Part shown: one piece after another, positions 1 through 64,000 of the stretch
How the letters are laid out: every line of letters starts with the position of its first letter
Numbering within the stretch: position 1 is the stretch's first letter
Source: Planctomycetaceae bacterium
Lineage (GTDB): Bacteria; Planctomycetota; Planctomycetia; Pirellulales; Pirellulaceae
Direction: 5' to 3'
Length of the DNA: 64,000 bases
Assembly: GCA_002726515.1 (NCBI GenBank)
Contig: PBTE01000181.1
Coordinates: 11,174-75,173, forward strand
Made by a program: the position numbers and the translations under genes
The notes under the pieces: model-generated
Seen by the model: the letters and a program-made list of their open reading frames with translations, nothing else
Database searches by the model: none
Told to the model about the DNA's origin: nothing

Positions 1-7
1 AGATTCA

Positions 8-1576
8 TTGCGCTCGGTGATTACAGAAAAACAAATCGATTTCTCGGGTCGCTTGCGAGTGGAAACTATTGAGGAGGGCCAACGTTGGAACTTGCGACTG
101 AAATCAAGAAATGAAACAGTTTATTACGATCTTCAACTTCAAGACAATCAACTGTATTTCTCCTCCATCGAGTCCAATGAACCGGAAGCCGAAGGCAGCC
201 TGCTTTTCAAGGCGGCAGCAACCCTGGATGCCGGTCTGAATGAGGGTCAGGTTTCTGAAGTTTTACAGGCATTCAGTACAGCGCGGGGATTTGCGTGTAA
301 CGACAATGCGACGGTAACTGTGGAAGATCCTGATCAAAGCTGGAACATTACCGCAGGGGTCGAAGGAGAGGCGCGCCAGCTGCGGCTTCGACGTACCGGT
401 CCCACGTTAACAGCCTGGCAAGTCGTGACGCCCCAGGATAAGCAAGAGGCGGATACGGTTTGGACTTACGACATGATGAGTCAACTACGAGTCTCGCAAC
501 ATAACATGTGCAGCTGCTCGGTAACCGCTCTGGGCGACATTCTCTTTGTCAACACATCCAACGGGGTGGACGAATCTCATAAAAATATCCCCTCGGTAAC
601 CGCGCCCAGCTTCATGGCAATGAACAAGCATACTGGAGAGGTGCTTTGGACCGACAGTTCACCCGGCCCCAATATTTTACATGGGCAGTGGTCCTCACCG
701 ACCGTGGGAATCATCAACGGCGAACCTCAGGTGATCTTTGCCGGAGGAGACGGATGGGTTTACAGTTTTCGGGCGGACGAAGGAGTCGACGGAAAGCCTG
801 AACTGCTCTGGAAATTTGACGCAAATCCCAAGACCTCTGAATGGAAACTGCGCGGTAACGGAACCCGTAACAATATTATTGCCACACCGGTGATCTGCCA
901 GGACCTGCTTTATGTTGCGGTCGGGCAGGATCCGGAACATGGTGAAGGCAACGGCCACTTATGGTGTATCGATCCTAGCAAACGGGGTGACGTGAGCAGC
1001 GAACTAGCGGTCAAAGTCAATGATCGCGAAACTTCCATTCCTCATCGCAGGATCCAGGCCGTGATCGAGGAAGAAGGAGAAATCGCAATTGACAATCCTA
1101 ATTCGGCAGTCGTCTGGCACTACGACACCTTCGACCAGAACGGTGACGGGGAAATCGAGTTTCATGAAGAAATTCATCGTAGTTGCGGCACGGTCACCAT
1201 CAAGGATGACATCCTTTACATTGCCGACTTTAGCGGAATTTTTCATTGTTTGAATGCTCTGACGGGTCACGTTCACTGGACCTATGACATGTTCTCCCAG
1301 GCCTGGGGTTCGTCGCTGGTCGTTGACGGAAAAGTCTTCATCGGTGACGAGGAGGGTGACATCGCTGTTTTTCCTCTGACGGCCGACCGGCAGAAGGCGT
1401 TAATCCAGGTCGAGGAAGATGAGTGGCAACCCGCTTTGGGTGAAATCAAAATGGAAAACTCTGTCTACAGCACTCCCATCGTTGCTAACGGCGTGCTCTT
1501 TATCGCCAATCGCACGCACCTGTTTGCCATTTCTTATCCCGGAGAGGATCAGGTTACGCTGCAAAATCAACCTTGA
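8..1576 (+). CDS. PQQ-like beta-propeller repeat protein, ~170-aa N-terminal domain plus propeller; may continue upstream of the window edge
   Basis: 522-aa ORF with a TTG at position 8 and no in-frame stop upstream to position 1. It has repeated beta-propeller blades typical of PQQ/BamB-like repeat proteins (e.g. 'LLYVAVGQD...GHLWCIDPSKRGD', 'DDILYIADFSGIFHCLNALTGHVHW'). No signal peptide is visible, so the true start may lie before the window. Confidence 0.7.
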   Translation: MRSVITEKQIDFSGRLRVETIEEGQRWNLRLKSRNETVYYDLQLQDNQLYFSSIESNEPEAEGSLLFKAAATLDAGLNEGQVSEVLQAFSTARGFACNDNATVTVEDPDQSWNITAGVEGEARQLRLRRTGPTLTAWQVVTPQDKQEADTVWTYDMMSQLRVSQHNMCSCSVTALGDILFVNTSNGVDESHKNIPSVTAPSFMAMNKHTGEVLWTDSSPGPNILHGQWSSPTVGIINGEPQVIFAGGDGWVYSFRADEGVDGKPELLWKFDANPKTSEWKLRGNGTRNNIIATPVICQDLLYVAVGQDPEHGEGNGHLWCIDPSKRGDVSSELAVKVNDRETSIPHRRIQAVIEEEGEIAIDNPNSAVVWHYDTFDQNGDGEIEFHEEIHRSCGTVTIKDDILYIADFSGIFHCLNALTGHVHWTYDMFSQAWGSSLVVDGKVFIGDEEGDIAVFPLTADRQKALIQVEEDEWQPALGEIKMENSVYSTPIVANGVLFIANRTHLFAISYPGEDQVTLQNQP

Positions 1577-1670
1577 ACCCCGATATTCAGCTGCCTCGAC
1601 GACCCACGGTGACACAACTTTTCATGAAATTCTGCTGCCCAAACAAGTCCTGGACATCGGGCAGTGCGAC

Positions 1671-2009
1671 ATGGATCACGTGCCGTCTCGCCAATTGATC
1701 CAGAGCCGGTTTGATGCGCAACTCACTCCAGCTCATGGCATCGACGACGCATCGGAGTCGCTCGAGACACAAGCCTTCGACTTCGTGCTGGTCAACCGTC
1801 AATTCGACCGCGACCAGAGCGACGGGATCGAAGTCATTCGAGAACTAGAATCTCATACCCGTTGGTCCGGTGTTCTAACGATGCTGGTTTCTAATTTCCC
1901 CGAACACCAGCAATCCGCAACCGCTGCTGGAGGCGAACCCGGCTGTGGCAAAGCAGCCCTGCAGGCAACTGTGACTCGCCAAGGCATAGCGCGCATCCTG
2001 GAACTATGA
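1671..2009 (+). CDS. CheY-like receiver (REC)-related small protein, N-terminally truncated or non-canonical start
   Basis: The ORF frame opens at 1419 and overlaps the preceding gene. The first in-frame ATG after that gene's stop is 1671. The sequence 'FDFVLVNRQFDRDQSDGIEVIREL...VLTMLVSNFPEHQQSATAAGGEPGCGKAAL' resembles the beta3-alpha3-beta4-alpha4/Lys region of receiver domains, but beta1 and the acidic pocket are missing when starting at 1671. Confidence 0.35.
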   Translation: MDHVPSRQLIQSRFDAQLTPAHGIDDASESLETQAFDFVLVNRQFDRDQSDGIEVIRELESHTRWSGVLTMLVSNFPEHQQSATAAGGEPGCGKAALQATVTRQGIARILEL

Positions 2010-2041
2010 ACTGGGCCCTGCATTTGTTTACTCCAAAAACT

Positions 2042-2218
2042 TCAATCCCGATTCCTGAAATACATTGCGGCAAAAACAGCTCCCCCGATTGCCACTCCGA
2101 GCAGAATTCCTAAAAGGGCGCCGGGGTACTTTAGTTTAAAGATCAGTTGGGACGCAACAATCACCCCGTTGGCAACCAGGACGCTGATTAATAGGGGCTG
2201 TTTGAGTTCTTCGTCCAT
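2042..2218 (-). CDS. small membrane protein (58 aa, one TM helix)
   Basis: This is the C-terminal part of a 200-aa minus ORF. It starts at ATG 2216-2218 and reads 'MDEELKQPLLISVLVANGVIVASQLIFKLKYPGALLGILLGVAIGGAVFAAMYFRNRD'. The hydrophobic core and charged ends look like a real small membrane protein. The upstream 140 codons of the ORF are Cys/Gly/Ser-rich and not protein-like. Confidence 0.4.
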   Translation of the reverse strand: MDEELKQPLLISVLVANGVIVASQLIFKLKYPGALLGILLGVAIGGAVFAAMYFRNRD

Positions 2219-2657
2219 TGCCGTTTGGTCCCTTCTCTTGATAGTATTTTCTGGGGCCATCGCTTTCCGTGATTGGTAACAGGAAACCGGATCTTGGCGA
2301 CAGTCACCTGACGAGGACAAAGCCGCAACAAGGGTATCCCCGATTGAGAGGAAACCGCAGCCGGCATCCTGGAATCTCAGTATACCGATCCGTGCCACAA
2401 CGCTCGACCCTTCCAACCCAGCACACCCGAAACGAGCGGTCGATAAAACAAATTCTACCAGCACAGACTCAAAGCCCTGGCAGTAAGAACCCTCCAGAGC
2501 AATGATGGGATAAGCGTGGATCCATTGATCACCCGCAGCACGGATCGAGATAACCCGTTTGAAGCTGAGAAGAAACCCAAGGGTGACAAAGTGAATGCAG
2601 ACAGAGCCGGTCGAAATCATTCTGCGAGTCCGGCCCGGAGCCACCGGCCCGCGTTAC

Positions 2658-2960
2658 TCACTCAGTGATCTCTTCCTTCACTTTTTGCACAAAATGAGGC
2701 GTCTTTTGTGACGTGGAGAGATCCGAAGCCTTTTTTTCCGCCTGCTTCTTTTGGTTGAATTCGTAAAGAGCCACCCGCTTGAGAGACTGGTTAAAGACTC
2801 CCCAGAATATTTTCATGCGGATTACTTTATCTTGTTTCTTCGCCCGGGTCTTCCGCTTCACGGGGGTTTTCTTTTTTTTCGCCGTTTTCGTAGCACCCCC
2901 AGCCGCTGCGGCTTCAGATTCTTCCCGTAACTCCTTGCGATTTACAACTTTACGAGCCAT
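2658..2960 (-). CDS. lysine-rich basic protein (histone H1/Hc1-like, putative nucleoid-associated)
   Basis: Start at ATG (complement of 2958-2960), 'MARKVVNRKELREESEAAAAGGATKTAKKKKTPVKRKTRAKKQDKV...'. The very high Lys/Ala/Thr content is typical of bacterial histone H1-like proteins. The upstream 28 codons of the ORF were ignored. Confidence 0.5.
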   Translation of the reverse strand: MARKVVNRKELREESEAAAAGGATKTAKKKKTPVKRKTRAKKQDKVIRMKIFWGVFNQSLKRVALYEFNQKKQAEKKASDLSTSQKTPHFVQKVKEEITE

Positions 2961-3052
2961 AAGTGGTTTTTTCTTGGTTGCGATTCCGAATGAAAAGAAG
3001 TCCACCTGTCCGACCAACCGACGGTCATGATAGCCCAATATCACTTCCGTGA

Positions 3053-3349
3053 CTAGTTGCCGTCAATCGGAGTCGCCCCCGGTGGGGGCGTACCCTTACC
3101 CTGTTTGACATACTGCGACCGTAGTCTCCCGTATTCAGCCCCACTGGGCAAATCTTCCTCAATTTGCCCCCCGGCGACCGCCGCGTTGAATAATCGTTTC
3201 AGATAGAGACGACACCACCCGCAGCCTGTGCCCGCCCCAAAGCAGTCGCTCAGCTGACCTGCCCGGCGAGGTCGCTCCACACGGAGAAAATTAACGACCT
3301 TTCTCTTGGTAACATGAAAGCAGAGACAAAGTTCGTCGTCCAGTTCCAT
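3053..3349 (-). CDS. (2Fe-2S)-binding protein, BFD-like (bacterioferritin-associated ferredoxin-like) domain
   Basis: Cys pattern 'CLCFHVTKRKVVNF...CFGAGTGCGWC' matches the Bfd-like [2Fe-2S]-binding domain (C-x-C ... C-x-x-C with the GTGCG motif). Confidence 0.6.
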   Translation of the reverse strand: MELDDELCLCFHVTKRKVVNFLRVERPRRAGQLSDCFGAGTGCGWCRLYLKRLFNAAVAGGQIEEDLPSGAEYGRLRSQYVKQGKGTPPPGATPIDGN

Positions 3350-3408
3350 CAGCCAGGTCCTCGTCGTCGTTCAGCAACTCTTGCAATGCCGGCCCTGCCG
3401 TTTTGATC

Positions 3409-4599
3409 TCACAGCTTCGCTTGGGTAGCCAGGAAAAGACCAATACGACAAGCGCTCTTGAAATTCTCAATGTCGAGTGCCTCGCCTGTCATATGTTGAT
3501 TGATCTGACCACATCCCAAGGATACCGTGGGGATGCCACGTGCCACCATCCAGTTCGCGTCCAAGCCCCCGTTGGCCACTGCCCGAACCGGTTGACCACC
3601 TGTTTTCACAACCGCCTGTTCCGCAGCCAACACACTCGGATCGTCTTTCTGCAATTGGAATGCCTCGTAATCCAGCCGACCGTCGAAATCGACGCTGCCC
3701 GACTGCCCACTGTTGTTTTTTATCTGACCGGCCGCCCGTACAAATGCTTTTTCGATTTCCTTCAAAATGCGTTTACGGAATTGGGGATCGTGACTACGCG
3801 CCTCGGCCTTCAGTTCTACATCATCGGAGACAACATTGGTGGTCTCGCCACCATGAAAGGAGCCCACGTTGCTGGTACCGCGCTTACTTCCCTTGCAAAT
3901 TTGGCCGTGCCAACCTCCGCGGACCAATTCTGCAATGGCAAGCGAAGCAATGGCAATGGCACTCACACCGCGTTCCGGAGCACCACCCGCATGACTGGCG
4001 ATTCCACGAATCTTGATGGCCATACGGTATCCCCCGGTGGCACCCACCGTCAACTTCTCCCAGGAACCCCCATCCCAATTGAAGGCCCGCTTCGGTTTGC
4101 GCAAGATCGCGTGATTCAGGTGCCGAGCACCGTGCAGGCCGATTTCTTCCTGGATGGTCCAGCAAAACGTGACTGGTGGATGTGGCAAGCCTCGTTCCAG
4201 AATCTCCAAGGCTGAATTCAGAACCACGGCGCAGCCGGCACGATCATCCGCTCCCAGGGCTCGTTGAGAATTGCTGGAAACAATGAAACCGGAGCGACGT
4301 ACAGGACTCGATCCCACGCAAATCGGAACGGTATCCATGTGCGCCATGAGCAACCGGCGTGGTCCCTGAATGTTGCCCGGTAGAACAAATACCAAATTTC
4401 CCGTGTCGCCGCGAACCGGCGTGCGCCGATTCGCAGCATCCCTGCGAATCATGGCTCGAGGAACACCTGCCGCTTGAAGTTTTTCCGTAATATAATTTGC
4501 TACACGACCCTCCTGGCCACTCTTGCCCGGAAGAGCCATGAGTTCTGTTACCAGGTCGATTGCTCGTCGAAAGTTTGGTTTGTGGCCGTTGAGAGTCAT
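3409..4599 (-). CDS. M20/M42-family metallopeptidase (PepT-like tripeptide aminopeptidase)
   Basis: 396 aa with metal-ligand motifs 'AHMDTVP', 'GADDRAGCAV', 'QEEIGLHGA' and 'GGETTNVV', characteristic of dinuclear-zinc M20/M42 peptidases. Confidence 0.75.
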   Translation of the reverse strand: MTLNGHKPNFRRAIDLVTELMALPGKSGQEGRVANYITEKLQAAGVPRAMIRRDAANRRTPVRGDTGNLVFVLPGNIQGPRRLLMAHMDTVPICVGSSPVRRSGFIVSSNSQRALGADDRAGCAVVLNSALEILERGLPHPPVTFCWTIQEEIGLHGARHLNHAILRKPKRAFNWDGGSWEKLTVGATGGYRMAIKIRGIASHAGGAPERGVSAIAIASLAIAELVRGGWHGQICKGSKRGTSNVGSFHGGETTNVVSDDVELKAEARSHDPQFRKRILKEIEKAFVRAAGQIKNNSGQSGSVDFDGRLDYEAFQLQKDDPSVLAAEQAVVKTGGQPVRAVANGGLDANWMVARGIPTVSLGCGQINQHMTGEALDIENFKSACRIGLFLATQAKL

Positions 4600-4792
4600 G
4601 GGATCTAAAAGTTTCTTGAATTGCCGCGGCGCGACTACCCTTTCACGAACTACAGTCTAACGTCTAACGTCCCTCGGTCTCCAGTCCCTGGAAACTCACT
4701 TTGGACAGACCGTGGCCATGCACAAGGGGGCATTGGAGACCTTCGCGGGATCTGTATCTGACCCGGGCAAACCGCTATCCTGAAACCTCGTC

Positions 4793-5848
4793 ATGCGACA
4801 CTTACTTGATCCAACTTGTGACATCGAATCCTGGCTCGCAGAAAACGGACAGCCAAGTTACCGTGCTGCGCAACTGAGACAGTGGATCTATCAGAAACGC
4901 GCTGGAAGCTTGCAGGGCATGAAAAACGTGCCCAAGAGTCTCCGAACACAACTTGATCAGGATTTCCAGTTCTGGACGACGCAAGTGGTACGGCATCAGC
5001 GAGCAGAAGATGGAACAGAAAAACTTCTCCTATCACTTGCCGACGGGCAGACTATGGAATGTGTGCTGTTGCGAGACGGAGTACGTCGTACCATCTGTAT
5101 CAGCTCGCAGGTTGGTTGCGCAATGGGGTGTGTGTTTTGCGCAAGTGGTTTGAATGGCCTGCAACGAAATCTGACTTGCGGGGAAATCGTAGAACAGATG
5201 TTGCGTTTGCAACAGCTCCTAGAAATAGAAGAAAGATTGAGTCACGTGGTGGTCATGGGAATGGGTGAGCCACTGGCAAATCTCGATGCACTCCTGCCAT
5301 CTCTCCGAATAGCGTCGCACCAGGATGGGCTGGGTATCAGTACGCGTAGAATTACCATTTCCACAGTCGGCCTGCCAAAGGCCATCCAACGACTTGTTGA
5401 ACTTAAAACGGGTTACCATCTGGCTGTTTCGTTGCACGCACCGGACGATTCCTTGCGAAATCAGTTGGTACCTGTCAACAAAAACGTTGGATTGCATCAG
5501 ATCCTGTCGGCCTCCGACAAGTATTTCGAGGCCTCGGGCCGGCGGTTGACTTTCGAGTACGTCCTGCTATCCGAACTGAATGACTGCGAGCAGCACGCCC
5601 AGAAATTGTCCCGGCTGCTGAAGGGGCGATCTGCCCTGGTCAACCTTATCCCCTACAATCCTGTCGCCGGCCTTCCTTATCGTTATCCCACAACGACGGC
5701 AGTGAGTCGCTTTCGCGAAATCCTCCAGCAAAATGGCCTGAATGTCCAAGTGAGACAGCGTAAGGGCGACAAAATTCAAGCCGCTTGTGGACAGCTGCGA
5801 CGGGAAAACCGGCCGATTATCGGCAAACCGGCCACTGACAACCCATAA
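4793..5848 (+). CDS. rlmN: 23S rRNA (adenine2503-C2)-methyltransferase RlmN (radical SAM)
   Basis: 351 aa. Radical-SAM cluster motif 'CISSQVGCAMGCVFCASG', 'MGMGEPLAN' and C-terminal 'IPYNP' are typical of RlmN/Cfr. Confidence 0.9.
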   Translation: MRHLLDPTCDIESWLAENGQPSYRAAQLRQWIYQKRAGSLQGMKNVPKSLRTQLDQDFQFWTTQVVRHQRAEDGTEKLLLSLADGQTMECVLLRDGVRRTICISSQVGCAMGCVFCASGLNGLQRNLTCGEIVEQMLRLQQLLEIEERLSHVVVMGMGEPLANLDALLPSLRIASHQDGLGISTRRITISTVGLPKAIQRLVELKTGYHLAVSLHAPDDSLRNQLVPVNKNVGLHQILSASDKYFEASGRRLTFEYVLLSELNDCEQHAQKLSRLLKGRSALVNLIPYNPVAGLPYRYPTTTAVSRFREILQQNGLNVQVRQRKGDKIQAACGQLRRENRPIIGKPATDNP

Positions 5849-6042
5849 AAATCTCCGGCCGGCCTAATTCTCCTCCCCGAAAGCAGAAACTTTTCGACCG
5901 GAGCTGGGTTAAATAGTTAAATAACAGAAGCAGCTTGCCGTGCCACCTCGATTGGCTGGCGACAGGCCCTCAAACGGTCTAGAGTGGTGCAGTTGAGCAG
6001 AGGGTCGAATTCGGAAAGTTTCCAGACATTTCCAGGTGGGAG

Positions 6043-6696
6043 TTGTCGTTGGCAATTAGTGAATCCACGGCACTGAAATACGAGAGACTGGACCCGGATG
6101 TCCGGCTGATGCTGAAGGTGCGCGACGATGACGCGGTGGCGTTCGAGGAACTGATGCGCCGCTACCAATCGCGCCTGATCACGATCCTGCAACATGTCGT
6201 GGGAACACGGGACCAGGCCGAGGACCTCGTGCAGGACGTCTTTCTGCGAGTCTACCGCGCCCGCAAACGCTATGTTCCTGGTGCCAAATTCTCAACCTGG
6301 CTGTTCACCATTGCCAACAATGTGGCAAGAAATGCCCTACGCAGTTCGGCTCGACGGCACGAAGTCAACCTTGGTCCCACGGCGGGAAATGAGTCATCCG
6401 CACTGACTCTGGATCAGCTTGCCATGGCGGCCAGTGGCCAGATGCCAACTCGCCAGTTTGACCGAAACGAAATGGCTGATATTGTACGTCTGGCCGTTAC
6501 ATCGTTGAATGAGCGACAGCAGATGGCGGTCCTGCTGTCCAAATTCGAAGAAATGAGTTACGCAGATATTTCTCAAGTCATGGACCTTTCACCACAAGCG
6601 ATCAAGTCGCTGCTCTCCAGGGCTCGCGGAAAACTGCGCAAGATCTTAGAACCATACCTGTCTCTTCAACAAGTCCCGGAAGACAACCAACCATGA
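6043..6696 (+). CDS. ECF-type RNA polymerase sigma-70 factor
   Basis: 217 aa. Region 2 reads 'AFEELMRRYQSRLITILQHVVGTRDQAEDLVQDVFLRVYRARKRY...FSTWLFTIANNVARNALR'. A region 4 helix-turn-helix reads 'MSYADISQVMDLSPQAIKSLLSRARGKLRK'. Confidence 0.85.
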   Translation: MSLAISESTALKYERLDPDVRLMLKVRDDDAVAFEELMRRYQSRLITILQHVVGTRDQAEDLVQDVFLRVYRARKRYVPGAKFSTWLFTIANNVARNALRSSARRHEVNLGPTAGNESSALTLDQLAMAASGQMPTRQFDRNEMADIVRLAVTSLNERQQMAVLLSKFEEMSYADISQVMDLSPQAIKSLLSRARGKLRKILEPYLSLQQVPEDNQP

Positions 6697-6790
6697 CTTG
6701 TCGAACGATGATCGGGCCTGGGGTGGGGGCCGTTCTGTCAAATCCAGCCAACTTTTTCCATCGCTTCGGTTTTTCGTTGCAGGGCATATC

Positions 6791-7279
6791 ATGAATGATC
6801 GTGAAAAGGAGCGACAGAAAAAACTTGATACGATCCACGAAGAAATCGTCGCCTACCTGGATGGAGAACTTGACGAGAACGTTTCGCAGCGAGTCGAGCA
6901 GCGTTTGGGCCAGGATCCGACCTATCGGCGCCGCTTACAGCAAATGGAACGCGCATGGGACTGCTTGGACGCGTTACCTCAAGCGGAAGTAGACGAATCA
7001 TTTACCCATTCCACCGTCGAAATGGTCGCCCTGGCTGCAGAAAAAGAACTGTCCCTGTCGGCCACAACTAACTCCAGGTCGTTGACAACCTGGTTCATAG
7101 GCGGGGCCCTGACGTTGGCCGCAGTCGCAGCCGGTTTTATCTTCACAACTTGGGTAATCCCTGACGCGAATCAAGAACTTCTGCAGGACCTGCCCATGAT
7201 TGAAAACATCGACATGTATCTTCATGCTGACAACGTCGAGTTCTTGCAAAAACTGCAAGAGGAAAAGATCTTTATGTAG
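6791..7279 (+). CDS. anti-sigma factor, single-pass membrane protein
   Basis: Lies immediately downstream of the ECF sigma gene. ATG at 6791; the ORF frame opens with TTG at 6698. N-terminal 'EEIVAYLDGELDENVSQRVEQRL' is the typical anti-sigma N-terminal helix. One TM segment, 'WFIGGALTLAAVAAGFIFTTWVI'. Confidence 0.55.
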   Translation: MNDREKERQKKLDTIHEEIVAYLDGELDENVSQRVEQRLGQDPTYRRRLQQMERAWDCLDALPQAEVDESFTHSTVEMVALAAEKELSLSATTNSRSLTTWFIGGALTLAAVAAGFIFTTWVIPDANQELLQDLPMIENIDMYLHADNVEFLQKLQEEKIFM

Positions 7280-7292
7280 GAGCAGGATTCCT

Positions 7293-8288
7293 GTGCTGAA
7301 AGGGCATGCCAACAAGTTTTCCGTCAGTCCGCCGACTGCGACCCGCGCGGGCCTGATGTGGGTAACGTGGTTTGTCTGCGTGCTTCTGCTGCCTGGCGCC
7401 ATCTTCGCAGGGGATAGCTCCCAGAGACCGCGGCAGCGACTCGACAAAATGAGCTCCGTCGAAAAAGAACAGTTGCGCGCTAAACGCGCTCGCTTCAAAG
7501 CGTTACCAGCTGACGAGCAGCAACGGATCAGACAACTGCATCAGCAGATCTCCAGTGAGCCTCAATTGGAGCAAATCACGCACGCGTATTTCTCCTGGTT
7601 AAAAACTCTACCCGCTATTCAGGTCGCCGAGCTGAAGTCCCTCTCCACGCCCCAACGGATCGTGCGCATCAAGGAAATACGGGGCGAACAACAGCAACAG
7701 CTCATCCAGCGTCTAGCCTCGAAACCTCTTTCCAAGAAAGACGGGCAAGCTGTTTTGAAGTGGGCTACACAATTCGTTGAACGGCACCAGGACGAGATTC
7801 TTACAAAATTTTCCACAGATCTGGAAAGACGGTATCATCAAATACGAAATTCTGGCCAGCGCAAGAGGTGGCTGCTCCACGCCGCATGGCAACGGCATGC
7901 CGCGCCAATGCCCAGCGGTCATGAGATTCAGCAACTTTTCGACCAACTCTCGCCCGCAGCGCAACAAGAACTTCAAGCCCTCCAAGAACCAGGAGAAAAA
8001 AAACAAGTTATTCGGCGGTGGGTGCAAACCTCGTTTGTCGAGCGCTTTGGCACAGATCAACTGCTGCCCATCGCCAATGAGAAACAGTTGGATGGATTCT
8101 ACCGAGAATCTTTGACGCGAGATCAGAAGGAGCATCTGGACCGTTTGCCAGGCGCTGAGTTCCAACGTGAGCTGCAGCAGCTTTTCTACAACCGTCCTCA
8201 CATGCCACAACCGGCCGGCCCTCGCCGACATTTTCGTCGCAAAGGCCCTCGCCACCATCCCCCCCGGAGGGACCGACCGCCCAATTAA
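7293..8288 (+). CDS. secreted Gln-rich coiled-coil protein with LTXXQ-like motifs (possible Spy/CpxP-type periplasmic stress protein), third gene of the sigma/anti-sigma operon
   Basis: A GTG at 7293 is preceded by AGGAG (7279-7283) with an 8-9 nt spacer; the alternative ATG is at 7356. Signal peptide '...MWVTWFVCVLLLPGAIFAGD'. Repeated 'L(S/T)xxQ' motifs ('LTRDQKEHL', 'LSTPQRI', 'LSPAAQQEL') and Q/E/R-rich helices. The C-terminus is Pro/Arg-rich. Confidence 0.5.
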   Translation: MLKGHANKFSVSPPTATRAGLMWVTWFVCVLLLPGAIFAGDSSQRPRQRLDKMSSVEKEQLRAKRARFKALPADEQQRIRQLHQQISSEPQLEQITHAYFSWLKTLPAIQVAELKSLSTPQRIVRIKEIRGEQQQQLIQRLASKPLSKKDGQAVLKWATQFVERHQDEILTKFSTDLERRYHQIRNSGQRKRWLLHAAWQRHAAPMPSGHEIQQLFDQLSPAAQQELQALQEPGEKKQVIRRWVQTSFVERFGTDQLLPIANEKQLDGFYRESLTRDQKEHLDRLPGAEFQRELQQLFYNRPHMPQPAGPRRHFRRKGPRHHPPRRDRPPN

Positions 8289-8314
8289 TTGGCCGGTTTC
8301 CGGCGGTGCCACTC

Positions 8315-8334
8315 GCGGGTTTGGCTTGAAACCC
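8315..8334 (+). terminator. candidate hairpin (CGGGTTT-ggcttg-AAACCCG) between convergent genes
   Basis: A 7-bp perfect stem and 6-nt loop lie 27 nt after the stop of the 7293-8288 gene and before the convergent sppA stop. There is no strong T-tract, so this is weak. Confidence 0.3.
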
Positions 8335-8489
8335 GTTCGGTAAGTGGTGACCCCACCACAAGACAACGATCCCATCCGGTCGGCCTGTCAGGTACGAACG
8401 AAAAGAATTCTCGTCGTCTAGAAACCGTTCACTACGGCTCACGAAACGTCGTCGCTGTCCGAAATTTTTCCCCGGCTCTGGACAGACCC

Positions 8490-9611
8490 TTACCTGGAGT
8501 AGGTCGAGAGCAACAGTGGCAGTGTGGTCGTCAAGTAATAGGCGCGGGGCGTGGTCAATTCAAACAGAGTAGCCAGGTCTAACTTCACTGCATCTGCCTG
8601 ACTGAAACCGGCGAAATCAAAGAGCGAAATGGGTCTTTCGTAACGGACCACGTGGACGTCGTCTTTCTCCAGGCCTGCTACCTCGATGGCTCGCTCAATG
8701 GCATCTTCTATGAATCCGATCTGGTCCACCAATCCCTCGTTTTTTGCCTGGGTGGCTGTGAAGATTTCACCGGTGGCCAATTTTCTTAATTTGACCTCGT
8801 CGTCACGCAGTGCCGGACGTCCTGCCCGAACAATCTCTTTGAATCTGGCAAATGTTTCTCCCAAGTAGGCCTCCAGGACTTTCCGCTCGTCAGGAGAGAT
8901 TTCCCGCGTCATGCTTAACATCTGCTTGCGGGGGTGGCTGGCGAAGGAGTCATCTTTGACTCCCCATTCTTTCATCAGACCCGTGATATCGTAGTGCGGA
9001 ATGATCACGCCGATCGAACCAGTCGTCGTCGTCGGTTCGGCATAGATAGAATCTTTTCGATCACCGACCGCCATCGCCACATAGTAGCCTCCGCTGGCCG
9101 CTACGCTCCCCATACTTACCACGATCGGTATGTCCCTTTCCTCTCGCAATCTTTTCAAATGATGGTAAATGAAATCAGATCCGGTTACGGTTCCACCCGG
9201 AGATTCAACGCGCAGAACAATCGCTTTAACTTTATTGTCTGCGCGTACCCGGTCAATTTGCCGCTTAACGAATCCATCACCTTCCATGATGACGCCGGAA
9301 ACAGAAATGATTGCTATTTTGTCACTTCCGAACCCGCCCTTGATGTCCGAAGCTGGAAAGGAGACGGACTTATCCTCGATCCCTTCGCTGGAATCGTACC
9401 CCCCAAAAGAAATTCCATGAGCGACCAACAATAACCCTTGAACCCCAATGATCAGAAAGCAAATTAGCAAACCGATCCATCCCAGGATGCCAATCAGCCT
9501 TCGACGCGGACGCCCAGCGGTAGGTTTGACCACTTCAGGAATAATCGGCGACGGCTGATGGCCGGGCGGTAGTGAATCGTGCGGGGAACCGAAGTGCTCG
9601 TTGGATTCCAT
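8490..9611 (-). CDS. sppA: signal peptide peptidase SppA (36K type, S49 family)
   Basis: Motifs 'IAIISVSGVI', 'SPGGTVTGSD', 'PIVVSMGSVAASGGYYVAM' and an N-terminal TM segment. The start is chosen at the second ATG (9611) because GGAGGG lies 9 nt upstream. The ORF extends to 9620. Confidence 0.85.
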   Translation of the reverse strand: MESNEHFGSPHDSLPPGHQPSPIIPEVVKPTAGRPRRRLIGILGWIGLLICFLIIGVQGLLLVAHGISFGGYDSSEGIEDKSVSFPASDIKGGFGSDKIAIISVSGVIMEGDGFVKRQIDRVRADNKVKAIVLRVESPGGTVTGSDFIYHHLKRLREERDIPIVVSMGSVAASGGYYVAMAVGDRKDSIYAEPTTTTGSIGVIIPHYDITGLMKEWGVKDDSFASHPRKQMLSMTREISPDERKVLEAYLGETFARFKEIVRAGRPALRDDEVKLRKLATGEIFTATQAKNEGLVDQIGFIEDAIERAIEVAGLEKDDVHVVRYERPISLFDFAGFSQADAVKLDLATLFELTTPRAYYLTTTLPLLLSTYSR

Positions 9612-10111
9612 CTTGTACATCCCTCCAATCGGTGGGGAAAATAGGACACATCACGGGTTATCGAAACCTGAATCAACTCCGGTCAGTTCCCTGACGAAGG
9701 TGGAACAGCGAGAAAACCAGCCTTCAAGAGACTCTTGACTCGGGTGACTGCCATTCTATCGGTGAGACATATTCGTGACAAAGGCTAAACCAAAACCTGG
9801 CCGCTGAGTTGCCCATAAATGCGCCGGTGCTGACCCCATCAGACTATGAACGACTGGTTTTCACAACCTTTCAACCCACCCAAAGACTCCGGTTTTTGTC
9901 GTTCAAACCTGATTCGAAGACCCCACCACCTCAACGTTCGCATGCCACGACTCGGGTCAAAAACTGCAAGCGGCAATTTTGGCACCTCCCCGGACAAGTT
10001 GCGGGCCCGCTTCGAAAACACGTTGGTGTTGCCACCATCGGTCCCCACTCGCTAAGCTACGCAGGTTCACCTGTTGCCAAATCAGTGGTTTTTCATGGAA
10101 GGAGTCGCGGA

Positions 10112-10861
10112 GTGCTGGTTTCTGCCTCGACGGGGTGTTTTGCGGAACTACCCCTTGCCGAAGTGCTTGATCGTCTAGTGGATCTTGAATTCACCAACGT
10201 CGAAATCGACATCCATGAGTCTGGACGACACCTGAAACCCTCCGAGGTGGCAAGGGATCTGGAAAAGGCGATTGACATCTGCCGCAAAACCAATCGGCTG
10301 AATGTGGTCTCCTATAGCGTGGAAATTGAGACGTCAGGCGAGGAACACTACGATCAATTCAAGGCTTGCTGTCAACTTGCCAAGGCCACCAAGGTAGTAT
10401 CGATCACTGTTCCCTCTGCTGAGATCGGGACCCCTTTTAACGAAGAAGTGGAACATCTGCGCCGTCTCGTTTCCTTTGCATCTGCGGAAGGCATCTTGGT
10501 CAGCATGAAAAGCCAGATCGATCGTCTTTCACAAGACCCTAATACTGTGGTGGTTTTGTGCGACAACGCTCCCGGATTGGGATTGACCCTGGATCCCAGC
10601 CACTATGTCTACACATCCACTGCGGACCGAAATTATGACCAGGTAATGAAGTATGTGTACCACGTTCATTTGCGCGACACGAGCCGCGATGAATTGCAAG
10701 TTCGTGTGGGACGAGGAGACATCGAATACGGGCGACTTGTGAACCAGTTGAATAAGCACAACTACCGGGGTGCCCTGTCAGTTCACATTACAGAAATGCC
10801 GGATGTGGATCACTTTGCAGAATTGAGAAAGATGCGACTCTTGTTGGAGAGTTTGCGTTAA
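10112..10861 (+). CDS. sugar phosphate isomerase/epimerase (xylose isomerase-like TIM barrel)
   Basis: A GTG at 10112 is preceded by GGAAGGAG (10098-10105). The domain begins 'GVLVSASTGCFAELPLAEVLDRLVDLEFTNVEI' and has the typical 'HVHLRD...' metal-binding segment. The upstream 100 codons of the ORF (9809-10111) are not protein-like. Confidence 0.75.
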   Translation: MLVSASTGCFAELPLAEVLDRLVDLEFTNVEIDIHESGRHLKPSEVARDLEKAIDICRKTNRLNVVSYSVEIETSGEEHYDQFKACCQLAKATKVVSITVPSAEIGTPFNEEVEHLRRLVSFASAEGILVSMKSQIDRLSQDPNTVVVLCDNAPGLGLTLDPSHYVYTSTADRNYDQVMKYVYHVHLRDTSRDELQVRVGRGDIEYGRLVNQLNKHNYRGALSVHITEMPDVDHFAELRKMRLLLESLR

Positions 10862-11236
10862 CCAGGTTTGACCTGCGACCCTGGTTGGGGATATACCCCG
10901 GCCAACCAGGAGCAACAGCCTCTTGTCCGGCCGCACCAGTGTTTTCAGGGTGCTCGTCCGTATTTCGTGTTGCACAAGCGGACCGGGAGGTCGATCAAGC
11001 ATCGGGTGGGAATTTCTATCGCACCAGTTCACTGTTCAACGATGCTAGCAGAAGTGATGCACCCAGCCTCCTGACTTCGGTCATTGTGCCACAAATCACG
11101 TTCTTGTGAGACTTCTACAGAAGTTCTTGTTGTGACCACCGGACTGATTTACCGAAGAACCCAATAACGGCTTTACGGAACTTCTTCGTTTCCGTCCCAC
11201 CTGCCTGCTCCTCAACTCATCTTTAAGGAGATGAAC

Positions 11237-11713
11237 GTGCACATCTCATCAAAGACCGCTTTCTTCGTTTTAGCCCCACTGATCAGCCTGCATTCATTGG
11301 CCCCAAACTTAAAAGCCACCCCCCCCCATTTCGTCGTTGGGACACATTGTGTGGTCGTCGCGAACGGGTGTTGTCCCAGATGTTTGAGCGCGCCAACCGA
11401 CACCGGTGAGGACAGCTTGTTCAATTGTGCCTGCAAAGGAAGTTACCATTACCCTGTCCCGCCTCTGAACACTTCTCACTGGATAGGGCTTTATTCACAG
11501 CACCTGCCAACAGATTATCGAAGCCTCTGGCGTTTTCCTCCCATTAAACCGTATCGTGAAGCCCACCATTACCAAGCCGATGAACAACAGGTGAAAAACA
11601 AAACCGGCTCCAGTGTTCTGACCACGTCCCTGAACGTCGAAAATCATCCACACACCACGAATCACCGACCCCTACGAATGAGTCGGGTCATGAACCGGTT
11701 CTACGGACCATGA
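11237..11713 (+). CDS. hypothetical secreted Cys/His/Pro-rich protein
   Basis: AAGGAG (11225-11230) precedes a GTG at 11237 with a 6-nt spacer; there is an ATG at 11231. An N-terminal signal-like segment, 'ISSKTAFFVLAPLISLHSLAP', is present. I recognised no homology, so this is a weak call. Confidence 0.35.
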   Translation: MHISSKTAFFVLAPLISLHSLAPNLKATPPHFVVGTHCVVVANGCCPRCLSAPTDTGEDSLFNCACKGSYHYPVPPLNTSHWIGLYSQHLPTDYRSLWRFPPIKPYREAHHYQADEQQVKNKTGSSVLTTSLNVENHPHTTNHRPLRMSRVMNRFYGP

Positions 11714-12145
11714 TCAACCGGCCCCGCCTGCAATCAGAATCCTTGTTTCCGCACCAACAGTCGTAAATCCTCAATCTTGGAATGTGGTTGGCCCAACGCA
11801 AACTTACAGGCTGTTCCAAATCGGGCTCGCGACTACCAATCGCGATGGGTCTAACTAAATGATCAGCACACCCGGGAGCTGTTGGGGGGAATGGAGCCAC
11901 CGGGTAAGCCGCTGTCACTCTAGTGCGATTAGCCCGGCAGAACTATTCGCTACCTAGCGTTGTGGGATTCCGTCACCTGGCCGCCGCGTGAGCATGTACT
12001 GCAGCCGCTAGACCGAAATCCCCTCGAACTTCAACACCACCGGACGGGGACCCTTGATACCACTGATCGCTCGGACTGGTCGCGACCCGCTCTTCAAACC
12101 TGGTTACTATTTTCGCTCCAGCCCCGCGGGACATCTGGACCCTGG

Positions 12146-12161
12146 TATGACAGCTGTCATA
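12146..12161. promoter_or_regulatory. perfect 16-bp palindrome TATGACAGCTGTCATA, candidate operator upstream of galM
   Basis: An exact inverted repeat lies 57 bp upstream of the galM start codon in a 500-bp intergenic region. Confidence 0.3.
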
Positions 12162-12217
12162 ATACGCAGTTTGGAGGTCCCCTTGAAAGTTGTTATCTCG
12201 TTAGGAGCTCACTTGTC

Positions 12218-13420
12218 ATGAAGCGCATCTCTCGTCACCGTGCAGCTTCTCTGTTGGGAATTGGTTGTCTTTTACTGACCGGATGCCAAGAGCTGATATC
12301 TACAACTCCTTCTTCCACTCCCTCTGAAACTCCGTTGTCGACAGAGAGGAAAAACGCGGGGAATGCTGAAATGAGCATTGCGAAAACTTCGTTTGGAGTA
12401 AACTCCGATGGAACCGAGATCTTTCTCTATTCTTGCAGCAATCAGCAAGGCCTGATCATGAAAGTAATGACCCACGGCGCGACGCTGGTCGCTATGGAGG
12501 TTCCGGATCGCGAAGGCAATCTCGACAACGTGACACTCCGCTTTGATCAGCTGGACGGGTACCTGCAACGTCATCCGTACTTCGGATCGACCGTTGGTCG
12601 TTTTGCCAATCGCATTGCGAATTCTCAGCTGACAATTCAAGACCAGGATTTCGCTCTTGCACCCAATGAAAATTCCAATCAACTACATGGTGGACCGATT
12701 GGTTTGGACGCCGTTGTATGGGATGCCGCCGAGTCTCAAACTGCAAACGGTGTGTCAGTCCGGTTCTCTTACCTCAGCCCGGATGGTGATCAAGGCTATC
12801 CTGGCGAACTATCCGTGGTGGTTGAATACACCTTGACCAATGACAACCAGCTCGTGATGGAATACAAGGCAACAACGAACAAACCGACGCATGTCAACTT
12901 AACAAATCACGCTTATTGGAATCTGGGCGGATCCAAATCGGGTAGCATCTGCGAGCATGTGCTGGAAATCAATGCCGATCACTATTTGGAAGTCAACGAG
13001 GGCCTCATCCCGACGGGCAATGTTTTGAAAGTCGCTGGCACACCTCTCGACTTTAATTCGCCGCGAACCGTTGGTTCCCAGATCGAGGAACTTCGAGACC
13101 CCGAGTCCACAGCCTGGGGATATGACCATTGTTATGTCATCACTGAGGCTTCCGGAAATCTCAACCGGGCCGCCCGCGTCAAGGATGTCGGAAGCGGTCG
13201 CGTGATGGAGGTGCTGACAACGCAACCGGGAATTCAGTTTTACACTGGAAACTTTCTAGACGGAACTCCGCAAAATGGCGGTTTCAACCGTCATGAAGGA
13301 CTCTGCCTCGAGACACAACACTATCCCGATTCGCCACATCACCCCGAGTTTCCCAGCACACTCCTCCTGCCTGATCAAACGTATCAGCAGAAAACTGTGC
13401 ATAAGTTTTCCGTGGAATAA
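12218..13420 (+). CDS. galM: aldose 1-epimerase (galactose mutarotase), lipoprotein-type signal
   Basis: ATG at 12218 with AGGAG 10 nt upstream. Signal 'MKRISRHRAASLLGIGCLLLTGC'. Mutarotase core 'FGSTVGRFANRIANSQLTI...NQLHGGPIG...' is present. Confidence 0.85.
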   Translation: MKRISRHRAASLLGIGCLLLTGCQELISTTPSSTPSETPLSTERKNAGNAEMSIAKTSFGVNSDGTEIFLYSCSNQQGLIMKVMTHGATLVAMEVPDREGNLDNVTLRFDQLDGYLQRHPYFGSTVGRFANRIANSQLTIQDQDFALAPNENSNQLHGGPIGLDAVVWDAAESQTANGVSVRFSYLSPDGDQGYPGELSVVVEYTLTNDNQLVMEYKATTNKPTHVNLTNHAYWNLGGSKSGSICEHVLEINADHYLEVNEGLIPTGNVLKVAGTPLDFNSPRTVGSQIEELRDPESTAWGYDHCYVITEASGNLNRAARVKDVGSGRVMEVLTTQPGIQFYTGNFLDGTPQNGGFNRHEGLCLETQHYPDSPHHPEFPSTLLLPDQTYQQKTVHKFSVE

Positions 13421-13444
13421 GAAACGTTTGTCGCTCGCGGTCTT

Positions 13445-15274
13445 TTACGTGGTGTCCAGCAGCGCCAGATTTGGAGCTATCTCGGCAATCCGTTTCCGTA
13501 CAAAGCGGCGAATGTGCGCGTGAGTTCGCAGACCCATCGCCTGCTTGAGAATGAGCTCTGCCTGCTCGATTGTCAGATGACTGACCAAATCTTTAATGGA
13601 AGGAATAAAAGCAGGACTCATGCTGAAGGAACGAAGTCCCATTCCCAACAATAACACGAAAGCGCTGGGCATGCCCGCCATCTCACCACAAAGGGTGACC
13701 GACTTCTTGGCCTCATTACACGTCTGGATGACGCTTGCCAATACTTTCAGTACCGGGGGACTGAGCGGCTGACACAGATGGCTGACTTTTGGATTGTCCC
13801 GGTCGGCCGCCATGAGATATTGGATCAGATCGTTGGATCCGATAGAAACAAAGTCAACCACTTCTAACATCGAATCGATCGAAACGGCGGCAGCCGGCAC
13901 TTCAAGCATCATGCCAACAGGAACTTTCCCGTATTCCTTGCCTTCTGCATCAAGCAACCGTTGAGCGCGGCGGACCATGCTCCTGACTCGTCGCATTTCT
14001 TCCAGCGTAGTGATCATGGGACACATTAAACGCACCTGACCAGCTTTCCCGACTGATGAACGCAGGATGGCGCGAATCTGCGTAATGAAGAATTCGGGAT
14101 GCTCGAACGATAATCGGATCGAACGCCAACCTAAGAATGGATTTGCCTCCTGATGTGTATGCCCCAGATAAGGAATGGTTTTGTCACCACCAATATCAAG
14201 AGTGCGAATGGTTACCTGGTGCTCGGGACTGGCATCAATAATCTGTCGATAATCTTTCAACTGTTCTTCTTCATCGGGTACATCGGGATGAGCAAGGTAA
14301 AGGTACTCTGTACGATATAGTCCAATACCCTGTGCCCCCATTGCCCCGGCAGACTTGGCGTCAGCCAAATTGTTGATGTTGGCCAACAGTTCCACCTCGA
14401 CACCGTCGAGTGTCATTGCCAGCTGGTCTCGATTTTCTGCCAATTGATCTTTCAGGTGAAAAAATTCTCGCTCCAGCTTGCGGTAGGCACTCAGTTGCTC
14501 CGCATCACCGTTGATGATCACGTGGCCTGCACGACCGTCTAGAATTAAAGTATCACCCGTCTTGACTTGCCGCAAAATTCCACGGACACCTGAAATCGCT
14601 GGAATACCACGGCTACGGGCGATAATGGCAGCGTGGCTTGTCTGACTACCTCGTTGAGTGACGATTCCTTTGACATCAAGTTGCCCCAGGGCGACCACTT
14701 GGGAAGGTAAAAGTTCATCGACCACGTCCACGACAGGTCCATCAAGACTTGTAAGTCCGGGTTTCAGTACTTCCGTAAGATGTGTACTGATTCGCAAAAT
14801 GACGTCGCGGACATCGTTCAAACGCTCCCGCAGATACTCGTCTTTGGTGCGTTCAAATAGCTTCGTGTACTCGCGTAACAGTTCATGAAGAGAAGCGGGG
14901 GCGGTTAAGCGATCGTTTACAATCCAACCGCGAACTTTCTTGGTGAACGCCGAATCTCGCAAGATCGTTTCATGAACGCGAAAGATGGCGGCCTCTTCCT
15001 GCCCAACCTGAGCTTCTACCTTTTTGCGCATGGAACGCAGGTCTTCGCCGGCCTGATCACGAGCTGTCTCATATCGAGCAAGCTCGGCAGTGACCTCTCC
15101 GTCTTCCAAACGTTTTGTGTCAGGATTGACGAAGATCTCGTGGACACAATAGGCCGTGCCCACAGCAACACCCGGTGATACCGCAATGCCTTTTCGCATG
15201 ACGAGCAATTTACCAGTCAGGTCTTCGTGACACAAACTGCTTAAATGCCAGTTGGTTAACTGCAATTCAGCCAC
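13445..15274 (-). CDS. ptsI: phosphoenolpyruvate-protein phosphotransferase (PTS enzyme I)
   Basis: 609 aa. The phosphohistidine domain reads 'GSQTSHAAIIARSRGIPAISGV'. The PEP-utilising C-terminal TIM barrel has 'RTEYLYL...' and 'SIGSNDLIQY'. An alternative internal start, 'MRKGIAVSPGV', is at 15199. Confidence 0.85.
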   Translation of the reverse strand: MAELQLTNWHLSSLCHEDLTGKLLVMRKGIAVSPGVAVGTAYCVHEIFVNPDTKRLEDGEVTAELARYETARDQAGEDLRSMRKKVEAQVGQEEAAIFRVHETILRDSAFTKKVRGWIVNDRLTAPASLHELLREYTKLFERTKDEYLRERLNDVRDVILRISTHLTEVLKPGLTSLDGPVVDVVDELLPSQVVALGQLDVKGIVTQRGSQTSHAAIIARSRGIPAISGVRGILRQVKTGDTLILDGRAGHVIINGDAEQLSAYRKLEREFFHLKDQLAENRDQLAMTLDGVEVELLANINNLADAKSAGAMGAQGIGLYRTEYLYLAHPDVPDEEEQLKDYRQIIDASPEHQVTIRTLDIGGDKTIPYLGHTHQEANPFLGWRSIRLSFEHPEFFITQIRAILRSSVGKAGQVRLMCPMITTLEEMRRVRSMVRRAQRLLDAEGKEYGKVPVGMMLEVPAAAVSIDSMLEVVDFVSIGSNDLIQYLMAADRDNPKVSHLCQPLSPPVLKVLASVIQTCNEAKKSVTLCGEMAGMPSAFVLLLGMGLRSFSMSPAFIPSIKDLVSHLTIEQAELILKQAMGLRTHAHIRRFVRKRIAEIAPNLALLDTT

Positions 15275-15511
15275 TCAGTTTTATGGAGCATTGTGAACCA
15301 ACCAGGAAGTGTCACTTGATTCGCTACAGTACCGACCTTGCCATGAAAACAGGTTTGCCGGTTCCCAATGGCATCAGCTTTTCAAATCGTTTTCACCGTG
15401 AATAAAGGCCCGAATCCTGCCAGCAGATCAGGAGTTGAAATCTGGGTCTTAGACCTAAGTAGCGTCACAGAAATACTTTAAACAAGTTCCGCCGAGCCAC
15501 TTATTTCGCTT

Positions 15512-16087
15512 GTGGTCCATTTGACGCATCGCTATACTCTGAACCCCAAAATCACCCAATCTGACCCCAATTTCAACGACTTGATTCTCACGGTGTACTT
15601 TTCTCTGATTGATCAAATCCTCGCTTTCCAGCCCGCCCACAGCATCACTGCAAGGAAGCGTTTGGTACCGGAGGCGCCCTATCTACGGGATCATTTTCCC
15701 GGCTTCCCGGTCATGCCTGGTGTCCTGATGTTGGAAGCGACTTATCAAACTGCAACCTGGCTACTGATTCATCTCCATCAATTCGAACGGCCGCCAGCAC
15801 GTCTCCAGGAGGCCCGCAATATCAAGTACGGCAGTTTCATGCGGCCTCATGACATTCTCATGATCAACGCACAACTCGTAAAACATGACGAGACCACCTC
15901 GCATTTTCGAGTCAGCGGGACGGTTGGCGACAAAACAGCCATCTCGGGTCGTTTATTGTTGAACAACTGCTCCGAGCCATGTTCTTCGGCGGCCGCGGCG
16001 GCCAACCTCAACCAACGTCAACAACAACTTCGCGAGACATTTCAGAATTTGTACAACCCTTCGGATGGCGCGGAGCTTCCTGCCTGA
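15512..16087 (+). CDS. 3-hydroxyacyl-ACP dehydratase, FabZ/FabA-like hotdog fold
   Basis: Canonical motif 'DHFPGFPVMPGVLMLEATYQTA', preceded by 'LIDQILAF' (equivalent to the FabZ 'LLVDRVLE' segment). Confidence 0.7.
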   Translation: MVHLTHRYTLNPKITQSDPNFNDLILTVYFSLIDQILAFQPAHSITARKRLVPEAPYLRDHFPGFPVMPGVLMLEATYQTATWLLIHLHQFERPPARLQEARNIKYGSFMRPHDILMINAQLVKHDETTSHFRVSGTVGDKTAISGRLLLNNCSEPCSSAAAAANLNQRQQQLRETFQNLYNPSDGAELPA

Positions 16088-16168
16088 CCAGAAGATGCCT
16101 ATTTACTAACCAGAACCTGAACCTGCTCTTTCTACACGACACCGCAAAACACGGGAGGTATAAGCCAT

Positions 16169-16564
16169 ATGTCACATTACAATCAAGAAGTCTACAACAA
16201 GATCAGCTTGGTACTGATTGATGCCTTGGGGGTTGACGAAGACGAGATTTGTCCAGAAGCGACTCTGATCGGTGATCTGGGTGCGGAGTCGATCGATTTC
16301 CTGGACATTGTCTACAACCTGGAAAAGACTTTTGACGTGCCGATTCCTCGAGGTGAACTTATCCCTGACGACATTCTAACCAGTGCGGAATTTGTGCAGG
16401 AAGGAAAAGTTACTCCCGATGGCATCCTCCAACTCAAGCAGCGGATGCCATTTGCAGATTTATCGACGTTCAAAGAAAATCCCGTCGTCCAGAATTTTGG
16501 CAACTTGCTCACCGTAAAGGACATGTGTTGCTTTATCGAAGGTAAGCTGCAAAAGGCCGCCTGA
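16169..16564 (+). CDS. acyl carrier protein-like, with ~55-aa C-terminal extension
   Basis: GGGAGG lies 10 nt upstream of the ATG. Phosphopantetheine-site motif 'DLGAESIDFLDIVYNLEKTF' (a DSL-type serine). The protein is 131 aa against ~78 aa for canonical ACP. Confidence 0.65.
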   Translation: MSHYNQEVYNKISLVLIDALGVDEDEICPEATLIGDLGAESIDFLDIVYNLEKTFDVPIPRGELIPDDILTSAEFVQEGKVTPDGILQLKQRMPFADLSTFKENPVVQNFGNLLTVKDMCCFIEGKLQKAA

Positions 16565-16702
16565 CGGTTGTGTACTACTGGCCTTATCCGTTCCCGTTGT
16601 GATCGGCACTGCAACGTTCTAGCGTCCTCCAGTGCTGTCCACAGCGACCGTTTTCCAGAAAACTGAAGTACGTCCGATTGTTTTGTCTCGATAAGAGTTC
16701 CA

Positions 16703-17245
16703 ATGCGCTGGTTTTGGATTGATCGATTTGTCGAATTCACGGGCGGGCAGCGGGCGGTCGCTGTCAAGAACATCACCTTGAGTGAACCACACGTCAGTGA
16801 TTATTGGCCTGGAACCGACTACCTGCCGACCTCTCTCATGATCGAAGGATTCGCCCAAACGGGAGGCATCCTAGTGGCCGAAGCGGGTGGGTTTCGTCAT
16901 CGCGTCGTGTTGGCAAAAATTTCAGAGGTGCGAATAAGCGCTAATCCTCAAGCCGGACAGACCGTGCGATACACAACGGTACTCGAGCAATTCAATACCG
17001 ATGGTGCGTTTGTCACCGGTACAGCTGATGTCGAAGGCGAATGTATCGGTCAAGTGAAACTCGTGTTCGCTCATCTCAACGACCGCTTCGACGCCGAACT
17101 ATTTCTACCCGGCCAACTCCTACAGATGCTGCAGCAATGGCGCTTCTTTGACGTGGCGCAACAGCCTGACGGAACCCCTTCAGCGGTACCCGACGCACTG
17201 CTTGCAGATCCTCTCGAGGTGAAAACGGCTCAGCCGGCGGTCTGA
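16703..17245 (+). CDS. FabA/FabZ-like hotdog dehydratase paralog with degenerate active-site motif
   Basis: 'RFVEF...EPHVSDYWPGTDYLPTSLMIEGFAQ' aligns with the hotdog H-x-x-x-G-x-x-x-x-P motif. The His is retained, but HFPG has become HVSDYWPG. Confidence 0.65.
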   Translation: MRWFWIDRFVEFTGGQRAVAVKNITLSEPHVSDYWPGTDYLPTSLMIEGFAQTGGILVAEAGGFRHRVVLAKISEVRISANPQAGQTVRYTTVLEQFNTDGAFVTGTADVEGECIGQVKLVFAHLNDRFDAELFLPGQLLQMLQQWRFFDVAQQPDGTPSAVPDALLADPLEVKTAQPAV

Positions 17246-17361
17246 TTCCTGAAGAATCGTCCAACCGATCTTCACGGAGTCCGTAATCATGATAAACTGC
17301 GGCACAAACAAAACAATTGTTTCCGTGTCCAATTGATCACCCGGTGGAGTATCAAGGCCTG

Positions 17362-18645
17362 ATGAGACGCAGGGTAGTCATTACCGGCATGGGCATGGTG
17401 AATCCATTGGGACACGATTTAGAGTCCGTTTGGAGAGCACTCCAGGAGGGCCGCTCCGGAGTCGCTCACACGACCTTGTTCGACGCCAGTGCTTTCCCCA
17501 CAAAAATTTCCGCCGAAGTGAAGGACTGGGAAGCCAGGGCAGCGAGTCTTGATTCAGTGTCTGGAAAATTATTGGCTCGACATGCCTGTTTCGCGGCGGA
17601 CGCGGCCCAACAGGCCGTAGAATCATCCGGCATCCTCGACAGCAGTCTCGACCCGACTCGTTTTGGCGTGTACTTGGGAAGTGGAGAAGGGGAACAAGAC
17701 TTCGAAAGTTTTTCAAACACGATCTTGGCAAGCAGCAGCGCCAATTCCTTTGATCTGGTCAAATATACTCGGAAAGCTCTCGAACAAGGCGATCCGATCA
17801 GAGAAATTGCACAGGAACCGAATCTCATCGCCAGCCATCTGGCGGGTATGTTCGATGCTCAAGGTCCCAACTCCAATTGCTTGACAGCTTGTGCAGCAAG
17901 CAGCCAAGCGATGGGTGAAGCAACCGAAATGATTCGACGGGGTGACGCTGATATAATGCTTTCCGGCGGGGCCCACAGCATGATCCATCCGTTCGGCGTG
18001 AGTGGATTCTGTCTGCTCACCGCACTGTCGACCCGGAACGACGAACCGACCAAGGCCTCACGCCCGTTTGATCGTGATCGAGACGGCTTTGTATTGGGTG
18101 AGGGGGCTGGTATGGTCGTTCTGGAAGAACTGGAACATGCTCGGAAACGGGGTGCCCCAATTCACGGCGAAATACTTGGTTACGGCTCCACCGCAGATGC
18201 TTACAGAATCACAGACATTCACCCGGAAGGCCGGGGCGCGGCGGGATGTATGCAGATGGCAATGAAAGATGCCGGTCTTTCACCCACAGACATTGACTAC
18301 GTCAACGCCCATGGAACCAGCACGAGCGTTAACGACAAAGTAGAAACAATCGCTTGCAAACAGGCGTTCGGGGAAGAAGCACGGAAAATCCCGGTCTCCA
18401 GTACCAAAAGTATGATGGGACACCTGATCGCCGCTGCTGGAACGAGCGAGGCGATTGTCTGCCTGATGTCATTCCGAGATAATGTCTTACCCCCTACCAT
18501 CAATCAAGAAATACGAGATCCCGACTGCGACCTTGACTACGTCCCCAATCAGGCTCGAGAGTCTCGTTGTGACGTTGCGTTGAATAACAGTTTTGGTTTC
18601 GGGGGACAGAATATTACTCTCGCACTGGGGCGTTTTGTTGCCTAG
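17362..18645 (+). CDS. beta-ketoacyl-[ACP] synthase (FabF/FabB-like KAS)
   Basis: Starts 'MRRRVVITGMGMVNPLG'. Active-site Cys in 'CLTACAASSQAMG'; His/His in 'NAHGTSTSVND' and 'MMGHLIAAAG'; C-terminal 'NSFGFGGQN'. Confidence 0.85.
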   Translation: MRRRVVITGMGMVNPLGHDLESVWRALQEGRSGVAHTTLFDASAFPTKISAEVKDWEARAASLDSVSGKLLARHACFAADAAQQAVESSGILDSSLDPTRFGVYLGSGEGEQDFESFSNTILASSSANSFDLVKYTRKALEQGDPIREIAQEPNLIASHLAGMFDAQGPNSNCLTACAASSQAMGEATEMIRRGDADIMLSGGAHSMIHPFGVSGFCLLTALSTRNDEPTKASRPFDRDRDGFVLGEGAGMVVLEELEHARKRGAPIHGEILGYGSTADAYRITDIHPEGRGAAGCMQMAMKDAGLSPTDIDYVNAHGTSTSVNDKVETIACKQAFGEEARKIPVSSTKSMMGHLIAAAGTSEAIVCLMSFRDNVLPPTINQEIRDPDCDLDYVPNQARESRCDVALNNSFGFGGQNITLALGRFVA

Positions 18646-18754
18646 CTCGAGTATCCACCTCTCTAACACCGGCTTAACAAGAACAGTTCACTGGATGCAG
18701 ACACGGCAACCCCGTACCAGACTGGTGCGCCTGGCTGACGAACAACTCTTCCGT

Positions 18755-19087
18755 TTAAGGTCCAAGACTCGGTGGATTCTTGGCCAAGAAATCTCGTGGA
18801 CCCCGCACCGTGTAATAAGGGTAAGTCACCGTCGGTGTCGCATCTCCGGCCATCAGGTCGGCTGGTAAACCCTGACCGCGAGGCGTGAATTCCGCTCCCC
18901 TTCGCTCGTGCCCAGAAAGTTTCGATAGCAGACCCAAACCAAGAGGTCCGCTGCTATCCTGGCCCAAGTGGCCTTCATAGCCAACTCCACCCGGACCATT
19001 CCCTACTGGATCTGCACTGTGAAATTTACTAGCCTGGCAACCGACCAGCAGGGTCAGTGTCGCCAGTGCGAACATCGTAGCTTTCAT
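18755..19087 (-). CDS. hypothetical lipoprotein, Gly/Pro-rich
   Basis: Lipobox signal 'MKATMFALATLTLLVGCQ'. Low-complexity G/P-rich mature part. The ORF extends to 19102. Confidence 0.45.
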   Translation of the reverse strand: MKATMFALATLTLLVGCQASKFHSADPVGNGPGGVGYEGHLGQDSSGPLGLGLLSKLSGHERRGAEFTPRGQGLPADLMAGDATPTVTYPYYTVRGPRDFLAKNPPSLGP

Positions 19088-19994
19088 CGCTTCCCCCCTC
19101 ACTGCGTTCGTGGTTCGCAGAACGCGTCAACCATTGAAAATTCGTGGATCGCTCACGGCCAGCCAGAGGCGGCCCTACCTTGCTTCATCGTCGGATCAAT
19201 CACGATAATTGAAAGAATCAATCCAGTTGGCCCATCTTATTTGGCGCGCCAGTTGCGGATAGTCTCATACGTTTTAACTGGTCACCCGCGGGCAGAAGCG
19301 TCACAGATAACGGGGCCTGGAACAGAAAGAGGCTGGGTGTAGGGCCGGTTCGTGAACGAGGCAGATGATGATGATTTGCTGGAACCCTTAATGAAGTTAG
19401 GTGTTACAGCGATTCATGCGTGGCCAGAGGCGTTGGATCCGAGTTGGTCGTTCTTTGGCCAGTCGGTTGAAAAAAGGGTGAGTTGGAAGTCGTTCTCCGG
19501 ACAGCTTCCGACTTGCCCATTTTTTTGATGCGTTGCATTTTGATACATGTGCATCGTTTTAATACATCTGAATCGATCAGATACCAAGCCAGGATTGGGC
19601 GTCAAATCGCAAAACGAGGCCGCTGGCTGATTTTATGTTGCGTTCGTCTGGCTACTGCCGAGCCTTGGGAATGCAAGATTTTCCTCGCTATCAAACGGCA
19701 TGATTTGATTTGCGCAAGTTCGACAGCGGATCCTCCCGATAACCAGGAGTGACTGCCCCTCTGGAATAATGCTTGATCAGTGGCCTGTTCCCATCATTCG
19801 TCTATTTGCCTGAAATTGTTGTAGCGGACCGAATCGTTGTGTGTTTCAATGATTGGCTCGGCATTGTAGGGCAGGGGGAAATGCCGTTGTCCGAGGTTCG
19901 CGTTGTCCTGGATTTTGTGCGATAATCGACGGGAAATCGGATTCGTACAAGCTGCTCCGTTTTCCCTTACTCAACGTCAGAAGTTGCCTGTGGC

Positions 19995-21743
19995 GTGTCC
20001 GTTGTCTGTGAAGGTGTTAACGTGGGTACAAACGGCTCCCCTTTCAATAAGACGAATCAGCGGACCGTTGTCGATCGATCTCCGTGGGCTTTCTTTGTGA
20101 TCGGCATCTGCCTGTGGTTGCTCTCCATCCAGTCGACCGGGCAGGCTGCGCAGCGGCCGGGCGATCACACAATCCCGCAGGTTGCTACCATCGACCAAGA
20201 AATCTGGCAGGGCTGGCAGGATTACAAACTGACACCCTCAGCGGTTGCCAAAGACAGTGAATGGTGCCGACGAGTTTACTTGGATTTGATTGGTCGTATT
20301 CCCACGATCGACGAGTTGACAATCTTTGAAAAAGATCGCCCGGCAGATCGCAAACTGAATCTTGTGAACACATTGTTGCACAACGATAAGTACACGGAAG
20401 AGTACGCGCGCAATTGGACTACCATTTGGACCAATGTTCTTATTGGCCGCAACGGTGGCAATGAAAACCGTTCGCTGACAAACCGCCAGGGGATGCAGAA
20501 GTATTTGCGCGACAGTTTCGCCCGCAACAAATCCTACGACCAGATGGTCGTGGAATTGATCAGCGCCGAGGGGGTTAACACTCCCGGGATGAAAAACTTC
20601 AATGGCGCGGTAAATTTTTTAGCCAACAAGCTCACTGAAAATGCGACTCTAGCTACTGCGCAAACCACCGAGATTTTCCTCGGGATGCAGGTCCAGTGCA
20701 CTCAATGCCACAACCATCCGTTCAACGAGTGGAAACAGGCCAAGTTTTGGGAAATGAATGCGTTCTTTCGCCAGACAGTGGCCTTGCGGAGATTTGAATC
20801 TGGTTCCCGTGATATTCAATTTGTCGAACTGGCGAATCAGGATTTTGCCGGAGAAGGTAGTCAGGCTCAAGAGGCCGAACTCTACTACGAACTCCGCAAT
20901 GGACTGTTAAAAGTCGCTTATCCGGTTTTTGTTGACGGAACAGCAATTGGCCCAAGCGGTTACCTGCGAGATGTCAATCGTCGATTGGAATTGGCGCAAC
21001 TGGTTGTCTCTTCTCCGTACATGCCCCAGGCGATCGTGAATCGGATGTGGGCTCATTTTCTGGGTTACGGTTTCACCAAACCGGTAAACGATATGGGCCC
21101 CCACAATACAGCCAGTCACCCTGAATTACTCGCCTATCTGGGTAAAGAGTTTCGCTCCAACAGTTTCGACTTGAAGCAGCTTATCCAGTGGATTGTGCTG
21201 AGCAAACCTTACTCACTGTCGAGCCAGATGAAACGAAACAATTTTCGGGACGATCCCGAACTGGGGGAGCAGCCCAAGTTCAGTCACTTCTATCTCCGGC
21301 AAATGCGCGCCGAGGAACTTTACGAATCCTTGCTGGTGGCCACCCAGGCGCACAAAATTCAACGTAGCTACCAAGAGCAGGAAGAAACCAAGAACCGCTG
21401 GTTGCGCCAGTTCATAATCGCGTTTGGTACGGACGAGGGAGATGAGACCACCACTTTCAACGGTACGATTCCGCAGGCATTGATGCTGTTTAACGGTGAT
21501 CTGATGCAACGCGCGACGAGTGCAGACGAAGGTGGGTTCCTGAACACCATCGCGACAAGCAAACTCACGAATGCCCAGAAGATTCAATATCTTTATCGTG
21601 CCGGACTGGCCCGGCGGCCTTCCGGTCGTGAAATCGGTGCAGCCAATCAACTTTTAGCGGCACGGCTGGGCAATACGACAGCGGCCCTGCAAGACGTTTG
21701 GTGGGCAATTTTAAACAGCAATGAATTTATCCTGAATCATTGA
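19995..21743 (+). CDS. DUF1549/DUF1553 domain protein (planctomycete PSCyt2/PSD1 type)
   Basis: GTG start. Signal/TM '[15 protein letters not shown]'. Hallmark DUF1549 motif '[13 protein letters not shown]'; a Cys-rich '[10 protein letters not shown]' segment; DUF1553-type C-terminus. Confidence 0.85.
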
Positions 21744-21759
21744 AGCGGAGGTCCGGATC

Positions 21760-23025
21760 GTGTTCTCACAAACCCCCACCGGAATGACACGTCGACACTT
21801 CATGCAACACTTGACTGGAGCATCGGCAATGGCGCTGCCTGCCCTCACTTTTGGTACGAGCGTCAGGGCACATGCCGCGGATCTGAAACGTCGCAATAAA
21901 TCGGCCATTATGTTGTGGATGGGTGGCGGTCCTTCAACAATAGATATCTGGGATCTGAAACCGGGTGCAGCAACCGGCGGCAGTTTTACTCCCATCAGTA
22001 CTTCCGGTGACGTGCAAATCTGTGAACACTTGCCCATGATGGCCCAGCAAATGCACCACATGGCGGTCATTCGCTCGATGAGCACGCGCGAGGCTGATCA
22101 CCAACGTGGACGTTACTACATGCACACCGGGTATGTTCCGGATCGCAATGTCCAACATCCTAGTTACGGCTCTGTGGTGGCTCACGAACTGGCAGGAACA
22201 CAAACGGAACTTGAAATCCCCCCTTTCGTTACCGTGGGTGGAGGAAGTGTCGGACCCGGCTTCCTGGGAATGGCATGGGCGCCCTTTACTGTGAGTTCGG
22301 ATGGACAGGTTCGAAACCTCGATCATGACATCGATTCCGATCGACTCCTGCAACGCATGGCAGCGTTAAATCTAATTGAGAGCAGCTTCAATCGACAAAA
22401 TCGTGGTTCGGCGGGAAAAGAACATGAAAAGATTCTTCAAAAGACGCTCACCTTGATGACGAGCGAACAACTGAATGCTTTTCAGGTTCGTCAGGAACCG
22501 CAAGCCGTCCAGGACAGTTACGGTACCGGGGGTTTTGGCCGCGGTTGCCTTCTGGCGCGCCGCTTGGTGGAAGCGGGTGTACCGTTCGTCGAAGTCGATA
22601 TGGGAGGCTGGGACAACCATGCAAACATTTTCCCGACGCTGGAAACCAAGCTTCCCGAAATGGATCAAGCCATGGGCGCCCTGGTCGTTGATCTGGAACA
22701 ACGGGGGTTGCTCGAAGACACGGCCATTATCTGGATGGGCGAATTCGGCCGCACACCCCGTATCAACGGAAACACGGGTCGAGATCATTGGGCGCGCAGC
22801 TGGAGTGTGGTCGTAGGAGGAGGCGGAGTGAAGGGTGGAATCGCCATCGGCGAAACCAATCTTGACGGAACCCGTGTAGAAACCGAACCCTATACGTCCC
22901 AGGATCTGATGGCCTCGGTCTGTCAAGCTCTGGGCATTTCCCTGCAGACGGTTTTTACCAGCAATAATGGCAGGCCGATGAAAATTGCTAACGGCGGCAA
23001 AGTAATTAAAGAGTTGTTCAGCTGA
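21760..23025 (+). CDS. DUF1501 domain protein (sulfatase-like, Tat-secreted)
   Basis: GTG at 21760 with GGAGG 8 nt upstream. Twin-arginine signal 'MTRRHFMQHLTGASAMALPALTF'. It is the conserved partner gene of DUF1549/DUF1553 proteins. Confidence 0.85.
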   Translation: MFSQTPTGMTRRHFMQHLTGASAMALPALTFGTSVRAHAADLKRRNKSAIMLWMGGGPSTIDIWDLKPGAATGGSFTPISTSGDVQICEHLPMMAQQMHHMAVIRSMSTREADHQRGRYYMHTGYVPDRNVQHPSYGSVVAHELAGTQTELEIPPFVTVGGGSVGPGFLGMAWAPFTVSSDGQVRNLDHDIDSDRLLQRMAALNLIESSFNRQNRGSAGKEHEKILQKTLTLMTSEQLNAFQVRQEPQAVQDSYGTGGFGRGCLLARRLVEAGVPFVEVDMGGWDNHANIFPTLETKLPEMDQAMGALVVDLEQRGLLEDTAIIWMGEFGRTPRINGNTGRDHWARSWSVVVGGGGVKGGIAIGETNLDGTRVETEPYTSQDLMASVCQALGISLQTVFTSNNGRPMKIANGGKVIKELFS

Positions 23026-23071
23026 TCGAGCATCCCGCATTTTGCCCGGGTGATAGGGAATTCTGAATTCG

Positions 23072-24478
23072 TTGAAAAATCTACCTCTTTCTTCGTCACC
23101 ACATCGTGGTACCCTCCGGCTTATGCTGCGGCTGGCCATGCCGGTTCTGGCAGGGCAGTTGCTGACGATGCTGGTCGGTTTCACTGACTGGTGGCTGGCG
23201 GGCCACTATCTGCAAGAACCGCGGTATCTGGCTGCCATGGGGCTCATAGCATATGTTCTGTGGCTTCTGCCCAGTACGTTTGCTGCAGTGGCGATTGGTG
23301 CTACCGCCATGGTCGCCCGTTTCATCGGCGCCCGTCAAAACGAAGCCGCAGTTTGCGCCACCAACCAGGCCCTGATCATCGGTATCGTACTCACCATCCT
23401 GGTCACGCTGATAACGTTTTTTTTTGGGTCCGGCTTCGTTCAACTCATGCAATTGAAAGACGATGCCGCACCACTTGCAACCCGCTATTTGTGGATTCTC
23501 GTTCCCGTAATCCCGGCAATCATGATCGAACAGGTTGGCATTGCTTGCCTGCGCGGAGCGGGGGACACCATGAGCGGATTTGTTGCCAAAACCATTGTCA
23601 ATCTGGTGAATGTCGGGGTGAGTTTTGTCTTGGTGACCGGCTACGCAGGATTTCCCCAACGTGGCTGGGATGGTTTGGCACTGGGAACTGCCTGTGGGCA
23701 TGCTGTCGGCGGCCTCATCATCCTGGTGGTCCTTCTGGTCGGTCGCTCCGGACTGAAAATCCGTCTGTCTCAACTGCGACCTGAATTCGACCTGATCAAA
23801 CGGCTCTTACGGATTGGCATTCCGGGCGGCCTGGACATTGGTTTTGTGCTGCTCTGTCACTTGGTCTACGTATCTATTATCAACCGCATCGGCACACTGG
23901 CGGCGGCGGCCCATGGCCTGGGAGTCACGATTGAGTCCATGGCTTATTTGACAGGTGTGGCTTTTCAAGTTGCCGCTACAACAATGACAGGCCAGTTCCT
24001 GGGAGCCCGGGACCCGCGTCGCGCGACGAGAAGTGCCTGGCTGGCATGTTCAGTCGCCGGGGGATTCATGCTGGTGACTGCCTTCGCCTTCCGTTTTTTG
24101 CCGGAACTGCTAACTTCCTTTTTCACAGGAGATGCGTCCAGTCACACGGCGCAAGCCACCATACCGTTGCTACGAATCGTCGCTTTGTCCATCCCCTCAC
24201 TGACCCTGATCCAAGTTCTTAACGGTGCCTTGCGCGGTGCAGGAGACACACGTTGGCCGTTGATCATCTCCATCGTGGGTCTGCTGGGCATTCGCCTCCC
24301 AGGGGCTTGTCTGTTGGCCTGGGACCAACTGCCCATTCCCGGCACCCATCTTGTTTTCCAAGGATTCGGTTGGGGAGTTGAGGGCGCTTGGTATGCGATG
24401 TTGATCGATACGATTGTGCGCAGCATTTTGATGGTCGCCCGGTTTTGTCATGGGGGATGGAAGAACGTTCGTGTCTGA
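23072..24478 (+). CDS. MATE family efflux transporter
   Basis: 468 aa with 12 predicted TM helices. N-terminal 'LRLAMPVLAGQLLTMLVGFTDWWLAG' is typical of MATE/NorM. A TTG start is at 23072; the alternative ATG is at 23123. Confidence 0.85.
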   Translation: MKNLPLSSSPHRGTLRLMLRLAMPVLAGQLLTMLVGFTDWWLAGHYLQEPRYLAAMGLIAYVLWLLPSTFAAVAIGATAMVARFIGARQNEAAVCATNQALIIGIVLTILVTLITFFFGSGFVQLMQLKDDAAPLATRYLWILVPVIPAIMIEQVGIACLRGAGDTMSGFVAKTIVNLVNVGVSFVLVTGYAGFPQRGWDGLALGTACGHAVGGLIILVVLLVGRSGLKIRLSQLRPEFDLIKRLLRIGIPGGLDIGFVLLCHLVYVSIINRIGTLAAAAHGLGVTIESMAYLTGVAFQVAATTMTGQFLGARDPRRATRSAWLACSVAGGFMLVTAFAFRFLPELLTSFFTGDASSHTAQATIPLLRIVALSIPSLTLIQVLNGALRGAGDTRWPLIISIVGLLGIRLPGACLLAWDQLPIPGTHLVFQGFGWGVEGAWYAMLIDTIVRSILMVARFCHGGWKNVRV

Positions 24479-24825
24479 AACATGTGAATTCTGGTCGGCG
24501 CATTCAAACGCCTGGCAAAATGGAAACCGGGTATGAAAAGATCAATGTCCGCGAAACTTTGTGGTATTCACACTTCCCATTCTTTTGCGTTCAGTCGTCC
24601 CTTTCCGTTCCTGCAACGGTCACACCCAGCCTTGGTTGCTTCTCTAGTCAAAAAGAATCTGGTCTGTTAATCTTTTTTTGCAGAAGGATCCCATAAGATG
24701 ACCGATTCCCCCCGACTCACACCCTGTTACCAGAATCTGCATCGGAGTAACGTTTTCTGTGAGCACTGCACGGGAACATATTGCAGACATTCTGCGCCAC
24801 CGATTGCCACCCCGCAGACGCAGCT
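24395..24825. repeat. diverged direct repeat copy A (~430 bp), partner at 26555-26990
   Basis: This copy covers the last ~25 codons of the MATE gene, the 220-bp intergenic/promoter region and the first ~40 codons after ATG 24698. It is ~75-80% identical to copy B, with an identical core 'cgattgtgcgcagcatt', 'ggttttgtcatgg', 'tagtcaaaa.gaa.ctgg..tgttaatct' and 'atgac..attccccccga'. Confidence 0.6.
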
Positions 24826-26410
24826 CCGTGCGAGGACAACGCCCGACGTCACTATAACTTCGCATTTTCTAAGTCAATGTCGTTGGATCAGTCTACTGCT
24901 GGCCATACTGGTTTTGCTTGGATGTGGAAAGTCGCGTGACAGAGCAAACCGAGACGGTCGTCCATTTCCTCCGTTGGTGGTTTTGTATGCGCCATGCACG
25001 GTCAACAAAAGTTTTCTCTCTCCGTACAACCGAGAGGTGACCTACACGCCTCATCTTGAGTCGTTTGCAAATTCGGCGACCGTATTTACAAAACATCGCA
25101 CCGAAGCCGGACTGTCGGGAATCGCCTACGCTTCGATTTTGACCGGATCCCAGGCGCCCGAACATGGAGTCTACGCACACCCGGCCCGACTGCGAGATTC
25201 ACTCTATGACATCACGGAGGCGTTTGCTGCGAACGGTTACGACGTCTTTTTTTGGAACGATCAACGCATGGGGGCGGCAGATTTAAATTATGGACAGGGT
25301 GTTCCGCCGGAAAACGTGTTTGAACGGATACTGCAAGCGGACGATCGCGATTTTAAAAGAATACTTAAAAAGCTTCGCAAAGACCCGGACTATCGTGTCT
25401 TTCTATTGGTGAATTTTCGGGTCAATCACAATCCGTATCGCTCAGACAATCTGGTGAGTTTCCTGCAGAATTTTCCCGAGGAACGTAAGGATCTTGCCGG
25501 GATAACACAGCCGCAAGTGAATCGCTACATGAATTTGTACTACAAACACGACTTCTCACTGCGTTACGATTTTGAACGTACTCGAGAGCTGCAAGGTCTC
25601 ACTGAGAAGGAACTTGATGATCTAACCCGCGTTGTTCAGTTGTTGTACAAGTCAAATATTCCAATCCTGGACCAATTGTTTGGTGAAGTTGTGGCAAACA
25701 TTGATGCGGCGGGTTTCGCGGATGATTCGCTGATCGCATTTTCGGCGGATCACGGTGAATCCATGTTTCGCTCGCATGCACCATTTAAATGGTCTCACGG
25801 ACACGCGGTACAATCGGACGTGCTGGATGTCCCACTGATCATTCGTACGCCAAAAACATTTTCTGCAACCCATCGCTGTGAATTCGTGACGCGTTCGGTA
25901 GACATCTTTCCAACCCTGACCGCTTTAGCCCAACTTGAGTTACCGGAAAAAGTGTCTGTCGAGGGACATGACCTGTCGAAATACATGCGTCCGGGTCAGC
26001 CAGATCCGGGATTATCGGCGTATTCTCACTCGGGAATGGTGTTCCCATTATCTGGCAAGCGATATGCCGTGCAGAACCTGATGGGTCAATATCTGGCACG
26101 GTACTATCCTGCATCGGACATGGTTCATACTTGGGTTGCTATCCGACGTGGTGACTTTGTCTGGAAATACCGTTCGCTGGAAGACCAGACCTTCGTTTTT
26201 CAAGCGTTCGATGTGAGCCGGGATGCGGCCGAATCAACAAATCTTTTCGATATGGAAGATCCACGGCACCAAGAAATGTCCACCGAGTTGAAACGCTACA
26301 AGGACCATTTGGTGCGCTCCTATCGGGAATGGAGTTCGGCACCTCCCCCCGTCGAACTCGGTGAACAAGAAGAACTGAAGCGTCTTCGCAGCATGGGGTA
26401 CGTGAAGTGA
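24698..26410 (+). CDS. sulfatase-like hydrolase (alkaline phosphatase superfamily) with chimeric N-terminus derived from a degraded YkgJ-like gene start
   Basis: 570 aa. Sulfatase-type motifs 'AFSADHGESMF' and 'PLIIRTP'. An internal lipoprotein-type signal, 'RWISLLLAILVLLGCGKS', sits at residues ~60-80. It is preceded by 55 residues ('MTDSPRLTPCYQNLHRSNVFCEHCTGTYC...') homologous to the N-terminus of the YkgJ-family protein at 26863. No in-frame ATG/GTG/TTG lies between 24698 and the signal peptide. Confidence 0.7.
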   Translation: MTDSPRLTPCYQNLHRSNVFCEHCTGTYCRHSAPPIATPQTQLRARTTPDVTITSHFLSQCRWISLLLAILVLLGCGKSRDRANRDGRPFPPLVVLYAPCTVNKSFLSPYNREVTYTPHLESFANSATVFTKHRTEAGLSGIAYASILTGSQAPEHGVYAHPARLRDSLYDITEAFAANGYDVFFWNDQRMGAADLNYGQGVPPENVFERILQADDRDFKRILKKLRKDPDYRVFLLVNFRVNHNPYRSDNLVSFLQNFPEERKDLAGITQPQVNRYMNLYYKHDFSLRYDFERTRELQGLTEKELDDLTRVVQLLYKSNIPILDQLFGEVVANIDAAGFADDSLIAFSADHGESMFRSHAPFKWSHGHAVQSDVLDVPLIIRTPKTFSATHRCEFVTRSVDIFPTLTALAQLELPEKVSVEGHDLSKYMRPGQPDPGLSAYSHSGMVFPLSGKRYAVQNLMGQYLARYYPASDMVHTWVAIRRGDFVWKYRSLEDQTFVFQAFDVSRDAAESTNLFDMEDPRHQEMSTELKRYKDHLVRSYREWSSAPPPVELGEQEELKRLRSMGYVK

Positions 26411-26551
26411 CCCCGGACGATGTTCGGCAGCCAGGGTCGTGTATTGCGGCCGATCCAAGGAGCAGATTTTAGCTTGCAGCCGTCATTGGACTTCTTCCAT
26501 CGTAATCCGCGTCCAGTGAAACTTCGTCCGCCGGTGGTGCTGAAGCTTTGA

Positions 26552-26698
26552 TGGGTCGTGTTGATTGCGGCGATTGTGCGCAGCATTCTGGTGGTCGGTC
26601 GGTTTTGTCATGGAGGATGGAAGAGCCTTCGGTGTGAAGCCAATGACCCCCGGAAGCTGGAATCAAAACACGTGGCAAAACCCTGGGCGGGATTTTGA
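26552..26698 (+). pseudogene. remnant of a MATE transporter C-terminus (48 codons) inside repeat copy B
   Basis: Translation '...IVRSILVVGRFCHGGWKSLRC...' parallels the true MATE C-terminus '...IVRSILMVARFCHGGWKNVRV*' at 24410-24478. A stop lies immediately upstream (26549-26551), so no full gene is present. Confidence 0.4.
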
Positions 26699-26990
26699 GA
26701 CAATCAAGATCCCGGGAACTTCGTGGTTTCCATCCGCCCTGCTCTTTGGCGTTCATCCTCCTTTCTCCCTTCCCACTACTAACCACACCAGGTTCGCCGT
26801 TGGTTCACTAGTCAAAAGGAAGCTGGTTTGTTAATCTCTTTTTGCAGGAGGATCCCCCTAAAATGACTAATTCCCCCCGAATCAAGCCGCGGCGCCGGGA
26901 TTTAGATCCGAGTGAAATGTTGTGCGAATACTGCACGGCAAAGTGTTGCAGATATTTTGCTCTACCGATCGAAACCCCGGAGACCGCTGA
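26555..26990. repeat. diverged direct repeat copy B (~435 bp), partner at 24395-24825
   Basis: See copy A. This copy retains the intact YkgJ-family gene start and promoter. Confidence 0.6.
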
Positions 26991-27306
26991 GGACTTTGCG
27001 TTCATCCGCTGGTATCTTTTTCACGGCCAGGCGAGCGTCTTCACGGAGGACGAGGACTGGTACCTGTTGGTACACACGATCTGCAAACATTTGCAGGAAG
27101 ACAATCTTTGCGGGGCGTACGAGACACGGCCTCAAATCTGTCGTGATTACACGACCAACGACTGTGAATACGAAGACGAGTGGACGTATGATCGCTACTT
27201 CGAGATTTCGGAACAAGTTGAGGAATATTCCGACGCCATTTTTTCCGGACGAAACGGCGAAAGTATTCGCAGTCGTAAGCCCGCACTTCTACCCATAGTC
27301 GGATAG
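26863..27306 (+). CDS. YkgJ family Cys-cluster protein (CxxCxxCC putative Fe-S/Zn-chelating domain, UPF0153)
   Basis: ATG at 26863 with GGAGGA 10 nt upstream. 'CEYCTAKCC' N-terminal motif and 'CGAYETRPQICRDY' C-terminal motif. The ORF frame opens at 26842. Confidence 0.7.
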   Translation: MTNSPRIKPRRRDLDPSEMLCEYCTAKCCRYFALPIETPETAEDFAFIRWYLFHGQASVFTEDEDWYLLVHTICKHLQEDNLCGAYETRPQICRDYTTNDCEYEDEWTYDRYFEISEQVEEYSDAIFSGRNGESIRSRKPALLPIVG

Positions 27307-27311
27307 TGGGC

Positions 27312-28652
27312 ATGTCGAAAAGCTCTCTGATTCAACCACGCACTTTACGAGGCTTTCGGGACTACCTGCCCGATGCCATGATGCCGCGTGAACAACTGAT
27401 CGACACGGCTCGACAAGTTTATCGTTCTTATGGTTTCAGTCCGATCGATACTCCGGCTCTTGAATACGAAGAAATACTGGCAGGGAAAGGTGGTGATGAA
27501 TCTGACAAACTGATGTACCGCTTCGAGGATGGTGGGGGTCGAAGCGTGGGGATGCGGTTTGATCTGACTGTTCCCCTGGCCCGCTTCGCCGCGCAGCATG
27601 TGGCACAATTAGGTGTGCCCTGGAAACGCTACCAGATCGCAACTGTCTGGCGGGCGGAAAAATCGCAGCGCGGACGCTATCGTGAATTCATGCAGTGTGA
27701 CTTCGATACCATCGGCACACGTTCCTTGGCTGCCGATATCGAAACCGCCGTGGTCATCCACGACCTTTTTTCCACGCTAAAACTCAGCGACATTCACATC
27801 CACATCAATCATCGCCAGGTTCTCACCGGACTGTTGGAACAAGTCGGGCTTCTCGACCAATCCGTCGTCGTTTTACGTGCCATCGACAAGCTTGCTAAAA
27901 TCGGACACGAAAAAGTGGCTGAGGAAATTGAGACGGTCGGTGGTGCCTCGGCGCAGCAAGCCAAGGAAGTGCTTCAACTCTGCAATATCTCCGGCACCAA
28001 TGATGAAATGCTGCGTCAGGTCGAAGCGTTAGTCGTGTCAAGCGAAACCGGCATGGAAGGTTTGCATGCTCTGCGCCAGATCGTCGCCGGGGCTTCTGCT
28101 GCCGGGGTACCACAAGACAAGATCAAGATTGATGTGGCGACTGCGCGCGGACTTGATTATTACACAGGTACCGTATACGAAACCTTTCTCGATCAACTGC
28201 CAAACATTGGCAGCGTCTGTTCCGGTGGCCGTTATGATAATCTGGCCAAACTGTTTACCCACCAGGAGCTTCCCGGAATCGGTGCATCCCTGGGATTGGA
28301 CCGGCTCTTGGCGGCCATGGAAGAGCTTGGCATGATCGAAAAGGTTTCGACACCGGCCCAGGTCTTCATCCCCTTCTTCGAAAAAAGCCGCTTGCACGAG
28401 TACCTTCAGCTGGCAACTCAGCTTCGCGCCGCAGGGATCGGGGTCGAAGTCTTTCCCGAACCCAAAAAGCTGGGTCAACAGCTTAAATATGCGGATCGAC
28501 GGGGCTTCCGCATCGCACTGATCATGGGAGATCAGGAGTTTTCTGACGGCACCTGTCAGGTCAAAAACCTGTCGACCGGGTCCAGCGAGGAAATTGGCCT
28601 GGACCCGGATGCCAGTAACCTTGTTTCTGCAGTGCGGCAACTTCTGGTATAA
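27312..28652 (+). CDS. hisS: histidine--tRNA ligase
   Basis: Class II aaRS motifs 'RGFRDYLP', 'YRFEDGGGRSVGMRFDLTVPLARF', 'RYREFMQCDFD', 'GGRYDNL'. ATG at 27312; GTG at 27306. Confidence 0.9.
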   Translation: MSKSSLIQPRTLRGFRDYLPDAMMPREQLIDTARQVYRSYGFSPIDTPALEYEEILAGKGGDESDKLMYRFEDGGGRSVGMRFDLTVPLARFAAQHVAQLGVPWKRYQIATVWRAEKSQRGRYREFMQCDFDTIGTRSLAADIETAVVIHDLFSTLKLSDIHIHINHRQVLTGLLEQVGLLDQSVVVLRAIDKLAKIGHEKVAEEIETVGGASAQQAKEVLQLCNISGTNDEMLRQVEALVVSSETGMEGLHALRQIVAGASAAGVPQDKIKIDVATARGLDYYTGTVYETFLDQLPNIGSVCSGGRYDNLAKLFTHQELPGIGASLGLDRLLAAMEELGMIEKVSTPAQVFIPFFEKSRLHEYLQLATQLRAAGIGVEVFPEPKKLGQQLKYADRRGFRIALIMGDQEFSDGTCQVKNLSTGSSEEIGLDPDASNLVSAVRQLLV

Positions 28653-28820
28653 TTGACCGGGAGTTGAAAGGGTCAGGGCGTGAACAAGAAGCCCGGCAGT
28701 CTGGTAGCTGTCCTGGCTCGACTTTAGAGATCAAAATGTGGCAGACGTCGTGGCTTTCTGATCTTCGTTCCCCTCCACGATCGATCTTTCCATTCGTCGC
28801 GTATTCATGAGGCTTGCGGC

Positions 28821-29027
28821 ATGCGAAACTGGATTTTCCAATCAGCTCTGGCCCTCTGTTTGTGGGCGCTTACTTTTTCCAGCGCCGTCGCTCAGTCTGG
28901 CGGTTCTTCCTCCCAGTCGGGGAGCTGGCTGTTGTGCTATACCCTCGTCATCCTGGGAATTGCTTTGGGTCTGCTGCCGATCTGCAAGCCCATCAAATGG
29001 AAAACGCCGGACGACGAAAACAAGTGA
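28821..29027 (+). CDS. hypothetical small membrane protein (68 aa)
   Basis: Signal-like 'IFQSALALCLWALTFSSAVA', a GGSSSQSG linker, a second hydrophobic helix and a basic tail. The region is open in all three forward frames, so this is weak. Confidence 0.3.
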   Translation: MRNWIFQSALALCLWALTFSSAVAQSGGSSSQSGSWLLCYTLVILGIALGLLPICKPIKWKTPDDENK

Positions 29028-29109
29028 GCTCATCTGAAGCCCATTTCCGGCAAATCTGGCTGTCAGAACTATTCCAAGGCTGATTGTCTGGCGAACCCGT
29101 CCCGCAATA

Positions 29110-30279
29110 TCAAGCGGCTTGAGTACCCCGTTGGGAACGGAAGAAATCCCCGATTTGTTCTACGACCGTCGTCTGTTCTCTTTTGCTCAGCTCGGGGAAG
29201 ATTGGCAAACTCAAAACTTCTCGCGACGCACGTTCAGTTTCCGGAAGACTTCCTTCCTGGTAGTCGAGCGTTTGAAAACATTTTTGCTGATGAAGTGGCA
29301 CCGGGTAGTAGATCTCGCTGCCAATTCCTTGTTGACTCAAGTATTCCCGTAGAGCATCTCGTTGTCCTGAAAGAATACGTATGGAGTACTGGTTCCAAAC
29401 GTGTTCCATAAAATCCGGATGGCTGGGAACGATGAGAACATCTTCCAGCGAAGCCTGTTGGAACAGCCGATGGTAACGGGCGGCGTTCTCCTGACGCTGA
29501 CGCGTCCATTCGGCAAGGTACGGCAGCTTGACGTTGAGGCCTGCAGCCTGCACCGAATCCAAGCGGCTGTTGATGCCTACAAACTGGTGATAGTAGCGGG
29601 GGTGCATTCCGTGACCCCGTAGCAGCTTCAATCGTTGCGCCAGTTCGTCGTTTGACGTGGTCATCATGCCGCCGTCACCGAAGCCACCCAGATTCTTGGT
29701 GGGATAAAAACTGAAGCATCCGACATCACCCAGACTGCCGGCCGGGCGATCCCGGTAGCGGGCTCCAATGGCCTGGGCGGCATCTTCGATAACCGCCATT
29801 CCATGCTGACTTGCCACACCGTGGATGGGATCCATGTCGGCACATTGACCAAACAAATGAACCGGAATAATGGCTTTGGTTGCCGGCGTGAGGGCTGCTT
29901 CGACAAGTTGTGGGTCCAAGTTAAAGGAATCGGGTTCGATATCAACAAAAACCGGCTTGGCACCCAAACGCCAGACTGCACTGGCAGTGGCAAAGAACGT
30001 GAAGCTGGGCACGATGACTTCATCCCCTGGCTGCACGTCGAAAGCCATCAAGGAGAGCAGGAGCGCGTCACTGCCCGATCCGCAGCCGACGGCATGCTTG
30101 GCATCGCAAACCCGGGCCACCGCCGATTCCAACTGGACAGAAGCGGGCCCGAGAACAAATTTTCCCGAATCAATCACCTCAGTCATTGCAGCTACAATCT
30201 CATCGTGTATCGGTTGATTGGACCGCGACACGTCCAGGAGTGGAACATTCTGTTTGTCCGAAATTTTTTCATTACCCAT
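29110..30279 (-). CDS. DegT/DnrJ/EryC1/StrS family PLP-dependent sugar aminotransferase
   Basis: Starts 'MGNEKISDKQNVPLLDVSRS...'. Motifs 'HAVGCGSGSDAL', 'EVIVPSFTFFATA', 'YPTKNLGGFGDGG' (PLP Lys) and 'INSRLDSVQAA'. The ORF extends to 30399. Confidence 0.85.
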   Translation of the reverse strand: MGNEKISDKQNVPLLDVSRSNQPIHDEIVAAMTEVIDSGKFVLGPASVQLESAVARVCDAKHAVGCGSGSDALLLSLMAFDVQPGDEVIVPSFTFFATASAVWRLGAKPVFVDIEPDSFNLDPQLVEAALTPATKAIIPVHLFGQCADMDPIHGVASQHGMAVIEDAAQAIGARYRDRPAGSLGDVGCFSFYPTKNLGGFGDGGMMTTSNDELAQRLKLLRGHGMHPRYYHQFVGINSRLDSVQAAGLNVKLPYLAEWTRQRQENAARYHRLFQQASLEDVLIVPSHPDFMEHVWNQYSIRILSGQRDALREYLSQQGIGSEIYYPVPLHQQKCFQTLDYQEGSLPETERASREVLSLPIFPELSKREQTTVVEQIGDFFRSQRGTQAA

Positions 30280-30577
30280 AACTTCCCCTGTAGCCAGAAA
30301 CCTCTTGCCTTCACGACCTATTGACGTTCTTGTGATGCTGACGAGTCTTGTGCCAATGGGCACTAACAGCCGGTGGGGCACGTCGAGGTTCGTCATCACA
30401 CTCGTCCAACCGATGCCCGCATCGCACCAGAGGGTATGCCAACGTAGAAACAGAGGTCAAGGTCGAGGTCGGCGAGCCGCTAGCAGCGGTGGCGTCGACC
30501 TAACGTCGCCCAACTTGACCTCGACCCTCTCCTCCATTACCGTACGGTGCTTTTTTTACTACACGATGACGTTTACT

Positions 30578-30621
30578 ATGCTAGAAACTCTCCGCTACTA
30601 TGCTAGAAACTCTCCGCCCTG
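30578..30621. repeat. 22-bp tandem direct duplication (ACTATGCTAGAAACTCTCCGC x2)
   Basis: Two adjacent copies differ at one base. They lie in the divergent intergenic region between the DegT gene and the pseudo-receiver gene and overlap the ORF-track ATG at 30600. Confidence 0.7.
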
Positions 30622-30668
30622 ACTGGAAACGACCTTCCGCAGCCCGTTGGGGCTGTCTGCCGCCTCGG

Positions 30669-31532
30669 ATGCGTGTACTGTTCATCACTGAGAGTCGACG
30701 GCGCGCCGGTTGGCTCAATGAAGCATTCGCTACGGACAGCGCCACTGAAATTCAATTGGAGGAAGCGACAAGCCAAGCCAATGGAATTGAACGAATACGC
30801 GACGGTCTTTTCGACGCGATTATCGTGAGCCACGAACCGGAACAATTGGACGCTTTCGAATTTTTAGGAGCCGTACGTGCCGGAAACGGGGAGCACCAGC
30901 CCACGCTGGTTCTGGGCGATTCGCCAGAACACGAAATGAGGGTTTTGAGCTATGAGGTGGGAGCAGGTGCTTATGTATGCATCAACCACACCTCCACGCG
31001 CGAATTGATGTGGCAGCTTGCGCGGGTGATTGAACACCACGAATTGATTGCCGAAAATCGGCGGCTCATGATGGAGCACAAACATCGCTTGCAACTTGAC
31101 CACGAAGAAGCAACCAGGCTGCTGGAACAACAGCACGAATTGGTCAAGAACCCGGAGACTCTCTACTCGCTCGGACGGACAGGACCGTCCCATCCCCGGA
31201 TCACACCATGTGCCGGGGCGCCCGTGCCCGATTCGCTCACTGCGCACTACAAAGAACTGTTGCAAACTTACGTCATCATGGGATCCGGGAACCTGAGCAG
31301 CCGGATCGAAATTTTTTCCTCCCAACTCGCCGACTTGGGGATCACTGCCCAACAAACCATGCAAATGCACCTGCAGGTTTTGGAGCAGGTGGCCAACCAG
31401 CTGAAATCCCGCAGTGCCCGGCACGTTGTCAATCGTGCCGATCTGCTCGTGCTTGATGTGCTGCTGCATCTGTGTGAAGAATACCAGCGGCTCTGGCGGG
31501 AAAATCTTCCGCTTGATTCGCAAGCCGCATAA
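30669..31532 (+). CDS. pseudo-receiver (REC-like) domain protein with C-terminal coiled-coil/helical domain
   Basis: Starts 'MRVLFITESRRR...FDAIIVSHEPEQLDAFEFLGAVR...PTLVLGDSPEHEMRVLSYEVGAGAYVC'. This is a receiver-fold alignment in which the phospho-acceptor Asp is replaced by Ser ('IVSHE'). The ORF frame opens at 30600 inside the tandem repeat. Confidence 0.5.
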   Translation: MRVLFITESRRRAGWLNEAFATDSATEIQLEEATSQANGIERIRDGLFDAIIVSHEPEQLDAFEFLGAVRAGNGEHQPTLVLGDSPEHEMRVLSYEVGAGAYVCINHTSTRELMWQLARVIEHHELIAENRRLMMEHKHRLQLDHEEATRLLEQQHELVKNPETLYSLGRTGPSHPRITPCAGAPVPDSLTAHYKELLQTYVIMGSGNLSSRIEIFSSQLADLGITAQQTMQMHLQVLEQVANQLKSRSARHVVNRADLLVLDVLLHLCEEYQRLWRENLPLDSQAA

Positions 31533-31898
31533 TCTCCGGATCGACAACTACAGACACGATCCACTGCTTTTGACAAGGTGCACGGTTTCCGAGAATTTGG
31601 ACGACCGATCTTGAGGTCCGATCCGCCACACGTATCCTGGATAAACTTCCGAATTTATGCCGTTCGGGGAGGAAAACAACCGGTGGTAATTTGTTTCAAC
31701 TTCCGTTGGGCTCCATCCTGAACTCCGGGCCGGCGATCTTTTACTCCCGAAATGACCACGTTCTGCGGTGGTGTCGCTTACCATTTCAACTCTGAAATTG
31801 TGTGGATTCTCCGTGAAGTTCGCAGTGTCGGGCCACCGCCTCTTGTCGCCCTCCAGAACGAAAGTTATCATGCGAGTTTGCTATTTTCGGGGTATCTC

Positions 31899-32456
31899 AT
31901 GCGTCACATTCTGTCAGCAGTGGTTCAAAATGTGCCCGGTGTGTTGGCTCACATCTCGGGTATGCTCGCCTCGCGCGGCTATAACATTGACTCGCTCGCT
32001 GTTGGCAAAACGGAGAATCCCGATCTTTCACGCATGACTTTTGTGGTCATGGGCAACCAGCGCGTCTTGGAACAAGTGCGCAAGCAGCTCGAAAAGATTG
32101 TAACCGTTGTGAAAGTACTGGATGTCAGCGGGCAAGATCATGTCGAACGCGATCTCATGTTGATTAAAGTCAAAGCCGCGCCGGGGGGAAAGCGGAGTGA
32201 GATTGTGGAATTGGCCGACATTTTTCGAGGACGCGTCGTGGATGTGGCGAGCCAGGAGCTGATGATTGAAATTTCGGGCCAAGAACACAAGATCGAAGCC
32301 TTTATCGACTTGGTACGACCCTACGGCATCCTGGAGCTCGTTCGCACGGGTCGGATTGCCATGGTTCGCAGCGATGCGCTCACTTCCGGGCAATCGCCAG
32401 ACCCTCAGAACCATGATGGGACGATCAGTGAAATCGAGGCGGCCGAGACAAAATAG
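31899..32456 (+). CDS. ilvN: acetolactate synthase small (regulatory) subunit
   Basis: ACT domain 'MRHILSAVVQNVPGVLAHISGMLASRGYNIDSLAVGKTENPDLSRMTFVV' and a C-terminal ALS_ss_C-like domain. The upstream part of the ORF (31752-31898) is not protein-like. Confidence 0.85.
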   Translation: MRHILSAVVQNVPGVLAHISGMLASRGYNIDSLAVGKTENPDLSRMTFVVMGNQRVLEQVRKQLEKIVTVVKVLDVSGQDHVERDLMLIKVKAAPGGKRSEIVELADIFRGRVVDVASQELMIEISGQEHKIEAFIDLVRPYGILELVRTGRIAMVRSDALTSGQSPDPQNHDGTISEIEAAETK

Positions 32457-32625
32457 CCACGTTGATTTGAAGGGTTGTTGCTCGGTCAATCCAGGGATGG
32501 TTCACCACATCAAATGGTTGTGGGAACAGCGAGGGGCTGAATCCGCACAAATTTCCGGCAGTTGCGAATCGAGTGATTGCCGCTAGCTACAGATTCCGTT
32601 TTATTTAAAAAGGATCGATAACAAA

Positions 32626-33630
32626 ATGACTGCTAAGATTTATTACGACAACGACGCTGACTTGGCTCGACTAAAAGACAAAACGATTGCCATTCTTGGT
32701 TACGGTTCACAGGGCCATGCCCAGGCTCAAAATCTGCGAGACAGCGGCTGCAATGTGGTCGTGGGACAAAGACCCGGAAGTGCCAATTACGATTTGGCGG
32801 TGAGTCACGGGTTTGAACCTGTCTCGGCCGCAGAAGCGAGCAAGCAGGGAGACCTGGTCAACATCCTCCTTCCGGACGAAGTCCAGGGGGACATCTATCG
32901 AGAACATATCAAGCCGCACCTTGTACCAGGCAACCTGTTGATGTGTTCCCACGGCTTCAATGTCCATTTTGGCCAGGTGGAGCCGCCAGAAGGAGTCACC
33001 TGCCTGCTCGTGGCGCCCAAAGGTCCGGGCCATCTGGTACGCAGTGAATTTGAACGGGGTGGAGGAGTCCCCTCCTTAATCGCTCTTAGCGACGAAACCG
33101 ACGAGGAAGCTCGCGCACTGGGCCTGGCCTACTCCAAGGGAATCGGCGGTACGCGAGGCGGAGTGATTGAAACCACTTTTGCGGAAGAGACGGAAACCGA
33201 CCTGTTTGGCGAACAAGCCGTCCTCTGCGGTGGAGTCAGTGAACTGGTCAAGGCGGCCTTCGAGACCCTGGTCGATGCCGGGTATCAACCCGAAATGGCC
33301 TATTTCGAGTGTATGCATGAACTCAAATTGATTGTCGATTTGTTCTACCAGGGTGGTTTGGGATACATGCGTTATAGTGTGTCGAACACTGCGGAATACG
33401 GCGATTACACCCGCGGACCTCGAATTATCAACGACGACACGCGGGCCGAAATGAAGAAAATCCTGCAGGAAGTACAGGCCGGCCATTTTGCCCGGGATTG
33501 GATCCTGGAAAATCGGGCCGGCGCGGCCTCCTTCAAGGCCACACGTCGCATGCAGAGAGAACATCCGATCGAAGAAGTCGGGCGTCGCCTGAGGCGTTTG
33601 ATGACCTGGATTGATTCCAAGGAAGTTTAA
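32626..33630 (+). CDS. ilvC: ketol-acid reductoisomerase
   Basis: '[23 protein letters not shown]' Rossmann motif. Also '[40 protein letters not shown]'. Confidence 0.95.
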
Positions 33631-33810
33631 GCGCCGCTGTGCCGGGAACCAACAAGCATGAATGAGCCGACGGACCAATGGCGAAGAACCCGGAAAATGA
33701 ATTGAAACACGGCAGCTGCGGCGGCGTGCAAACGCTGCCGGAGCGTTCCGTGTTGTAACCCTCCGTCTCCGTTAGCTTCATTTGGATTTTTTCGTTTCGA
33801 ATTTGACCCG

Positions 33811-34125
33811 TTGGACAAACGACACGATTTCCATCTCTATCGACGGTCCATGATGGCTTACGCAGAAACTCTCCAGGTTTTCGAACAGTTGCAGCACGGC
33901 GATGCCGTCGAACTAAAACACGAAGTCAAAGTCGGGTACCAGCGCTGGTACACGACCACCCGGGGCGTGGTCGTCAAGACGGAACGGCGGCGTCACGGAC
34001 TCCATCATCGCCGTCAGGCAGATGATAAGGTCTACAGCGACATCCTGGTTCTACGACGCGAAGACGGGGAACTCACGACCGTGACCCTGGACGAATTTTC
34101 AGACCTCCGCAAGTTGAGCGATTGA
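33811..34125 (+). CDS. hypothetical small charged protein (104 aa)
   Basis: No recognisable motif. Its stop overlaps the start of the next gene (TGAATG), which suggests translational coupling and supports it being a real gene. Confidence 0.4.
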   Translation: MDKRHDFHLYRRSMMAYAETLQVFEQLQHGDAVELKHEVKVGYQRWYTTTRGVVVKTERRRHGLHHRRQADDKVYSDILVLRREDGELTTVTLDEFSDLRKLSD

Positions 34126-34617
34126 ATGTCCAGTCGCTTCCGAACCCTGTGGCCGATTCTCCCTGTGGTGGCTCTGGTGGTCTGCTGGTGCAGTTTCCAG
34201 GTGGTCGGCTCCTGGAGGCATGGACCCTACCGCGGGTTGATTCTGGCAGCTTGCAGCCTGTTTTTTCTCGGCCTGTGGGCGATCGGGTTATTTCTGTTCG
34301 CCCGCCGGACCGGCAGGGAGACCGGTCAACTACAACCGGATGTGACTCGTTGGAACCGGACTTGCGTCACCAGCTTCGGACTTGCTCTGACGGGCACCGT
34401 TGGTGCCCTGCCCTGCCTGACAGGCTGGACTGTCGGTCCGGCTGCGGGCATTCGCCTCTGGCTGCTTGTCTCCCTGACCAGTCTGACCCTGGCCGTTCTG
34501 ACAGCGATCGTTGGACTCAGCAATCCCTTTGTTCGGCGAGGTAAACACCTGGGACTGGCGGCGCTGGTCCTCGTCGGGATCCTGCTGGTGGCCTCGTGTG
34601 CACGCTTGTTTGGCTGA
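34126..34617 (+). CDS. hypothetical polytopic membrane protein (4-5 TM helices)
   Basis: Hydrophobic segments 'LWPILPVVALVVCWC', 'LILAACSLFFLGLWAIGLFLF', 'CVTSFGLALTGTVGALPCL', 'LWLLVSLTSLTLAVLTAIVGL', 'LGLAALVLVGILLVA'. Confidence 0.5.
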   Translation: MSSRFRTLWPILPVVALVVCWCSFQVVGSWRHGPYRGLILAACSLFFLGLWAIGLFLFARRTGRETGQLQPDVTRWNRTCVTSFGLALTGTVGALPCLTGWTVGPAAGIRLWLLVSLTSLTLAVLTAIVGLSNPFVRRGKHLGLAALVLVGILLVASCARLFG

Positions 34618-34776
34618 ACGAACAACCCGTTTTGCGGCATCCGGCCTCGTGACAAGCCCATCAGACCTGCAGCCACTTCCGGGCCTGTCCCCGCCATGTG
34701 AAAAGGAGCTCTCGACGGAGCCACTGGCCGCTGTCGAGTGGCCCCTTCACTTCTAACTGCCGAATTCTCACCCAGC

Positions 34777-36372
34777 TCACTTCGGCGAGCTTGTACCGTC
34801 ATCGGCAGCAGCTACATCCACCGAAGAAGCTGGTCGATCTTCCCCGTTCGAATCACCACCCAGTTTCACCAGAGCTTCCGGCAGTTCGATTCCGCCAATG
34901 TCACGCATGACTTGCATCATGGGTGGCAACGTCTTGGCCATGCCGCTTAAAAAGTCGGCCGTGTTACTGCGACCGTTGGACCCGCCGTTTTCCCAGACAA
35001 CAACCTTGTCGAACTTGATGTTCGAAATCGCTTGCGCTGACGCGGCGGCCAGATTGTCCAGGTGCTCCAGCATCAAGATCTGGAAGGCCTCGTTGGATCC
35101 GCCACAGGCGTCGATGATGCGTTGCAGGCCTTCACCCTTTTTGGCCAGAATTTCAAACTGACCGCGCGCTTCGGCATCCAATCTTGCGAAAATGGCGTCC
35201 GCATCAGCCTTGGCATCGATACGCTTGCGGTCCGCTTCGGCTTCCGCTTCCACGATCACCCGTGCCTTTTCGGCTTTGGCCGGTGCTTCCAACTCGGCGC
35301 GCTTTTCTGCCTCGACCCGTTCAGCTTCGGCCAGGGCCGTTTTGGCCAGGGCCCGGTTCTGAACTTCCAGCACCGTCGCCTCGGCCTCCTTCTTGCGACT
35401 TTCGCCCAATTCGTAGGCCTGGGCCCGTTGTACGGCCAGGTCGGCCTGGGAATGTGCGACCTTAGCTTGAGACAGGTTTTCGCCCTCGATCGACGTCGCA
35501 TCGGCTTCGGCGACCGAAACACGCATCTGCCTTTCCGCCTCTTTCACCTCAGCCTGACGTTGGAACTCGGCACTCCGTTCACCGATCGTCTGCTCCTTAT
35601 CCATGTTCGCTACGCGAATGGACCTGTCACGCTCGGCCTCGCGGGTACCAATCGCCTGCTCCTTCTGCGCGTTGGCGACTTGGATCTCCTTGTCACGCTG
35701 GGCCGCGGCCACCCGAGTTTCACCCATTTTCTCGTTATCTGCCACGTCACCACGCGCCAACTGAATCGCTTCGGAGGCCGCCTTCTGGCCGATTGCGTCG
35801 ATGTATCCCGACTCGTCGGTAATGTCAGTGATGTTCACGTTGATCAGCACCAAACCCACCTTGTTCAGTTCCGGTTCCAAGGACGTTTGGATGTGGTTTA
35901 AAAATGTCTCGCGGTTGCGATTGATGTCTTCGATCTGCATCGAAGCGATCACCTGGCGTAGCTGGCCGAAAATGATTTCCTCGGCCTGCTTGCGAACTTC
36001 GCTGACCGACAAACCGAGCAAACGGATGGACGAGTTCTGCATCACGGCCGGCTCGGTTCCCACCGCCACGGTGAATACACTCGGCACGTTCACTCGAATG
36101 TTCTCGATTGACAACGCACCTCGCAAGGGAATTTCGATCTGGATCGGTTCCAGACTGAGAAATGCGTAGTCCTGAACCAGCGGAACCACAAATGCGGCAC
36201 CACCATGCACCGTGCGCGCCGCCCGTCCGCCTCCTGTCTTACCGTAGATGACCAACACGCGGTTACTGGGACAGCGCTTGTACTGTTTGGCGAGTATGAT
36301 CACAAATGTGAGGAAACCCATCACCGCCAAAATGATGCCGATGCCAATGATCATGGAGGTGGATTCAAACAT
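34777..36372 (-). CDS. flotillin-family SPFH/band-7 protein (YqiK/FloT-like)
   Basis: N-terminal TM 'IIGIGIILAVMGFLTFVIILA', an SPFH core, and a long Ala/Glu/Arg-rich coiled coil ('...AEAERVEAEKRAELEAPAKAEKARVIVEAEAEADRKRIDAKADADA'). ATG at 36372 with AGAGAGGA 8 nt upstream. The ORF frame opens with TTG at 36378. Confidence 0.9.
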   Translation of the reverse strand: MFESTSMIIGIGIILAVMGFLTFVIILAKQYKRCPSNRVLVIYGKTGGGRAARTVHGGAAFVVPLVQDYAFLSLEPIQIEIPLRGALSIENIRVNVPSVFTVAVGTEPAVMQNSSIRLLGLSVSEVRKQAEEIIFGQLRQVIASMQIEDINRNRETFLNHIQTSLEPELNKVGLVLINVNITDITDESGYIDAIGQKAASEAIQLARGDVADNEKMGETRVAAAQRDKEIQVANAQKEQAIGTREAERDRSIRVANMDKEQTIGERSAEFQRQAEVKEAERQMRVSVAEADATSIEGENLSQAKVAHSQADLAVQRAQAYELGESRKKEAEATVLEVQNRALAKTALAEAERVEAEKRAELEAPAKAEKARVIVEAEAEADRKRIDAKADADAIFARLDAEARGQFEILAKKGEGLQRIIDACGGSNEAFQILMLEHLDNLAAASAQAISNIKFDKVVVWENGGSNGRSNTADFLSGMAKTLPPMMQVMRDIGGIELPEALVKLGGDSNGEDRPASSVDVAAADDGTSSPK

Positions 36373-36479
36373 ATTCAAAATCCTCTCTTGCTAATAATTT
36401 TCTGATTTCTCGTTGTATGGAAAGGAAGTTCTTTCAGCAGAATCTCTGTTTGACCCATTCAAGCATGGACCGGGTGACT

Positions 36480-37103
36480 TCAGGCGCCGCTGGCGGGCGC
36501 TGACGGACTGGTCGTTTTGATCAGCTCGACTTCAACAGTCATGGGCGTCAAAATTCGCGATATAGTAACTCTAGCTCCCGCTGGGAGCTTGTCAGGCTCA
36601 CTGGTCATCGCTTTAAGCTCTACAAGCCGCCCCTGCAGTTTAACCTGAATTTTCCCTTCCCCCGCACGCTGGCCAGGAATCGGCAGGTACACACGGCCAC
36701 GCTTGCCCACCGATGCCTCAATCCTCAGGGACCCGTCCTGGTTCAGTTTGCTCAGGCTGCTAATGAGAAAATGCACTGCGAACATGGCTGCTCCGCCGGT
36801 CACGACGGCAATCCCCAACCCTGTCACCGGAAGCAGTGGGACCGATTGGCAGGCCCAGCCCGCAATCCCAAAGAATGTCAGGGCAGCCACGACGGTCTTG
36901 AACGAGATCACACTGAAGAGCCACGTCGATCCATGGCCAACCACTTGGTGAGAAGCAACATCCGAAAAGTCGAGATCAGGCGGCGCATCAACATCTGCGT
37001 CGAAATGGAGGTCGTCGCCGCCAATGCCAATGATGGTCAGGAGAAACTGCAGGACCAAAACCGTACCACCTACGGCCGCACACAACAAATAGAGGGTAAT
37101 CAT
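36480..37103 (-). CDS. NfeD-family membrane protein (flotillin-associated, YqiJ-like)
   Basis: Three N-terminal TM helices and a C-terminal OB-fold segment 'GKRGRVYLPIPGQRAGEGKIQVKLQGRLVELKA'. It sits immediately upstream of the flotillin gene (the classic nfeD-floT operon). GGGAGG lies 8 nt before the ATG. Confidence 0.8.
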   Translation of the reverse strand: MITLYLLCAAVGGTVLVLQFLLTIIGIGGDDLHFDADVDAPPDLDFSDVASHQVVGHGSTWLFSVISFKTVVAALTFFGIAGWACQSVPLLPVTGLGIAVVTGGAAMFAVHFLISSLSKLNQDGSLRIEASVGKRGRVYLPIPGQRAGEGKIQVKLQGRLVELKAMTSEPDKLPAGARVTISRILTPMTVEVELIKTTSPSAPASGA

Positions 37104-37512
37104 CGTAGAAACCTCCCGCCCACTTTTGGTTAACTTTTATCTCGTTCACCCGTGTATTCGTCGCTGCCGGTCAAATATTGTCCGGAAAACGACCGTATCA
37201 TGGTCCACAACGGGCCCTAAGTCAAATTACGAAGCCCCTTTCCCGGCGGCCAAGTCCCGTCCGGTGAACCTTTTCCCGGTACCCGCTGGCCAGCCTGTGT
37301 AAAAAAATAGTTTGTTTCCACTCCACTGTTCCAGCAGGCTTTTCTTCCGGGTCGTGAGGGCCGGTCCGGTTTTCCGCCTCCTGCGAAATCAGAGAAGCCA
37401 GAGCGGCGGAAATTCACAGAGCCGGGGCCCGCTTTTCAAGCGGCAATCTTGCACTGCCCCGATTGGAACGACCAACCATGAAGGTCCCTGCGGAACGGAC
37501 AGCCGCGCAGCA

Positions 37513-38970
37513 CTACTTGAGCGTGCGGGCAACTTCGATCAGAGTCCGGACCATCACCCCCGTGCCTCCTCCGTCCATCCAGGGCTTGGCCTTTTCCAGG
37601 AACGATGGCCCCGCGATGTCGAGGTGGACCCAGGGTGTATCGTCCACAAATTCTTCCAGGAACTTGGCGGCGGTGATAGCGCCGCCCCAGCGCCCTTCGC
37701 CCACGTTCTTGATGTCGGCGATCTGACTTTTAATCTGCTGGCCATACTCGGGAAACATCGGTAGCTGCCAGATCGGTTCTCCCACGTTTTGCGCCGCACC
37801 TGTCACGGCGTCACACCACGCTTGATCGTTGGCCATGGCTCCCACCACATCGTTACCCAGGGCGACGCAGCAGGCACCCGTGAGCGTCGCCAGATCGATG
37901 ATCTTTGTCGCCCCCTGTTCTACGGCAACGTTTAGCGCATCGGCCAGGACGACACGGCCTTCCGCATCGGTGTTGTGGATCTCGATCGTTTTACCGCTAC
38001 GGGCGGTCAGAACGTCTCCCAGTTTGTAGCTGTCGCCACTGACCATGTTTTCGACCAGTCCCATGATCGCCACCACGTTCACCGGCAGTTGCAAACGGGC
38101 AATGGCCTGCAGCGCAGCCAGTACAGCGGCGGCACCGGCCATATCACACTTCATGGCCAACATGCCGTCACTCGGCTTGAGTGACAAGCCGCCCGAATCG
38201 AAGGTGACTCCCTTGCCGACCAGTGCCAGCGGCCGTTGGTCAGCACCTGCCCCCTGGTAGCGGAGGATCACCAATCGGGCCGGTCGCACCGAGCCGCGGG
38301 CCACTGCCAGCAGTGCGCCGCAGTTTTCCGCTTCCAGGCGCGCCTGGTCCCAGATTTCGCATTCGAGCTGGCACGCGTCGGCCACTTCTTGGGCCTGCCG
38401 GGCAAACGATTCGGGATAGATCTGGGCCGCCGGTTCGTTCACCAGCTGCCGCGCCAGGTTGACCGCTTCCCCCACGATCTGGCCCTGACTCAACTCTTCG
38501 GCGGCGGCGCCGGCCAGCAACACTTCGCCGAATGGGTGCCGTTTCTTTTCCGTTCGGTAAAGATCTTGACCCTGGCAACCGGTGATGACGCCAGCTGCCG
38601 CCGCCTGGAAGGTCTCGTCTGACCAGGCGTCGTCAAAGTACATGGCAACGCGCTGGCGCTGTTTCAACGACAAACGCCGGGCCGCGGTGGCGGCCACCCG
38701 ATAGGCGCTGCCGCGGGTCAGTTTTTCTTTTTCGCCCAGGCCGACCACCAGCACCAGTTGCGCCCTCACACCGGCGACGGCCAACAACGGAACGAGCTTG
38801 TTGGTTTTGCCCGTGATCTCCTTGGCTTCCAGCAGGCGGCCCAGCAGGCCGTCGGTCACCTGGTCGAACTGGGCCGCGTGCGCGGTCGGCTGGCCATCGG
38901 CATAGATTCCCAGGACAACGGCGTCGGCATCGATTTCCGTAATCTTCTCTGTGGCTGGCAGTAATTTCAT
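37513..38970 (-). CDS. pepA: leucyl aminopeptidase (M17 family)
   Basis: M17 signature 'NTDAEGRVVLADAL', plus 'GKGVTFDSGG'. Starts 'MKLLPATEKITEIDADAVVLGI'. The ORF extends to 39252 through a non-protein-like Pro/Ala/Gly-rich leader. Confidence 0.9.
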   Translation of the reverse strand: MKLLPATEKITEIDADAVVLGIYADGQPTAHAAQFDQVTDGLLGRLLEAKEITGKTNKLVPLLAVAGVRAQLVLVVGLGEKEKLTRGSAYRVAATAARRLSLKQRQRVAMYFDDAWSDETFQAAAAGVITGCQGQDLYRTEKKRHPFGEVLLAGAAAEELSQGQIVGEAVNLARQLVNEPAAQIYPESFARQAQEVADACQLECEIWDQARLEAENCGALLAVARGSVRPARLVILRYQGAGADQRPLALVGKGVTFDSGGLSLKPSDGMLAMKCDMAGAAAVLAALQAIARLQLPVNVVAIMGLVENMVSGDSYKLGDVLTARSGKTIEIHNTDAEGRVVLADALNVAVEQGATKIIDLATLTGACCVALGNDVVGAMANDQAWCDAVTGAAQNVGEPIWQLPMFPEYGQQIKSQIADIKNVGEGRWGGAITAAKFLEEFVDDTPWVHLDIAGPSFLEKAKPWMDGGGTGVMVRTLIEVARTLK

Positions 38971-39219
38971 CGGTGGTGTCGTTCCTGTTGTTGTCGGTAG
39001 AAATGTTGTGGGCGAAGAGGCCGGTCCGTTCTCGCCAGATTCCACAGTCCGGCGAGCGCTTCCAGCCGGGGCTCTTCGGCCCGTTTTGAACGGTTGGCCT
39101 GCTGCCGCCACGGGCCCTTGCGCATGCGGCGGAGACTGCGTCGCTGCACCGCTATGGTGACCGCTAAAACCCCGCTTGCAAAGGGGTAATTCGCCGCGCC
39201 ATCTGGTAGGATGGACTGC

Positions 39220-39945
39220 ATGTTCCGACCGGTTTTCATCCTGCGGGCGCATCTGGCCGTACTGGCAGCCCTGGTGGCCCTGACAGGCCCGCTGCCGGCC
39301 TTAGCGGGTGAGCAGGACGATCCTCACGCCACGCGCGATCAGCTCGAGAACCGGTTTCCCCCGGGTCAGGAGGTGTCGTTATTTGATGGCAAGCAACTGC
39401 TGGACTGGGAAATTGCGGCCGAGCAGATGTTTGACGAGCACGGCCCGGTCAGCGTGGTTGACGGGACCATCCTGTTGGAGAGTGGCGATCCGGCCAGCGG
39501 CATTCGCTGGAAGGGGTCCTTTCCCCGCGTCAATTATGAAGTCACGCTGGAAGCCAAGCGGATCGAGGGGAACGATTTTTTCTGCGGGATCACCTTCCCT
39601 TACAACGACTCGTACGCCTCGTTGATTTTGGGCGGCTGGGACGGTTCGGCCACGGGCCTTTCGAACGTCGACCAGCTATCGGCCATCGAGAATCACACGA
39701 CCACCTACCAGACGTACCGCCGCGACCAGTGGTACCACATCCGTTTGCGTGTGACACAGCGGGCGATCCGGGCCTGGCTGGACCACCAGCCGATCCTGGA
39801 CCTGGAGACCAAGGGGCACCGTTTTTCGATCTGGTGGGAGCAGGAGCCGCTGCGACCCTTTGGCATTGCCAGCTGGTACACCAGCTCCGCGCTGCGCAAC
39901 ATTCGCCTGCGGCGACTGCCCGAGCGCGGGGGCCAAGCCGAATGA
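39220..39945 (+). CDS. DUF1080 domain protein (3-keto-disaccharide hydrolase-like, secreted)
   Basis: Signal 'MFRPVFILRAHLAVLAALVALTGPLPALAGE'. Motifs 'LFDGKQLLDWE', 'WKGSFPRVNYEVTLEAKRIEGNDFFCGITFP' and 'WYHIRLRV', typical of DUF1080. Confidence 0.7.
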   Translation: MFRPVFILRAHLAVLAALVALTGPLPALAGEQDDPHATRDQLENRFPPGQEVSLFDGKQLLDWEIAAEQMFDEHGPVSVVDGTILLESGDPASGIRWKGSFPRVNYEVTLEAKRIEGNDFFCGITFPYNDSYASLILGGWDGSATGLSNVDQLSAIENHTTTYQTYRRDQWYHIRLRVTQRAIRAWLDHQPILDLETKGHRFSIWWEQEPLRPFGIASWYTSSALRNIRLRRLPERGGQAE

Positions 39946-39958
39946 ATTGAACTGAGTC

Positions 39959-41416
39959 TCAGGGTGTGAAGCTGGCCACCACAGAGGACTGGCGCACGGT
40001 ACGTGATCGCGGCTCATACACCCTCACACTGATCTGCAATCCCCTTAAATCGACCGGGTAAGGAGGCGAAGTCTCGCGCTCCCCGGGGTCATCTACTCCC
40101 AAGAATCCGTCGTCGTCAACCCCGTTGGTACCTTCATCGATAAAACCATCCTGGTTTTGGTCTTGCTGGTCCTGCTCGTAGTGAAAAGACCAGGTGCAAT
40201 ACGTGGGTTCGTTTAAGATTTTGGATTTAAGATGTGGCAATCCTGCAAATCCTCGCTCGTCCGATACGACGGGATCCCTTGTGTAATACAAATCAACGTA
40301 CGCGCCACGAGCTGCCGCCGTACCCTCGCCAACCCAGATCCAATCCGGGTCACTTGGCGCTATGATCTGACGATCCCCACCAGGATCCTGAACGGACATG
40401 AGTGGTGCAAACCGATCGTAAACTCGCACATCGAAGGCAAGCACCCGCGTCAGCAGTACGTCGTCCCCCTGCCTGTGACCCGTCAGTGGAGTCAACCCGT
40501 TGCGAAGAACGAGAAATGGAAATCCCAGGCTCCTGTCGCGGGCAAAACGATTCTCGCGCCGCGTCAGATCCTCCAGCGAATTGGCGACCATGCCACCATC
40601 TTCAAATCGCGCGGAAATATCGTTGCCCAAGATGTCGTCAGAAGTTCCTAGGGCACCATCGGAACCAACTCCGCCGTTGAAGAAATCGCTCCCCGTCAAG
40701 GACACCGTCGAGGACACTTCCGAGACATTGACGAGCTCTCCCGCACGGGCAATGTCGAGATGTCGAGGCAGTACCAGCAAGACCCGGCGGTAGAGCGTTT
40801 TCGTCTCTCCAAAGTCATAGATTCCATTCAGGTTCAAGTCATCCAAATGCGGCGTGAATTGGGTCCATAAAATAATTTCGGCCACTTCGGACTCTATCGG
40901 TTTTCCATCATACAGAGTTCCCACAAAAGGCGCCCCTCGACTTCGGGCCGTGAACATAATGAGATCATCATTGTCTCCGGGTCGCGTATCGAAGTAGGGT
41001 TCTTCTGCTTCCGGTTCCCATAGCCCATTGGAATTGCCATCCCATCGGTCGATGTCAACTATAGAGTCTCCATCGGCATCTTTGTCGGTTTGCAATCCTT
41101 CGAGGTACTCGATGTAGCCTGCACCGTTTTGCGGATCGGACCACGCCTTGCCCGACACGGTAATTCCATCCAGATCCCGTTGAAGAACAGTCGTCGCAGC
41201 GCGGACTTGGCCGTTGAGCTCGATGTTCATCCGTCCTGAATGGATTCCATCGCCCAGCAGTTTGAAGACTTCCGTCAGGACAAGCATAAACATCAAGGTG
41301 ACCACCACCACGACCAACAGTTCGACCAGGGTAAATCCAGTGCGATTCCCGTCGATATTGCGTGTTCTGCGCGCCAATGCAAAAGATGGAAAGAATGTTG
41401 CAACTTGTCGCATCAC
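39959..41416 (-). CDS. large (485 aa) pseudopilin with prepilin-type N-terminal cleavage/methylation motif
   Basis: '...NRTG|FTLVELLVVVVVTLMFMLVLTEV', i.e. G/FTLxE with Glu at +5. It is the last gene of the pilus-like cluster. Confidence 0.75.
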   Translation of the reverse strand: MMRQVATFFPSFALARRTRNIDGNRTGFTLVELLVVVVVTLMFMLVLTEVFKLLGDGIHSGRMNIELNGQVRAATTVLQRDLDGITVSGKAWSDPQNGAGYIEYLEGLQTDKDADGDSIVDIDRWDGNSNGLWEPEAEEPYFDTRPGDNDDLIMFTARSRGAPFVGTLYDGKPIESEVAEIILWTQFTPHLDDLNLNGIYDFGETKTLYRRVLLVLPRHLDIARAGELVNVSEVSSTVSLTGSDFFNGGVGSDGALGTSDDILGNDISARFEDGGMVANSLEDLTRRENRFARDRSLGFPFLVLRNGLTPLTGHRQGDDVLLTRVLAFDVRVYDRFAPLMSVQDPGGDRQIIAPSDPDWIWVGEGTAAARGAYVDLYYTRDPVVSDERGFAGLPHLKSKILNEPTYCTWSFHYEQDQQDQNQDGFIDEGTNGVDDDGFLGVDDPGERETSPPYPVDLRGLQISVRVYEPRSRTVRQSSVVASFTP

Positions 41417-41430
41417 ATCACCTCGTACCT

Positions 41431-44400
41431 TTACTCGATGAAACGGCGCAACAGTACCGCTCGATCAACGTTGTGGTTCTTTCCCGGCTCGAAAGCGACG
41501 GGAATCGTCCGATCGACAATATAAAAGGCACGGTGTCGGTTGACCTCCCCCCCCTCCAAGCCGCGCTCCAAACCAGGTTCACCGGTTTGCGGATCGACTT
41601 CGAAATAACCGACCGTGATCCAAATCGCATACACGTTGGAGCGCGTTGTCACCAGATTCCCCAGCCGCTGCAAAAACTGGTAGCGAAAATAGGAGTGGCG
41701 GCTGTAGTGACTGTCAGCGGCCGCTGATGAGTTTTGAAACAGGAGCCTGCCTCTGTCAGCGAAGACACCCGCGGGCCTTAACAGCGTGGCGGCAATCTCG
41801 CGATGCGTGCCTGGTAACAAACCACCTGGTAACATTCCACTTGGAAGAGTCTCGCCGATTATGTTCTCGATTTTCGGTACTAATTGGGCCGATCCAAATG
41901 CTCGAAACGGGTTGCGGAACAAGGTGGGAAAGCCACTGAAACCGACAACAGGGTCGCCGCTTTGCGGGTATCCACGGCGACTTTCTGCCAACTGCTTATA
42001 GTCTGGCCCGGCAAAACCGTTTGTGACAGCATTCCAAACCTTTTCACTGTAAATCGTATTGATGTTAATTCGACCCGGATCACGAAAATACGACAGTTGA
42101 TTGAACGGAGCCTGATACTTTTCAGTCGCCGCGTTGCCGGCTTGAAAGACCACTGGATTCAACTGCATTGATGTACCCAGGAATCGGGAAGGCACATGGG
42201 TCAACTCGAAAACCCGGAACAATTCTGAAGCATCGTTGTTCACGAAGCCCGAATTGAAGAAATTCAGCAAATGGCGATAGCGGGAACTGTTGAAATTAGA
42301 ACTCGACGACTGGTACAGAGTGGGGTCGACTTTCCAGGGTACGTCGCCCGAAGCGGGCCAGGTAAACAAAGCCGTCAGCCGGGCCGAGCTCGTGTGTGGA
42401 ACGTGCAACAACTCGAGGTTGTTGACAAAAGGTCGATTCAACCACAAGAGCCAAGGAAAAGTGTTATTTTGATCGAGTTGATAGTTCCTGTTGCGATATC
42501 CCATCGTGTGCTGCAATTCTTCTCCAGGAGGACCATTAGGTATTCCATTAGGTATTCCCTTGTCTCCCCGGCCCGATTCCATGATCTCAATCGTCGGAAG
42601 ATAAGCCTGCCAAAGAGTGTTGGTCCCAGGAGCTTCAAAGTCACCTCGCTGGAGCGTGACAAACCTATCAGCAACCGTATTTGTTCCCTCGAATTCGCTG
42701 GGCTCTGGTGGAAACGGATCAGCGCCGACCTCGGTTTCGGTTTTACTGTTAAACACCGTGAGATTCACATACATGGAGTCGATCGTGCGGTACGGATTGG
42801 CCTGAGAATCGTAAGGAATCAGTGGGTTGGCCAACCGTTGTAGGTGAATGACCCTGAAATTTTCTCGAGTCCCGCCCTTCATGAGATAATGCTCTTGTTG
42901 GTGATCGGAGTCGTTATCTATATCTAACGGCGTATCAAGCGGGGGATCATACGCCGTTCCATTGATCGGGGGGGGTTGATATCCAGCGATCGGCGCTGAG
43001 ATGTTTAAAACTTCCGTGTCGCTGGAAATTCCAATTGCCAGACAGGTTGCGGGTGGACCTGGAGGCTGGCCCTCTTGACTCACCGTGACCGAGTAATTTT
43101 GTGGATCGAGCTCGATTTTTCGCTTTGCCGGTAACTCGCTGACATAAACGTTAGGGTTTCCTTGCGTGGACTCTCTTGCCGAACCGAGAACCGCAAATTG
43201 ACCCGGCTCCAAAGTCATATCTTGCGCTGGATCCGCACCATTAGCCCAATACTGGTGTCCGTCATTCTGAATATTAGGATTCAAGGTCTCCGGATCCTGG
43301 TCGGTGAAATAAACACTACGCTCGATGTCACCCGGGTTCGGTTCATCGTCCATGCCGTTGGTGGTCACAATCAGCAACCGCCAGACCGGGTCCCCTTCAG
43401 CCGGATCGTTCTGCGTCCGTTGATTGAGGCGAACTCCGAGCAGCTCAACGTAATCGTAGTTTAAATCATTGGTTTTGTAGTCATGGTAGAACTCCGCTGG
43501 CCTGCGATCCTCGCCTGTCCATGGATTATAGAGTTCGATGAACAATGATCCGCGAGGGCGTTCTCTCTGGTCATAGTCGTCATCATGATCGTCAGGTGCT
43601 TGTGCCTCCGGATGTTCCGGATGATAACCTTCGCCACCGTCATCATTGTCCAAATCTTCCGTGCGACGATCATGAAACGCTAACGTTTCGGTGATCAGCA
43701 GTTCGGGACGTTCACAACCCCAAACGATCCTGCGCTCATTGGGGTCGTCTTCTTCATCGGCTTCATCAACCTCTCCATCGAAGTCATTGTCGCGCTCATC
43801 ATTACGGCCATCTGTGGCCGGATCTCCGTTGACGTGCCAGCCATTGAACGGATTGATATCAAACTCAAAGGGTGTCATGATCGAGTCAGAATCGCGGAAA
43901 TCCACCACATTGATGGCCCACTGTGCTATCCCGATAGCTGTTTCCTTGGACGCAAGAGGGTCGAGTTCTTCCAGCGGTCCATGAAAATCGATGGTTTTGT
44001 TGGGTTCTATCAGAGCCATCATCAAAACATACAAGTGCCGAGCGTAAAGGTGCCGAGCCAGTTGGTTTCCGTTAACAGCATTGCCATCGTTCTCCAGATC
44101 CATCCAAACGCCAGCCAAAAACTCCATGTCGGCTTCCGATGGGTCGTCGACGACCAGATTTCTCGGACCGTCGATACCCCTTTGGCCGTCAAAGCCATCG
44201 CCGAACACACGATTTACGTCAAAACGCAAACCTTTGAGAAGGTCGGGGGACAGGAGTTTTTCGAGTTCCAGGCTGATCAACGCCTCGTCGGTAAAACCGT
44301 TCTGACGGAGTAGGCTGCGGACTCTGTCGACAATGCTGCCGGGGAACTTTGGCACGGCAATGTCGTCGCCGTTAGCAATCTTGCCCGGGAAACTGGGTAC

Positions 44401-46287
44401 GGGAACATCAAAACCCTCTGTGGTAATCTGATTACGGTATTTTCTCGAAAAGTTCGGGTCAGCAGCGAACAGTTGGTCGATCCTCCCAACTAACAACGTC
44501 GACCCTGGGGGGCCGCCCGCATCACCGTCGTAGCAACGCAACACGCGTTCCAACTCTGCGGTGGAAAACAAGGTGTCCCGAGAAGTTGCAATATCGCCAC
44601 GCACTGAAAGGGTCGACAGCCCCATCTCATAAGGGCTATCCGTGTTCGGATAGAAGGTGTCGGGACCCTGCGTCTGTGGCCTGACTTTGTCATAAACCGG
44701 TTGTCCGTACGGGTTGACGGAGACTGATGTAAGGCCATGCAGGTCGGATGGACTCCCGAATCCGTGCTTCCAATACTGATCCCAATAGTCTTCCGGATGG
44801 TCATGAAAGGCGACTTCGGATGTTCGACTGTCCTCCAGCGCCGGCATCAAACGCTCGGCATTGGCAACGGTATCTTTACCGACTCGGCCCGGCTTGAAGT
44901 CAATGCCGTAGCGACCCCGTTTTCCGTTTGCTCCTGAAAACAACACCTCCGAATTCGGTCCTAGAAGCTCCTTCAAGTCAATTTCAGCGGGGCCATATCC
45001 CTGCCCTGCGGGTTGGCCCATTGTTGCAGGGTTCTTGGACACGAAACCTGACAGGTCTTGGTGGCCGTGCGCGTTCAGGTTCAGCCGCCCATCCAGATCG
45101 GTGCAGAGAACGGCAAACAGCGGTTTATAGATCCGGCCGTCACTGGCTGTCTTCGTGGGGTATCCCAGGTCCATCCAGATGCTGTCGGTAATTCCGTCGC
45201 TGTCGTTATCAACATCCCATTTCCTCTGAAGACTGGCCGGATTCTGTGGGTCCATGACCGGGTCAAACCAGGGGTTGTTCAGGTGGAATTTGTTGGCTTT
45301 TTGATTAGGGGCTTTGGTGCGATGGTTGGGACGAAAAGAAATTCGCTTATAGAGCGGTGGGTTGTTCGCGGCAACGTCTTCCCCATTCTGTCCGTTCCAA
45401 TAGTTGTTCAAGGCGCGCATCTGGAACGATGGCTTGATATCAGCCGCATGAGACGGATCTGGTGGAAGGATGGCCAGAAACGGATTCTGAAAATCAGCCG
45501 CGTCGTAAGACTCGTCCGAACCACCGGAAATAGCGTCCCACAAAATTGGTTCGGGCTGACCAGCTAAATTCGGAGAAAGTGCATAAGGTACTGCTCCATC
45601 GGATCCAGTCAGGAGTCCGTCGTCATCTGACAGAGTCGTGGGATCGTACCCTACCCCCGTACCGTTAAATGGCCGCCCGTTGACAAGGATGCGAGTACCT
45701 GACGGTAGATCGGTAACCAGATTGTAAATGCGACGATGACTCCCCTCTGGCAAAATCGCCACGCGCAACACAGGTTGACCAAAATCTGGATCTGGAATGT
45801 AGCCAACCACACGTGCGGTGACGCCGGCAGCCGGACCATCGAGCACCGTCAACACCTGTCCGTTGTAGAACCCGGCCGTGGGGCTGGGAACCAACGTCCC
45901 GGCATTGCCATAGATGTCCGTAAAAGTGCCCGCGGCGAGGGGCAGATGCAAAAACTGACCTTGGGTGGCTCCCGCTGACGAAGCACTGCCTGCCAACTGA
46001 CAAATGAAGCCGTCCATGCCGTAGAAGTCGGCCAGAATACTTAAACCGCGCAGTGGTGACTGCTGATTTCGCGTGTCCCGTAAAAGATCGTAGAACGCCC
46101 GGTCAAGTTCTTTTCGCGGGTCGTCTTCGGTTTGCTCCAGGGTCAAACCGACCGCGGAAGCATTCCGGTAATGATGGGCAACGATCGAATAGGTGACTGC
46201 CAGCAGCGCAAACATGGCCAGAATGGCCAGGACGACCAGCAGGAGCACACCGCGTCGCTGTCGGTTTTTTCTTGATCTTTTCAACAT
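41431..46287 (-). CDS. giant (1618 aa) GspK-like pseudopilin-domain protein with Asp-rich Ca-binding-type loops
   Basis: Start ATG (complement of 46285-46287) with AAGGAG 8 nt upstream. N-terminus 'MLKRSRKNRQRRG|VLLLVVLAILAMFALLAVTY' is a pilin-like leader + Gly + hydrophobic helix lacking Glu+5, as in GspK/minor pilins. The body has many DxDxDG-type loops ('DVDNDSDGITDS', 'DENDGNAVNG', 'NDERDNDFDGEVDEADEEDDP', 'DLDNDDGGEGY'). The ORF frame extends to 46458. Confidence 0.6.
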   Translation of the reverse strand: MLKRSRKNRQRRGVLLLVVLAILAMFALLAVTYSIVAHHYRNASAVGLTLEQTEDDPRKELDRAFYDLLRDTRNQQSPLRGLSILADFYGMDGFICQLAGSASSAGATQGQFLHLPLAAGTFTDIYGNAGTLVPSPTAGFYNGQVLTVLDGPAAGVTARVVGYIPDPDFGQPVLRVAILPEGSHRRIYNLVTDLPSGTRILVNGRPFNGTGVGYDPTTLSDDDGLLTGSDGAVPYALSPNLAGQPEPILWDAISGGSDESYDAADFQNPFLAILPPDPSHAADIKPSFQMRALNNYWNGQNGEDVAANNPPLYKRISFRPNHRTKAPNQKANKFHLNNPWFDPVMDPQNPASLQRKWDVDNDSDGITDSIWMDLGYPTKTASDGRIYKPLFAVLCTDLDGRLNLNAHGHQDLSGFVSKNPATMGQPAGQGYGPAEIDLKELLGPNSEVLFSGANGKRGRYGIDFKPGRVGKDTVANAERLMPALEDSRTSEVAFHDHPEDYWDQYWKHGFGSPSDLHGLTSVSVNPYGQPVYDKVRPQTQGPDTFYPNTDSPYEMGLSTLSVRGDIATSRDTLFSTAELERVLRCYDGDAGGPPGSTLLVGRIDQLFAADPNFSRKYRNQITTEGFDVPVPSFPGKIANGDDIAVPKFPGSIVDRVRSLLRQNGFTDEALISLELEKLLSPDLLKGLRFDVNRVFGDGFDGQRGIDGPRNLVVDDPSEADMEFLAGVWMDLENDGNAVNGNQLARHLYARHLYVLMMALIEPNKTIDFHGPLEELDPLASKETAIGIAQWAINVVDFRDSDSIMTPFEFDINPFNGWHVNGDPATDGRNDERDNDFDGEVDEADEEDDPNERRIVWGCERPELLITETLAFHDRRTEDLDNDDGGEGYHPEHPEAQAPDDHDDDYDQRERPRGSLFIELYNPWTGEDRRPAEFYHDYKTNDLNYDYVELLGVRLNQRTQNDPAEGDPVWRLLIVTTNGMDDEPNPGDIERSVYFTDQDPETLNPNIQNDGHQYWANGADPAQDMTLEPGQFAVLGSARESTQGNPNVYVSELPAKRKIELDPQNYSVTVSQEGQPPGPPATCLAIGISSDTEVLNISAPIAGYQPPPINGTAYDPPLDTPLDIDNDSDHQQEHYLMKGGTRENFRVIHLQRLANPLIPYDSQANPYRTIDSMYVNLTVFNSKTETEVGADPFPPEPSEFEGTNTVADRFVTLQRGDFEAPGTNTLWQAYLPTIEIMESGRGDKGIPNGIPNGPPGEELQHTMGYRNRNYQLDQNNTFPWLLWLNRPFVNNLELLHVPHTSSARLTALFTWPASGDVPWKVDPTLYQSSSSNFNSSRYRHLLNFFNSGFVNNDASELFRVFELTHVPSRFLGTSMQLNPVVFQAGNAATEKYQAPFNQLSYFRDPGRININTIYSEKVWNAVTNGFAGPDYKQLAESRRGYPQSGDPVVGFSGFPTLFRNPFRAFGSAQLVPKIENIIGETLPSGMLPGGLLPGTHREIAATLLRPAGVFADRGRLLFQNSSAAADSHYSRHSYFRYQFLQRLGNLVTTRSNVYAIWITVGYFEVDPQTGEPGLERGLEGGEVNRHRAFYIVDRTIPVAFEPGKNHNVDRAVLLRRFIE

Positions 46288-46565
46288 CGCACCTTCTCCT
46301 TTTGGCAAACCCCTTTGGAACACATGTGGCTCACACCGCTGCCATTCCGGTTTGCCTGACATTTCACCCCTGAAATGATTTTTGTGGTCGCCCGTCAACC
46401 GTTTTTCGTTTTCCCGCTCGCTTGGGAAAGACTGCCGCCTCGCTCGACTCGTCGCCATCGCAGCGCAAGCTGCGGCCGCCTGTCACAAGATGTTAATCGA
46501 GAGCTCCTACTTTCATGCACTGTTCGTCGTGCTCCGCTTTCCTCCATTTCACCGCTTGTTGTGTT

Positions 46566-47756
46566 TTAGGAGCCCGTAAAATCGAGCCCGATCGTCTTCT
46601 CATAGACCGTTTGGACATTCTCCAGGATGACGCCATACACGACGCTGTTGGGATCACCATCAAAAATTTCGTGAATTCTCGTGTCCGGGCCGTTCAGTTT
46701 GGCTGTTAGTGAATAGTTCTGCTGTACAAGAGGGTCCTTCTCAGGCTCACCAATGGTACGACTGACCTGGTACCACTGCATATAGGGCGAATTCAATTTG
46801 ACGAGCAGCACCCAATCACCGTTGGAGATCTCCAGATCGGTCAACTCGTCCGATGCAAACTTGACATCCACTCCACCCAGACTGATACCCAATCGTAGGG
46901 CCGTCGCTGGCAAGACTCGTTCGCCCGTGGTGGAAGTGATCCTTTGATGGAACAAAACGATCGATGCTTTATAAAAGCTGCCGTCGGTAGAAACGGGATC
47001 AAGCATTACCAGCCAGGAAAAATATCCGTTGGATTGCCGCCGGCGACTGATCGAACTGAACAATTGTCGTGGTTGTTCGCTGGCTCGGTCGGGGATTTCA
47101 AACACCAAGTCGTCCTCAGATCGAAACGTGTCGGCGGCAGCTACGCGATCCGCCTCTCGTAACGCAACCGTTATCTGGTTGCCCATTTGCGGGGTCAACT
47201 GAAGCCTGCTTGGGAAGCAGCGCGCGATCCCAGGCGACGACGTTGGTGGGAATCCATTCTCTGGAAACATCGATGCGTTAAAGAGGATCGGATCGAGCAC
47301 GAGAGGAGGAGGAACTGGCAGGGGTGTACCATCAATTGCACGCCATGTAAGGGTGGTCGGAAAGATCGGAGGGTAGCCAGGTAAGATCGTAATAGGGTCT
47401 CGGACGGGATTCCCTAGGTCTTGACCGAAGACAGGTTGTCCAGTGTTGTAAAACCACTTGTCAGGTTGATTGAGTCCCATCACCGTGAAGTTGCGCCAGG
47501 CACGTTTAGCGACCAAAGCGGCAGCGTCATTGATGCTCCCCTGTCTGGTATCGTGTGCCGACAGGGGCAACAACGTCGCAATTCCCACCAGACCCAGGGT
47601 GACCACCAAAATCGCCATCAGCACCTCGATCAGGGTCAGACCACCTCGACCAGCGCCCGATCGGATCTGGATCGACCTGTCCAGCCGCTGCAAGGCTTTC
47701 GATTTTTGACATTCTGCGACAAACACGGGTATTTCATCTCCACAAACGAACATCAT
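46566..47756 (-). CDS. minor pseudopilin (396 aa), prepilin-type N-terminus
   Basis: '...GAGRGG|LTLIEVLMAILVVTLGLVGIATL'. The leader is long from the first ATG; a GTG 10 codons in, preceded by GGAGATG, is an alternative start. Confidence 0.65.
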   Translation of the reverse strand: MMFVCGDEIPVFVAECQKSKALQRLDRSIQIRSGAGRGGLTLIEVLMAILVVTLGLVGIATLLPLSAHDTRQGSINDAAALVAKRAWRNFTVMGLNQPDKWFYNTGQPVFGQDLGNPVRDPITILPGYPPIFPTTLTWRAIDGTPLPVPPPLVLDPILFNASMFPENGFPPTSSPGIARCFPSRLQLTPQMGNQITVALREADRVAAADTFRSEDDLVFEIPDRASEQPRQLFSSISRRRQSNGYFSWLVMLDPVSTDGSFYKASIVLFHQRITSTTGERVLPATALRLGISLGGVDVKFASDELTDLEISNGDWVLLVKLNSPYMQWYQVSRTIGEPEKDPLVQQNYSLTAKLNGPDTRIHEIFDGDPNSVVYGVILENVQTVYEKTIGLDFTGS

Positions 47757-47770
47757 CTGTCGGCCAATTG

Positions 47771-48808
47771 TTAAATTCCTCTCATCGACTGCGCCTGGAC
47801 GGCAAACTCACGAGCTAAATCGACAGTTGCTGCCGATTTGTTCTCTGACGTGGTAACCCGCCCCGTTAAATGCCTGATCGAAATCCAGCGGCTGTTTCCA
47901 TCCTCCAGATTTCCTGGTCCAAGCTGGTCAATGCGGCCCAGCAACAAGTGGAAGGCACTGGTCGGCCGAGCAATCATTCCGTTGATGATAAAACGCTCCA
48001 CGCCCCCGGCGGGACTGAACAGAATCGTCATGTCCGGCACGGTTAAAACGCCAGTTCGACCTTCCCCACAATTCACCATGTCGATGGCTACTGTTGGCGG
48101 TAGCTGCAATGGACTCACCAGGGACTGCAGTGGTCGACCGTAGCGAAATACCTGGAAAGGTACGAGAGTCGAGACGACTTGAGATCCTGCTTTGAAATAT
48201 CGCGTGTGATAGGTGGTTTTTTCGTACAACGTGATTTGTATCTTATCGGTATCTGTGTCATCGGGAGGAACTCTGATCCAGGACGCAATTTGATAGCGTG
48301 GTCCCTTACCATCAAAGCGGATGAAATCGTTGCCATCGACGTTATGGTAGATCGGATTTGTCGGATGATTGGAGACTCCGTGCAGTGTTACCACAATCGC
48401 ATTCCCCGGTGGCTCAGGCAAAGCAATTTCTGCGACAGCCAAATGATGATCTCCCGTGTAAGGCTCCGGAACCTCGGCCATCCACAATTCCAGGGCCGCC
48501 AGCAGAAGCACGTTTCCATTGTCATCGCGTAAGGGACGAACCGAGACCGCCACGGGGCGTTGCAGTTCGATGGCCCGGGACTGGGCCGCGGTCAGGTAGG
48601 TACTCACCTGCCGGGCCGCCTCGCGGATGTCTCGTCCTTCGCGCAGCGGGCTGACAAAAGCCGCCGCAAGGCCCATCAACATCAGCAGGATGGTGACCAC
48701 CACCAGAAGTTCAACCAGCGTAAAGGCCGCTCGACAAAACGCCGCGCGCGGCAAGGTCCCGCTGACGCTGCGCGTTTGTCGAGTGTTGTAAAACAGCCTG
48801 ATTGCCAT
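47771..48808 (-). CDS. minor pseudopilin (345 aa), prepilin-type N-terminus
   Basis: '...CRAA|FTLVELLVVVTILLMLMGLAAA'. Ala replaces Gly at the cleavage position. Confidence 0.7.
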   Translation of the reverse strand: MAIRLFYNTRQTRSVSGTLPRAAFCRAAFTLVELLVVVTILLMLMGLAAAFVSPLREGRDIREAARQVSTYLTAAQSRAIELQRPVAVSVRPLRDDNGNVLLLAALELWMAEVPEPYTGDHHLAVAEIALPEPPGNAIVVTLHGVSNHPTNPIYHNVDGNDFIRFDGKGPRYQIASWIRVPPDDTDTDKIQITLYEKTTYHTRYFKAGSQVVSTLVPFQVFRYGRPLQSLVSPLQLPPTVAIDMVNCGEGRTGVLTVPDMTILFSPAGGVERFIINGMIARPTSAFHLLLGRIDQLGPGNLEDGNSRWISIRHLTGRVTTSENKSAATVDLAREFAVQAQSMRGI

Positions 48809-48838
48809 GATGGATTACCAGTAAAACGACGGCTGCTA

Positions 48839-49828
48839 TCAGCCGCCTATCAAGTGATTGTGAATGTTGTCCGCATTGTCGAGCTTGCCGTCATCGTCGA
48901 AATCGATTGGTTCGCCAATCTGAACACCATCCTCCGTTTTATAGTACGGGTCATTCCGGGGTAATGTTTTCGAATAATTAAACATTCCAGCGACATCTGA
49001 GAGGCCGATCCTCGTATCGTAGATGCGATCCGGACCGGCCGAGTAGATGTATGGATACAGAACAAAGGTTCCCTGTTGTTCCGCATAAACGTTGTGCGGA
49101 TCAAAAGGATCGGGTTTGCTGCGGTCACGAGTTTGTTTGGGCGAAACCAGGCCGGGTGCCCACCGCAAAAACTCGATGGGCATTCCCCACGCATCGAGAA
49201 TCTCCGGCATGCCGTCATCGTCCACGTCTCCCACTTCATCGTCCGACAAAATGGTAAAACCGCGCGGTCCCGGCCGCGCGTTAAGCGTGATGATCATGTA
49301 GAGGCACTCTGCACCCTGATACTTCTCAGTCCACCCGGAAATACCATCTTCTGCCGGTCCTTCTCTTTCCACTGAGTCGGAAAAATCGTAGTAGGCCTGA
49401 GCAACCGCCGAGCGGACCGAGGAGTCCGCAGGAGGATCTTCAACATCTGCCTTGCGGTCCGGGAGTTCGGTCCGCAGCAGTTCCCGCAGAACATCGAGTC
49501 GCCGTTGGTTCCGCAGATTCCGTAGATTTTTGGCATCCGCTGTAAACGCTTCGATGTTTGGGTATTGAGCAGGATCGATCACCGAATCGACGTCAAAAAA
49601 GATGCGCCGCGAAAAATAACTGTTCCACAATCCGGCAATGACTCGATCCAGTTTCACGATCCGCGACCGGGTCTTTTCACGATAGGCCACTTCCATGGCG
49701 CCGGTCATCGTGAACAGCACGAGTCCGGAAAGAATGGACACGATCAGGATCGAGACCAGCAGTTCGACCAGGGTAAACGCGTTACGCCTGGCGGTGAAAA
49801 CCGACCTTCGCGCGTGTTGAGTGGACAT
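48839..49828 (-). CDS. minor pseudopilin (329 aa), prepilin-type N-terminus
   Basis: 'MSTQHARRSVFTARRNA|FTLVELLVSILIVSILSGLVLF'. Confidence 0.7.
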   Translation of the reverse strand: MSTQHARRSVFTARRNAFTLVELLVSILIVSILSGLVLFTMTGAMEVAYREKTRSRIVKLDRVIAGLWNSYFSRRIFFDVDSVIDPAQYPNIEAFTADAKNLRNLRNQRRLDVLRELLRTELPDRKADVEDPPADSSVRSAVAQAYYDFSDSVEREGPAEDGISGWTEKYQGAECLYMIITLNARPGPRGFTILSDDEVGDVDDDGMPEILDAWGMPIEFLRWAPGLVSPKQTRDRSKPDPFDPHNVYAEQQGTFVLYPYIYSAGPDRIYDTRIGLSDVAGMFNYSKTLPRNDPYYKTEDGVQIGEPIDFDDDGKLDNADNIHNHLIGG

Positions 49829-50045
49829 CTGCCATCATCTCCGCTGCATCCCCTGAATGCATAGTTTTTATCTTTAACGCTGGCCTGCGTTGTTCTGCCG
49901 AATTCAGTTCTGCTCTGTGGACGGCGGTCTGTCGTCTGCAGCCTGCCGAAAATGGAGCTGTCCGACTCAAGACCGACCACCTGAAATTTCGCTGTTTAAA
50001 AATACTTCCTGCAACAAGCCCTTCGCTTGCCACCTGAGACCTTTC

Positions 50046-50921
50046 TTACGGAATGGAGTTGCTTAACGTGTTGGTGCTGAAGCTGGTGATGTTGTCCGCA
50101 TCATATTCGTCGTAGTTAAAACCTTCCGGATACCACTTTCCGTCGCCATTTAGGTTTCCGAAGTGGCCATCCCTGCCGGCCGAAATCAACTGGAATGAAT
50201 CGGGATTGACATACTTTTGCCGGGGCTTGGTGTAGGTTTCGGACCACATGTAGGGCATCGCCGTACCCCCATTTCCCGCAGCGAAAGTCTTTGGATTATT
50301 TTCTGACAGCTCGTAGCTCCTGACAGCTCCCTGATCACTTCGACTGTCAAAGTAGACAATCGGTGACTGGGGCATCTTTGAGGGAGCCAGAATTTCGCCC
50401 GGTGTGTCGAGGTCCAGATCGTCATCTGGATCGTCTGCCATACCGTCGCCGTCACTGTCAACCGCAACAATCATCGCGACATTGAATTCGATAAATGGTT
50501 TTCGTTCGCTGTCTGGAATTCCATCGCCGTTGATATCGCCGCCAGTAATCGGATATTCGGGATTGGCAAAGAATCCACGGAGCCAGAACAACAGCGCCTG
50601 ACGGGGATCGAGAGGAAGCACTTCGCTAACCTGCCGCAACTCCTGCCTTCTGGGAAAGATCCGATTCAGGTGATCGATTACGTGCTGATGGTTGGTGAAA
50701 TCTGGTGGGTATTCGCCGTATTCGACCTTGTAAGCATCCAAGGCTTGCGCAACCAACTTGACCTCGACGATGGCCGTACCGTCTTCTGCTTTTTGCATCG
50801 CGACAAAGATCGCGGGAACGGCCAGCCCGGCCAGAATCCCAATAATCACGACCACGACCAGGACTTCCACGAGCGTGAATCCGGTTTGTTTTGCACCTGC
50901 CTGCTGGTTCATCCCCGTCAC
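50046..50921 (-). CDS. GspG-like major pseudopilin / type IV pilin (291 aa)
   Basis: 'MTGMNQQAGAKQTG|FTLVEVLVVVVIIGILAGLAVPAI' is the canonical GspG/PilA N-terminus. The C-terminal 'QLISAGRDGHFGNLNGDG' resembles the GspG 'SLGKDG..G' Ca-binding loop. Confidence 0.8.
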   Translation of the reverse strand: MTGMNQQAGAKQTGFTLVEVLVVVVIIGILAGLAVPAIFVAMQKAEDGTAIVEVKLVAQALDAYKVEYGEYPPDFTNHQHVIDHLNRIFPRRQELRQVSEVLPLDPRQALLFWLRGFFANPEYPITGGDINGDGIPDSERKPFIEFNVAMIVAVDSDGDGMADDPDDDLDLDTPGEILAPSKMPQSPIVYFDSRSDQGAVRSYELSENNPKTFAAGNGGTAMPYMWSETYTKPRQKYVNPDSFQLISAGRDGHFGNLNGDGKWYPEGFNYDEYDADNITSFSTNTLSNSIP

Positions 50922-51041
50922 TCCTTTTCCTGCCCGTGTGTGCCCCGTTCCGCTTTGTTTTCTCTGGTTCCTGTTTTGTCTCGTACTTCCGCCGGCCAGC
51001 TTGTGGTCTTTGTTATCGTTCGGGTCACCTGCCGGCTCGCT

Positions 51042-52439
51042 TTAGGACAGCTCGGTGATCAGTTGTACCAGGGGCATAAATAATGCGATCACAATGAAGC
51101 CCACCGCGAAGCCCAAAAACACAATCAACAAGGGTTCTAAAATGGCCACCAGGCCATCGGTCATGACGCGCACCGTCTCCTCGTTCTCATCGGCCACCTT
51201 GTAAAGCATCGTGTCCAACTCGCCCGTCTCTTCGCCGACGTCCACCATGTTCACCACGATGTCGTCGACAATTCGGCCATTCATCCGCACCAGGTAAGCC
51301 AGCACCCCGACCAGGGCCAGACCACCCACCAGGGAAGCCAGCATTTGGGTCAGTTCGGGTACGAACATGAACGGCACCGGCCCCATGGCAAACAGGCAGA
51401 CCCAGAAAAACATCGCCACCGGGTGAAACCCCGGCTTGGAAAACTGTTTCATGGGGTTGGAAATCGTATCACCGTCACGAATCGCATCACCGATCTTGCT
51501 GAACATCCGCTCAAAAACGGCGTTACCACACGTCTCCCGCGTGATCGCCAAACCCTCCAGGATCGGCACGCCGCTCGACACCAGGGTGCCCAACGTCCGC
51601 GTCGAACGAGCAAGGATATTCTTTTCCAGAAGGGGTCCGATGACAAACAGCTTGATCATGAACATGTCCCACCCCATCCGGCCGTCGCGAAACTTGCGGA
51701 TGATCTTCACAAAAATTACCATGAAAATCGGAAAGCCCGGGATGAGCCACCAGAAGTCGACCACCGTGTGGGAAACCTTCGTCAACAGCACCGTGATCGG
51801 CGGTAGTTCACTGCCAAAGTCCAGAAAAATCTTTTCGAACTGGGGCACAATCTTGATCATGATAAAGGCCAAAATGCTGACCGCCACCAACACGACCACG
51901 CAAGGATAGATCATGGCTCCCTTCACCTTGCGCTTCAGTGACTCGGCCCGCTCCATAAACTCCGACAAGCGGCGCAAAATCACTTCCAGGGCACCACCCG
52001 CCTCACCCGCCCTGATCATGTTGATGTAGAGTCGATTAAAGACTCTGGGTGACTTGGACAGGGCCTCCGAAAGCGTTGAACCTGCTTCAATGTCTTCGCA
52101 CGTATCCAGCACCGCATTCTGTAGCTTGCCGGGTCTCATTTGACCTTCCAGGATGCGCAGACTGCGGAGGATCGGCAGTCCAGCATCTTGCAAGATCGAG
52201 AGCTGGCGAGTGAAGGCCGTGAGCGCCTTCGAGGACACGCCACCGATGGCGAGCGACTTCTTGCGTTTCCCGCGGCCACCCTCATCCGTCTGCTTGCGTA
52301 TCTTCTTGACAGCAATCTTGGTGACAAAATAACCCTGCTGCCGAATGATCGCCTGGGCTTCATCTTCGTTGTCAGCCTCGATCTCGTCTTTAATCTCTTG
52401 GCCCGTCTTATCCATGGCCATGAATTGATAGGTTGGCAT
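51042..52439 (-). CDS. type II secretion system protein F / type IV pilus platform protein PilC
   Basis: 465 aa. Two T2SSF repeats ('LSILQDAGLPILRSLRIL', 'LGTLVSSGVPILEGLAIT', '...GEETGELDTML') and three TM segments. Confidence 0.9.
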   Translation of the reverse strand: MPTYQFMAMDKTGQEIKDEIEADNEDEAQAIIRQQGYFVTKIAVKKIRKQTDEGGRGKRKKSLAIGGVSSKALTAFTRQLSILQDAGLPILRSLRILEGQMRPGKLQNAVLDTCEDIEAGSTLSEALSKSPRVFNRLYINMIRAGEAGGALEVILRRLSEFMERAESLKRKVKGAMIYPCVVVLVAVSILAFIMIKIVPQFEKIFLDFGSELPPITVLLTKVSHTVVDFWWLIPGFPIFMVIFVKIIRKFRDGRMGWDMFMIKLFVIGPLLEKNILARSTRTLGTLVSSGVPILEGLAITRETCGNAVFERMFSKIGDAIRDGDTISNPMKQFSKPGFHPVAMFFWVCLFAMGPVPFMFVPELTQMLASLVGGLALVGVLAYLVRMNGRIVDDIVVNMVDVGEETGELDTMLYKVADENEETVRVMTDGLVAILEPLLIVFLGFAVGFIVIALFMPLVQLITELS

Positions 52440-52574
52440 CGATCTGTCCCGGCTTAAAGTGCTTTGTGGGAAGTGGTCATTTACATTCCACAGGTTGTGA
52501 GCCGTGTGGCCGTCTGTTTTGCAGGTCTGCGACGCGCAATGATTCTCCGTTCAGTCCTCTGGTCTGCTGGCTCG

Positions 52575-54302
52575 CTATTCTTCGACAATGGTCTCACGAA
52601 TGACTTCCTCGGCCGAGGTCAGGCCCTGGTGCATCATCTTCTCGCCACCCTGTCGAAGCGCCAGCATGCCGTGTCGTCTGGCAGCGACGCGCAATTCATC
52701 GGCGGTGCACTTGTTGAGCACCATCTCGCGCATCTCGTCATTCATTATCATCAACTCAAAAATGCCAATGCGACCCTTGTAGCCCGTGTTGTTACAAACG
52801 TCGCAGCCGCGACCTCGAAAGAATTTTTCTCCGTTCAGGTTGTCTCGACTTTTGTAGTCAAGCTGTGCCAATACTTCGTCGCTGGGATCGATTTCTTCTT
52901 TGCATTGGCTGCAAATACGCCGCACCAGGCGTTGGGCCAGGATTCCTTCGACGGTGGCACAGATCATGAATTCGGGTACTCCCATGTCTCGCAACCGTGT
53001 GATGGTGCTGGGAGCGTCGTTGGTGTGCAGCGTGCTGAAGACGATATGGCCTGTCAACGCGGCCTGAATGGCAATCTCGGCGGTCTCATAGTCGCGAATC
53101 TCGCCAACCAGAATCACGTCCGGATCCTGTCGCAGGATGGATCGCAGGCAAGCCGCAAAAGTCACTCCGATATCCGGGTCAATGGGAATCTGCACAATCC
53201 CGTCGATGTCATACTCGACGGGATCTTCGGTGGTGATCAATTTGTCGGCAATCTCGTTCATCTCCGTCAACGCGGAGTACAACGTGGTGGTCTTGCCCGA
53301 ACCGGTCGGACCCGTCACCAGGATGATGCCGTTGGGCTTTTTCATGAGCTCGCGAAAATCGCGCATCACCACTTCGTCCATCCCGACATTGTTCAAGTCG
53401 AGTTCCACCACGGACCGGTCGAGGATTCGCAGGACACAACTCTCTCCGAACATGGTCGGCATCACACTGACACGCAAATCAACGGGGTGCCCGCCCACGG
53501 TCAGTTCAATCCGACCATCCTGGGGCAAGCGTCGCTCGGCGATGTCCAGGTTAGCCATGACCTTGATACGAGTCGTAATGGCAAAGGAAAGATGTCGAGG
53601 TGGCGGCACCATTTCGTACAAGACTCCATCCGCCTTGATACGGATCCGGAACTCATCCTCAAATGGCTCGAAGTGAACGTCACTGGCTTGGTCCTTGATT
53701 GCCATCAGCAGGACCATGTTCAACAGCTTGCGCACAGGAGCACTGTCGGCCAACGCTTCGACATGGGTCAGATCGATGGCCCCCTCTTCATTCAAGGCTT
53801 CCGCGGCCGCCTGCAAATCCGTGTCTTCGCCCATGTCGCTGACGATCTTTTCAATGCTCTCCGATTCGCCACCGTAGAATTTCTCCAACGTATCGACGAT
53901 ATCAGCTTCGGTCGCGACGACCACGCGAATGTCATACCCCAGAAACGTCCGCAGTTCATCCTGAACCGAAAGATTCTGCGGATCGCACATGGCCACCGTG
54001 AGCGTGTTGCTGTCCTTGTCAAAATGCACGGGTATGATGCGGTACAACTGGGCCATCGGCTCGGTGACGTGTTCCAGAACCTCCTTGGCAATCTGGGTTT
54101 CACGCAGATTAATGACCTGCATCCCCATCTGTTCGGCCAGCCCCTGAGCCAGCTGTTCCTCCGTGATCAGCCCCATCCCTTCGGCCATCTTGCCAAGCAG
54201 CTCACCGGGAGAACGCCGTTGCTCCTCGAGCAGCAGCCCGAGTTGCTCCTCCTGGATATAACCCAGGTCGACCAGAATTTGTCCTATTCGTCGAATGGCC
54301 AT
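52575..54302 (-). CDS. GspE/PilB-type secretion/pilus-extension ATPase (575 aa) with N-terminal GspE_N domains
   Basis: Walker A 'LVTGPTGSGKTTTLYS'. Asp/His boxes 'DPDVILVGEIRD' and 'GHIVFSTLHTNDA'. C-terminal tetracysteine 'CSQCK...CDVCNNTGYKGR'. Confidence 0.9.
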   Translation of the reverse strand: MAIRRIGQILVDLGYIQEEQLGLLLEEQRRSPGELLGKMAEGMGLITEEQLAQGLAEQMGMQVINLRETQIAKEVLEHVTEPMAQLYRIIPVHFDKDSNTLTVAMCDPQNLSVQDELRTFLGYDIRVVVATEADIVDTLEKFYGGESESIEKIVSDMGEDTDLQAAAEALNEEGAIDLTHVEALADSAPVRKLLNMVLLMAIKDQASDVHFEPFEDEFRIRIKADGVLYEMVPPPRHLSFAITTRIKVMANLDIAERRLPQDGRIELTVGGHPVDLRVSVMPTMFGESCVLRILDRSVVELDLNNVGMDEVVMRDFRELMKKPNGIILVTGPTGSGKTTTLYSALTEMNEIADKLITTEDPVEYDIDGIVQIPIDPDIGVTFAACLRSILRQDPDVILVGEIRDYETAEIAIQAALTGHIVFSTLHTNDAPSTITRLRDMGVPEFMICATVEGILAQRLVRRICSQCKEEIDPSDEVLAQLDYKSRDNLNGEKFFRGRGCDVCNNTGYKGRIGIFELMIMNDEMREMVLNKCTADELRVAARRHGMLALRQGGEKMMHQGLTSAEEVIRETIVEE

Positions 54303-54441
54303 GGTGAGAGTGGTGGTCCGTTGGGGTTGGTTCTGTTGCCCTCTACCGAACTCGGAAGGGGGACCCGGTTTTTATAATGGCGTGCCAACACACGAGCGGC
54401 GTTGGAACATGGAAAACTTCTCGCTTCCTTCTGGCCGCGCG

Positions 54442-55563
54442 CTACGTCGGCTGCAACTCGGCTTCCTCCTCCTCCTGACCCTCGTCGCTAATACCCTGTC
54501 TGGCCCGGGCAACCCGCTTGGCCAGTTCTTCCTGAGAGTTGGCTTTCGCCAGGGCATCTTCGATCGTGATTATCTCGCGCCGCCAGAGATCGAAGATGGC
54601 ATCGTCCAGAAGTTGCATGCCGAGCTTGGCACCCGTTTGAATGGCTGAATTGATGCGGAACGTTTTGTTTTCACGAATCAAGTTGGCAATTCCGGATGTC
54701 ACCACCAACAGTTCATGCGCCGCAACTCGACCTCCATCGATTCTGGGAATCAAGCATTGCGACAAGACACCAATGATGGAAGTGGAAAGTTGGGTGCGAA
54801 TCTGCTCCTGCTGGTTCGTGGGAAATACGTCGATGATACGGTTCACCGTTCCCTGGGCTCCCGTTGTATGCAAAGTACCAAACACGAGGTGACCCGTCTC
54901 GGCCGCTTGAATCGCTGCTTCAATGGTCTCCAGATCACGCATTTCACCAACCAGAATCACGTCCGGGTCCTGTCGCAAAGATCGGCGAATCGCCTCGGCG
55001 AAACTCGGCACATCGACCCCTACCTCCCGTTGATTGACGGTCGACTTCTGGTGCTGATGGTAGAACTCGATCGGATCCTCAATCGTGATGATATGATGAT
55101 CGACTTCCTCGTTGATATAGTTAACCATGCTGGCCAAGGTGGTAGTCTTTCCCGAACCGGTCGGACCGGTCACCAAAAACAGACCGCGCGGTTTCATGCA
55201 CAAGTTGATAGCAGCGGGCGGCAACCCCAGCACCTCGAAGGAGAGGAACTCGTTGGGGATCTGCCGCAACACCATGCCGACATTCCCCTTTTGTCGGAAG
55301 ATCGACACGCGAAAGCGGGCCGCGTCGCCAAAAGCAAACCCGAAGTCGCTTCCGCCCTGCTCCTGCAACTCTCGTTGACAACGCTCGGGTGCAATTGCCT
55401 TCATCAGTTCGACGGTGTCCTCCGGCTCCAGCACCTTCGTCTCCAGCCGCCGCATGCGACCGTGCAAGCGGAACACCGGTGGCTGGCCCACCGCAATGTG
55501 GATGTCACTGGCCTCCTGCTTGACGCAAGCCTGCAGGAGTTTGTCGATCAGAATGGTTGGCAT
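54442..55563 (-). CDS. pilT: twitching-motility (retraction) ATPase PilT
   Basis: 373 aa with no N-terminal extension. 'DIHIAVGQPPVFRLHG', Walker A 'LVTGPTGSGKTTTLAS', 'DPDVILVGEMRD', 'GHLVFGTLHTTGA', and the PilT-type 'AHELLVVTSGIANLIRE'. Confidence 0.9.
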   Translation of the reverse strand: MPTILIDKLLQACVKQEASDIHIAVGQPPVFRLHGRMRRLETKVLEPEDTVELMKAIAPERCQRELQEQGGSDFGFAFGDAARFRVSIFRQKGNVGMVLRQIPNEFLSFEVLGLPPAAINLCMKPRGLFLVTGPTGSGKTTTLASMVNYINEEVDHHIITIEDPIEFYHQHQKSTVNQREVGVDVPSFAEAIRRSLRQDPDVILVGEMRDLETIEAAIQAAETGHLVFGTLHTTGAQGTVNRIIDVFPTNQQEQIRTQLSTSIIGVLSQCLIPRIDGGRVAAHELLVVTSGIANLIRENKTFRINSAIQTGAKLGMQLLDDAIFDLWRREIITIEDALAKANSQEELAKRVARARQGISDEGQEEEEAELQPT

Positions 55564-56019
55564 GGTGAATGGGTGTCTGTGGTCTGTCTGTTTTTCGCCC
55601 TCAACCGAGAGGGCTCCAGGTTATCGGATCACGTTCTCACAAAAGCCGCGGCCAGCAGCAGCACACCTCCCGCCACTTCCAAAGGAACTAAGATCCCCAT
55701 GATTTGTCCGTGAACGCCTCGCTGCCCAAAACGTTGTTTCTGTTACTACCCAGATCTGTCCGGGGCTGTTCCTAGATACCAAAGTTGTTCGTCACACAAT
55801 CCTTGGCTGACCCGTGGCAAGGTGATTATTCCCCGTGGCCAGTCCGAACTCAAGCCAGCGGTTCATTTTGAGCTGCCGGGGCTGACTCAGTTTGGCCGCC
55901 CATGAACCTCTTTATGTAGGGCCGGGCCGGGTGGCCAGGGAATTATACGCCGCAAGTGATGTGGCCCCTTCCCGGTTTTTCAGGTCCAACCCGCAGATTT
56001 TATCTATTTTACCAAGGGT

Positions 56020-57768
56020 CTAGCTCGTTGGAGCTGCCATTTGCTGCAGGATTCCAAAGTCATCCTCCGAAGGTTTGGCGACCCGATAGACTTCTTCCAG
56101 GGTCGTGACCCCGTTTAAAACCTTGTCGATTCCATCAGCGTAAAGTGTTATCATTCCTTGTCTTATAGCCTCTTTTCGGATCGCAACGGCCGACTCCCCG
56201 GCAAAGATCAGTTCGCGAATTCTGCTGCTGACCGGCATCATTTCAAAAATCCCTAAACGGCCGTGAAAGCCTCCTCTTTGACATCTTCCGCAACCCTTGC
56301 CTCGCGCAAATTCTCCCGTTTTTGCCAATTCTGGGGTGATGCCGGCTGCCTCCAGTGCCGCCTCGTTGGGTTGATAGGATTCCTTGCAATGGGAACAAAT
56401 TACCCGTATCAGGCGTTGGGCAATCAGCCCAATGACGCTGCTGGCAACAAGATAGGCGGGTACCCCCAAATCGACCATACGTGTCACAGCACTGGGCGCA
56501 TCGTTCGTATGAAGCGTACTGAAAACCAAGTGTCCAGTTAAAGCCGCCTGGATTCCCATCGATGCCGTCTCTAAATCCCGCATTTCACCGACCAGAATCA
56601 CGTTGGGAGCTTGTCGTAACATGGACCGAATCACGCGGGCAAAATCGAGTCCGATCTGGTGGCGGATCTCCACCTGGTTGATGCCGGGCAAGTAGTACTC
56701 CACGGGGTCTTCAGCCGTGATGATCTTCCGGTCCGGTCGATTCATCTCGTTCAGGACAGCATAGAGCGTCGTGGTCTTGCCTGACCCGGTCGGGCCGGTC
56801 ACCAGGATAATCCCGTTGGGTCGCCTCAGCAGGTCCCCGAACCGGTCGTGGTTGGTCTGTGACAGGCCCAGTTGCTGAACTCCGATCCTGATATTGTCCT
56901 TGTCGAGCAGGCGCATGACCACGGACTGGCCGTGATTGGTCGGTATCACACTCACCCGCAAGTCGAGTTCCTTTCCGGCCGTGTCGACTTTGATCCGGCC
57001 ATCCTGGGGCCGACGACGCTCCGCAATGTCGATTCTGGCAAGGATTTTCACACGGGAAATAAGGGGTCCCAACATCCGCCGGGGCGGGCTATCCCGTTCA
57101 ATCAGGCGACCATCAATACGATAGCGAATGCGAACCCGTTCTTCGAACGGTTCGATGTGAATGTCTGAGGCGCGTAGCTGAACGGCTTCGGTAATCATCA
57201 GTTGAACCAGGCGTACGATGGGAGCACTGTTCTCATCGACAACCTCGTCTTCTGAAATTTCTGCATCCTCCGTCTCGGTAAAATCGATGGCTGTGTCGGT
57301 AAACTCTTGCAGCATCGAGTCCGCACTTTCCTCTGCAATTTGACCGTAATAACGGTTGATCGCTTCGTGAATACTTTCTCGTGGAGAAAGTGCCATTTCG
57401 ATTTTCTTGTTGAGGATAAAACGCAACTTGTCCATCGTTTCCAGGTCATACGGATCGCAAACGATGACGGTCAACGTCTCATCTTCTTCCTTGTAAGGCA
57501 GCACGCTGTTTTCACGAGCCACCGATTCCGGGATCAATTCGACCACCGAGGGCGGAATCACGGTGTCTTCCAGCACGAGGTACTCCAACCCGTGCTCCTG
57601 GGCAACCGCCCGCATGACTTCATCGCCCGTGGCATACCCCAAGTGAATCAGTTCGTCCGGCAAAGAACTCCCATTCTGAGCCGCCACCGCCTGGGCATCA
57701 GCCAGTTGGTCTGTGCTGATCACTCCGCGTTGGATCAGGATTTCAGTGAATTTGACGCTTTTTGCCAT
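56020..57768 (-). CDS. second GspE/PilB-type ATPase paralog (582 aa)
   Basis: N-terminal GspE_N ('FTEILIQRGVISTDQLADAQA'). Walker A 'LVTGPTGSGKTTTLYA', 'APNVILVGEMRD', 'GHLVFSTLHTNDA'. Zn-binding 'CSHCK...CGRCQRGGFHGR'. Confidence 0.9.
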   Translation of the reverse strand: MAKSVKFTEILIQRGVISTDQLADAQAVAAQNGSSLPDELIHLGYATGDEVMRAVAQEHGLEYLVLEDTVIPPSVVELIPESVARENSVLPYKEEDETLTVIVCDPYDLETMDKLRFILNKKIEMALSPRESIHEAINRYYGQIAEESADSMLQEFTDTAIDFTETEDAEISEDEVVDENSAPIVRLVQLMITEAVQLRASDIHIEPFEERVRIRYRIDGRLIERDSPPRRMLGPLISRVKILARIDIAERRRPQDGRIKVDTAGKELDLRVSVIPTNHGQSVVMRLLDKDNIRIGVQQLGLSQTNHDRFGDLLRRPNGIILVTGPTGSGKTTTLYAVLNEMNRPDRKIITAEDPVEYYLPGINQVEIRHQIGLDFARVIRSMLRQAPNVILVGEMRDLETASMGIQAALTGHLVFSTLHTNDAPSAVTRMVDLGVPAYLVASSVIGLIAQRLIRVICSHCKESYQPNEAALEAAGITPELAKTGEFARGKGCGRCQRGGFHGRLGIFEMMPVSSRIRELIFAGESAVAIRKEAIRQGMITLYADGIDKVLNGVTTLEEVYRVAKPSEDDFGILQQMAAPTS

Positions 57769-58065
57769 GGCATTCGCCGTTTGTCAAAACCTTAAAAAGA
57801 CATATTTCGATGGGGTGTACGTCACTCGGGGACCCCGGGTCACTGTCCGCCTCAACGCTGGTTTTCGCAAGTCCTGGATTCTGCCAGAGAAAGCCGACCA
57901 GGGGAACTTGGATACGTGTCTGAATTTGTCGTTCCTGCAGCCAACTCGGGGAAAACCTGCTATCTTTATCATGATTTCGCGTCGCGACCGCGTCAACGGG
58001 ATTTGGAGCCGTTTCAGAGCCCGAAACACAGAAGACCGTAGATAGAGTTACGAGAGACCGAACCG

Positions 58066-58878
58066 ATGGCAAGTTTTTCCTACAGTTTGAATGGCAGTAC
58101 GATTCGAACGACACCCGTTCTGGACCAGATCAAAGTGGCCTCGGGTGCCGGCTATCAGGCGCTGGAAATCTGGCACGACAAAGTCGACGAGCACATCGAG
58201 TCTGGGGGTAAGGTCCGTGACATTCGCCGAGCGTTGGATGATTCCGGACTGGTGGTACCCACGACGATCTACTTGTCCGATTGGTTCGACTCGACCGGTG
58301 ACCAACACGCCAAGGTGCTTGAAGAATGCAAGCGTCGGATGGATCAGTCCGTTGAACTGGGAGCGGAACATGTTATCGCAGGCCCACCACTGGGAACGGC
58401 CTGTGTCGAGCGGGGAGCAGAAAACTATTTCGAGCTATGTGAACTCGGCCGCGCAATGGGTGTCAAACCGGCCATGGAATTCTTGGGGTTCGTCGAGCAG
58501 TTGAACACCATTGAAGCGGCGCTGGAGGTCATGGAAAAATCCGGCCATCCGGCTGCCTGCACCATCCTCGACCCTTTCCACATCTTTCGCGGAGGCGGCT
58601 CTGTGGAATCGATTGCGCAGTTGACCGCAGCGCAAGTTGCAATCAGTCACTTCAATGACATCCCCCCGGAACCCCCGCGAGTGGAGCAACACGATCATCA
58701 CCGGGTCCTGCCCGGCGAGGGTATCTTCGATTTGCAGCGGTACGTCCAACTACTCGAGCAGATCGGCTATACCGGCTACCTCTCACTGGAATTATTCCGC
58801 AAAGATCTGTGGAACGCCGATCCGCACGAAGTCGCAGCTCTCGGTCTGGAAAAAATGCGATCGGCGGTGGAAATCTGA
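58066..58878 (+). CDS. sugar phosphate isomerase/epimerase (xylose isomerase-like TIM barrel)
   Basis: 'QIKVASGAGYQALEIWHDKVDE', 'AEHVIAGPPLG', 'HHRVLPGEGIFDLQRYVQLLEQIGYTGYLSLELF'. Confidence 0.8.
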   Translation: MASFSYSLNGSTIRTTPVLDQIKVASGAGYQALEIWHDKVDEHIESGGKVRDIRRALDDSGLVVPTTIYLSDWFDSTGDQHAKVLEECKRRMDQSVELGAEHVIAGPPLGTACVERGAENYFELCELGRAMGVKPAMEFLGFVEQLNTIEAALEVMEKSGHPAACTILDPFHIFRGGGSVESIAQLTAAQVAISHFNDIPPEPPRVEQHDHHRVLPGEGIFDLQRYVQLLEQIGYTGYLSLELFRKDLWNADPHEVAALGLEKMRSAVEI

Positions 58879-59123
58879 CCCCGAACAGGATGGAAAGAAA
58901 TGGAACGACTGTCAGAACATGCGCACCGCCCGTGGTCTGACAGAGGTTCTCCGTAATTCGGCGTCGTTTCTTTGGTGTTTCAGAGCCGGGAGCTTATCAT
59001 GAGAGTAGGCGAATCTGTTCGAAGGCCTGGAAAGTGAAACGCCGCTGCACTCGGCTTGGAGAGATGTTTTACCGCCGGTCGCAGCACACGTCCCGTGGCG
59101 AGATCTTACCTTCCACCCAAGAC

Positions 59124-61046
59124 ATGCCAGGAATTTCCGTCTTGTGCCCTTTCCAAAAACCTGCTGCAAAATATCCTTCCCGGTCCGGGCTGCTGATCGG
59201 TGGGCTCGTGGCATTCTGGCTCGGCGTGTTTACGATCCGGCCGGTGTTTGCCGTGGTCGTCTTTGATTTTACTTTCGAAGACGTGGTAGCCAATACGAAC
59301 GACGGCTTTGACGACCCGGTCCTGGGGGCGGATCGCCGAGCAGCTCTGATTGACGTGGCGAACAACGTCATCGGCAAACAACTCGACCATCAGGCGACTG
59401 TCAGAATCAACATCAACGAATCGAAGGACCTGTCAGACAATACCCTGGCAACCGCCGGCCAGATTTTCTTTGTGGTGCGACGTTCATTTCAAGATGGATT
59501 GGTGGCCGCCGCAATCCAAGAGGACGAGGATCCGTCACCGGGGAATTTTTTAGGTTCGATGACCTGGGATTTTACCCATGACTGGAACCTGAGCAGTGAG
59601 TCCCCCGCTTCCGGAGAGAATGATTTTCGATCGGTTGCGTTACACGAACTGACTCATTTGCTTGGATTTGCCACCCTGATTCGAGAAAATGGCCACGGGT
59701 TGGAGGATGTGACATTCGACACCTTCAGCCGCTTCGATTCGTTCTTGGAAAATTCAACGGGTAGCCCACTGATTACCAGTGGCCGATTCAATGTTGTTAA
59801 CGCGACCATTTCTGATTTGACTACGGCCGTCTTCTTCAACGGAACCCACGCAACTGCAGCCAATGATGGCGACCGGGTTGAACTGTTTGCCGATGCTCCT
59901 TTTGGTCACAGCTCGTTGAGTCACATGCGGGATACGAACGACCCGATGACTGTCAATTTGCCCATTGGATCTTCACAACGCGCCTGGTCGTTGCTCGATC
60001 GTGGAATTCTTCTCGATTTGGGCTATCAGATACCCGACGCGGTGATTTCCAACCTGGACGAAGTGTTGACCGACACCACGCTGACGATTACCGGAAGTAT
60101 GTTTGTCGGGGGTGACCAGTTTGGCGCCCAGATGCCGGGGTCCCTGACTGTCGAAGACTCGGCAGCAGTAAACGTTTTGGGAATTGGCGGGATCTGGGAG
60201 ACGGGTACGCTCCACGTTCAGGGCACCTTTTCAACCGATGGCGCGCTGGCCAACAAAGGTGACGTCGACGGCGCGGGAACCATCGGTGGTGACTTGACGA
60301 ACCTGACCGGAACCATCGCACCGGGTGCACCGATAGGGCGACTCGGCATCACCCAGAACTTCATCCAGGATGCCGGGGGCCGGCTGGAGATGGAAATCGG
60401 GGGCACCACGCCGGCCACTGAATTCGATGTACTGGAAGTAGGAAATGCTGCCCAAGTCGGGGGAATTCTGGAAATTCATGTGCGGAATGCCTACCGGGAT
60501 TTGCCCTCCAGGGGTTTGGTAGACCGTTTTCATTTACTCACTTCGCAGCAGCTGACCGGCACGTTTGATCAGATCAGCTATGCCGGGAAACAGCTCGCCG
60601 TTTCCAGCCCATTGGATGACCGGGGAAGCTTCAGCAGCCACCAGGGAAACGGATACTTTCGCACCGTCCTCTACAGTGACGAAGGGCTTGAGTTTATCAA
60701 CCTGTATGCACAACCGGGTGACCTGGATGGCGATGTGGATATCGATCTCAGCGATTTCAACGTGCTGGCGGCACACTTCGACCCGTTTAATCTTGACTTT
60801 CCGCACAACTGGCTGGAGGGAGATTTTGATGGAGACCAGAAAATCAACTTGACTGATTTCAATTTTATGGCTGCAAACTTTTCTCTGGGAAGCTACAACT
60901 TGGGTGGGTCGAGTTTACTGTCAACCGTCCCTGAGCCAAACAGCGCGTTGAGTTGCGCGGTATTAATAGCGTGCCTGACACTGCTGCGAAACGCTGGTTG
61001 CCGGGAACCCTCCGGACCTGGCCGGCACCATTGTCGCAACTCATAA
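59124..61046 (+). CDS. PEP-CTERM-anchored secreted protein with zincin HExxH motif and dockerin/EF-hand-like Asp repeats
   Basis: Signal '...[25 protein letters not shown]'. The start is uncertain: the ORF frame opens with GTG at 59034. '[12 protein letters not shown]' is a zinc-metalloprotease HExxH. '[20 protein letters not shown]' and '[22 protein letters not shown]' are dockerin-type Ca-binding repeats. The C-terminal '[21 protein letters not shown]' is a PEP-CTERM sorting signal. Confidence 0.65.
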
Positions 61047-61122
61047 CCTGGCCGATTTTTTAACCGGGAAATGTTGTGCCAGTCGTGAAAACACTGGGTC
61101 CTCGGAGTTCAACGAATTCGCC

Positions 61123-62394
61123 ATGAAAATTCGCCTGGATTATGGCCACACCGGGCTGGACGTCGAATTGCCAGATGAACTGCTGGTCCAAATTCTGTCT
61201 CACAAGGCGGCCACTCCTTTAATCGACCCCGAAAACATTTTGCGGGACCGCTTGAATCGACCCGCCGGAACCGTACCCCTTTCCGAGATTGCCAAGGGCC
61301 GTCGTAGCGCATGCATCCTGATTTGCGACATCACCCGCCCGGTCCCCAATGAACTGCTGTTGGGAGCCATTCTGGAAACGCTGAGAGGAGCAGGCCTGGA
61401 GCAAGAGAACATCCTCGTCCTCGTGGCAACCGGCGCACACCGGATCAGCACCCGGGACGAAATCATCGAGTTGGTGGGTGCGGAGATTGCTGCAAACTAT
61501 CGCATCGAAAATCATGATGCACATGATCGCGCAGCCCACCAATACCTGGGGTCCAGTCCGCGCGGAGTCCCGCTCTGGATTGACTCGCGGTACCTGCAGG
61601 CGGACTTGAAGATCGCCACGGGATTGATCGAACCGCATTTCATGGCCGGGTATTCCGGAGGCCGCAAGCTGATCTGTCCCGGAATTGCCGGACTCGAAAC
61701 CATCCAAGTTTGGCATGGACCGGACTTCATGGAAGATCCCCTGGCAGACACGGGTATTCTGCTGGGAAACCCGGTGCACGAAGAAAACACCTGGATGGCC
61801 CGGCGAGCCGGATGCGACTTTATCGTGAACGTGATCATCGATGCGGAGCGACGTCCTTTGAACCTGGTGGCCGGTGACATGGAAGAAGCTTTTGAAGAGG
61901 GAGTCGCTTTTGTGCGTGACCTTGTGGTAGACACGGTGCCAGAACCGGTTGATGTGGTCATCACCAGCTGCGCCGGTTACCCCCTGGACACTACCTTTTA
62001 CCAATCCGTGAAGGGCATGTGCGGCGCGCTGCCCATCGTGAAAGAAGGTGGAACGGTCATCCTGGCCGCCAGCATGAGCGAAGGCATCGGTAGCGAGTCT
62101 TTTCAAACACTCTTTCGGGAGAATTCCAGCCTGGAGGAATTCCTGCACCGCATCTTGCATGAGAACTATTTTGTCATGGACCAGTGGCAACTTGAGAAAA
62201 TGGCGGCCATCTGCAGCAAGGCGCGAGTCAAGGTGGTCAGCGACGGCTTGCCGGCCGAAACGATCCGGAGTCTGTTTGTGGAAACTGCAACAACCGTAGA
62301 AGCGGCTGTCAGCGAAGCCTTGGAACTACATGGCCCCCAAGCGACCATTGCCGTCATCCCCAAGGGGCCCTACGTGGTAGCGCAACTGGAGTGA
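61123..62394 (+). CDS. lactate racemase-like (LarA family, DUF2088) protein
   Basis: '[17 protein letters not shown]', 'ILICDITRP' and '[24 protein letters not shown]' are characteristic of Ni-pincer-dependent LarA homologs. Confidence 0.8.
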
Positions 62395-62444
62395 AGGTTG
62401 GAGCAACGAGGGCGAAAGGGAAAACGGTCTCGTACCGCAGCTGC

Positions 62445-63761
62445 TCACTCTGGTTTTACCGGGGGCCGTCCGATCGAGTAGTAGGTGAAACCCGCATTGC
62501 ACATCTGCTCGGGTTCATAAAGATTGCGACCATCAAAGACGACGGGTATTGCCATACGACGACGCATCTGTGCCAGATCGGGGTGTCGAAATTCTCCCCA
62601 CTCGGTCACGATGACAAGGGCTTGAGCATGATCCAGCGCATCTTCGGGAGTGCTTGCATAGGTTAGTCGGTCACCGTACTTCTGCTCTACATTCGCCATC
62701 GCTACCGGATCGTGAACGCGAATGACGGCGCCCCGTTCAAGCAAGGCGTCGATAAGCACCAGCGCCGGAGCCTCTCGAACATCATCGGTGCGGGGTTTGA
62801 AAGCGAGTCCCCAGATCGAAATGCTGGCGCCGGCCAGATCACCCTGGAAATGACTCTCCAGATTTTTCAGCAGTATCGTCTTCTGAAATGTGTTGATGTC
62901 GTCGACGGCCTTCAACATACGTGGTTCCACACCATGTTTTTCCGCCATCCGCATCATGGCCCTGACATCTTTGGGAAAGCAACTGCCCCCATATCCCACA
63001 CCCGGAAAAAGGAAAGAAAATCCAATCCTGCGATCGTGGCCTATGCCACGCCGGACGTCGTTGATATCGGCTCCCATGTTTCCACAGACGTTGGCCATTT
63101 CATTGATGAAACTGATTTTTGTGGCCAGCAGGGAATTGGCAACGTACTTTGTCAATTCAGAACTTTCGGGAGACATGACCAGAAAGGGCTTGTCGGTCCG
63201 TAAAAAAGGAGCATACAACTGTCGCAACACTTCCCCGACCTCGCAGCGCGCGACTCCCACAACCACCCGATCGGGAAACATAAAGTCGTTGATCGCTGCG
63301 CCTTCCTTGAGAAACTCTGGATTGCTGGCCACGTCGCATTCACGCCCTGTCAGTTTTTTCAACAGGGCGGTGATTTCGGCACATGTGCCTACCGGAACGG
63401 TGCTTTTGGTAACAACAATCGCTGCTGGTGGCAGATGGGGCGCCAAGTCGGTCACGGCTTGAAAAAGGTACTGTAAATCGGCCGAACCATCGTCGTGCTG
63501 GGGCGTACCCACTGCCAAGTAGATGATCTCCGACTGTTTGACGCCTGTCGCCAGATCGGTGGAGAACTGGAGGCGGCCTGCTTTGGCATTTCTGAGCACC
63601 AATTCAGAAAGGCCCGGTTCATAGATCGGGATCTCGCCACGATTCAACGCATCGATTTTTTCCGCGTCGATATCAACACAGCGAACGTGGTTTCCGCTGT
63701 CGGCAAAGCAGGTCCCTGTCACCAAACCGACATATCCCGTTCCAACGACCGTGATCTGCAT
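62445..63761 (-). CDS. ugd: UDP-glucose 6-dehydrogenase
   Basis: '[32 protein letters not shown]' NAD-binding motif. Catalytic 'GGSCFPKDV'. 438 aa, typical for the UDP-glucose/GDP-mannose dehydrogenase family. Confidence 0.9.
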
Positions 63762-64000
63762 GAAATCCCTTTCACTTCTGGCCCGTGAACCGGCACATGA
63801 CTGTTCACGAAATTACGAACCGCAAACGAATATGACTCGACTCGAATCCTGCTCACTTCGGACCGTCTTGCCCCCCGGGTATGTCTCTGAAGAAATCCGC
63901 CCGCCCGAGAGCACCAAATTGACATAACAGGTGCGGAGTCGCTGATCACCATCAGTCTGGATCGACAGAAGGCGGTCGTTGAGAATCGGCGGGAGGCGGA

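Follow-up and report, generated by a model that had tools for sequence, protein, structure and literature searches.

Probable capture of a likely promoter and start codon from a ykgJ-like gene by a sulfatase-like lipoprotein gene through an old duplication-insertion in Pirellulales

In a 64,000-nucleotide stretch of DNA from a Planctomycetaceae bacterium (contig PBTE01000181.1; hereafter the window), we found that a gene for a sulfatase-like lipoprotein lies between two diverged copies of a direct repeat and is fused in frame to the first codons of a ykgJ-like gene. We consider it probable that this arrangement arose by an old duplication-insertion, in which the sulfatase-like gene moved from its native operon into the head of the ykgJ-like gene and borrowed a likely promoter and a start codon there. 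The locus (Table 1) is a clear natural example of a type of gene rearrangement that is already known. Both the junctions and the 570-aa fused open reading frame (ORF) recur in three other contigs from uncultivated Pirellulales, L001, L002 and L007 (=L044), and the fusion event is therefore old.

Table 1. Features of the MATE-sulfatase-ykgJ-hisS locus, in window coordinates
Feature	Position	Strand	Basis or remark
Intact MATE-family efflux transporter gene	23123..24478	+	Pfam MatE E 4e-48; NCBIfam TIGR00797
Repeat copy A	24399..24819	+	Last ~27 MATE codons, 219-bp intergenic region, ~41 ykgJ-derived codons; blastn, Smith-Waterman
17-nt stretch CGATTGTGCGCAGCATT shared by copies A and B	24411..24427 (B: 26571-26587)	+	A-to-B switch of L043 lies within
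Extended -10-like element TGTTAATCT, copy A, putative captured promoter	24665..24673	+	33 nt upstream of ATG 24698
Shine-Dalgarno-like AGAAGGA, copy A	24682..24688	+	Sequence reading; inside the 58-nt 88% block
ykgJ-derived codons 1-41 of the fused ORF	24698..24820	+	Alignments, protein N-termini
Nine linker codons without ykgJ homology	24821..24847	+	Directly 5' of the position matching the native ATG of L003
GTC (Val51) at the lost native start position	24848..24850	+	DNA comparisons, N-terminal protein alignment
Lipoprotein-type signal peptide core: Arg62, hydrophobic WISLLLAILVLL, lipobox LLGC, Cys76	24881..24925	+	
Mature sulfatase-like (alkaline-phosphatase superfamily) hydrolase	24926..26410, stop included	+	Pfam Sulfatase E 1e-20
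Phosphodiesterase-family gene relic, translation IQGADFSLQPSLDFFHRNPRPVKLRPPVV	26453..26539	+	Matches residues 92-120 of L003/L004 proteins
MATE C-terminal pseudogene remnant, ~27 codons, left end of copy B	26552..26634	+	Sequence reading, A/B alignment
Repeat copy B	26559..26984	+	MATE remnant, intergenic region, start of intact ykgJ-like gene
Intact CxxCxxCC (YkgJ-like, PF03692) gene, 147 aa	26863..27306	+	Pfam E 2.4e-7
Histidyl-tRNA synthetase gene (hisS)	27306..28652	+	Pfam tRNA-synt_His E 2e-51

A sequence-only reading of the window had proposed the direct repeat, and pairwise alignment confirmed it. Blastn over the whole window aligned copy A with copy B at 71.5% identity over 432 columns with 17 gap columns (E 1.5e-50). 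The Smith-Waterman score of 165 lay far above that of 200 shuffles (11.2 +/- 1.4, maximum 19). The overall identity, 72-73%, is lower than the 75-80% first proposed; the best gapless blocks reached 85% over 73 nt at the MATE 3' end and 88% over 58 nt immediately 5' of the ATGs. Each copy runs from the MATE 3' end across the intergenic region to about the 41st ykgJ-like codon, and the A/B homology stops at the identical column in all three A copies.

The last ~27 codons of the MATE gene form the left end of copy A, and the gene is intact, as had been proposed, with its stop at 24476-24478. Its longest ORF starts at TTG 23072, whereas ATG 23123 is the start that matches the 451-aa version called in relatives; orthologues in L001, L002, L007 and another relative, L043, share 93-94% amino-acid identity. 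In copy B, a TGA (26549-26551) stands directly 5' of the MATE remnant, and a 1-nt deletion near the remnant's 3' end abolishes the original MATE stop. The remnant and its upstream stop had thus been read correctly, but not its length of 48 codons: it spans ~27 codons (26552-~26632), and 46-48 codons is the length of the open frame left after the stop was lost. L001 carries an independent 1-nt deletion in its remnant, and the whole remnant has been deleted in L002 and L007.

The intact ykgJ-like gene abuts hisS. Its stop codon (TAG, 27304-27306) overlaps the hisS GTG at 27306, with an ATG also at 27312, and the two genes are adjacent in nearly all sufficiently long loci among 36 genome and 45 metagenome loci. 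They are probably co-transcribed, which likely explains the need to keep one intact promoter-ykgJ copy. The 9-mer TGTTAATCT is identical in copy B (26829-26837), where the counterpart of the Shine-Dalgarno sequence is AGGAGGA (26846-26852). Among 52 non-redundant Pirellulales loci, 28 carry the pattern TGnTAnnnT upstream of ykgJ, compared with 5.8 (maximum 13) in shuffles. This -10-like motif is the basis for assigning a promoter to copy A, from which transcription may start. Because a simple scan of 24300-27000 revealed no full sigma-70 consensus promoter and no terminator was found in that interval, read-through from MATE could be an alternative driver of the sulfatase-like gene.

The fused ORF opens at ATG 24698, comprises 570 codons and runs without a stop into the hydrophobic segment and lipobox. 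Over its first ~41 codons it shares homology with the start of the intact gene at ATG 26863, in agreement with the earlier reading of a degraded YkgJ-like start. The CxxCxxCC motif has decayed to CEHCTGTYC in the window and to CECCTAKRY and CKDFAAKRY in relatives. Within the genome, the ykgJ codons of copies A and B gave a dN/dS of 0.5-0.7; the functional ykgJ copy gave 0.03-0.37 between genomes. The linker codons that follow presumably stem from the native 5' leader of the sulfatase gene, of which ~27 nt would have been carried along. At the native start position, the unfused L003 has ATG, the window GTC, L001 ATC and L002 GCC. An in-frame TTG two codons past the old ATG is kept in L001, L002 and L007; the window has ATA at 24854-24856. 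Between codons 2 and 72 of the fused ORF, the window contains no in-frame ATG, GTG or TTG, and only the rare-type start codons CTG 24737, ATT 24803, ATA 24854 and ATC 24887 occur in that stretch.

The claim that no alternative start exists therefore holds for canonical codons in the window, and fails in the relatives that keep the TTG. Because the native ATG and the later TTG have both been lost, ATG 24698 is the window's only canonical start, and translation would be expected to begin there. Replacement of the native ATG in every fused lineage likewise supports the proposal of a borrowed start. The N-terminal extension is indeed unusual; its length is not the proposed 55 aa but 50 codons to the former native start, or 62 to the signal-peptide Arg.

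The leader evolves about neutrally (dN/dS 0.5-2.5). It contains no in-frame stops and no indels, with 2-3 stops in each other frame; in contrast, the copy-A intergenic region carries several indels. The probability of encountering no stop was 0.13-0.18 for the 62 substitutions between the window and L001 and 0.25 for the 36 between L001 and L002. Over the tree, the chance of a stop-free leader was ~0.03, and the support becomes stronger only once the absence of indels is added. Maintenance of the open leader frame thus has moderate statistical support.

The mature part of the protein is under purifying selection, with a dN/dS of 0.13-0.16 (0.16 for the window against L001). The signal-peptide core had a dN/dS of 0.12-0.31 in window comparisons. 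Kyte-Doolittle window means of 2-3.4 were reached only in the signal-peptide core, and the lipobox Cys (codon 24923-24925 in the window) is conserved in all orthologues. The 75 residues ahead of this Cys are well beyond the usual range, and the protein may be exported with a long leader. Among solved structures, arylsulfatases and phosphonate monoester hydrolases come closest to it. Homology with type I (formylglycine) sulfatases is shared at the domain level (Pfam PF00884, E 1e-20), but the orthologous group as a whole lacks the C/S-x-P-x-R motif needed for formylglycine formation and has S-G-I-A-Y at the aligned positions. The substrate may be something other than a sulfate ester.

Comparison of orthologous loci revealed the sulfatase between MATE and ykgJ in L001 and L002/L007, with the common order MATE-sulfatase-ykgJ-hisS. 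Unfused orthologues (P0003, 80% identical; P0004, 72%; and more distant ones) start at a Met of their own, 15-27 residues ahead of the lipobox Cys, have a lipoprotein signal peptide of normal length and lie in a different operon. A divergent sulfatase gene is found upstream of them; on the downstream side a 684-aa phosphodiesterase-family gene is joined by a sulfotransferase-like gene and by another gene of the phosphodiesterase family. In both the window (48% identity over 29 aa by tblastn) and L001 (38 aa at 45%, collinear with the same protein part), the DNA that separates the sulfatase stop from copy B holds a relic of the phosphodiesterase-family gene that natively follows the sulfatase. 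The score of this relic was z = 8-13 above 300 shuffles, none of which reached the observed value. These data support the earlier suggestion that the sulfatase gene was captured from elsewhere. The two junctions in L001 and L002/L007, together with a single-copy arrangement in L043, also support duplication of an ancestral MATE-ykgJ junction, although no genome was found with a demonstrably ancestral, never-interrupted one.

L043, the closest relative of the window, has one MATE-intergenic region-ykgJ copy and no sulfatase. At informative sites this copy is A-like up to alignment column 31 (17 of 17 sites) and overwhelmingly B-like from column 49, and its flanks are 94-98% identical to the window (dS 0.14-0.18). 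Such a chimeric copy fits a collapse by recombination between the repeats, and the empty site is probably a secondary state.

Together, these observations suggest the following course. A lipoprotein gene would have been torn from its native operon, taking along just ~27 nt of 5' leader and part of the adjoining downstream (phosphodiesterase-family) gene, and would have landed in codon ~41 of the ykgJ-like gene, the first member of the conserved ykgJ-hisS pair. Some 420 bp would have been duplicated, including ~27 MATE codons, a 220-bp intergenic region with the extended -10-like element and the Shine-Dalgarno sequence, and 41 ykgJ codons. Copy A could then have supplied promoter, ribosome-binding site and ATG to the incoming gene as an in-frame fusion, with copy B keeping ykgJ-hisS intact under its own promoter. 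The native ATG would have decayed after the fusion and the window would also have lost the TTG; because of both losses, translation in the window would have to begin at ATG 24698. The 62-residue leader may have no sequence-specific function and need only stay open. Its net positive charge would probably keep it on the cytoplasmic side, and the hydrophobic segment and lipobox that follow may be treated as a long lipoprotein signal peptide. Recombination between the repeats would still go on, as in L043.

One could instead regard the fused frame as incidental, with the real start at or near the old one, or the window copy losing export and becoming a pseudogene, and copy A giving at most transcription. 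The TTG kept in L001, L002 and L007 could be their real start, and the window offers the rare starts ATA 24854 and ATC 24887. A leader dN/dS of about 1, a single-lineage chance of staying stop-free of 0.13-0.41, which is not small, and a lipobox Cys at residue 76, atypically distant from the N-terminus, also favour this possibility. However, the window lacks ATG, GTG or TTG before codon 73 and yet its mature part is under purifying selection; the leader has acquired no stop or indel in four lineages, whereas the MATE remnant and intergenic DNA have indels; and loss of the native ATG in all fused lineages would be expected only once a different start had taken its place. We therefore consider an incidental frame unlikely. 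Direct repeats around an inserted gene would also fit a target-site duplication, with the sulfatase gene brought in by a transposable element or integrase, but typical transposon target-site duplications are far shorter than 420 bp. Neither inverted repeats in 23000-28000, nor a tRNA in the window, nor a transposase or integrase among the neighbours was found, and the insert holds a truncated piece of an ordinary neighbouring gene, which makes such delivery highly improbable.

Two other explanations concern L043. Its empty site might be a metagenome assembly artefact, a jump from copy A to copy B via a shared k-mer: a single contig shows it, the switch falls exactly in the longest A/B-identical stretch, and deletion and mis-join yield the same sequence. 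That stretch is just 17 nt in the window, below usual assembly k-mers, and a protein search found no sulfatase closer to the window than P0001; we regard an artefact as quite improbable. Alternatively, the window may have acquired or reacquired its cassette by homologous recombination from a related lineage, with L043 as the pre-acquisition state; an excised circle integrating at the 17-nt-plus identical stretch is a possible route. The A-to-B switch is equally a footprint of integration or excision, and the cassette is a phylogenetic mosaic with a breakpoint at ~25137. To the left, the closest pair is L001 and L002 (dS 0.11), with the window far from both (0.4-0.5); to the right, it is the window and L001 (dS 0.18, lower than the 0.25-0.32 of the flanks), with L002 far off (0.6-0.67). 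There is also a separate recombination patch at 23171-23470, and outgroup rooting of the flanks is weak, HisS favouring window plus L043 and MATE not. Against this, deletion between direct repeats is simpler and commoner (PMC5918244), the window-L043 flank dS is far below the A/B divergence, and the junctions shared with L001 and L002 mean that the common ancestor most simply had the cassette already. Reacquisition is thus doubtful in our judgement, and old duplication-insertion followed by loss in L043 remains the preferred reading.

Promoter capture via duplication or deletion has been described (PMC6614815). In the E. coli long-term evolution experiment, citT came under control of the rnk promoter through the rnk-citG duplication, which also produced a truncated fusion ORF and is prone to collapse through homologous recombination (PMC5918244). 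The present locus is alike in that a duplication sets a promoterless gene behind an unrelated gene's putative promoter, a truncated fusion ORF marks the junction, the direct repeats can collapse and the original promoter-bearing gene stays intact. Unlike citT, the captured gene is fused in frame, would borrow the start codon too and gains a leader of 50-62 residues. At 420 bp its repeats are short, and they enclose DNA of a different locus instead of being a simple tandem copy of contiguous DNA. The copies have diverged by 28%, which marks the event as ancient, and it is fixed in several lineages in nature, outside the laboratory. The order of truncated gene copy, insert, truncated upstream-gene copy and intact gene also resembles Campbell-type insertion-duplication, a single crossover with a circle that carries an internal gene fragment. 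The reverse of that reaction is precise loss, as the L043 footprint suggests. The window locus differs in having no plasmid or phage sequences, and the structure would equally result from replicative template switching. Autotransporters with an extended signal peptide region carry conserved, functional extensions of ~25 residues. The leader described here resembles them in placing extra residues N-terminal to an otherwise normal n-h-c signal peptide, but it is 50-62 residues long, comes from an unrelated gene and evolves neutrally.

A blastn search of the whole window aligned 24399-24819 with 26559-26984 at 71.5% identity over 432 columns (E 1.5e-50), and the local alignment score of the two copies was 165 against 11.2 ± 1.4 in shuffles. 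The direct repeats described in the sequence-only reading are therefore real. Each copy consists of the last ~27 codons of the MATE gene, an intergenic region of ~220 bp with TGTTAATCT, a Shine-Dalgarno sequence and an ATG, and the first ~41 codons of ykgJ, so that the sulfatase ORF is bracketed by repeats of a resident 5' regulatory region and 5' gene end. In copy A the ykgJ-derived codons open the sulfatase ORF, and their homology to intact ykgJ bears out the claim of a ykgJ-like N-terminus. This remnant of only 41 codons reads CEHCTGTYC and falls outside the PF03692 family, with no PF03692 match in the fused protein in a Pfam search; the intact gene has the motif CEYCTAKCC and the domain. 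Copy B begins with a remnant of the MATE 3' end that lies behind a TGA, as had been noted, and has lost its own stop through a 1-nt deletion.

Features of the sulfatase locus and other ORFs of the window, with the residual copy B of two related contigs
Feature	Position	Strand	Remarks
PSCyt2/PSD1 gene	19995-21743	+	
DUF1501	21760-23025	+	
MATE transporter	23123-24478	+	
Repeat copy A	24399-24819		
TGTTAATCT, copy A	24665-24673		
570-codon ORF	24698-26410	+	Pfam Sulfatase domain from residue 108
Phosphodiesterase-family relic	26453-26539		translation IQGADFSLQPSLDFFHRNPRPVKLRPPVV; 48% identical to L003 protein residues 92-120
TGA ahead of MATE remnant	26549-26551		
Repeat copy B	26559-26984		
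TGTTAATCT, copy B	26829-26837		
CxxCxxCC (YkgJ-like) gene	26863-27306	+	147 aa; PF03692, E 2.4e-7
hisS	27306-28652	+	directly abuts ykgJ
ORF with KaiA C-terminal domain	30600-31532	+	310 aa; Pfam E 8e-8
Very long ORF	41431-46458	-	1675 aa
Residual promoter-proximal ~160 bp of copy B, L002	4072-4230		
Residual promoter-proximal ~160 bp of copy B, L007	~7841-8000		

The captured gene has a recognizable donor context. Its unfused orthologues P0003 (80%) and P0004 (72%), like all more distant homologues, have their own Met 15-27 residues ahead of the conserved lipobox Cys, and the genes for P0003 and P0004 (on contigs L003 and L004) lie in a different operon. In L004 a divergent sulfatase gene is the upstream neighbour, and a 684-aa Phosphodiest-family gene, a sulfotransferase-like gene and a second Phosphodiest-family gene follow downstream. 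The short contig L003 has a large gene directly downstream, whose product aligns with the phosphodiesterase-family protein of L004. In its native contexts the sulfatase-like gene thus adjoins phosphodiesterase-family and sulfotransferase-like genes. The spacer that follows the sulfatase stop and precedes copy B contains a relic of this downstream gene. In the related fused contig L001 the relic comprises 38 collinear residues at 45% identity, and relic scores were 8-13 standard deviations above 300 shuffles, none of which scored as high. The relic is recognizable at the protein level only, as the spacer had no nucleotide homology to the DNA just downstream of the sulfatase gene in L003 or L004. 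At the other end, the ykgJ homology stops only nine codons (24821-24847) before the native start-codon position, which reads ATG in L003, ATC in L001, GCC in the fused contig L002 and GTC in the window. The gene thus brought ~27 nt of its leader but not the ~265-bp upstream region of L004, and it therefore arrived without its own promoter. Over the sulfatase gene the G+C content falls only slightly (0.46-0.52 versus 0.53-0.57), and the composition profile gave no clear foreign signature there. The donor-type operon, the own ATG of the orthologues and the downstream-gene relic all support the capture put forward in the sequence-only reading.

The encoded protein has a PF00884 domain at residues 108-412 (E 9.7e-21). 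At the position aligned to S-S-P-H-R of 8di0 it has S-G-I-A-Y, invariant in 10 of 10 aligned family members, rather than the formylglycine motif C/S-x-P-x-R. The same replacement was seen throughout the orthologous group P0001-P0012 (window ~25070-25120, residues HRTEAGLSGIAYASILTG). A classical sulfatase is unlikely on this basis, and 'sulfatase-like', for a member of the PF00884 superfamily without the C/S-x-P-x-R motif, is the right label.

Two proteins of the same 570-aa architecture matched along their full length in the protein search: P0001, encoded on L001, with 88% identity overall and 93% in the mature part, and P0002, encoded on L002, with 79% and 84%. The order DUF1501-MATE-sulfatase-ykgJ-hisS is common to three related Pirellulales contigs, L001, L002 and L007, the last from a genome collection and identical over the compared genes to metagenome contig L044; the sulfatase-like gene is absent between MATE and ykgJ in metagenome contig L043. 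In six- and seven-way alignments the homology between copies A and B has the same start and end columns in all genomes. The MATE remnant of L001 has undergone a separate 1-nt deletion, and in L002 and L007 both this remnant and the phosphodiesterase relic are deleted, so that ykgJ follows the sulfatase stop after 160 bp. This retained stretch of copy B marks the needed part of the repeat, and the useless parts have decayed independently across lineages. The fusion is shared among relatives and old. The ancestral junction was not found in distant relatives, which have no MATE upstream at ykgJ identities of ≤71%. A more distant contig, L062 (MATE 66%, YkgJ 73% identical), has a purU-like gene with ACT and formyl-transferase domains on the opposite strand (1388-2242, - strand) between MATE and ykgJ, so this interval has held different genes in different lineages. 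Elsewhere in the window, the KaiA C-terminal domain ORF, of a kind unexpected outside cyanobacteria, is conserved in L001 and L002.

Between the copies, conservation is highest in a 58-nt block, 88% identical, just upstream of both ATGs. TGTTAATCT stands 33-34 nt before the ATG in both copies, each of which also has a Shine-Dalgarno-like AGAAGGA or AGGAGGA. Within 150 nt upstream of ykgJ, an extended -10-like TGnTAnnnT was present in 28 of 52 non-redundant Pirellulales loci, compared with 5.8 on average and 13 at most in shuffled upstream regions, and it may serve as a promoter signature for Pirellulales. Its variants upstream of ykgJ-hisS are often TGTTAnCT or TGATAnCT (loci L007-L087). A scan of 24300-27000 for the full sigma-70 -35/-10 consensus gave nothing, below the shuffle expectation, so the -10-like motif is the basis of the proposed promoter. 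Read-through transcription from MATE may also drive the captured gene, consistent with a scan of the same interval in which no intrinsic terminator was found between MATE, sulfatase and ykgJ. An Rfam scan of 23000-28000 for riboswitches and leader RNAs yielded only a sub-threshold chance match. The adjacency of ykgJ and hisS is conserved throughout the order. Had ykgJ been interrupted with no duplicate of the promoter-ykgJ segment, hisS would have been severed from its upstream signals, and we infer that for this reason only the duplicated form survived.

Codons 2-72 of the fused ORF contain no ATG, GTG or TTG, only CTG 24737, ATT 24803, ATA 24854 and ATC 24887; the statement that no other start codon is available thus holds in the window for ATG, GTG and TTG. 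Two codons past the old ATG, L001, L002 and L007 have kept an in-frame TTG, so the borrowed ATG is not their sole start option; the window reads ATA at this position, which leaves ATG 24698 as its only canonical start. In all comparisons, a dN/dS of 0.13-0.16 shows purifying selection on the mature part. The leader of ~62 residues ahead of the signal peptide core evolves roughly neutrally (dN/dS 0.5-2.5), and its CxxCxxCC cysteines are decaying (CEHCTGTYC, CECCTAKRY, CKDFAAKRY). It has no stops in frame 1, compared with 2-3 in each other frame, and no indels in four lineages; indels do occur in the MATE remnant and intergenic DNA of these copies. With substitutions placed at random, the frame would have stayed open with a probability of 0.13-0.18 between the window and L001 (62 substitutions) and 0.25 between L001 and L002. 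These values are moderate, not overwhelming, evidence that selection keeps the leader frame open. The long ORF call in the window is probably right, despite its resemblance to a mis-called start.

In bacterial lipoprotein precursors the lipobox Cys is expected among about the first 15-35 residues, in the pattern [LVI][ASTVIL][GAS]C after a positively charged n-region and a hydrophobic h-region. The N-terminus of the fused protein is strongly hydrophobic only at residues 63-74, with Arg62 before and the lipobox LLGC with Cys76 after; this layout, R62-WISLLLAILVLL-LLGC76, is conserved in orthologues. Counted from ATG 24698 the lipobox Cys is residue 76, versus 17-31 in nine aligned unfused orthologues. 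The leader has six Arg/Lys and three Asp/Glu, a charge that fits its retention on the cytoplasmic side relative to the hydrophobic segment. Export of the fused product is plausible, as are transcription and translation of the captured gene from the borrowed signals. The loss of the native ATG, the lack of another canonical start in the window and the open frame in four lineages speak indirectly for use of these signals. Overall, the structural and evolutionary parts of the earlier interpretation are supported, and promoter use, translation start and export are plausible from sequence.

The closest relative of the window is L043, with 94-98% nucleotide identity over >5 kb on each side and a flank dS of 0.14-0.18, compared with 0.25-0.39 between the window and the other lineages. 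L043 has MATE, a 222-bp spacer and ykgJ, and no sulfatase gene. Its single copy is A-type at 17 of 17 informative sites up to alignment column 31 and matches window copy B almost everywhere from column 49, with the switch inside a 17-nt stretch, CGATTGTGCGCAGCATT, that is identical in both copies. The intergenic part is 91% identical to window copy B and 67% to copy A, and in L001 and L002, too, the B copies are nearer to it than the A copies. L043 cannot simply pre-date the duplication, because copies A and B differ within a genome by 16-34%, a divergence well above the 9% that separates L043 from window copy B. The simplest and probable reading of this footprint is that the repeats recombined and the duplication collapsed; a laboratory rnk-citG duplication 'readily collapses via homologous recombination' (PMC5918244). 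An identical footprint would result if the window lineage had re-acquired the cassette, or if an assembler had jumped between the copies in L043. Outgroup rooting of the locus tree by quartet site counts found too few informative sites and genes in conflict.

Besides this probable collapse, the cassette is a phylogenetic mosaic with a breakpoint near 25137, as seen in window 24479-26540 compared with L001, L002 and L007. To the left, L001 and L002 are the closest pair (dS 0.11, up to 98% identical) and the window is distant (dS 0.4-0.5). To the right, the window and L001 are closest (96-98%), at a dS of 0.18 that is below their flank value, and L002/L007 are distant (dS 0.6-0.67). This pattern points to a recent homologous exchange between lineages inside the sulfatase gene. 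In the 5' part of MATE (23171-23470), identity between the window and L043 drops to 88% and L043 and L007 are 96-100% identical, which suggests that a short tract was recombined between lineages that are more distant elsewhere. From the mosaic and this patch together, homologous exchange is frequent among these lineages. Accelerated evolution of window copy A was considered and dropped, as its K of ~0.4-0.5 equals the synonymous divergence of the adjacent 5' sulfatase region; homologous exchange explains why the copy looks diverged, and no special acceleration is needed. A bolder proposal, which we regard as rather improbable, is that the cassette is mobilized by recombination, being lost, regained and partly exchanged through the 420-bp repeats among co-existing Pirellulales, and that its product is exported despite ~75 residues before the lipobox Cys. 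If true, the Sec/Lgt/Lsp pathway of these bacteria would tolerate a signal peptide that derives from the remains of an unrelated gene and is two to three times as long as usual.

Several routes would lead to the structure of the locus. A replicative template switch would give it in one step, by exit from ykgJ at codon ~41, copying of the sulfatase fragment and re-entry ~420 bp upstream. Campbell-type integration of a circle would give the same structure. Any microhomology at the junctions has been lost through divergence. A third route, a large tandem duplication and then a large deletion, is less likely; the 64-kb window contains no second sulfatase homologue, so this model requires the native operon to have been >23-37 kb away. 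Insertion linked to a transposon, an integrase or a tRNA was rejected, given the ordinary neighbour genes and the 420-bp length of the repeat: no inverted repeats were found in 23000-28000, no tRNA in the window, and no transposase or recombinase among the neighbours of the locus.

In laboratory evolution, duplications can switch on a gene by putting the promoter of another gene ahead of it. Old, fixed natural cases with steps that are legible from sequence are uncommon, and here nearly every step can be read: the donor operon, the fragment that travelled, the two junctions, the decay of the redundant native start codon, the neutral drift of a leader that must just stay open, the independent decay of the remnants and the probable collapse in a sister lineage. 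The locus also tests, in nature, what length of N-terminal extension is tolerated by a lipoprotein signal peptide. It is an unusually well-documented natural case of a known kind of event, sharing promoter capture by duplication with Cit+ rnk-citT and with the experimental activation of transferred genes (PMC5918244, PMC6614815). Unlike in Cit+ rnk-citT, the in-frame fusion here also donates the start codon, and a long, functionless leader is left ahead of the lipoprotein signal peptide.

What the first reader, a model, noticed from the sequence alone, without database searches (positions are those of the whole stretch)
39959..57768. 18-kb pilus/T2SS-hybrid locus: two GspE/PilB ATPases + PilT + GspF + G-H-I-J-K-like pseudopilin series
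Ten co-oriented genes are arranged E-like ATPase / PilT / E-like ATPase / F / G-like major pseudopilin / three minor pseudopilins / giant K-like / one more pseudopilin. The E-F-G-(H-I-J)-K order is that of type II secretion operons. The locus also carries a PilT retraction ATPase and a second extension ATPase, which canonical T2SS lack. All pseudopilins are far larger (291-485 aa, plus the 1618-aa giant) than classical GspH/I/J/K at 120-330 aa. I see no secretin, GspL/M or PilMNOP in the window. The locus may therefore be a retractable fibre machine of unclear class, neither a textbook T4aP nor a T2SS.
Basis: partly seen in the sequence, partly recalled or inferred. Interest (0 to 1): 0.7.

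Follow-up and report, generated by a model that had tools for sequence, protein, structure and literature searches.

The report
Planctomycete hybrid pilus/secretion-type filament operon
This 18-kb operon, conserved across hundreds of planctomycete genomes but unstudied, pairs the extension and retraction motors of a type IV pilus with oversized secretion-system-type fibre subunits and a 1,618-residue tip protein.

Summary
Ten co-oriented minus-strand genes at 39959-57768 encode two PilB/GspE-family ATPases, a true PilT, a GspF/PilC platform, five prepilin-type proteins and a 1618-aa giant.

The interpretation ("hybrid, neither textbook T4aP nor T2SS") is supported and sharpened.
- Motors look like T4aP. 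PilT passes its NCBIfam cutoff. Both large ATPases have the PilB/MshE architecture and fall outside enterobacterial GspE in my tree.
- E2 carries a c-di-GMP-binding MshEN motif.
- Profile comparisons assign p345 to GspH, p396 to GspI/PilV and p485 to GspJ.
- No secretin, PilMNOP, GspC/L/M or prepilin peptidase lies in the window or in the flanks I could read.

The gene order is colinear in all 42 related loci with enough flank. I found no paper describing the system.

Most likely it is a c-di-GMP-gated, retractile filament capped by a giant K-like adhesin. Its function (adhesion or polymer capture) is inferred. Verdict: new variant of a known kind; interest 0.6.

The parts
56020..57768 (-). 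E1: 582-aa PilB/GspE-family extension ATPase. It has an N-terminal MshEN-type domain with a degenerate c-di-GMP motif, intact Walker A/B and His boxes, and a CxxC...CxxC zinc motif.
   Evidence: Pfam T2SSE 9e-131 and MshEN 1e-23. TIGR02538 PilB scores 607 and TIGR02533 GspE 606, both below cutoff. NF053729 scores 30.9, below its cutoff of 38. Best PDB match is Myxococcus PilB at 483 bits, against EpsE at 425. Orthologues form a 100% bootstrap clade separate from E2.
54442..55563 (-). PilT retraction ATPase, 373 aa, with the GIANLIRE variant of the AIRNLIRE motif.
   Evidence: TIGR01420 scores 454.8 against a cutoff of 319.1. Best PDB matches are Aquifex PilT at 374 bits and P. aeruginosa PilT at 342; PilU scores 259. 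Median identity to orthologues is 74%.
52575..54302 (-). E2: 575-aa PilB-like extension ATPase with a canonical tandem MshEN c-di-GMP-binding motif at residues 5-58.
   Evidence: Pfam T2SSE 6e-136. NF053729 c-di-GMP motif scores 43.6 against a cutoff of 38. PilB model scores 621.5 and GspE model 600. Best PDB match is Geobacter PilB at 552 bits, against EpsE at 421. Sister to the T4aP PilB clade with 51% bootstrap. 42% identical to E1.
51042..52439 (-). GspF/PilC inner-membrane platform protein, 465 aa.
   Evidence: Pfam T2SSF 4e-58 in three stretches. TIGR02120 GspF scores 351.8, below its cutoff of 424. PilC models score 319-326.
50046..50921 (-). G: 291-aa GspG-type pilin, presumed major subunit. 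It has no cysteine and has acidic DxDxDG-type insertions.
48839..49828 (-). p329: second GspG-like pseudopilin, with a DAWGxPIxF ... YSAGPD ... DNIxNH pattern.
   Evidence: N_methyl 6e-06. hhalign against the G family gives 98.9% probability over about 100 N-terminal columns. hhalign against GspG gives 4e-10. The C-terminal motif was read by eye from the sequence and the consensus.
47771..48808 (-). p345: GspH/FimT-like minor pseudopilin.
   Evidence: All 25 family members hit TIGR01708 GspH and TIGR02596 Verru_Chthon cassette D, below cutoff. The longest hhalign match is to GspH, 86 columns.
46566..47756 (-). p396: GspI/PilV-like minor pseudopilin. The true start codon is uncertain; the prepilin motif sits at residues 39-44 of the ORF.
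   Evidence: 24 of 25 family members hit TIGR02523 PilV in the N-terminal part, below cutoff. The best hhalign partner is GspI, 3.7e-5 over 61 columns.
39959..41416 (-). p485: GspJ/PilW-like minor pseudopilin. Accessory in the sense that BLAST detected it in only a subset of related loci.
   Evidence: N_methyl 9e-05; weak hits to PRK10557 (PpdC) and Verru_Chthon C. The best hhalign partner is GspJ, 5e-5 over 63 columns. Found by BLAST in 11 of the 65-67 loci with at least about 2 kb of downstream flank, and in both cultured strains examined.

Best explanation
The locus is a self-contained operon for a planctomycete-specific subtype of type IV filament machine. It combines T4aP-type motors with T2SS-type filament proteins.

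Proposed mechanism:
1. Prepilins are inserted in the cytoplasmic membrane and processed by a prepilin peptidase encoded elsewhere.
2. An H-I-(J)-K priming complex assembles on the GspF/PilC platform. The 1618-aa K-like protein lacks Glu5 and forms the distal cap.
3. The PilB-like ATPases then polymerise the large GspG-type subunit (291 aa, possibly also the 329-aa paralogue) beneath the cap. E2 is probably switched on by c-di-GMP through its MshEN motif.
4. PilT depolymerises the fibre, so the filament cycles between extension and retraction.

The giant multidomain tip is most plausibly the ligand-binding or adhesive element. The biological role is then surface adhesion or capture and reeling-in of polymers.

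What is shown: the gene content, the family and fold assignments, the phylum-wide conservation, and the absence of outer-membrane or alignment components in the locus. What is inferred: the assembly order, the division of labour between E1 and E2, c-di-GMP control, extracellular versus periplasmic location, and the cargo or ligand.
For: - Gene content and HMM assignments.
- PilT is genuine: TIGR01420 scores 454.8 against 319.1. PDB PilT matches reach 374 bits against 259 for PilU.
- E1 and E2 are full-length PilB/MshE-type proteins with intact catalytic motifs.
- E1 and E2 are old paralogues. They are 42% identical to each other, each has orthologues at 51-88% identity, and each forms a separate 100% bootstrap clade.
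- The E2 MshEN c-di-GMP motif is above its cutoff.
- G has a GspG fold.
- The giant has a GspK/XcpX-like module and an N-terminus without Glu5.
- p345, p396 and p485 assign to H, I/V and J.
- The operon order is colinear in all 42 loci with at least 9.3 kb upstream of the giant. Motors show 61-74% median identity and pilins 25-32%.
- The same operon occurs in two cultured strains, and nothing conserved lies upstream of E1.
- Precedents for giant PilX-type cap pilins exist in cyanobacteria (HpsA/PilX_EPS) and Thermus (ComZ) (bioRxiv 10.64898/2026.02.12.705559). Modular tip pilins act as adhesins (PMC8179133).
Against: - No secretin, PilMNOP, GspC/L/M or prepilin peptidase is in the window or the readable flanks. 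The envelope-spanning part of the machine is therefore unknown, and I could not check the rest of any genome.
- Foldseek found nothing for the giant.
- The giant's N-terminal 418 residues were not modelled, so packing of alpha1 against the C-terminal sheet is not shown.
- The ATPase tree is neighbour-joining with few references. Deep nodes have 25-53% bootstrap support.
- There is no expression or experimental data.
- The functional role (adhesion or capture) is pure inference.
Confidence: 0.8

Rival explanations
1. This is an ordinary type IVa pilus locus. The usual PilMNOPQ, PilD and PilY1 genes lie elsewhere, and the pilins are merely divergent.
For: - PilT is present and genuine.
- Both large ATPases score higher against full-length PilB structures than against GspE. 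E2 is sister to PilB.
- The pilB-pilT-pilC order is typical of many T4aP loci (my own knowledge).
- T4aP genes are commonly scattered across the genome (PMC6668835).
Against: - The major subunit is closest in fold to GspG and lacks the disulphide-bonded D-region; it has no cysteine.
- No member of the locus matches the PilY1 domain.
- No minor pilin reaches a T4aP model cutoff.
- A second extension ATPase is conserved inside the operon.
- Both ATPases are below the PilB equivalog cutoff.
Confidence: 0.12
2. This is a true type II secretion system that exports folded proteins, or polysaccharide as in the cyanobacterial Hps/T4P system. It would use a periplasmic pseudopilus piston, with PilT adding active retraction.
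For: - The pseudopilin complement is G, H, I, J, K-like.
- GspF is the best-scoring platform model.
- There are weak hits to HpsB and HpsC.
- Public annotation of the G family reads 'type II secretion system protein / PulG'.
- In this window only, polysaccharide genes lie nearby: UDP-glucose dehydrogenase at 62445-63761, and Wzy_C and Bac_transf beyond the window.
Against: - No GspC, D, L or M lies in or next to the operon in any locus examined.
- A conserved PilT is not part of canonical T2SS.
- The ATPases carry the PilB/MshE N-terminal extension and fall outside the enterobacterial GspE clade.
- A 1618-aa cap and 290-480-aa subunits are hard to reconcile with a short periplasmic piston.
- The neighbouring polysaccharide genes are not conserved in other loci.
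Confidence: 0.1
3. This is a DNA-uptake (competence) pilus, analogous to the Thermus and Vibrio competence pili with a large tip pilin such as ComZ.
For: - PilT-driven retraction and a large cap pilin resemble the ComZ/PilX_Com systems.
- There are weak sub-threshold hits of several pseudopilins to ComGC/D/E/F models.
- The GspK-type module contains the INLNT helix-hairpin-helix-like motif.
Against: - No ComEA, ComEC or DprA lies in the window or in related loci.
- The Com-model hits cover only the shared N-terminal helix.
- Nothing specific to DNA binding was found.
Confidence: 0.04

Closest known systems
Type IVa pilus machine (PilB-PilT-PilC with FimU-PilVWX priming complex; Myxococcus, Geobacter, Pseudomonas)
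   Same: - A PilB-type extension ATPase with an MshEN-type N-terminus.
- A genuine PilT retraction ATPase.
- A PilC-type platform.
- The B-T-C gene order.
- A set of four core minor pilins, including a cap without Glu5.
   Different: - Two extension ATPases are conserved in one operon.
- The major subunit has the GspG fold, is cysteine-free and is about twice the normal size.
- There is no PilY1; instead the cap itself is 1618 aa.
- No PilMNOPQ lies in the locus.
- The PilB models are not passed at cutoff.
Type II secretion system pseudopilus (GspG-H-I-J-K with GspE/F)
   Same: The filament proteins correspond one-to-one by fold or profile: G, H, I, J and K. GspF is the best-scoring platform model. 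The E-F-G...K gene order is similar.
   Different: - PilT is present.
- GspC, D, L, M and O are absent from the locus.
- The ATPases are outside the GspE clade and longer at the N-terminus.
- All subunits are 2-5 times larger.
- K precedes J.
Verru_Chthon cassette proteins A-D (TIGR02600/02598/02599/02596) of Verrucomicrobiota
   Same: The logic is the same: one giant protein (A) plus three prepilin-type proteins (B, C, D), in a sister phylum of the PVC group. p345 hits D in 25 of 25 family members, p396 hits B in 9 of 25, and 2 of 24 giants hit A at E 0.009.
   Different: All scores are far below the family cutoffs. The Verrucomicrobial cassettes are described in my recollection as stand-alone four-gene cassettes, not fused to a motor operon. 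Their function is also unknown.
Cyanobacterial PilX_EPS/HpsA with HpsB-D, and Thermus ComZ (giant cap pilins)
   Same: A PilX/GspK-position cap pilin is enlarged by inserted domains to more than 1,280 aa and encoded next to PilV/PilW/FimT-type minor pilins. It is proposed to replace PilY1 as tip plug and adhesin (bioRxiv 10.64898/2026.02.12.705559).
MSHA pilus ATPase MshE / c-di-GMP-binding PilB
   Same: E2 has the tandem 24-residue MshEN c-di-GMP motif above the NCBIfam domain cutoff. Retraction relies on PilT, as in Vibrio MSHA (PMC9815625, abstract).
   Different: No other Msh components are present, and the pilins are not MshA-like.

Membership tests
Canonical T2SS (Gsp) | GspE-type ATPase reaching the equivalog model | tested here: not met
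   TIGR02533 scores 605.8 (E1) and 600.1 (E2) against a cutoff of 630.25. Both carry an extra PilB/MshE-type N-terminal segment. In the NJ tree both lie outside the E. coli/Providencia GspE clade.
Canonical T2SS (Gsp) | GspG major pseudopilin | tested here: inconclusive
Canonical T2SS (Gsp) | Minor pseudopilins GspH, I, J, K | tested here: inconclusive
Canonical T2SS (Gsp) | Secretin GspD and assembly-platform proteins GspC/L/M encoded with the system | tested here: not met
   None is present among the main ORFs of the window, in the contig flanks, or next to the operon in related loci. Presence elsewhere in the genome could not be tested.
Canonical T2SS (Gsp) | No dedicated PilT retraction ATPase | tested here: not met
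   PilT lies inside the operon, above its cutoff, and is conserved in 38 of 42 loci; the remaining loci are cut at the flank.
Type IVa pilus | PilB assembly ATPase | tested here: inconclusive
   TIGR02538 scores 607 and 621.5 against a cutoff of 675.65. The best PDB matches are full-length PilB. E2 is sister to PilB at 51% bootstrap; E1 is unresolved.
Type IVa pilus | PilT retraction ATPase | tested here: met
   TIGR01420 scores 454.8 against 319.1. PilT structures score 374 bits and PilU 259. The IANLIRE motif is visible in the sequence.
Type IVa pilus | Type IVa major pilin (PilA/PilE-like globular domain with a C-terminal disulphide) | tested here: not met
Type IVa pilus | PilM/N/O/P alignment complex and PilQ secretin | not testable with these tools
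   Absent from the window and flanks. T4aP genes are often multi-locus (PMC6668835), and I could not scan a whole genome.
Type IVa pilus | PilY1/PilC tip adhesin with minor pilins FimU-PilVWX | tested here: not met
   No PilY1-type Pfam hit in any operon protein or in 24 giants. p396 resembles PilV only in the N-terminal 45 residues and below cutoff.
Verru_Chthon cassette A-D (TIGR02596-02600) | Proteins reach the subfamily model cutoffs | tested here: not met
   D scores 33.5 against 70. B scores 13.8 against 51.4. C scores 16.5 against 256.5. A has no hit for the window protein, and 2 of 24 homologues hit it at E 0.009.
Cyanobacterial Hps / PilX_EPS set | HpsB/HpsC equivalog models, and a beta-solenoid inserted in the PilX fold | tested here: not met
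MshEN c-di-GMP-binding ATPases | Tandem MshEN c-di-GMP motif at the N-terminus | tested here: met
   E2 scores 43.6 on NF053729 against a cutoff of 38. The sequence RIGQILVDLGYIQEEQLGLLLEEQ followed by LLGKMAEGMGLITEEQLAQGLAEQ fits the published consensus, which I quote from memory. E1 scores 30.9, below 38, and is degenerate. Binding itself was not tested.

The most novel reading that the evidence does not exclude
This operon encodes the long-unidentified pili-like fibres that emerge from planctomycetal crateriform structures and bind dextran (Boedeker et al. 2017, PMC5394234).

On this reading it is a thick, retractile filament built of about 270-aa GspG-type subunits and capped by a roughly 175-kDa K-like glycan-binding tip. 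It works as a c-di-GMP-gated 'fishing rod' that reels polysaccharides into the enlarged periplasm. It may use an outer-membrane conduit other than a classical secretin. The two PilB paralogues might drive two filament types, or separate priming from elongation.
Probability: 0.15. Interest if true: 0.85.

Novelty: new variant of a known kind. Interest (0 to 1): 0.6.

Why it matters
Type IV filaments are usually sorted into T4aP, T4bP, Tad, MSH, Com and T2SS. This is a widespread, strongly conserved lineage that mixes the defining parts of two of those classes. It has T4aP motors including PilT, T2SS-type G/H/I/J/K filament proteins, a duplicated extension ATPase, and a 1618-aa GspK-like cap.

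The giant was confirmed at 590 places in a one-genome-per-species collection, and its C-terminal segment defines more than 1,600 clusters at 50% identity. The giant is annotated only as 'hypothetical protein'.

The locus gives a concrete genetic handle on two open questions in planctomycete cell biology. One is what the fibres of the crateriform structures are made of. The other is how these bacteria take up whole polysaccharides.

It also bears on a question in T4F evolution: how the T2SS pseudopilus set relates to the T4aP priming complex. If T2SS derived from T4aP, a PilT-bearing system with G-K-type subunits looks like an intermediate or mosaic state.

Tried and rejected
- Pfam and NCBIfam on the giant and on 24 homologues gave nothing usable. 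There were only stray Excalibur, Dockerin and EF-hand hits, plus 2 of 24 weak TIGR02600 hits.
- A profile of the giants against PDB sequences gave no hit at E <= 10.
- Profiles of the five pseudopilin families against PDB sequences matched only the shared N-terminal helix.
- hhalign of giants against a 24-sequence GspK alignment was colinear but weak: E 1e-4 at the N-terminus, 0.018 for the INLNT motif and 0.5 for a C-terminal strand. I use it only as support.
- A 94-sequence alignment failed.
I spent the last protein search on the G family instead.
- The E. coli pO157-type plasmid had no intact gspK, so I used the Providencia gene.
- Promoter and terminator scans gave counts no higher than the shuffled-sequence expectation. 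Rfam found nothing in the operon. No ORF of interest lies in the 456-bp E1-PilT gap.
- Six of the seven literature searches looked for a description of a planctomycete pilus or T2SS-like operon; the other looked for Verru_Chthon and Hps precedents. None found such a description.
- I considered that p485 might be universal. BLAST finds it in only a subset of loci, but it is too divergent for a firm count.
- I considered a recent tandem duplication of the ATPase and rejected it. E1 and E2 are only 42% identical and form separate old clades.

Full report
**1. What is there**

The interval 39959-57768 holds ten co-oriented minus-strand genes. Pfam and NCBIfam assign them as follows.

| Gene | Coordinates | Size | Assignment |
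|---|---|---|---|
| E1 | 56020-57768 | 582 aa | T2SSE 9e-131, MshEN 1e-23 |
| PilT | 54442-55563 | 373 aa | TIGR01420, 454.8 bits against a cutoff of 319.1 |
| E2 | 52575-54302 | 575 aa | T2SSE 6e-136, MshEN; NF053729 c-di-GMP motif 43.6 against 38 |
| F | 51042-52439 | 465 aa | T2SSF 4e-58 |
| G | 50046-50921 | 291 aa | class III signal peptide with Glu5 |
| p329 | 48839-49828 | 329 aa | class III signal peptide with Glu5 |
| p345 | 47771-48808 | 345 aa | class III signal peptide with Glu5 |
| p396 | 46566-47756 | 396 aa | class III signal peptide with Glu5 |
| giant | 41431-46287 | 1618 aa | no family hit |
| p485 | 39959-41416 | 485 aa | class III signal peptide with Glu5 |

The giant ORF has no family hit. 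The alignment of homologues starts about ten residues before RRG|VLLLVVL. This N-terminus has the Gly at position -1 but no Glu5, as in GspK and PilX.

The operon is bounded by a + strand DUF1080-type gene (39211-39945) and a divergent TIM-barrel gene (58066-58878).

Pfam scans of the other main ORFs of the window found ordinary planctomycete housekeeping genes. There is no secretin, PilMNOP, GspC/L/M or prepilin peptidase. About 10 kb beyond each end of the window on the public contigs adds none. The source is a Tara Oceans MAG labelled Planctomycetaceae bacterium (GCA_002718815.1).

**2. It is a conserved operon, not a local oddity**

- The giant has more than 500 full-length homologues of 1500-2100 aa. 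Every one with a name is annotated as hypothetical and comes from Planctomycetota.
The 80 best include Lacipirellula limnantheis I41, Blastopirellula, Mariniblastus, Bythopirellula and Thermoguttaceae.
- BLAST of six-frame ORFs shows the order E1-T-E2-F-G-p329-p345-p396-giant to be colinear in all 42 loci with at least 9.3 kb upstream of the giant.
- Motors are strongly conserved, with median identity of 61-74%. Pilins evolve fast, at 25-32%.
- Two cultured strains (SH139 and Novipirellula artificiosorum) have the same operon. In both it is followed by a p485 homologue, and unrelated genes lie upstream of E1.
- BLAST detected p485 in only 11 of the 65-67 loci with at least about 2 kb of downstream flank.
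- Some loci carry two tandem giants.
- The giant's C-terminal 329 aa defines 1651 clusters at 50% identity with E <= 1e-10. The segment is always at the protein's C-terminus.

**3. Motors**

PilT is genuine. Aquifex and Pseudomonas PilT score 374 and 342 bits, against 259 for PilU.

E1 and E2 both have intact Walker, Asp and His boxes and the tetracysteine motif.

- Against NCBIfam, the PilB and GspE equivalogs score nearly the same, and both are below cutoff.
- Against PDB sequences, full-length PilB wins. For E2, Geobacter PilB scores 552 against EpsE at 421. For E1, Myxococcus PilB scores 483 against EpsE at 425.
- I built a neighbour-joining tree on 482 columns with 200 bootstraps. References were Myxococcus and Geobacter PilB, Thermus PilF, Acinetobacter PilB, Neisseria PilF, two enterobacterial GspE, a 579-aa Comamonas protein annotated GspE and a cyanobacterial PulE-family protein, with PilT as outgroup.
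- E1 orthologues form a 100% clade, and so do E2 orthologues.
- E2 is sister to the PilB clade at 51%. E1 branches outside that pair at 25-34%. The GspE pair is separate.
- E1 and E2 are 42% identical to each other, so they are old paralogues.
- E2 carries a textbook tandem MshEN c-di-GMP motif. E1's copy is degenerate.

**4. Filament proteins**

Sequence profiles of the five pseudopilin families match solved structures only in the N-terminal helix. I therefore used structure prediction.

- N-terminus 9-32 against GspK 3-26, E 1e-4.
- GRININT against VNINT, E 0.018.
- A C-terminal strand, E 0.5.

*The minor pseudopilins.*
- In the p345 family, all 25 members hit GspH and Verru_Chthon cassette D.
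- In the p396 family, 24 of 25 members hit PilV.
- hhalign against small Gsp reference alignments gives the best or longest partners as G to GspG (1.4e-14), p329 to GspG (4e-10), p345 to GspH (86 columns), p396 to GspI (3.7e-5) and p485 to GspJ (5e-5).

The series therefore reads G, G', H, I, K, J. All of these proteins are 2-5 times the size of the E. coli and Providencia counterparts.

**5. Interpretation**

The locus fails the T2SS membership test. It has PilT, it lacks GspC/D/L/M, and its ATPases lie outside GspE. It also fails the T4aP test. The major subunit is GspG-type, there is no PilY1, no PilMNOPQ is in the locus, and the models are below cutoff. It clearly belongs to the type IV filament superfamily.

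The best-supported mechanism is a retractile filament.
1. An H-I-(J)-K complex primes assembly on the F platform. The Glu5-less giant forms the cap.
2. PilB-type ATPases polymerise the large G-type subunit. E2 is probably c-di-GMP-gated.
3. PilT retracts the fibre.

The giant, with Ig-like or beta-sandwich domains and DxDxDG-type acidic motifs, is the natural candidate for the ligand-binding tip.

Precedents exist for giant cap pilins. These are cyanobacterial PilX_EPS/HpsA and Thermus ComZ, and modular adhesive pilins. The Verrucomicrobial 'Verru_Chthon cassette' (giant A plus prepilin-like B, C, D) looks like a distant relative within the PVC group.

The following are inferences: the assembly order, the division of labour between E1 and E2, the location of the filament (extracellular or periplasmic), and the ligand.

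**6. Literature**

Six of the seven full-text searches looked for a description of this operon and found none. The seventh looked for Verru_Chthon and Hps precedents and did not find one either.

Planctomycete papers mention 'type IV pili' only generically. Boedeker et al. 2017 describe 12-nm and 6-nm pili-like fibres emerging from crateriform structures. These fibres bind dextran, and their composition is unknown.

Denise et al. 2019 note 'generic' or chimeric TFF systems and peculiar T2SS outside Proteobacteria, but do not mention Planctomycetes.

A link between this operon and the crateriform fibres is therefore a hypothesis. I rate it at about 0.15.

**7. Limits**

- I could not scan any whole genome for secretin, PilMNO or PilD.
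- The ATPase tree is small, and its deep nodes are weak.
- There are no experimental data.

**Verdict.** This is a new variant of a known kind.

Noticed in passing
window 30600-31532 (+): A 310-aa protein matches the Pfam KaiA C-terminal domain at residues 211-297 (PF07688, E 7.9e-08, 33 bits against a cutoff of 22.2). KaiA is regarded as a cyanobacterial clock component, so a KaiA-like domain in a planctomycete MAG is unexpected.
   Followed up: no
L033, L037, L065, L076, L046 (related loci); also L041 versus L055 from one MAG: Several genomes carry two giant genes in tandem at the end of the operon. One MAG has an extra lone giant away from the operon. This suggests exchangeable or alternative tip proteins.
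   Followed up: partly
window 3409-4599 versus 39959-57768: In the NCBI assembly of the same MAG (GCA_002718815.1), the left part of the window maps to contig PBFX01000094.1 and the operon to PBFX01000106.1. The window therefore appears to come from another assembly in which the two are joined. A 227-kb Tara scaffold carries at least the operon side.
   Followed up: partly
window 38001-40000: GC content rises to 63%, against about 53-55% elsewhere. The rise spans the N-terminal part of the M17 aminopeptidase gene and the DUF1080-type gene just downstream of the operon.
   Followed up: no
window 51042-52439 (-): The GspF/PilC platform is 465 aa. The NCBIfam GspF and PilC models align only to residues 1-333, and Pfam T2SSF is split into three stretches. 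This suggests an insertion in the second T2SSF repeat.
   Followed up: no
L048 versus L053: A contig labelled Phycisphaerales (L048) has a p485-type N-terminus identical to that of a Thermoguttaceae contig (L053). This is probably a binning or labelling error. The family may be restricted to the class Planctomycetia.
   Followed up: no
window 19995-23025 (+): A PSCyt2/PSD1 (DUF1549/DUF1553) gene is followed by a DUF1501 gene. This is the typical planctomycete gene pair of unknown function.
   Followed up: no
L085 (Comamonas odontotermitis plasmid NZ_CP083452.1, 301539-303278): A 579-aa protein annotated 'GspE' sits next to rfbC and an F-family gene. It is as long as PilB/MshE and does not group with the enterobacterial GspE pair in my tree. 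The annotation may be too specific.
   Followed up: no

Follow-up and report, generated by a model that had tools for sequence, protein, structure and literature searches.

The 1618-residue protein encoded by the open reading frame (ORF) described here, termed the giant protein, is probably the tip subunit of a type IV filament machine (pilus/T2SS-like), in which it would take the GspK/PilX position (a K-type subunit) and display approximately 1200 residues of inserted modules; we place the probability of this reading at about 0.6. The filament machine to which the giant protein would belong is conserved across Planctomycetota. The ORF itself is a genuine gene with over 500 full-length homologues. 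These all come from Planctomycetota, carry no annotation, extend over 1500-2100 residues, display 30-47% identity and share ~100 invariant residues. At least 558 species-level genomes encode the family and, in an exhaustive search, the C-terminal domain by itself retrieved 1446 clusters (50% identity) with scores below 1e-30. Natural "mini" versions were sought among the short matches of this search, every one of which was an N-terminally truncated fragment. No Pfam or NCBIfam model covers the family, and the literature searched on it, on the "Verru_Chthon cassette" and on planctomycetal minor pilins contained no description of the giant protein. Coordinates of all features, within the 64-kb window (the whole stretch of 64,000 nucleotides that was analysed), are shown in Table 1.

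Table 1. Features of the giant gene, its product and the surrounding operon (aa, residues of the giant protein).
Feature	Position	Strand	Remarks
Giant ORF, 1618 aa	41431-46287	minus	Stop codon 41431-41433, included in span
AAGGAG ribosome-binding site	46296-46301	minus	Sequence read: exactly 8 nt before ATG 46287
Basic leader MLKRSRKNRQRRG, aa 1-13	46249-46287	minus	R12 and G13 at least 90% conserved
Pilin-like α1 helix, aa 14-54, without Glu5	46126-46248	minus	First ~20 residues hydrophobic; predicted (AlphaFold, DSSP)
Acidic loop WDVDNDGDGxxDSVW(x)D, aa 356-373	45169-45222	minus	Conserved; D358, D360, D364, W371, D373 invariant
DLDGRLNLNAHG block, aa 397-408	45064-45099	minus	Invariant; like GspK "D....FNLN" strand, likeness not statistically significant
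AQWAxNVVDFRDxDS block, aa 788-802	43882-43926	minus	D796, F797, D799, D801 conserved
Acidic insertion holding NDERDNDFDGEVDEADEED, aa 826-850	43738-43812	minus	Lineage-specific; gap fraction 0.64 in family alignment
β-rich central modules, ~aa 850-1180	42748-43740	minus	β-sandwich/Ig-like character
Conserved C-terminal domain, aa 1345-1618	41434-42255	minus	Motifs VPSRF, PGRININT, LVTTRSNVYAVWITVGYFEV, RHRAFYIIDRSIPV
Extreme C-terminal strand, aa 1608-1618 (...AVLLRRFIE-COOH)	41434-41466	minus	Predicted DSSP strand aa 1611-1617
Minor pilin, 485 aa, FTLVE, like PilW/GspJ and Verru_Chthon cassette protein C	39959-41416	minus	Directly downstream of giant ORF
Minor pilin, 396 aa, G|LTLIE, PilV/GspI-like N-terminus	46566-47756	minus	TIGR02523 E 8.9e-6; upstream of giant ORF in 24/29 loci
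Minor pilin, 345 aa, FTLVE, like GspH and Verru_Chthon cassette protein D	47771-48808	minus	TIGR02596 E 4.3e-8, TIGR01708 E 4.8e-4; 28/29 loci
Minor pilin, 329 aa, FTLVE	48839-49828	minus	Two DxDxDG loops; 27/29 loci
GspG-like (major?) pilin, 291 aa	50046-50921	minus	Two DxDxDG loops; TIGR01710 E 3.8e-17, PF07963
GspF/PilC platform	51042-52439	minus	Pfam T2SSF
GspE-type ATPase	52575-54302	minus	Pfam T2SSE/MshEN
PilT	54442-55563	minus	Pfam
Second GspE-type ATPase	56020-57768	minus	Pfam T2SSE/MshEN

The start codon proposed in the preliminary description, ATG 46287, is correct. It is preceded by the AAGGAG site, and the commonest leader length before the conserved Gly in 42 homologues, 10-13 residues ending in RRG, supports this start. 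A longer alternative reading, from the upstream ATG 46458, yields the 1675 residues of the NCBI annotation (P0001), a MAG protein to which the 1618-residue ORF is 100% identical from P0001 residue 58 onwards. The N-terminus comprises MLKRSRKNRQRRG followed by VLLLVVLAILAMFALLAVTY, with Val at position +5, which is always hydrophobic in the 42 aligned homologues. The GspK-type signature noticed in the preliminary description (short basic leader, Gly and a hydrophobic helix devoid of Glu5) is present and conserved family-wide, and a putative prepilin-peptidase cleavage site follows Gly13. The canonical G-F-x-x-x-E motif (PF07963/TIGR02532) found no match in the giant protein, as is expected for a K-type subunit. 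AlphaFold models, analysed with DSSP, predict one unbroken helix from residues 14 to 54, as in pilins, and a second from 57 to 70. The first helix is far longer than the h-region of a Sec signal, which argues for a pilin-like subunit. Alignment of the giant N-terminus with those of the GspK family gave an hhalign P of 4.6e-4 over 29 columns.

The operon runs in the order GspE, PilT, GspE, GspF, GspG-like pilin, three Glu5-bearing minor pilins, the giant protein and one further pilin. Among the six pilin-like genes the giant is the sole one whose product lacks Glu5, the other five carrying it, and it therefore occupies the GspK/PilX position. Of the five neighbouring pilins, four exceed the N_methyl threshold of Pfam; the fifth, of 396 residues, reaches 13.7 bits where 21.2 are required. 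In related genomes the same-strand order GspF, GspG-like, 329-residue, GspH-like, GspI-like and giant is retained, each of the three minor pilins being present in 24-28 of 29 loci. The 485-residue pilin, which matches PF07963, PRK10557 (E 4.9e-4) and TIGR02599 (E 3.8e-3) and contains four DxDxDG-type loops, was found by tblastn in 6/29 loci; a motif scan identified a pilin-like ORF downstream of the giant in the same six, and one ~2 kb away in a seventh. The three upstream minor pseudopilins initially proposed are indeed minor pilins located upstream, although the set also includes the upstream GspG-like pilin and the pilin downstream. A promoter and terminator scan of the operon returned counts at chance level. 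Neither a prepilin peptidase nor a secretin was found in the 64-kb window, which speaks against the tip-subunit reading, and GspC/L/M and PilM/N/O/P were found neither in the operon nor in the window.

The lack of these components in the operon and window favours a reading in which the giant protein is a bitopic inner-membrane, envelope-resident scaffold or alignment component that spans the enlarged planctomycetal periplasm and replaces GspC/L/M or PilMNOP/secretin-linker proteins, and is no filament subunit. A positive-inside leader with one transmembrane helix would also fit a type II membrane anchor, and most of the body displays no detectable pilin similarity. Nevertheless, we consider this reading unlikely: phylum-wide, the giant gene sits between minor pilin genes and not beside those for the ATPases or platform, the Gly at -1 is conserved, and the free C-terminal end is strictly conserved, as in tip-complex proteins (PMC13533445).

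Kinship to GspK, the known tip protein, is weakly supported. The profile search against T2SSK models proposed in the preliminary description gave no match at the curated cut-off: Pfam T2SSK and T2SSK_1st and NCBIfam GspK failed to match the full protein, three sub-regions or an insert-free chimera, and no T2SSK/GspK match (Pfam and NCBIfam) was obtained with 26 C-terminal domains, 26 full-length members or the family consensus sequences. The sole trace of a GspK model was NF037980 (E 0.09), which covered the 21 residues at the N-terminus of the insert-free chimera. Searches of PDB sequences with the protein and two family profiles retrieved nothing relevant. Using hhalign, family profiles compared with E. 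coli GspK alone aligned just at the N-terminal helix, and the whole-family profile compared with a GspK profile built from 31 sequences was limited to the same helix. N-terminal HMM similarity was no stronger to GspK (16.3 bits) than to GspJ (15.4 bits). With cheap gap extension, the real GspK profile scored 62.6 versus 58.1 +/- 6.6 (maximum 71) for block-shuffled and reversed decoys, and with conservation-selected blocks at best 5/60 decoys equalled or exceeded the real GspK score. Look-alikes of the GspK motifs D....FNLN, DWxDxD, ELR and LP...NxNT are collinear in the giant protein, with unbiased decoy tests not significant. HMMER, hhalign and decoy-calibrated tests thus reveal no significant GspK similarity past the N-terminal helix. 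A hand-picked collapsed core reached an hhalign probability of 79% (P 1.6e-5) and was rejected as evidence because its segments were picked by eye after reading the GspK motifs, and hence were biased.

The body of the giant protein was originally portrayed as studded with Ca-binding-like loops. This is overstated, since only one canonical DxDxDGxxD loop is conserved and two of the four loops quoted are lineage-specific. Strict DxDxDG occurs in 2 copies, against 0.24 expected from shuffles. The conserved loop at residues 356-373, a putative Ca2+ site judging from its residues, belongs to a near-invariant WDVDNDGDGxxDSVW block and contains DNDSDGITD (residues 360-368). The segment quoted as DENDGNAVNG in fact reads DLENDGNAVNG (residues 729-739) and is moderately conserved as DxxNDG, while NDERDNDFDGEVDEADEED (residues 829-847) lies in an insertion that most homologues lack and DLDNDDGGEGY (residues 878-888) is located within a variable acidic stretch. 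The scan for TSP3, EF-hand and cadherin-like repeats matched no repeat family and revealed isolated loops; thrombospondin type-3 or cadherin repeat arrays were rejected on these grounds. Dockerin_1 gave one faint match (E 0.29). The AQWAxNVVDFRDxDS block may resemble the D-W-x-D-x-D motif of a GspK Ca site, a likeness taken as a lead only.

The extreme C-terminus of the giant protein is strictly conserved. The ending ...R[F/Y/R/I/Q]IE is present in 40/42 homologues and LE ends the other 2, with R1615 and E1618 invariant. A terminal β-strand operates in cis in GspK and CpaL and in trans in PilY1 and MshQ, and the conserved end of the giant protein fits this published role (PMC13533445). AlphaFold was run on two overlapping parts, residues 1-1200 and 419-1618, and Foldseek searches of the PDB found no match for the models. 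Two highly conserved segments have low pLDDT precisely in the model from which the other end is missing. These are residues 399-437 in the 1-1200 model, in which the DLDGRLNLNAHG block falls below 50 without the C-terminus, and residues 1595-1611, in which the terminal strand begins, in the 419-1618 model. These models are consistent with segments that may need each other, or the α1 helix, to fold.

In the mechanism we propose for a K-type tip subunit, the giant protein would use its N-terminal hydrophobic helix to insert into the inner membrane, and a prepilin peptidase would remove the leader after Gly13. By analogy with GspK/PilX, it would be the first and topmost subunit, because Glu5 is missing. 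Operon content suggests that it may nucleate a tip complex with the PilV/GspI-like, PilW/GspJ-like and GspH-like minor pilins, beneath which the GspG-like pilin would polymerise, with the GspE/GspF motor supplying the drive and PilT possibly serving for retraction. The pilin-like core would come in two pieces: the helix and the DLDGRLNLNAHG strand would be provided by the N-terminal part, and three β-strands, including the invariant ...RRFIE end, by the extreme C-terminus, which would complete the sheet in cis in the manner of GspK and CpaL. The ~1200 residues between them appear to comprise a small β-barrel, Ca-type acidic loops, a helical region and β-sandwich/Ig-like modules. Displayed at the filament tip, these modules might act as an adhesin or a substrate-capture head, and an adhesin or cap function is speculative.

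GspK/XcpX (3CI0 chain K, 5VTM chain X; PF03934, PF21687) shares with the giant protein the basic leader, the Gly and the Glu5-less hydrophobic helix, and is likewise the only Glu5-less member of its minor-pilin gene set. As in the organisation proposed here for the giant protein, GspK has a non-pilin module inserted in the pilin core and C-terminal β-strands extending up to the free C-terminus. Both proteins present calcium-type acidic motifs, those of GspK including two canonical Ca sites (PMC6211770), and both operons encode a GspG-type pilin together with minor pilins of the GspH/I/J type beside GspE/GspF. In contrast, the giant protein is five times longer (1618 versus ~325 residues), its insert is mostly β with mixed modules where that of GspK consists of two SAM-like helical domains, its genes run H-I-K-J where those of GspK systems run H-I-J-K, and the operon also includes PilT. 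A similar design is displayed by CpaL/TadG of Tad (type IVc) systems, in which an N-terminal minor-pilin-like domain is followed by a large dispensable middle, and the extreme C-terminal strand completes the N-terminal pilin sheet in cis (PMC13533445). This published description is the same as the design proposed for the giant protein, although CpaL has ~600 residues and belongs to another filament class. Modular type IV pilins (S. sanguinis PilB/PilC, Thermus ComZ, ETEC CofB) carry a functional module attached to, or placed within, the pilin module for tip display, the biggest one surveyed having 860 residues and a canonical IPR012902 N-methyl motif (PMC8179133); members of the giant family, at 1500-2100 residues, are without this motif.

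In type IVa pili (PilX/PilK with PilY1/PilC) and in MSHA (MshP with MshQ), a K-type minor pilin is paired with a tip protein of more than 1000 residues, whose last ~10 residues complete the β-sheet of the K pilin (PMC13533445). The giant protein could unite the roles of K pilin and large tip protein in one chain, whereas these systems employ two polypeptides, the larger of which is not a pilin. A PilY1-type C-terminal β-propeller (IPR008707) was rejected for the giant protein, which gave no match and does not show the PilY1 pairing of such a propeller with a Sec signal peptide. PilY1 also contains an EF-hand-like Ca site. The giant protein could conversely be a PilY1/MshQ-like non-pilin tip adhesin, exported by Sec with its N-terminus as signal peptide or anchor and donating its C-terminal strand in trans to a minor-pilin complex. 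Its length falls within the size range of PilY1/MshQ and not of pilins (PMC13533445), minor pilin genes adjoin it as they do pilY1 and mshQ, the extreme C-terminus is invariant, an EF-hand-like DxDxDGxxD loop is present and a GspK HMM match is absent. However, the operon holds no second Glu5-less (K-type) pilin that would accept the strand in trans, RRG is conserved before the helix rather than AxA after it, and the predicted helix is unbroken for 40 residues, so that we regard this alternative as improbable. That the ORF is a product of faulty annotation, a gene fusion or a gene in decay, with no function of its own, is suggested only by the absence of database annotation and is effectively refuted by conservation, both of the full-length homologues with their invariant residues and of the C-terminal-domain clusters, as well as by confident AlphaFold domains (pTM 0.72 and 0.85).

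A link between the K-type tip subunit proposed here and a cassette of Verrucomicrobia was set down as a hypothesis before its test. TIGR02600 (Verru_Chthon cassette protein A) was the only recurrent NCBIfam match of the giant family, a faint one given by the C-terminal domain in 1-2 of 26 members (best E 0.0088-0.01). The family consensus reached 9.9 bits, against a curated cut-off of 332, over positions 1199-1233 of the 1296-position profile. Among the neighbouring pilins there were weak matches to cassette proteins D (E 4.3e-8), C (E 3.8e-3) and B (E 0.05), which likewise stayed under the cut-offs. Like the giant protein, cassette protein A is large (profile length 1296) and has pilin-like partners, in its case the prepilin-type proteins B, C and D of a sister phylum within the PVC group. 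The LGNLVTTRSNVYAVWITVGYFEV motif of the giant protein weakly matches the equivalent stretch close to the C-terminal end of the A profile, with all scores far under the curated cut-offs.

A more far-reaching proposal, which we advance tentatively and hold to be appreciably less probable than not, is that the giant family is the largest pilin-like filament subunit known (175-230 kDa), a single-chain fusion of "GspK in cis" and "PilK plus PilY1 in trans", that it constitutes the calcium-stabilised carbohydrate- or surface-binding head of dextran-binding fibres (PMC5394234), and that it is the ancestral PVC counterpart of Verrucomicrobia cassette protein A. Planctomycetal pili-like fibres bind dextran (PMC5394234), and the literature searched contained no description of the molecular composition of these fibres. 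Genetic tools for Planctopirus exist (PMC11958385), so the candidacy of the giant protein for the ligand end of the fibres is testable.

The giant family is thus very large yet wholly without annotation, and holds a fixed slot in an apparently widespread type IV filament operon of Planctomycetota. If the giant protein is a tip subunit, the known size range of pilin-like proteins, in which 860 residues is the largest surveyed (PMC8179133), would be approximately doubled, and a K pilin and a large tip adhesin would be found naturally as one chain, which would bear on the recent β-strand-addition model of tip-complex licensing (PMC13533445). It would also raise the mechanical question of how a head of at least 175 kDa passes the outer membrane, and would single out one specific protein as the candidate for the end at which the planctomycetal dextran-binding fibres (PMC5394234) contact their ligand.

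The giant protein is encoded within a long minus-strand ORF and comprises 1618 residues when read from ATG 46287. This start, chosen in the preliminary description together with an AAGGAG ribosome-binding site, is favoured by the family alignment: across 42 full-length homologues, leader lengths of 10-13 residues are the commonest ahead of a conserved Arg-Arg-Gly. The NCBI start at the upstream ATG 46458, giving 1675 aa (P0001, the matching protein of a marine Planctomycetaceae MAG), finds no support in that alignment. Given the family-supported start, an untranslated gap separates the 396-aa pilin gene from the giant, which the NCBI start partly fills; a scan for consensus promoters and terminators returned counts at chance level. 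The N-terminus consists of MLKRSRKNRQRRG followed by VLLLVVLAILAMFALLAVTY, with prepilin cleavage presumably at Gly13. The GspK-type signature originally recognized here (basic leader, Gly, hydrophobic helix, no Glu5) is conserved across the family, position +5 after the Gly being hydrophobic in all 42 aligned homologues.

Coordinates of features in the window (nt) and in the giant protein (aa, counted from ATG 46287; structural elements predicted by AlphaFold)
Feature	Position	Strand	Remark
Long ORF containing the giant gene	41431-46458	-	
Giant gene	41431-46287	-	1618 aa
AAGGAG	46296-46301	-	8-nt spacer to ATG 46287
Untranslated gap	46288-46565	-	278 nt
Pilin neighbour	39959-41416	-	4 DxDxDG
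Pilin neighbour	48839-49828	-	2 DxDxDG
Pilin neighbour	50046-50921	-	2 DxDxDG
GspE-type ATPases flanking PilT	52575-57768	-	
310-aa ORF	30600-31532	+	KaiA C-terminal domain PF07688, E 7.9e-8, 33 bits (cut-off 22.2)
SPFH/Band-7 protein (533 aa), then 207-aa membrane protein	34777-37103	-	latter without Pfam match
Peptidase_S49/NfeD1b_N protein	8490-9620		
670-aa ORF	59034-61046	+	no Pfam family at E<=1e-3
362-aa ORF	7200-8288	+	no Pfam family at E<=1e-5
Continuous helix	aa 14-54		
Second helix	aa 57-70		
Small beta-barrel-like region	aa ~94-202		
Helical region	aa ~650-800		
Beta-rich region	aa ~850-1180		
Mainly helical or coil	aa 1280-1545		
Three terminal beta-strands	aa 1552-1558, 1586-1592, 1611-1617		
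Acidic loop	aa 358-368		in near-invariant WDVDNDGDGxxDSVW
Acidic loop DLENDGNAVNG	aa 729-739		moderate conservation
Acidic runs	aa 829-847, 878-888		lineage-specific or variable segments

The giant gene is a member of a minus-strand operon encoding, in order, a GspE-type ATPase with an MshEN domain, PilT, a second MshEN-bearing GspE-type ATPase, a GspF/PilC platform protein, a GspG-like pilin (291 aa), three minor pilins (329 aa; 345 aa, GspH-like; 396 aa, PilV/GspI-like), the giant and a PilW/GspJ-like pilin (485 aa). The PilT retraction ATPase thus sits between the two assembly ATPases; the MshEN domain binds c-di-GMP in MshE. Glu5 is present in all five pilin neighbours, leaving the giant as the sole pilin-like protein of the operon without it. 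In a set of 29 related loci whose flanks are complete, tblastn detected the 345-, 329- and 396-aa pilins on the upstream side of the giant homologue in 28, 27 and 24 loci, respectively, with order and strand preserved and GspF lying farther upstream still. The 64-kb window contains no secretin, prepilin peptidase, GspC/L/M or PilMNOP, and the giant might be an envelope-resident bitopic scaffold in place of the missing GspC/L/M-type parts, a reading considered unlikely. Elsewhere in the window, the KaiA C-terminal domain, part of a clock protein of cyanobacteria, would not be expected in a planctomycete, and the layout of the SPFH/Band-7 gene and its neighbour recalls SPFH-NfeD pairs, a separate NfeD-type protein being encoded apart from them.

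More than 500 full-length homologues (1500-2100 aa, 30-47% identity) were identified, exclusively in Planctomycetota (Pirellulales, Planctomycetaceae, Thermoguttaceae and others); every one is labelled "hypothetical" and lacks precomputed Pfam domains, and literature searches found no published description of the family. When the C-terminal 274 residues served as query, an exhaustive HMMER search returned 3658 clusters of 50% identity at E<=1e-3 (1446 below 1e-30). The family, with about 100 invariant residues, occurs in no fewer than 558 species-level genomes. Short matches of the exhaustive search are truncated fragments, with no naturally small version among them. One homologue (locus L056, contig JABMRB010001179.1) lies on a MAG labelled "Candidatus Nealsonbacteria", all other loci being from Planctomycetota; this contig is probably mis-binned. 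A related locus, L057, contains a second >1200-aa ORF (1399 aa; 15968-20167, plus strand) ~5 kb downstream of the giant homologue.

The giant was modelled as two overlapping AlphaFold pieces, residues 1-1200 (pLDDT 70.6, pTM 0.72) and 419-1618 (pLDDT 72.8, pTM 0.85), which gave weak structural matches to GspK as well as beta-sandwich/Ig-like and lipoprotein-like matches. Two highly conserved elements have low model confidence, residues 399-437 in the N-terminal model and 1595-1611, covering the start of the terminal strand, in the C-terminal model; each is just where the presumed partner is absent from the model, a pattern expected of a pilin sheet to which both ends contribute, and we infer that this may be the case. 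The family C-terminus reads R-x-IE in 40 of 42 aligned homologues and LE in the other two, R1615 and E1618 are invariant, and none of the 42 carries a C-terminal extension. A 2026 study (PMC13533445) shows that the beta-sheet of the K-type minor pilin (Glu5-less, GspK/PilX-like) is completed in trans by the final ~10 residues of PilC/PilY1 or MshQ, while GspK and the ~600-residue CpaL, whose large middle region is partly dispensable, provide the same strand in cis. The giant fits this in cis design, on a much larger scale. That it is itself a PilY1/MshQ-like non-pilin adhesin is improbable, a rival weakened because the operon holds no second Glu5-less pilin and the giant no PilY1 propeller.

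The T2SSK kinship implied by the preliminary description was not borne out by profile searches beyond the N-terminal helix. T2SSK/GspK was absent from Pfam and NCBIfam scans of the whole giant, its sub-regions, an insert-less chimera, 26 members and consensus sequences, and from PDB sequence and profile searches; the single GspK trace, NF037980 (E 0.09), covers the N-terminal 21 residues only. When the full family profile was compared by hhalign with a GspK alignment of 31 members built here, the N-terminal helix alone aligned (P 4.6e-4), and the match at this end does not single out GspK over GspJ. GspK-like motifs were spotted by eye in GspK order: DLDGRLNLNAHG versus D....FNLN, VDFRDxDS versus DWxDxD, NRPFxSxxEL versus ANxxxxxxxELR, RLLEYxxVPS...GRININT versus YxRLxPxVxxLP...NxNT, and SNVYAVWITVGYFEV versus SxYFxV. 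The core of these segments, chosen knowing the answer, reached an hhalign probability of 79%; since this selection was answer-guided, unbiased versions were run. With near-free gap extension, the real GspK profile scored 62.6 against 58.1 +/- 6.6 (maximum 71) for 60 block-shuffled or reversed decoys, and when conservation was the sole basis for picking blocks, 5 of 60 decoys at best reached the real score. From these decoy tests, sequence homology to GspK beyond the helix is not demonstrated, and the motifs serve as a lead.

Weak NCBIfam matches link the pilin neighbours to the Verru_Chthon cassette, namely to its proteins D (4.3e-8), C (3.8e-3) and B (0.05), and correspondence of the giant to cassette protein A (TIGR02600) was predicted ahead of the test. 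With the C-terminal domain, TIGR02600 was the sole family to recur, in 2 of 26 members with a best E of 0.01, and it appeared once among full-length members (E 0.0088); the LGNLVTTRSNVYAVWITVGYFEV motif aligns to its positions 1199-1233 of 1296. Each E-value is weak and far under the 332-bit cut-off; as one pre-named family among 18,950, the match exceeds chance. The closest named relative would lie, by this faint link, in the sister phylum Verrucomicrobia.

Strict DxDxDG occurs twice in the giant against 0.24 copies expected. The acidic loops first described do exist, although their spread is not uniform, the two most striking lying in lineage-specific or variable segments, and the loop at residues 729-739 is present with slightly different letters from those quoted. 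Such EF-hand-like loops are also abundant in three pilin neighbours, where shuffling predicts 0.04-0.10 copies, and calcium-type loops seem a general trait of the filament's subunits rather than of the giant alone. Calcium binding by the giant is plausible; because two canonical calcium sites are present in GspK and a third in XcpX (PMC6211770), clusters of conserved acidic residues come as no surprise in a K-type subunit.

The N-terminal signature, operon slot, long helix, C-terminus and weak GspK structural matches together argue, as the best-supported reading and with a probability of roughly 0.6, that the giant serves a planctomycetal type IV filament as its tip subunit in the K-position. 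Because the GspK HMMs do not recognize it and it is five times the size of GspK, the protein ought not to be classed as a GspK member; in concept its place is among modular and K-type minor pilins, and its mode of action is likely GspK/CpaL-like. A pilin-like helix would be joined to a core closed by the protein's own C-terminal strands, in a putative split-sheet topology, and ~1200 residues of inserted modules would be displayed, presumably at the filament tip. As the giant has beta-sandwich/Ig-like and lipoprotein-like structural matches and planctomycetal pili-like fibres are reported to bind dextran (PMC5394234), it may, speculatively, act as an adhesin or in substrate capture.
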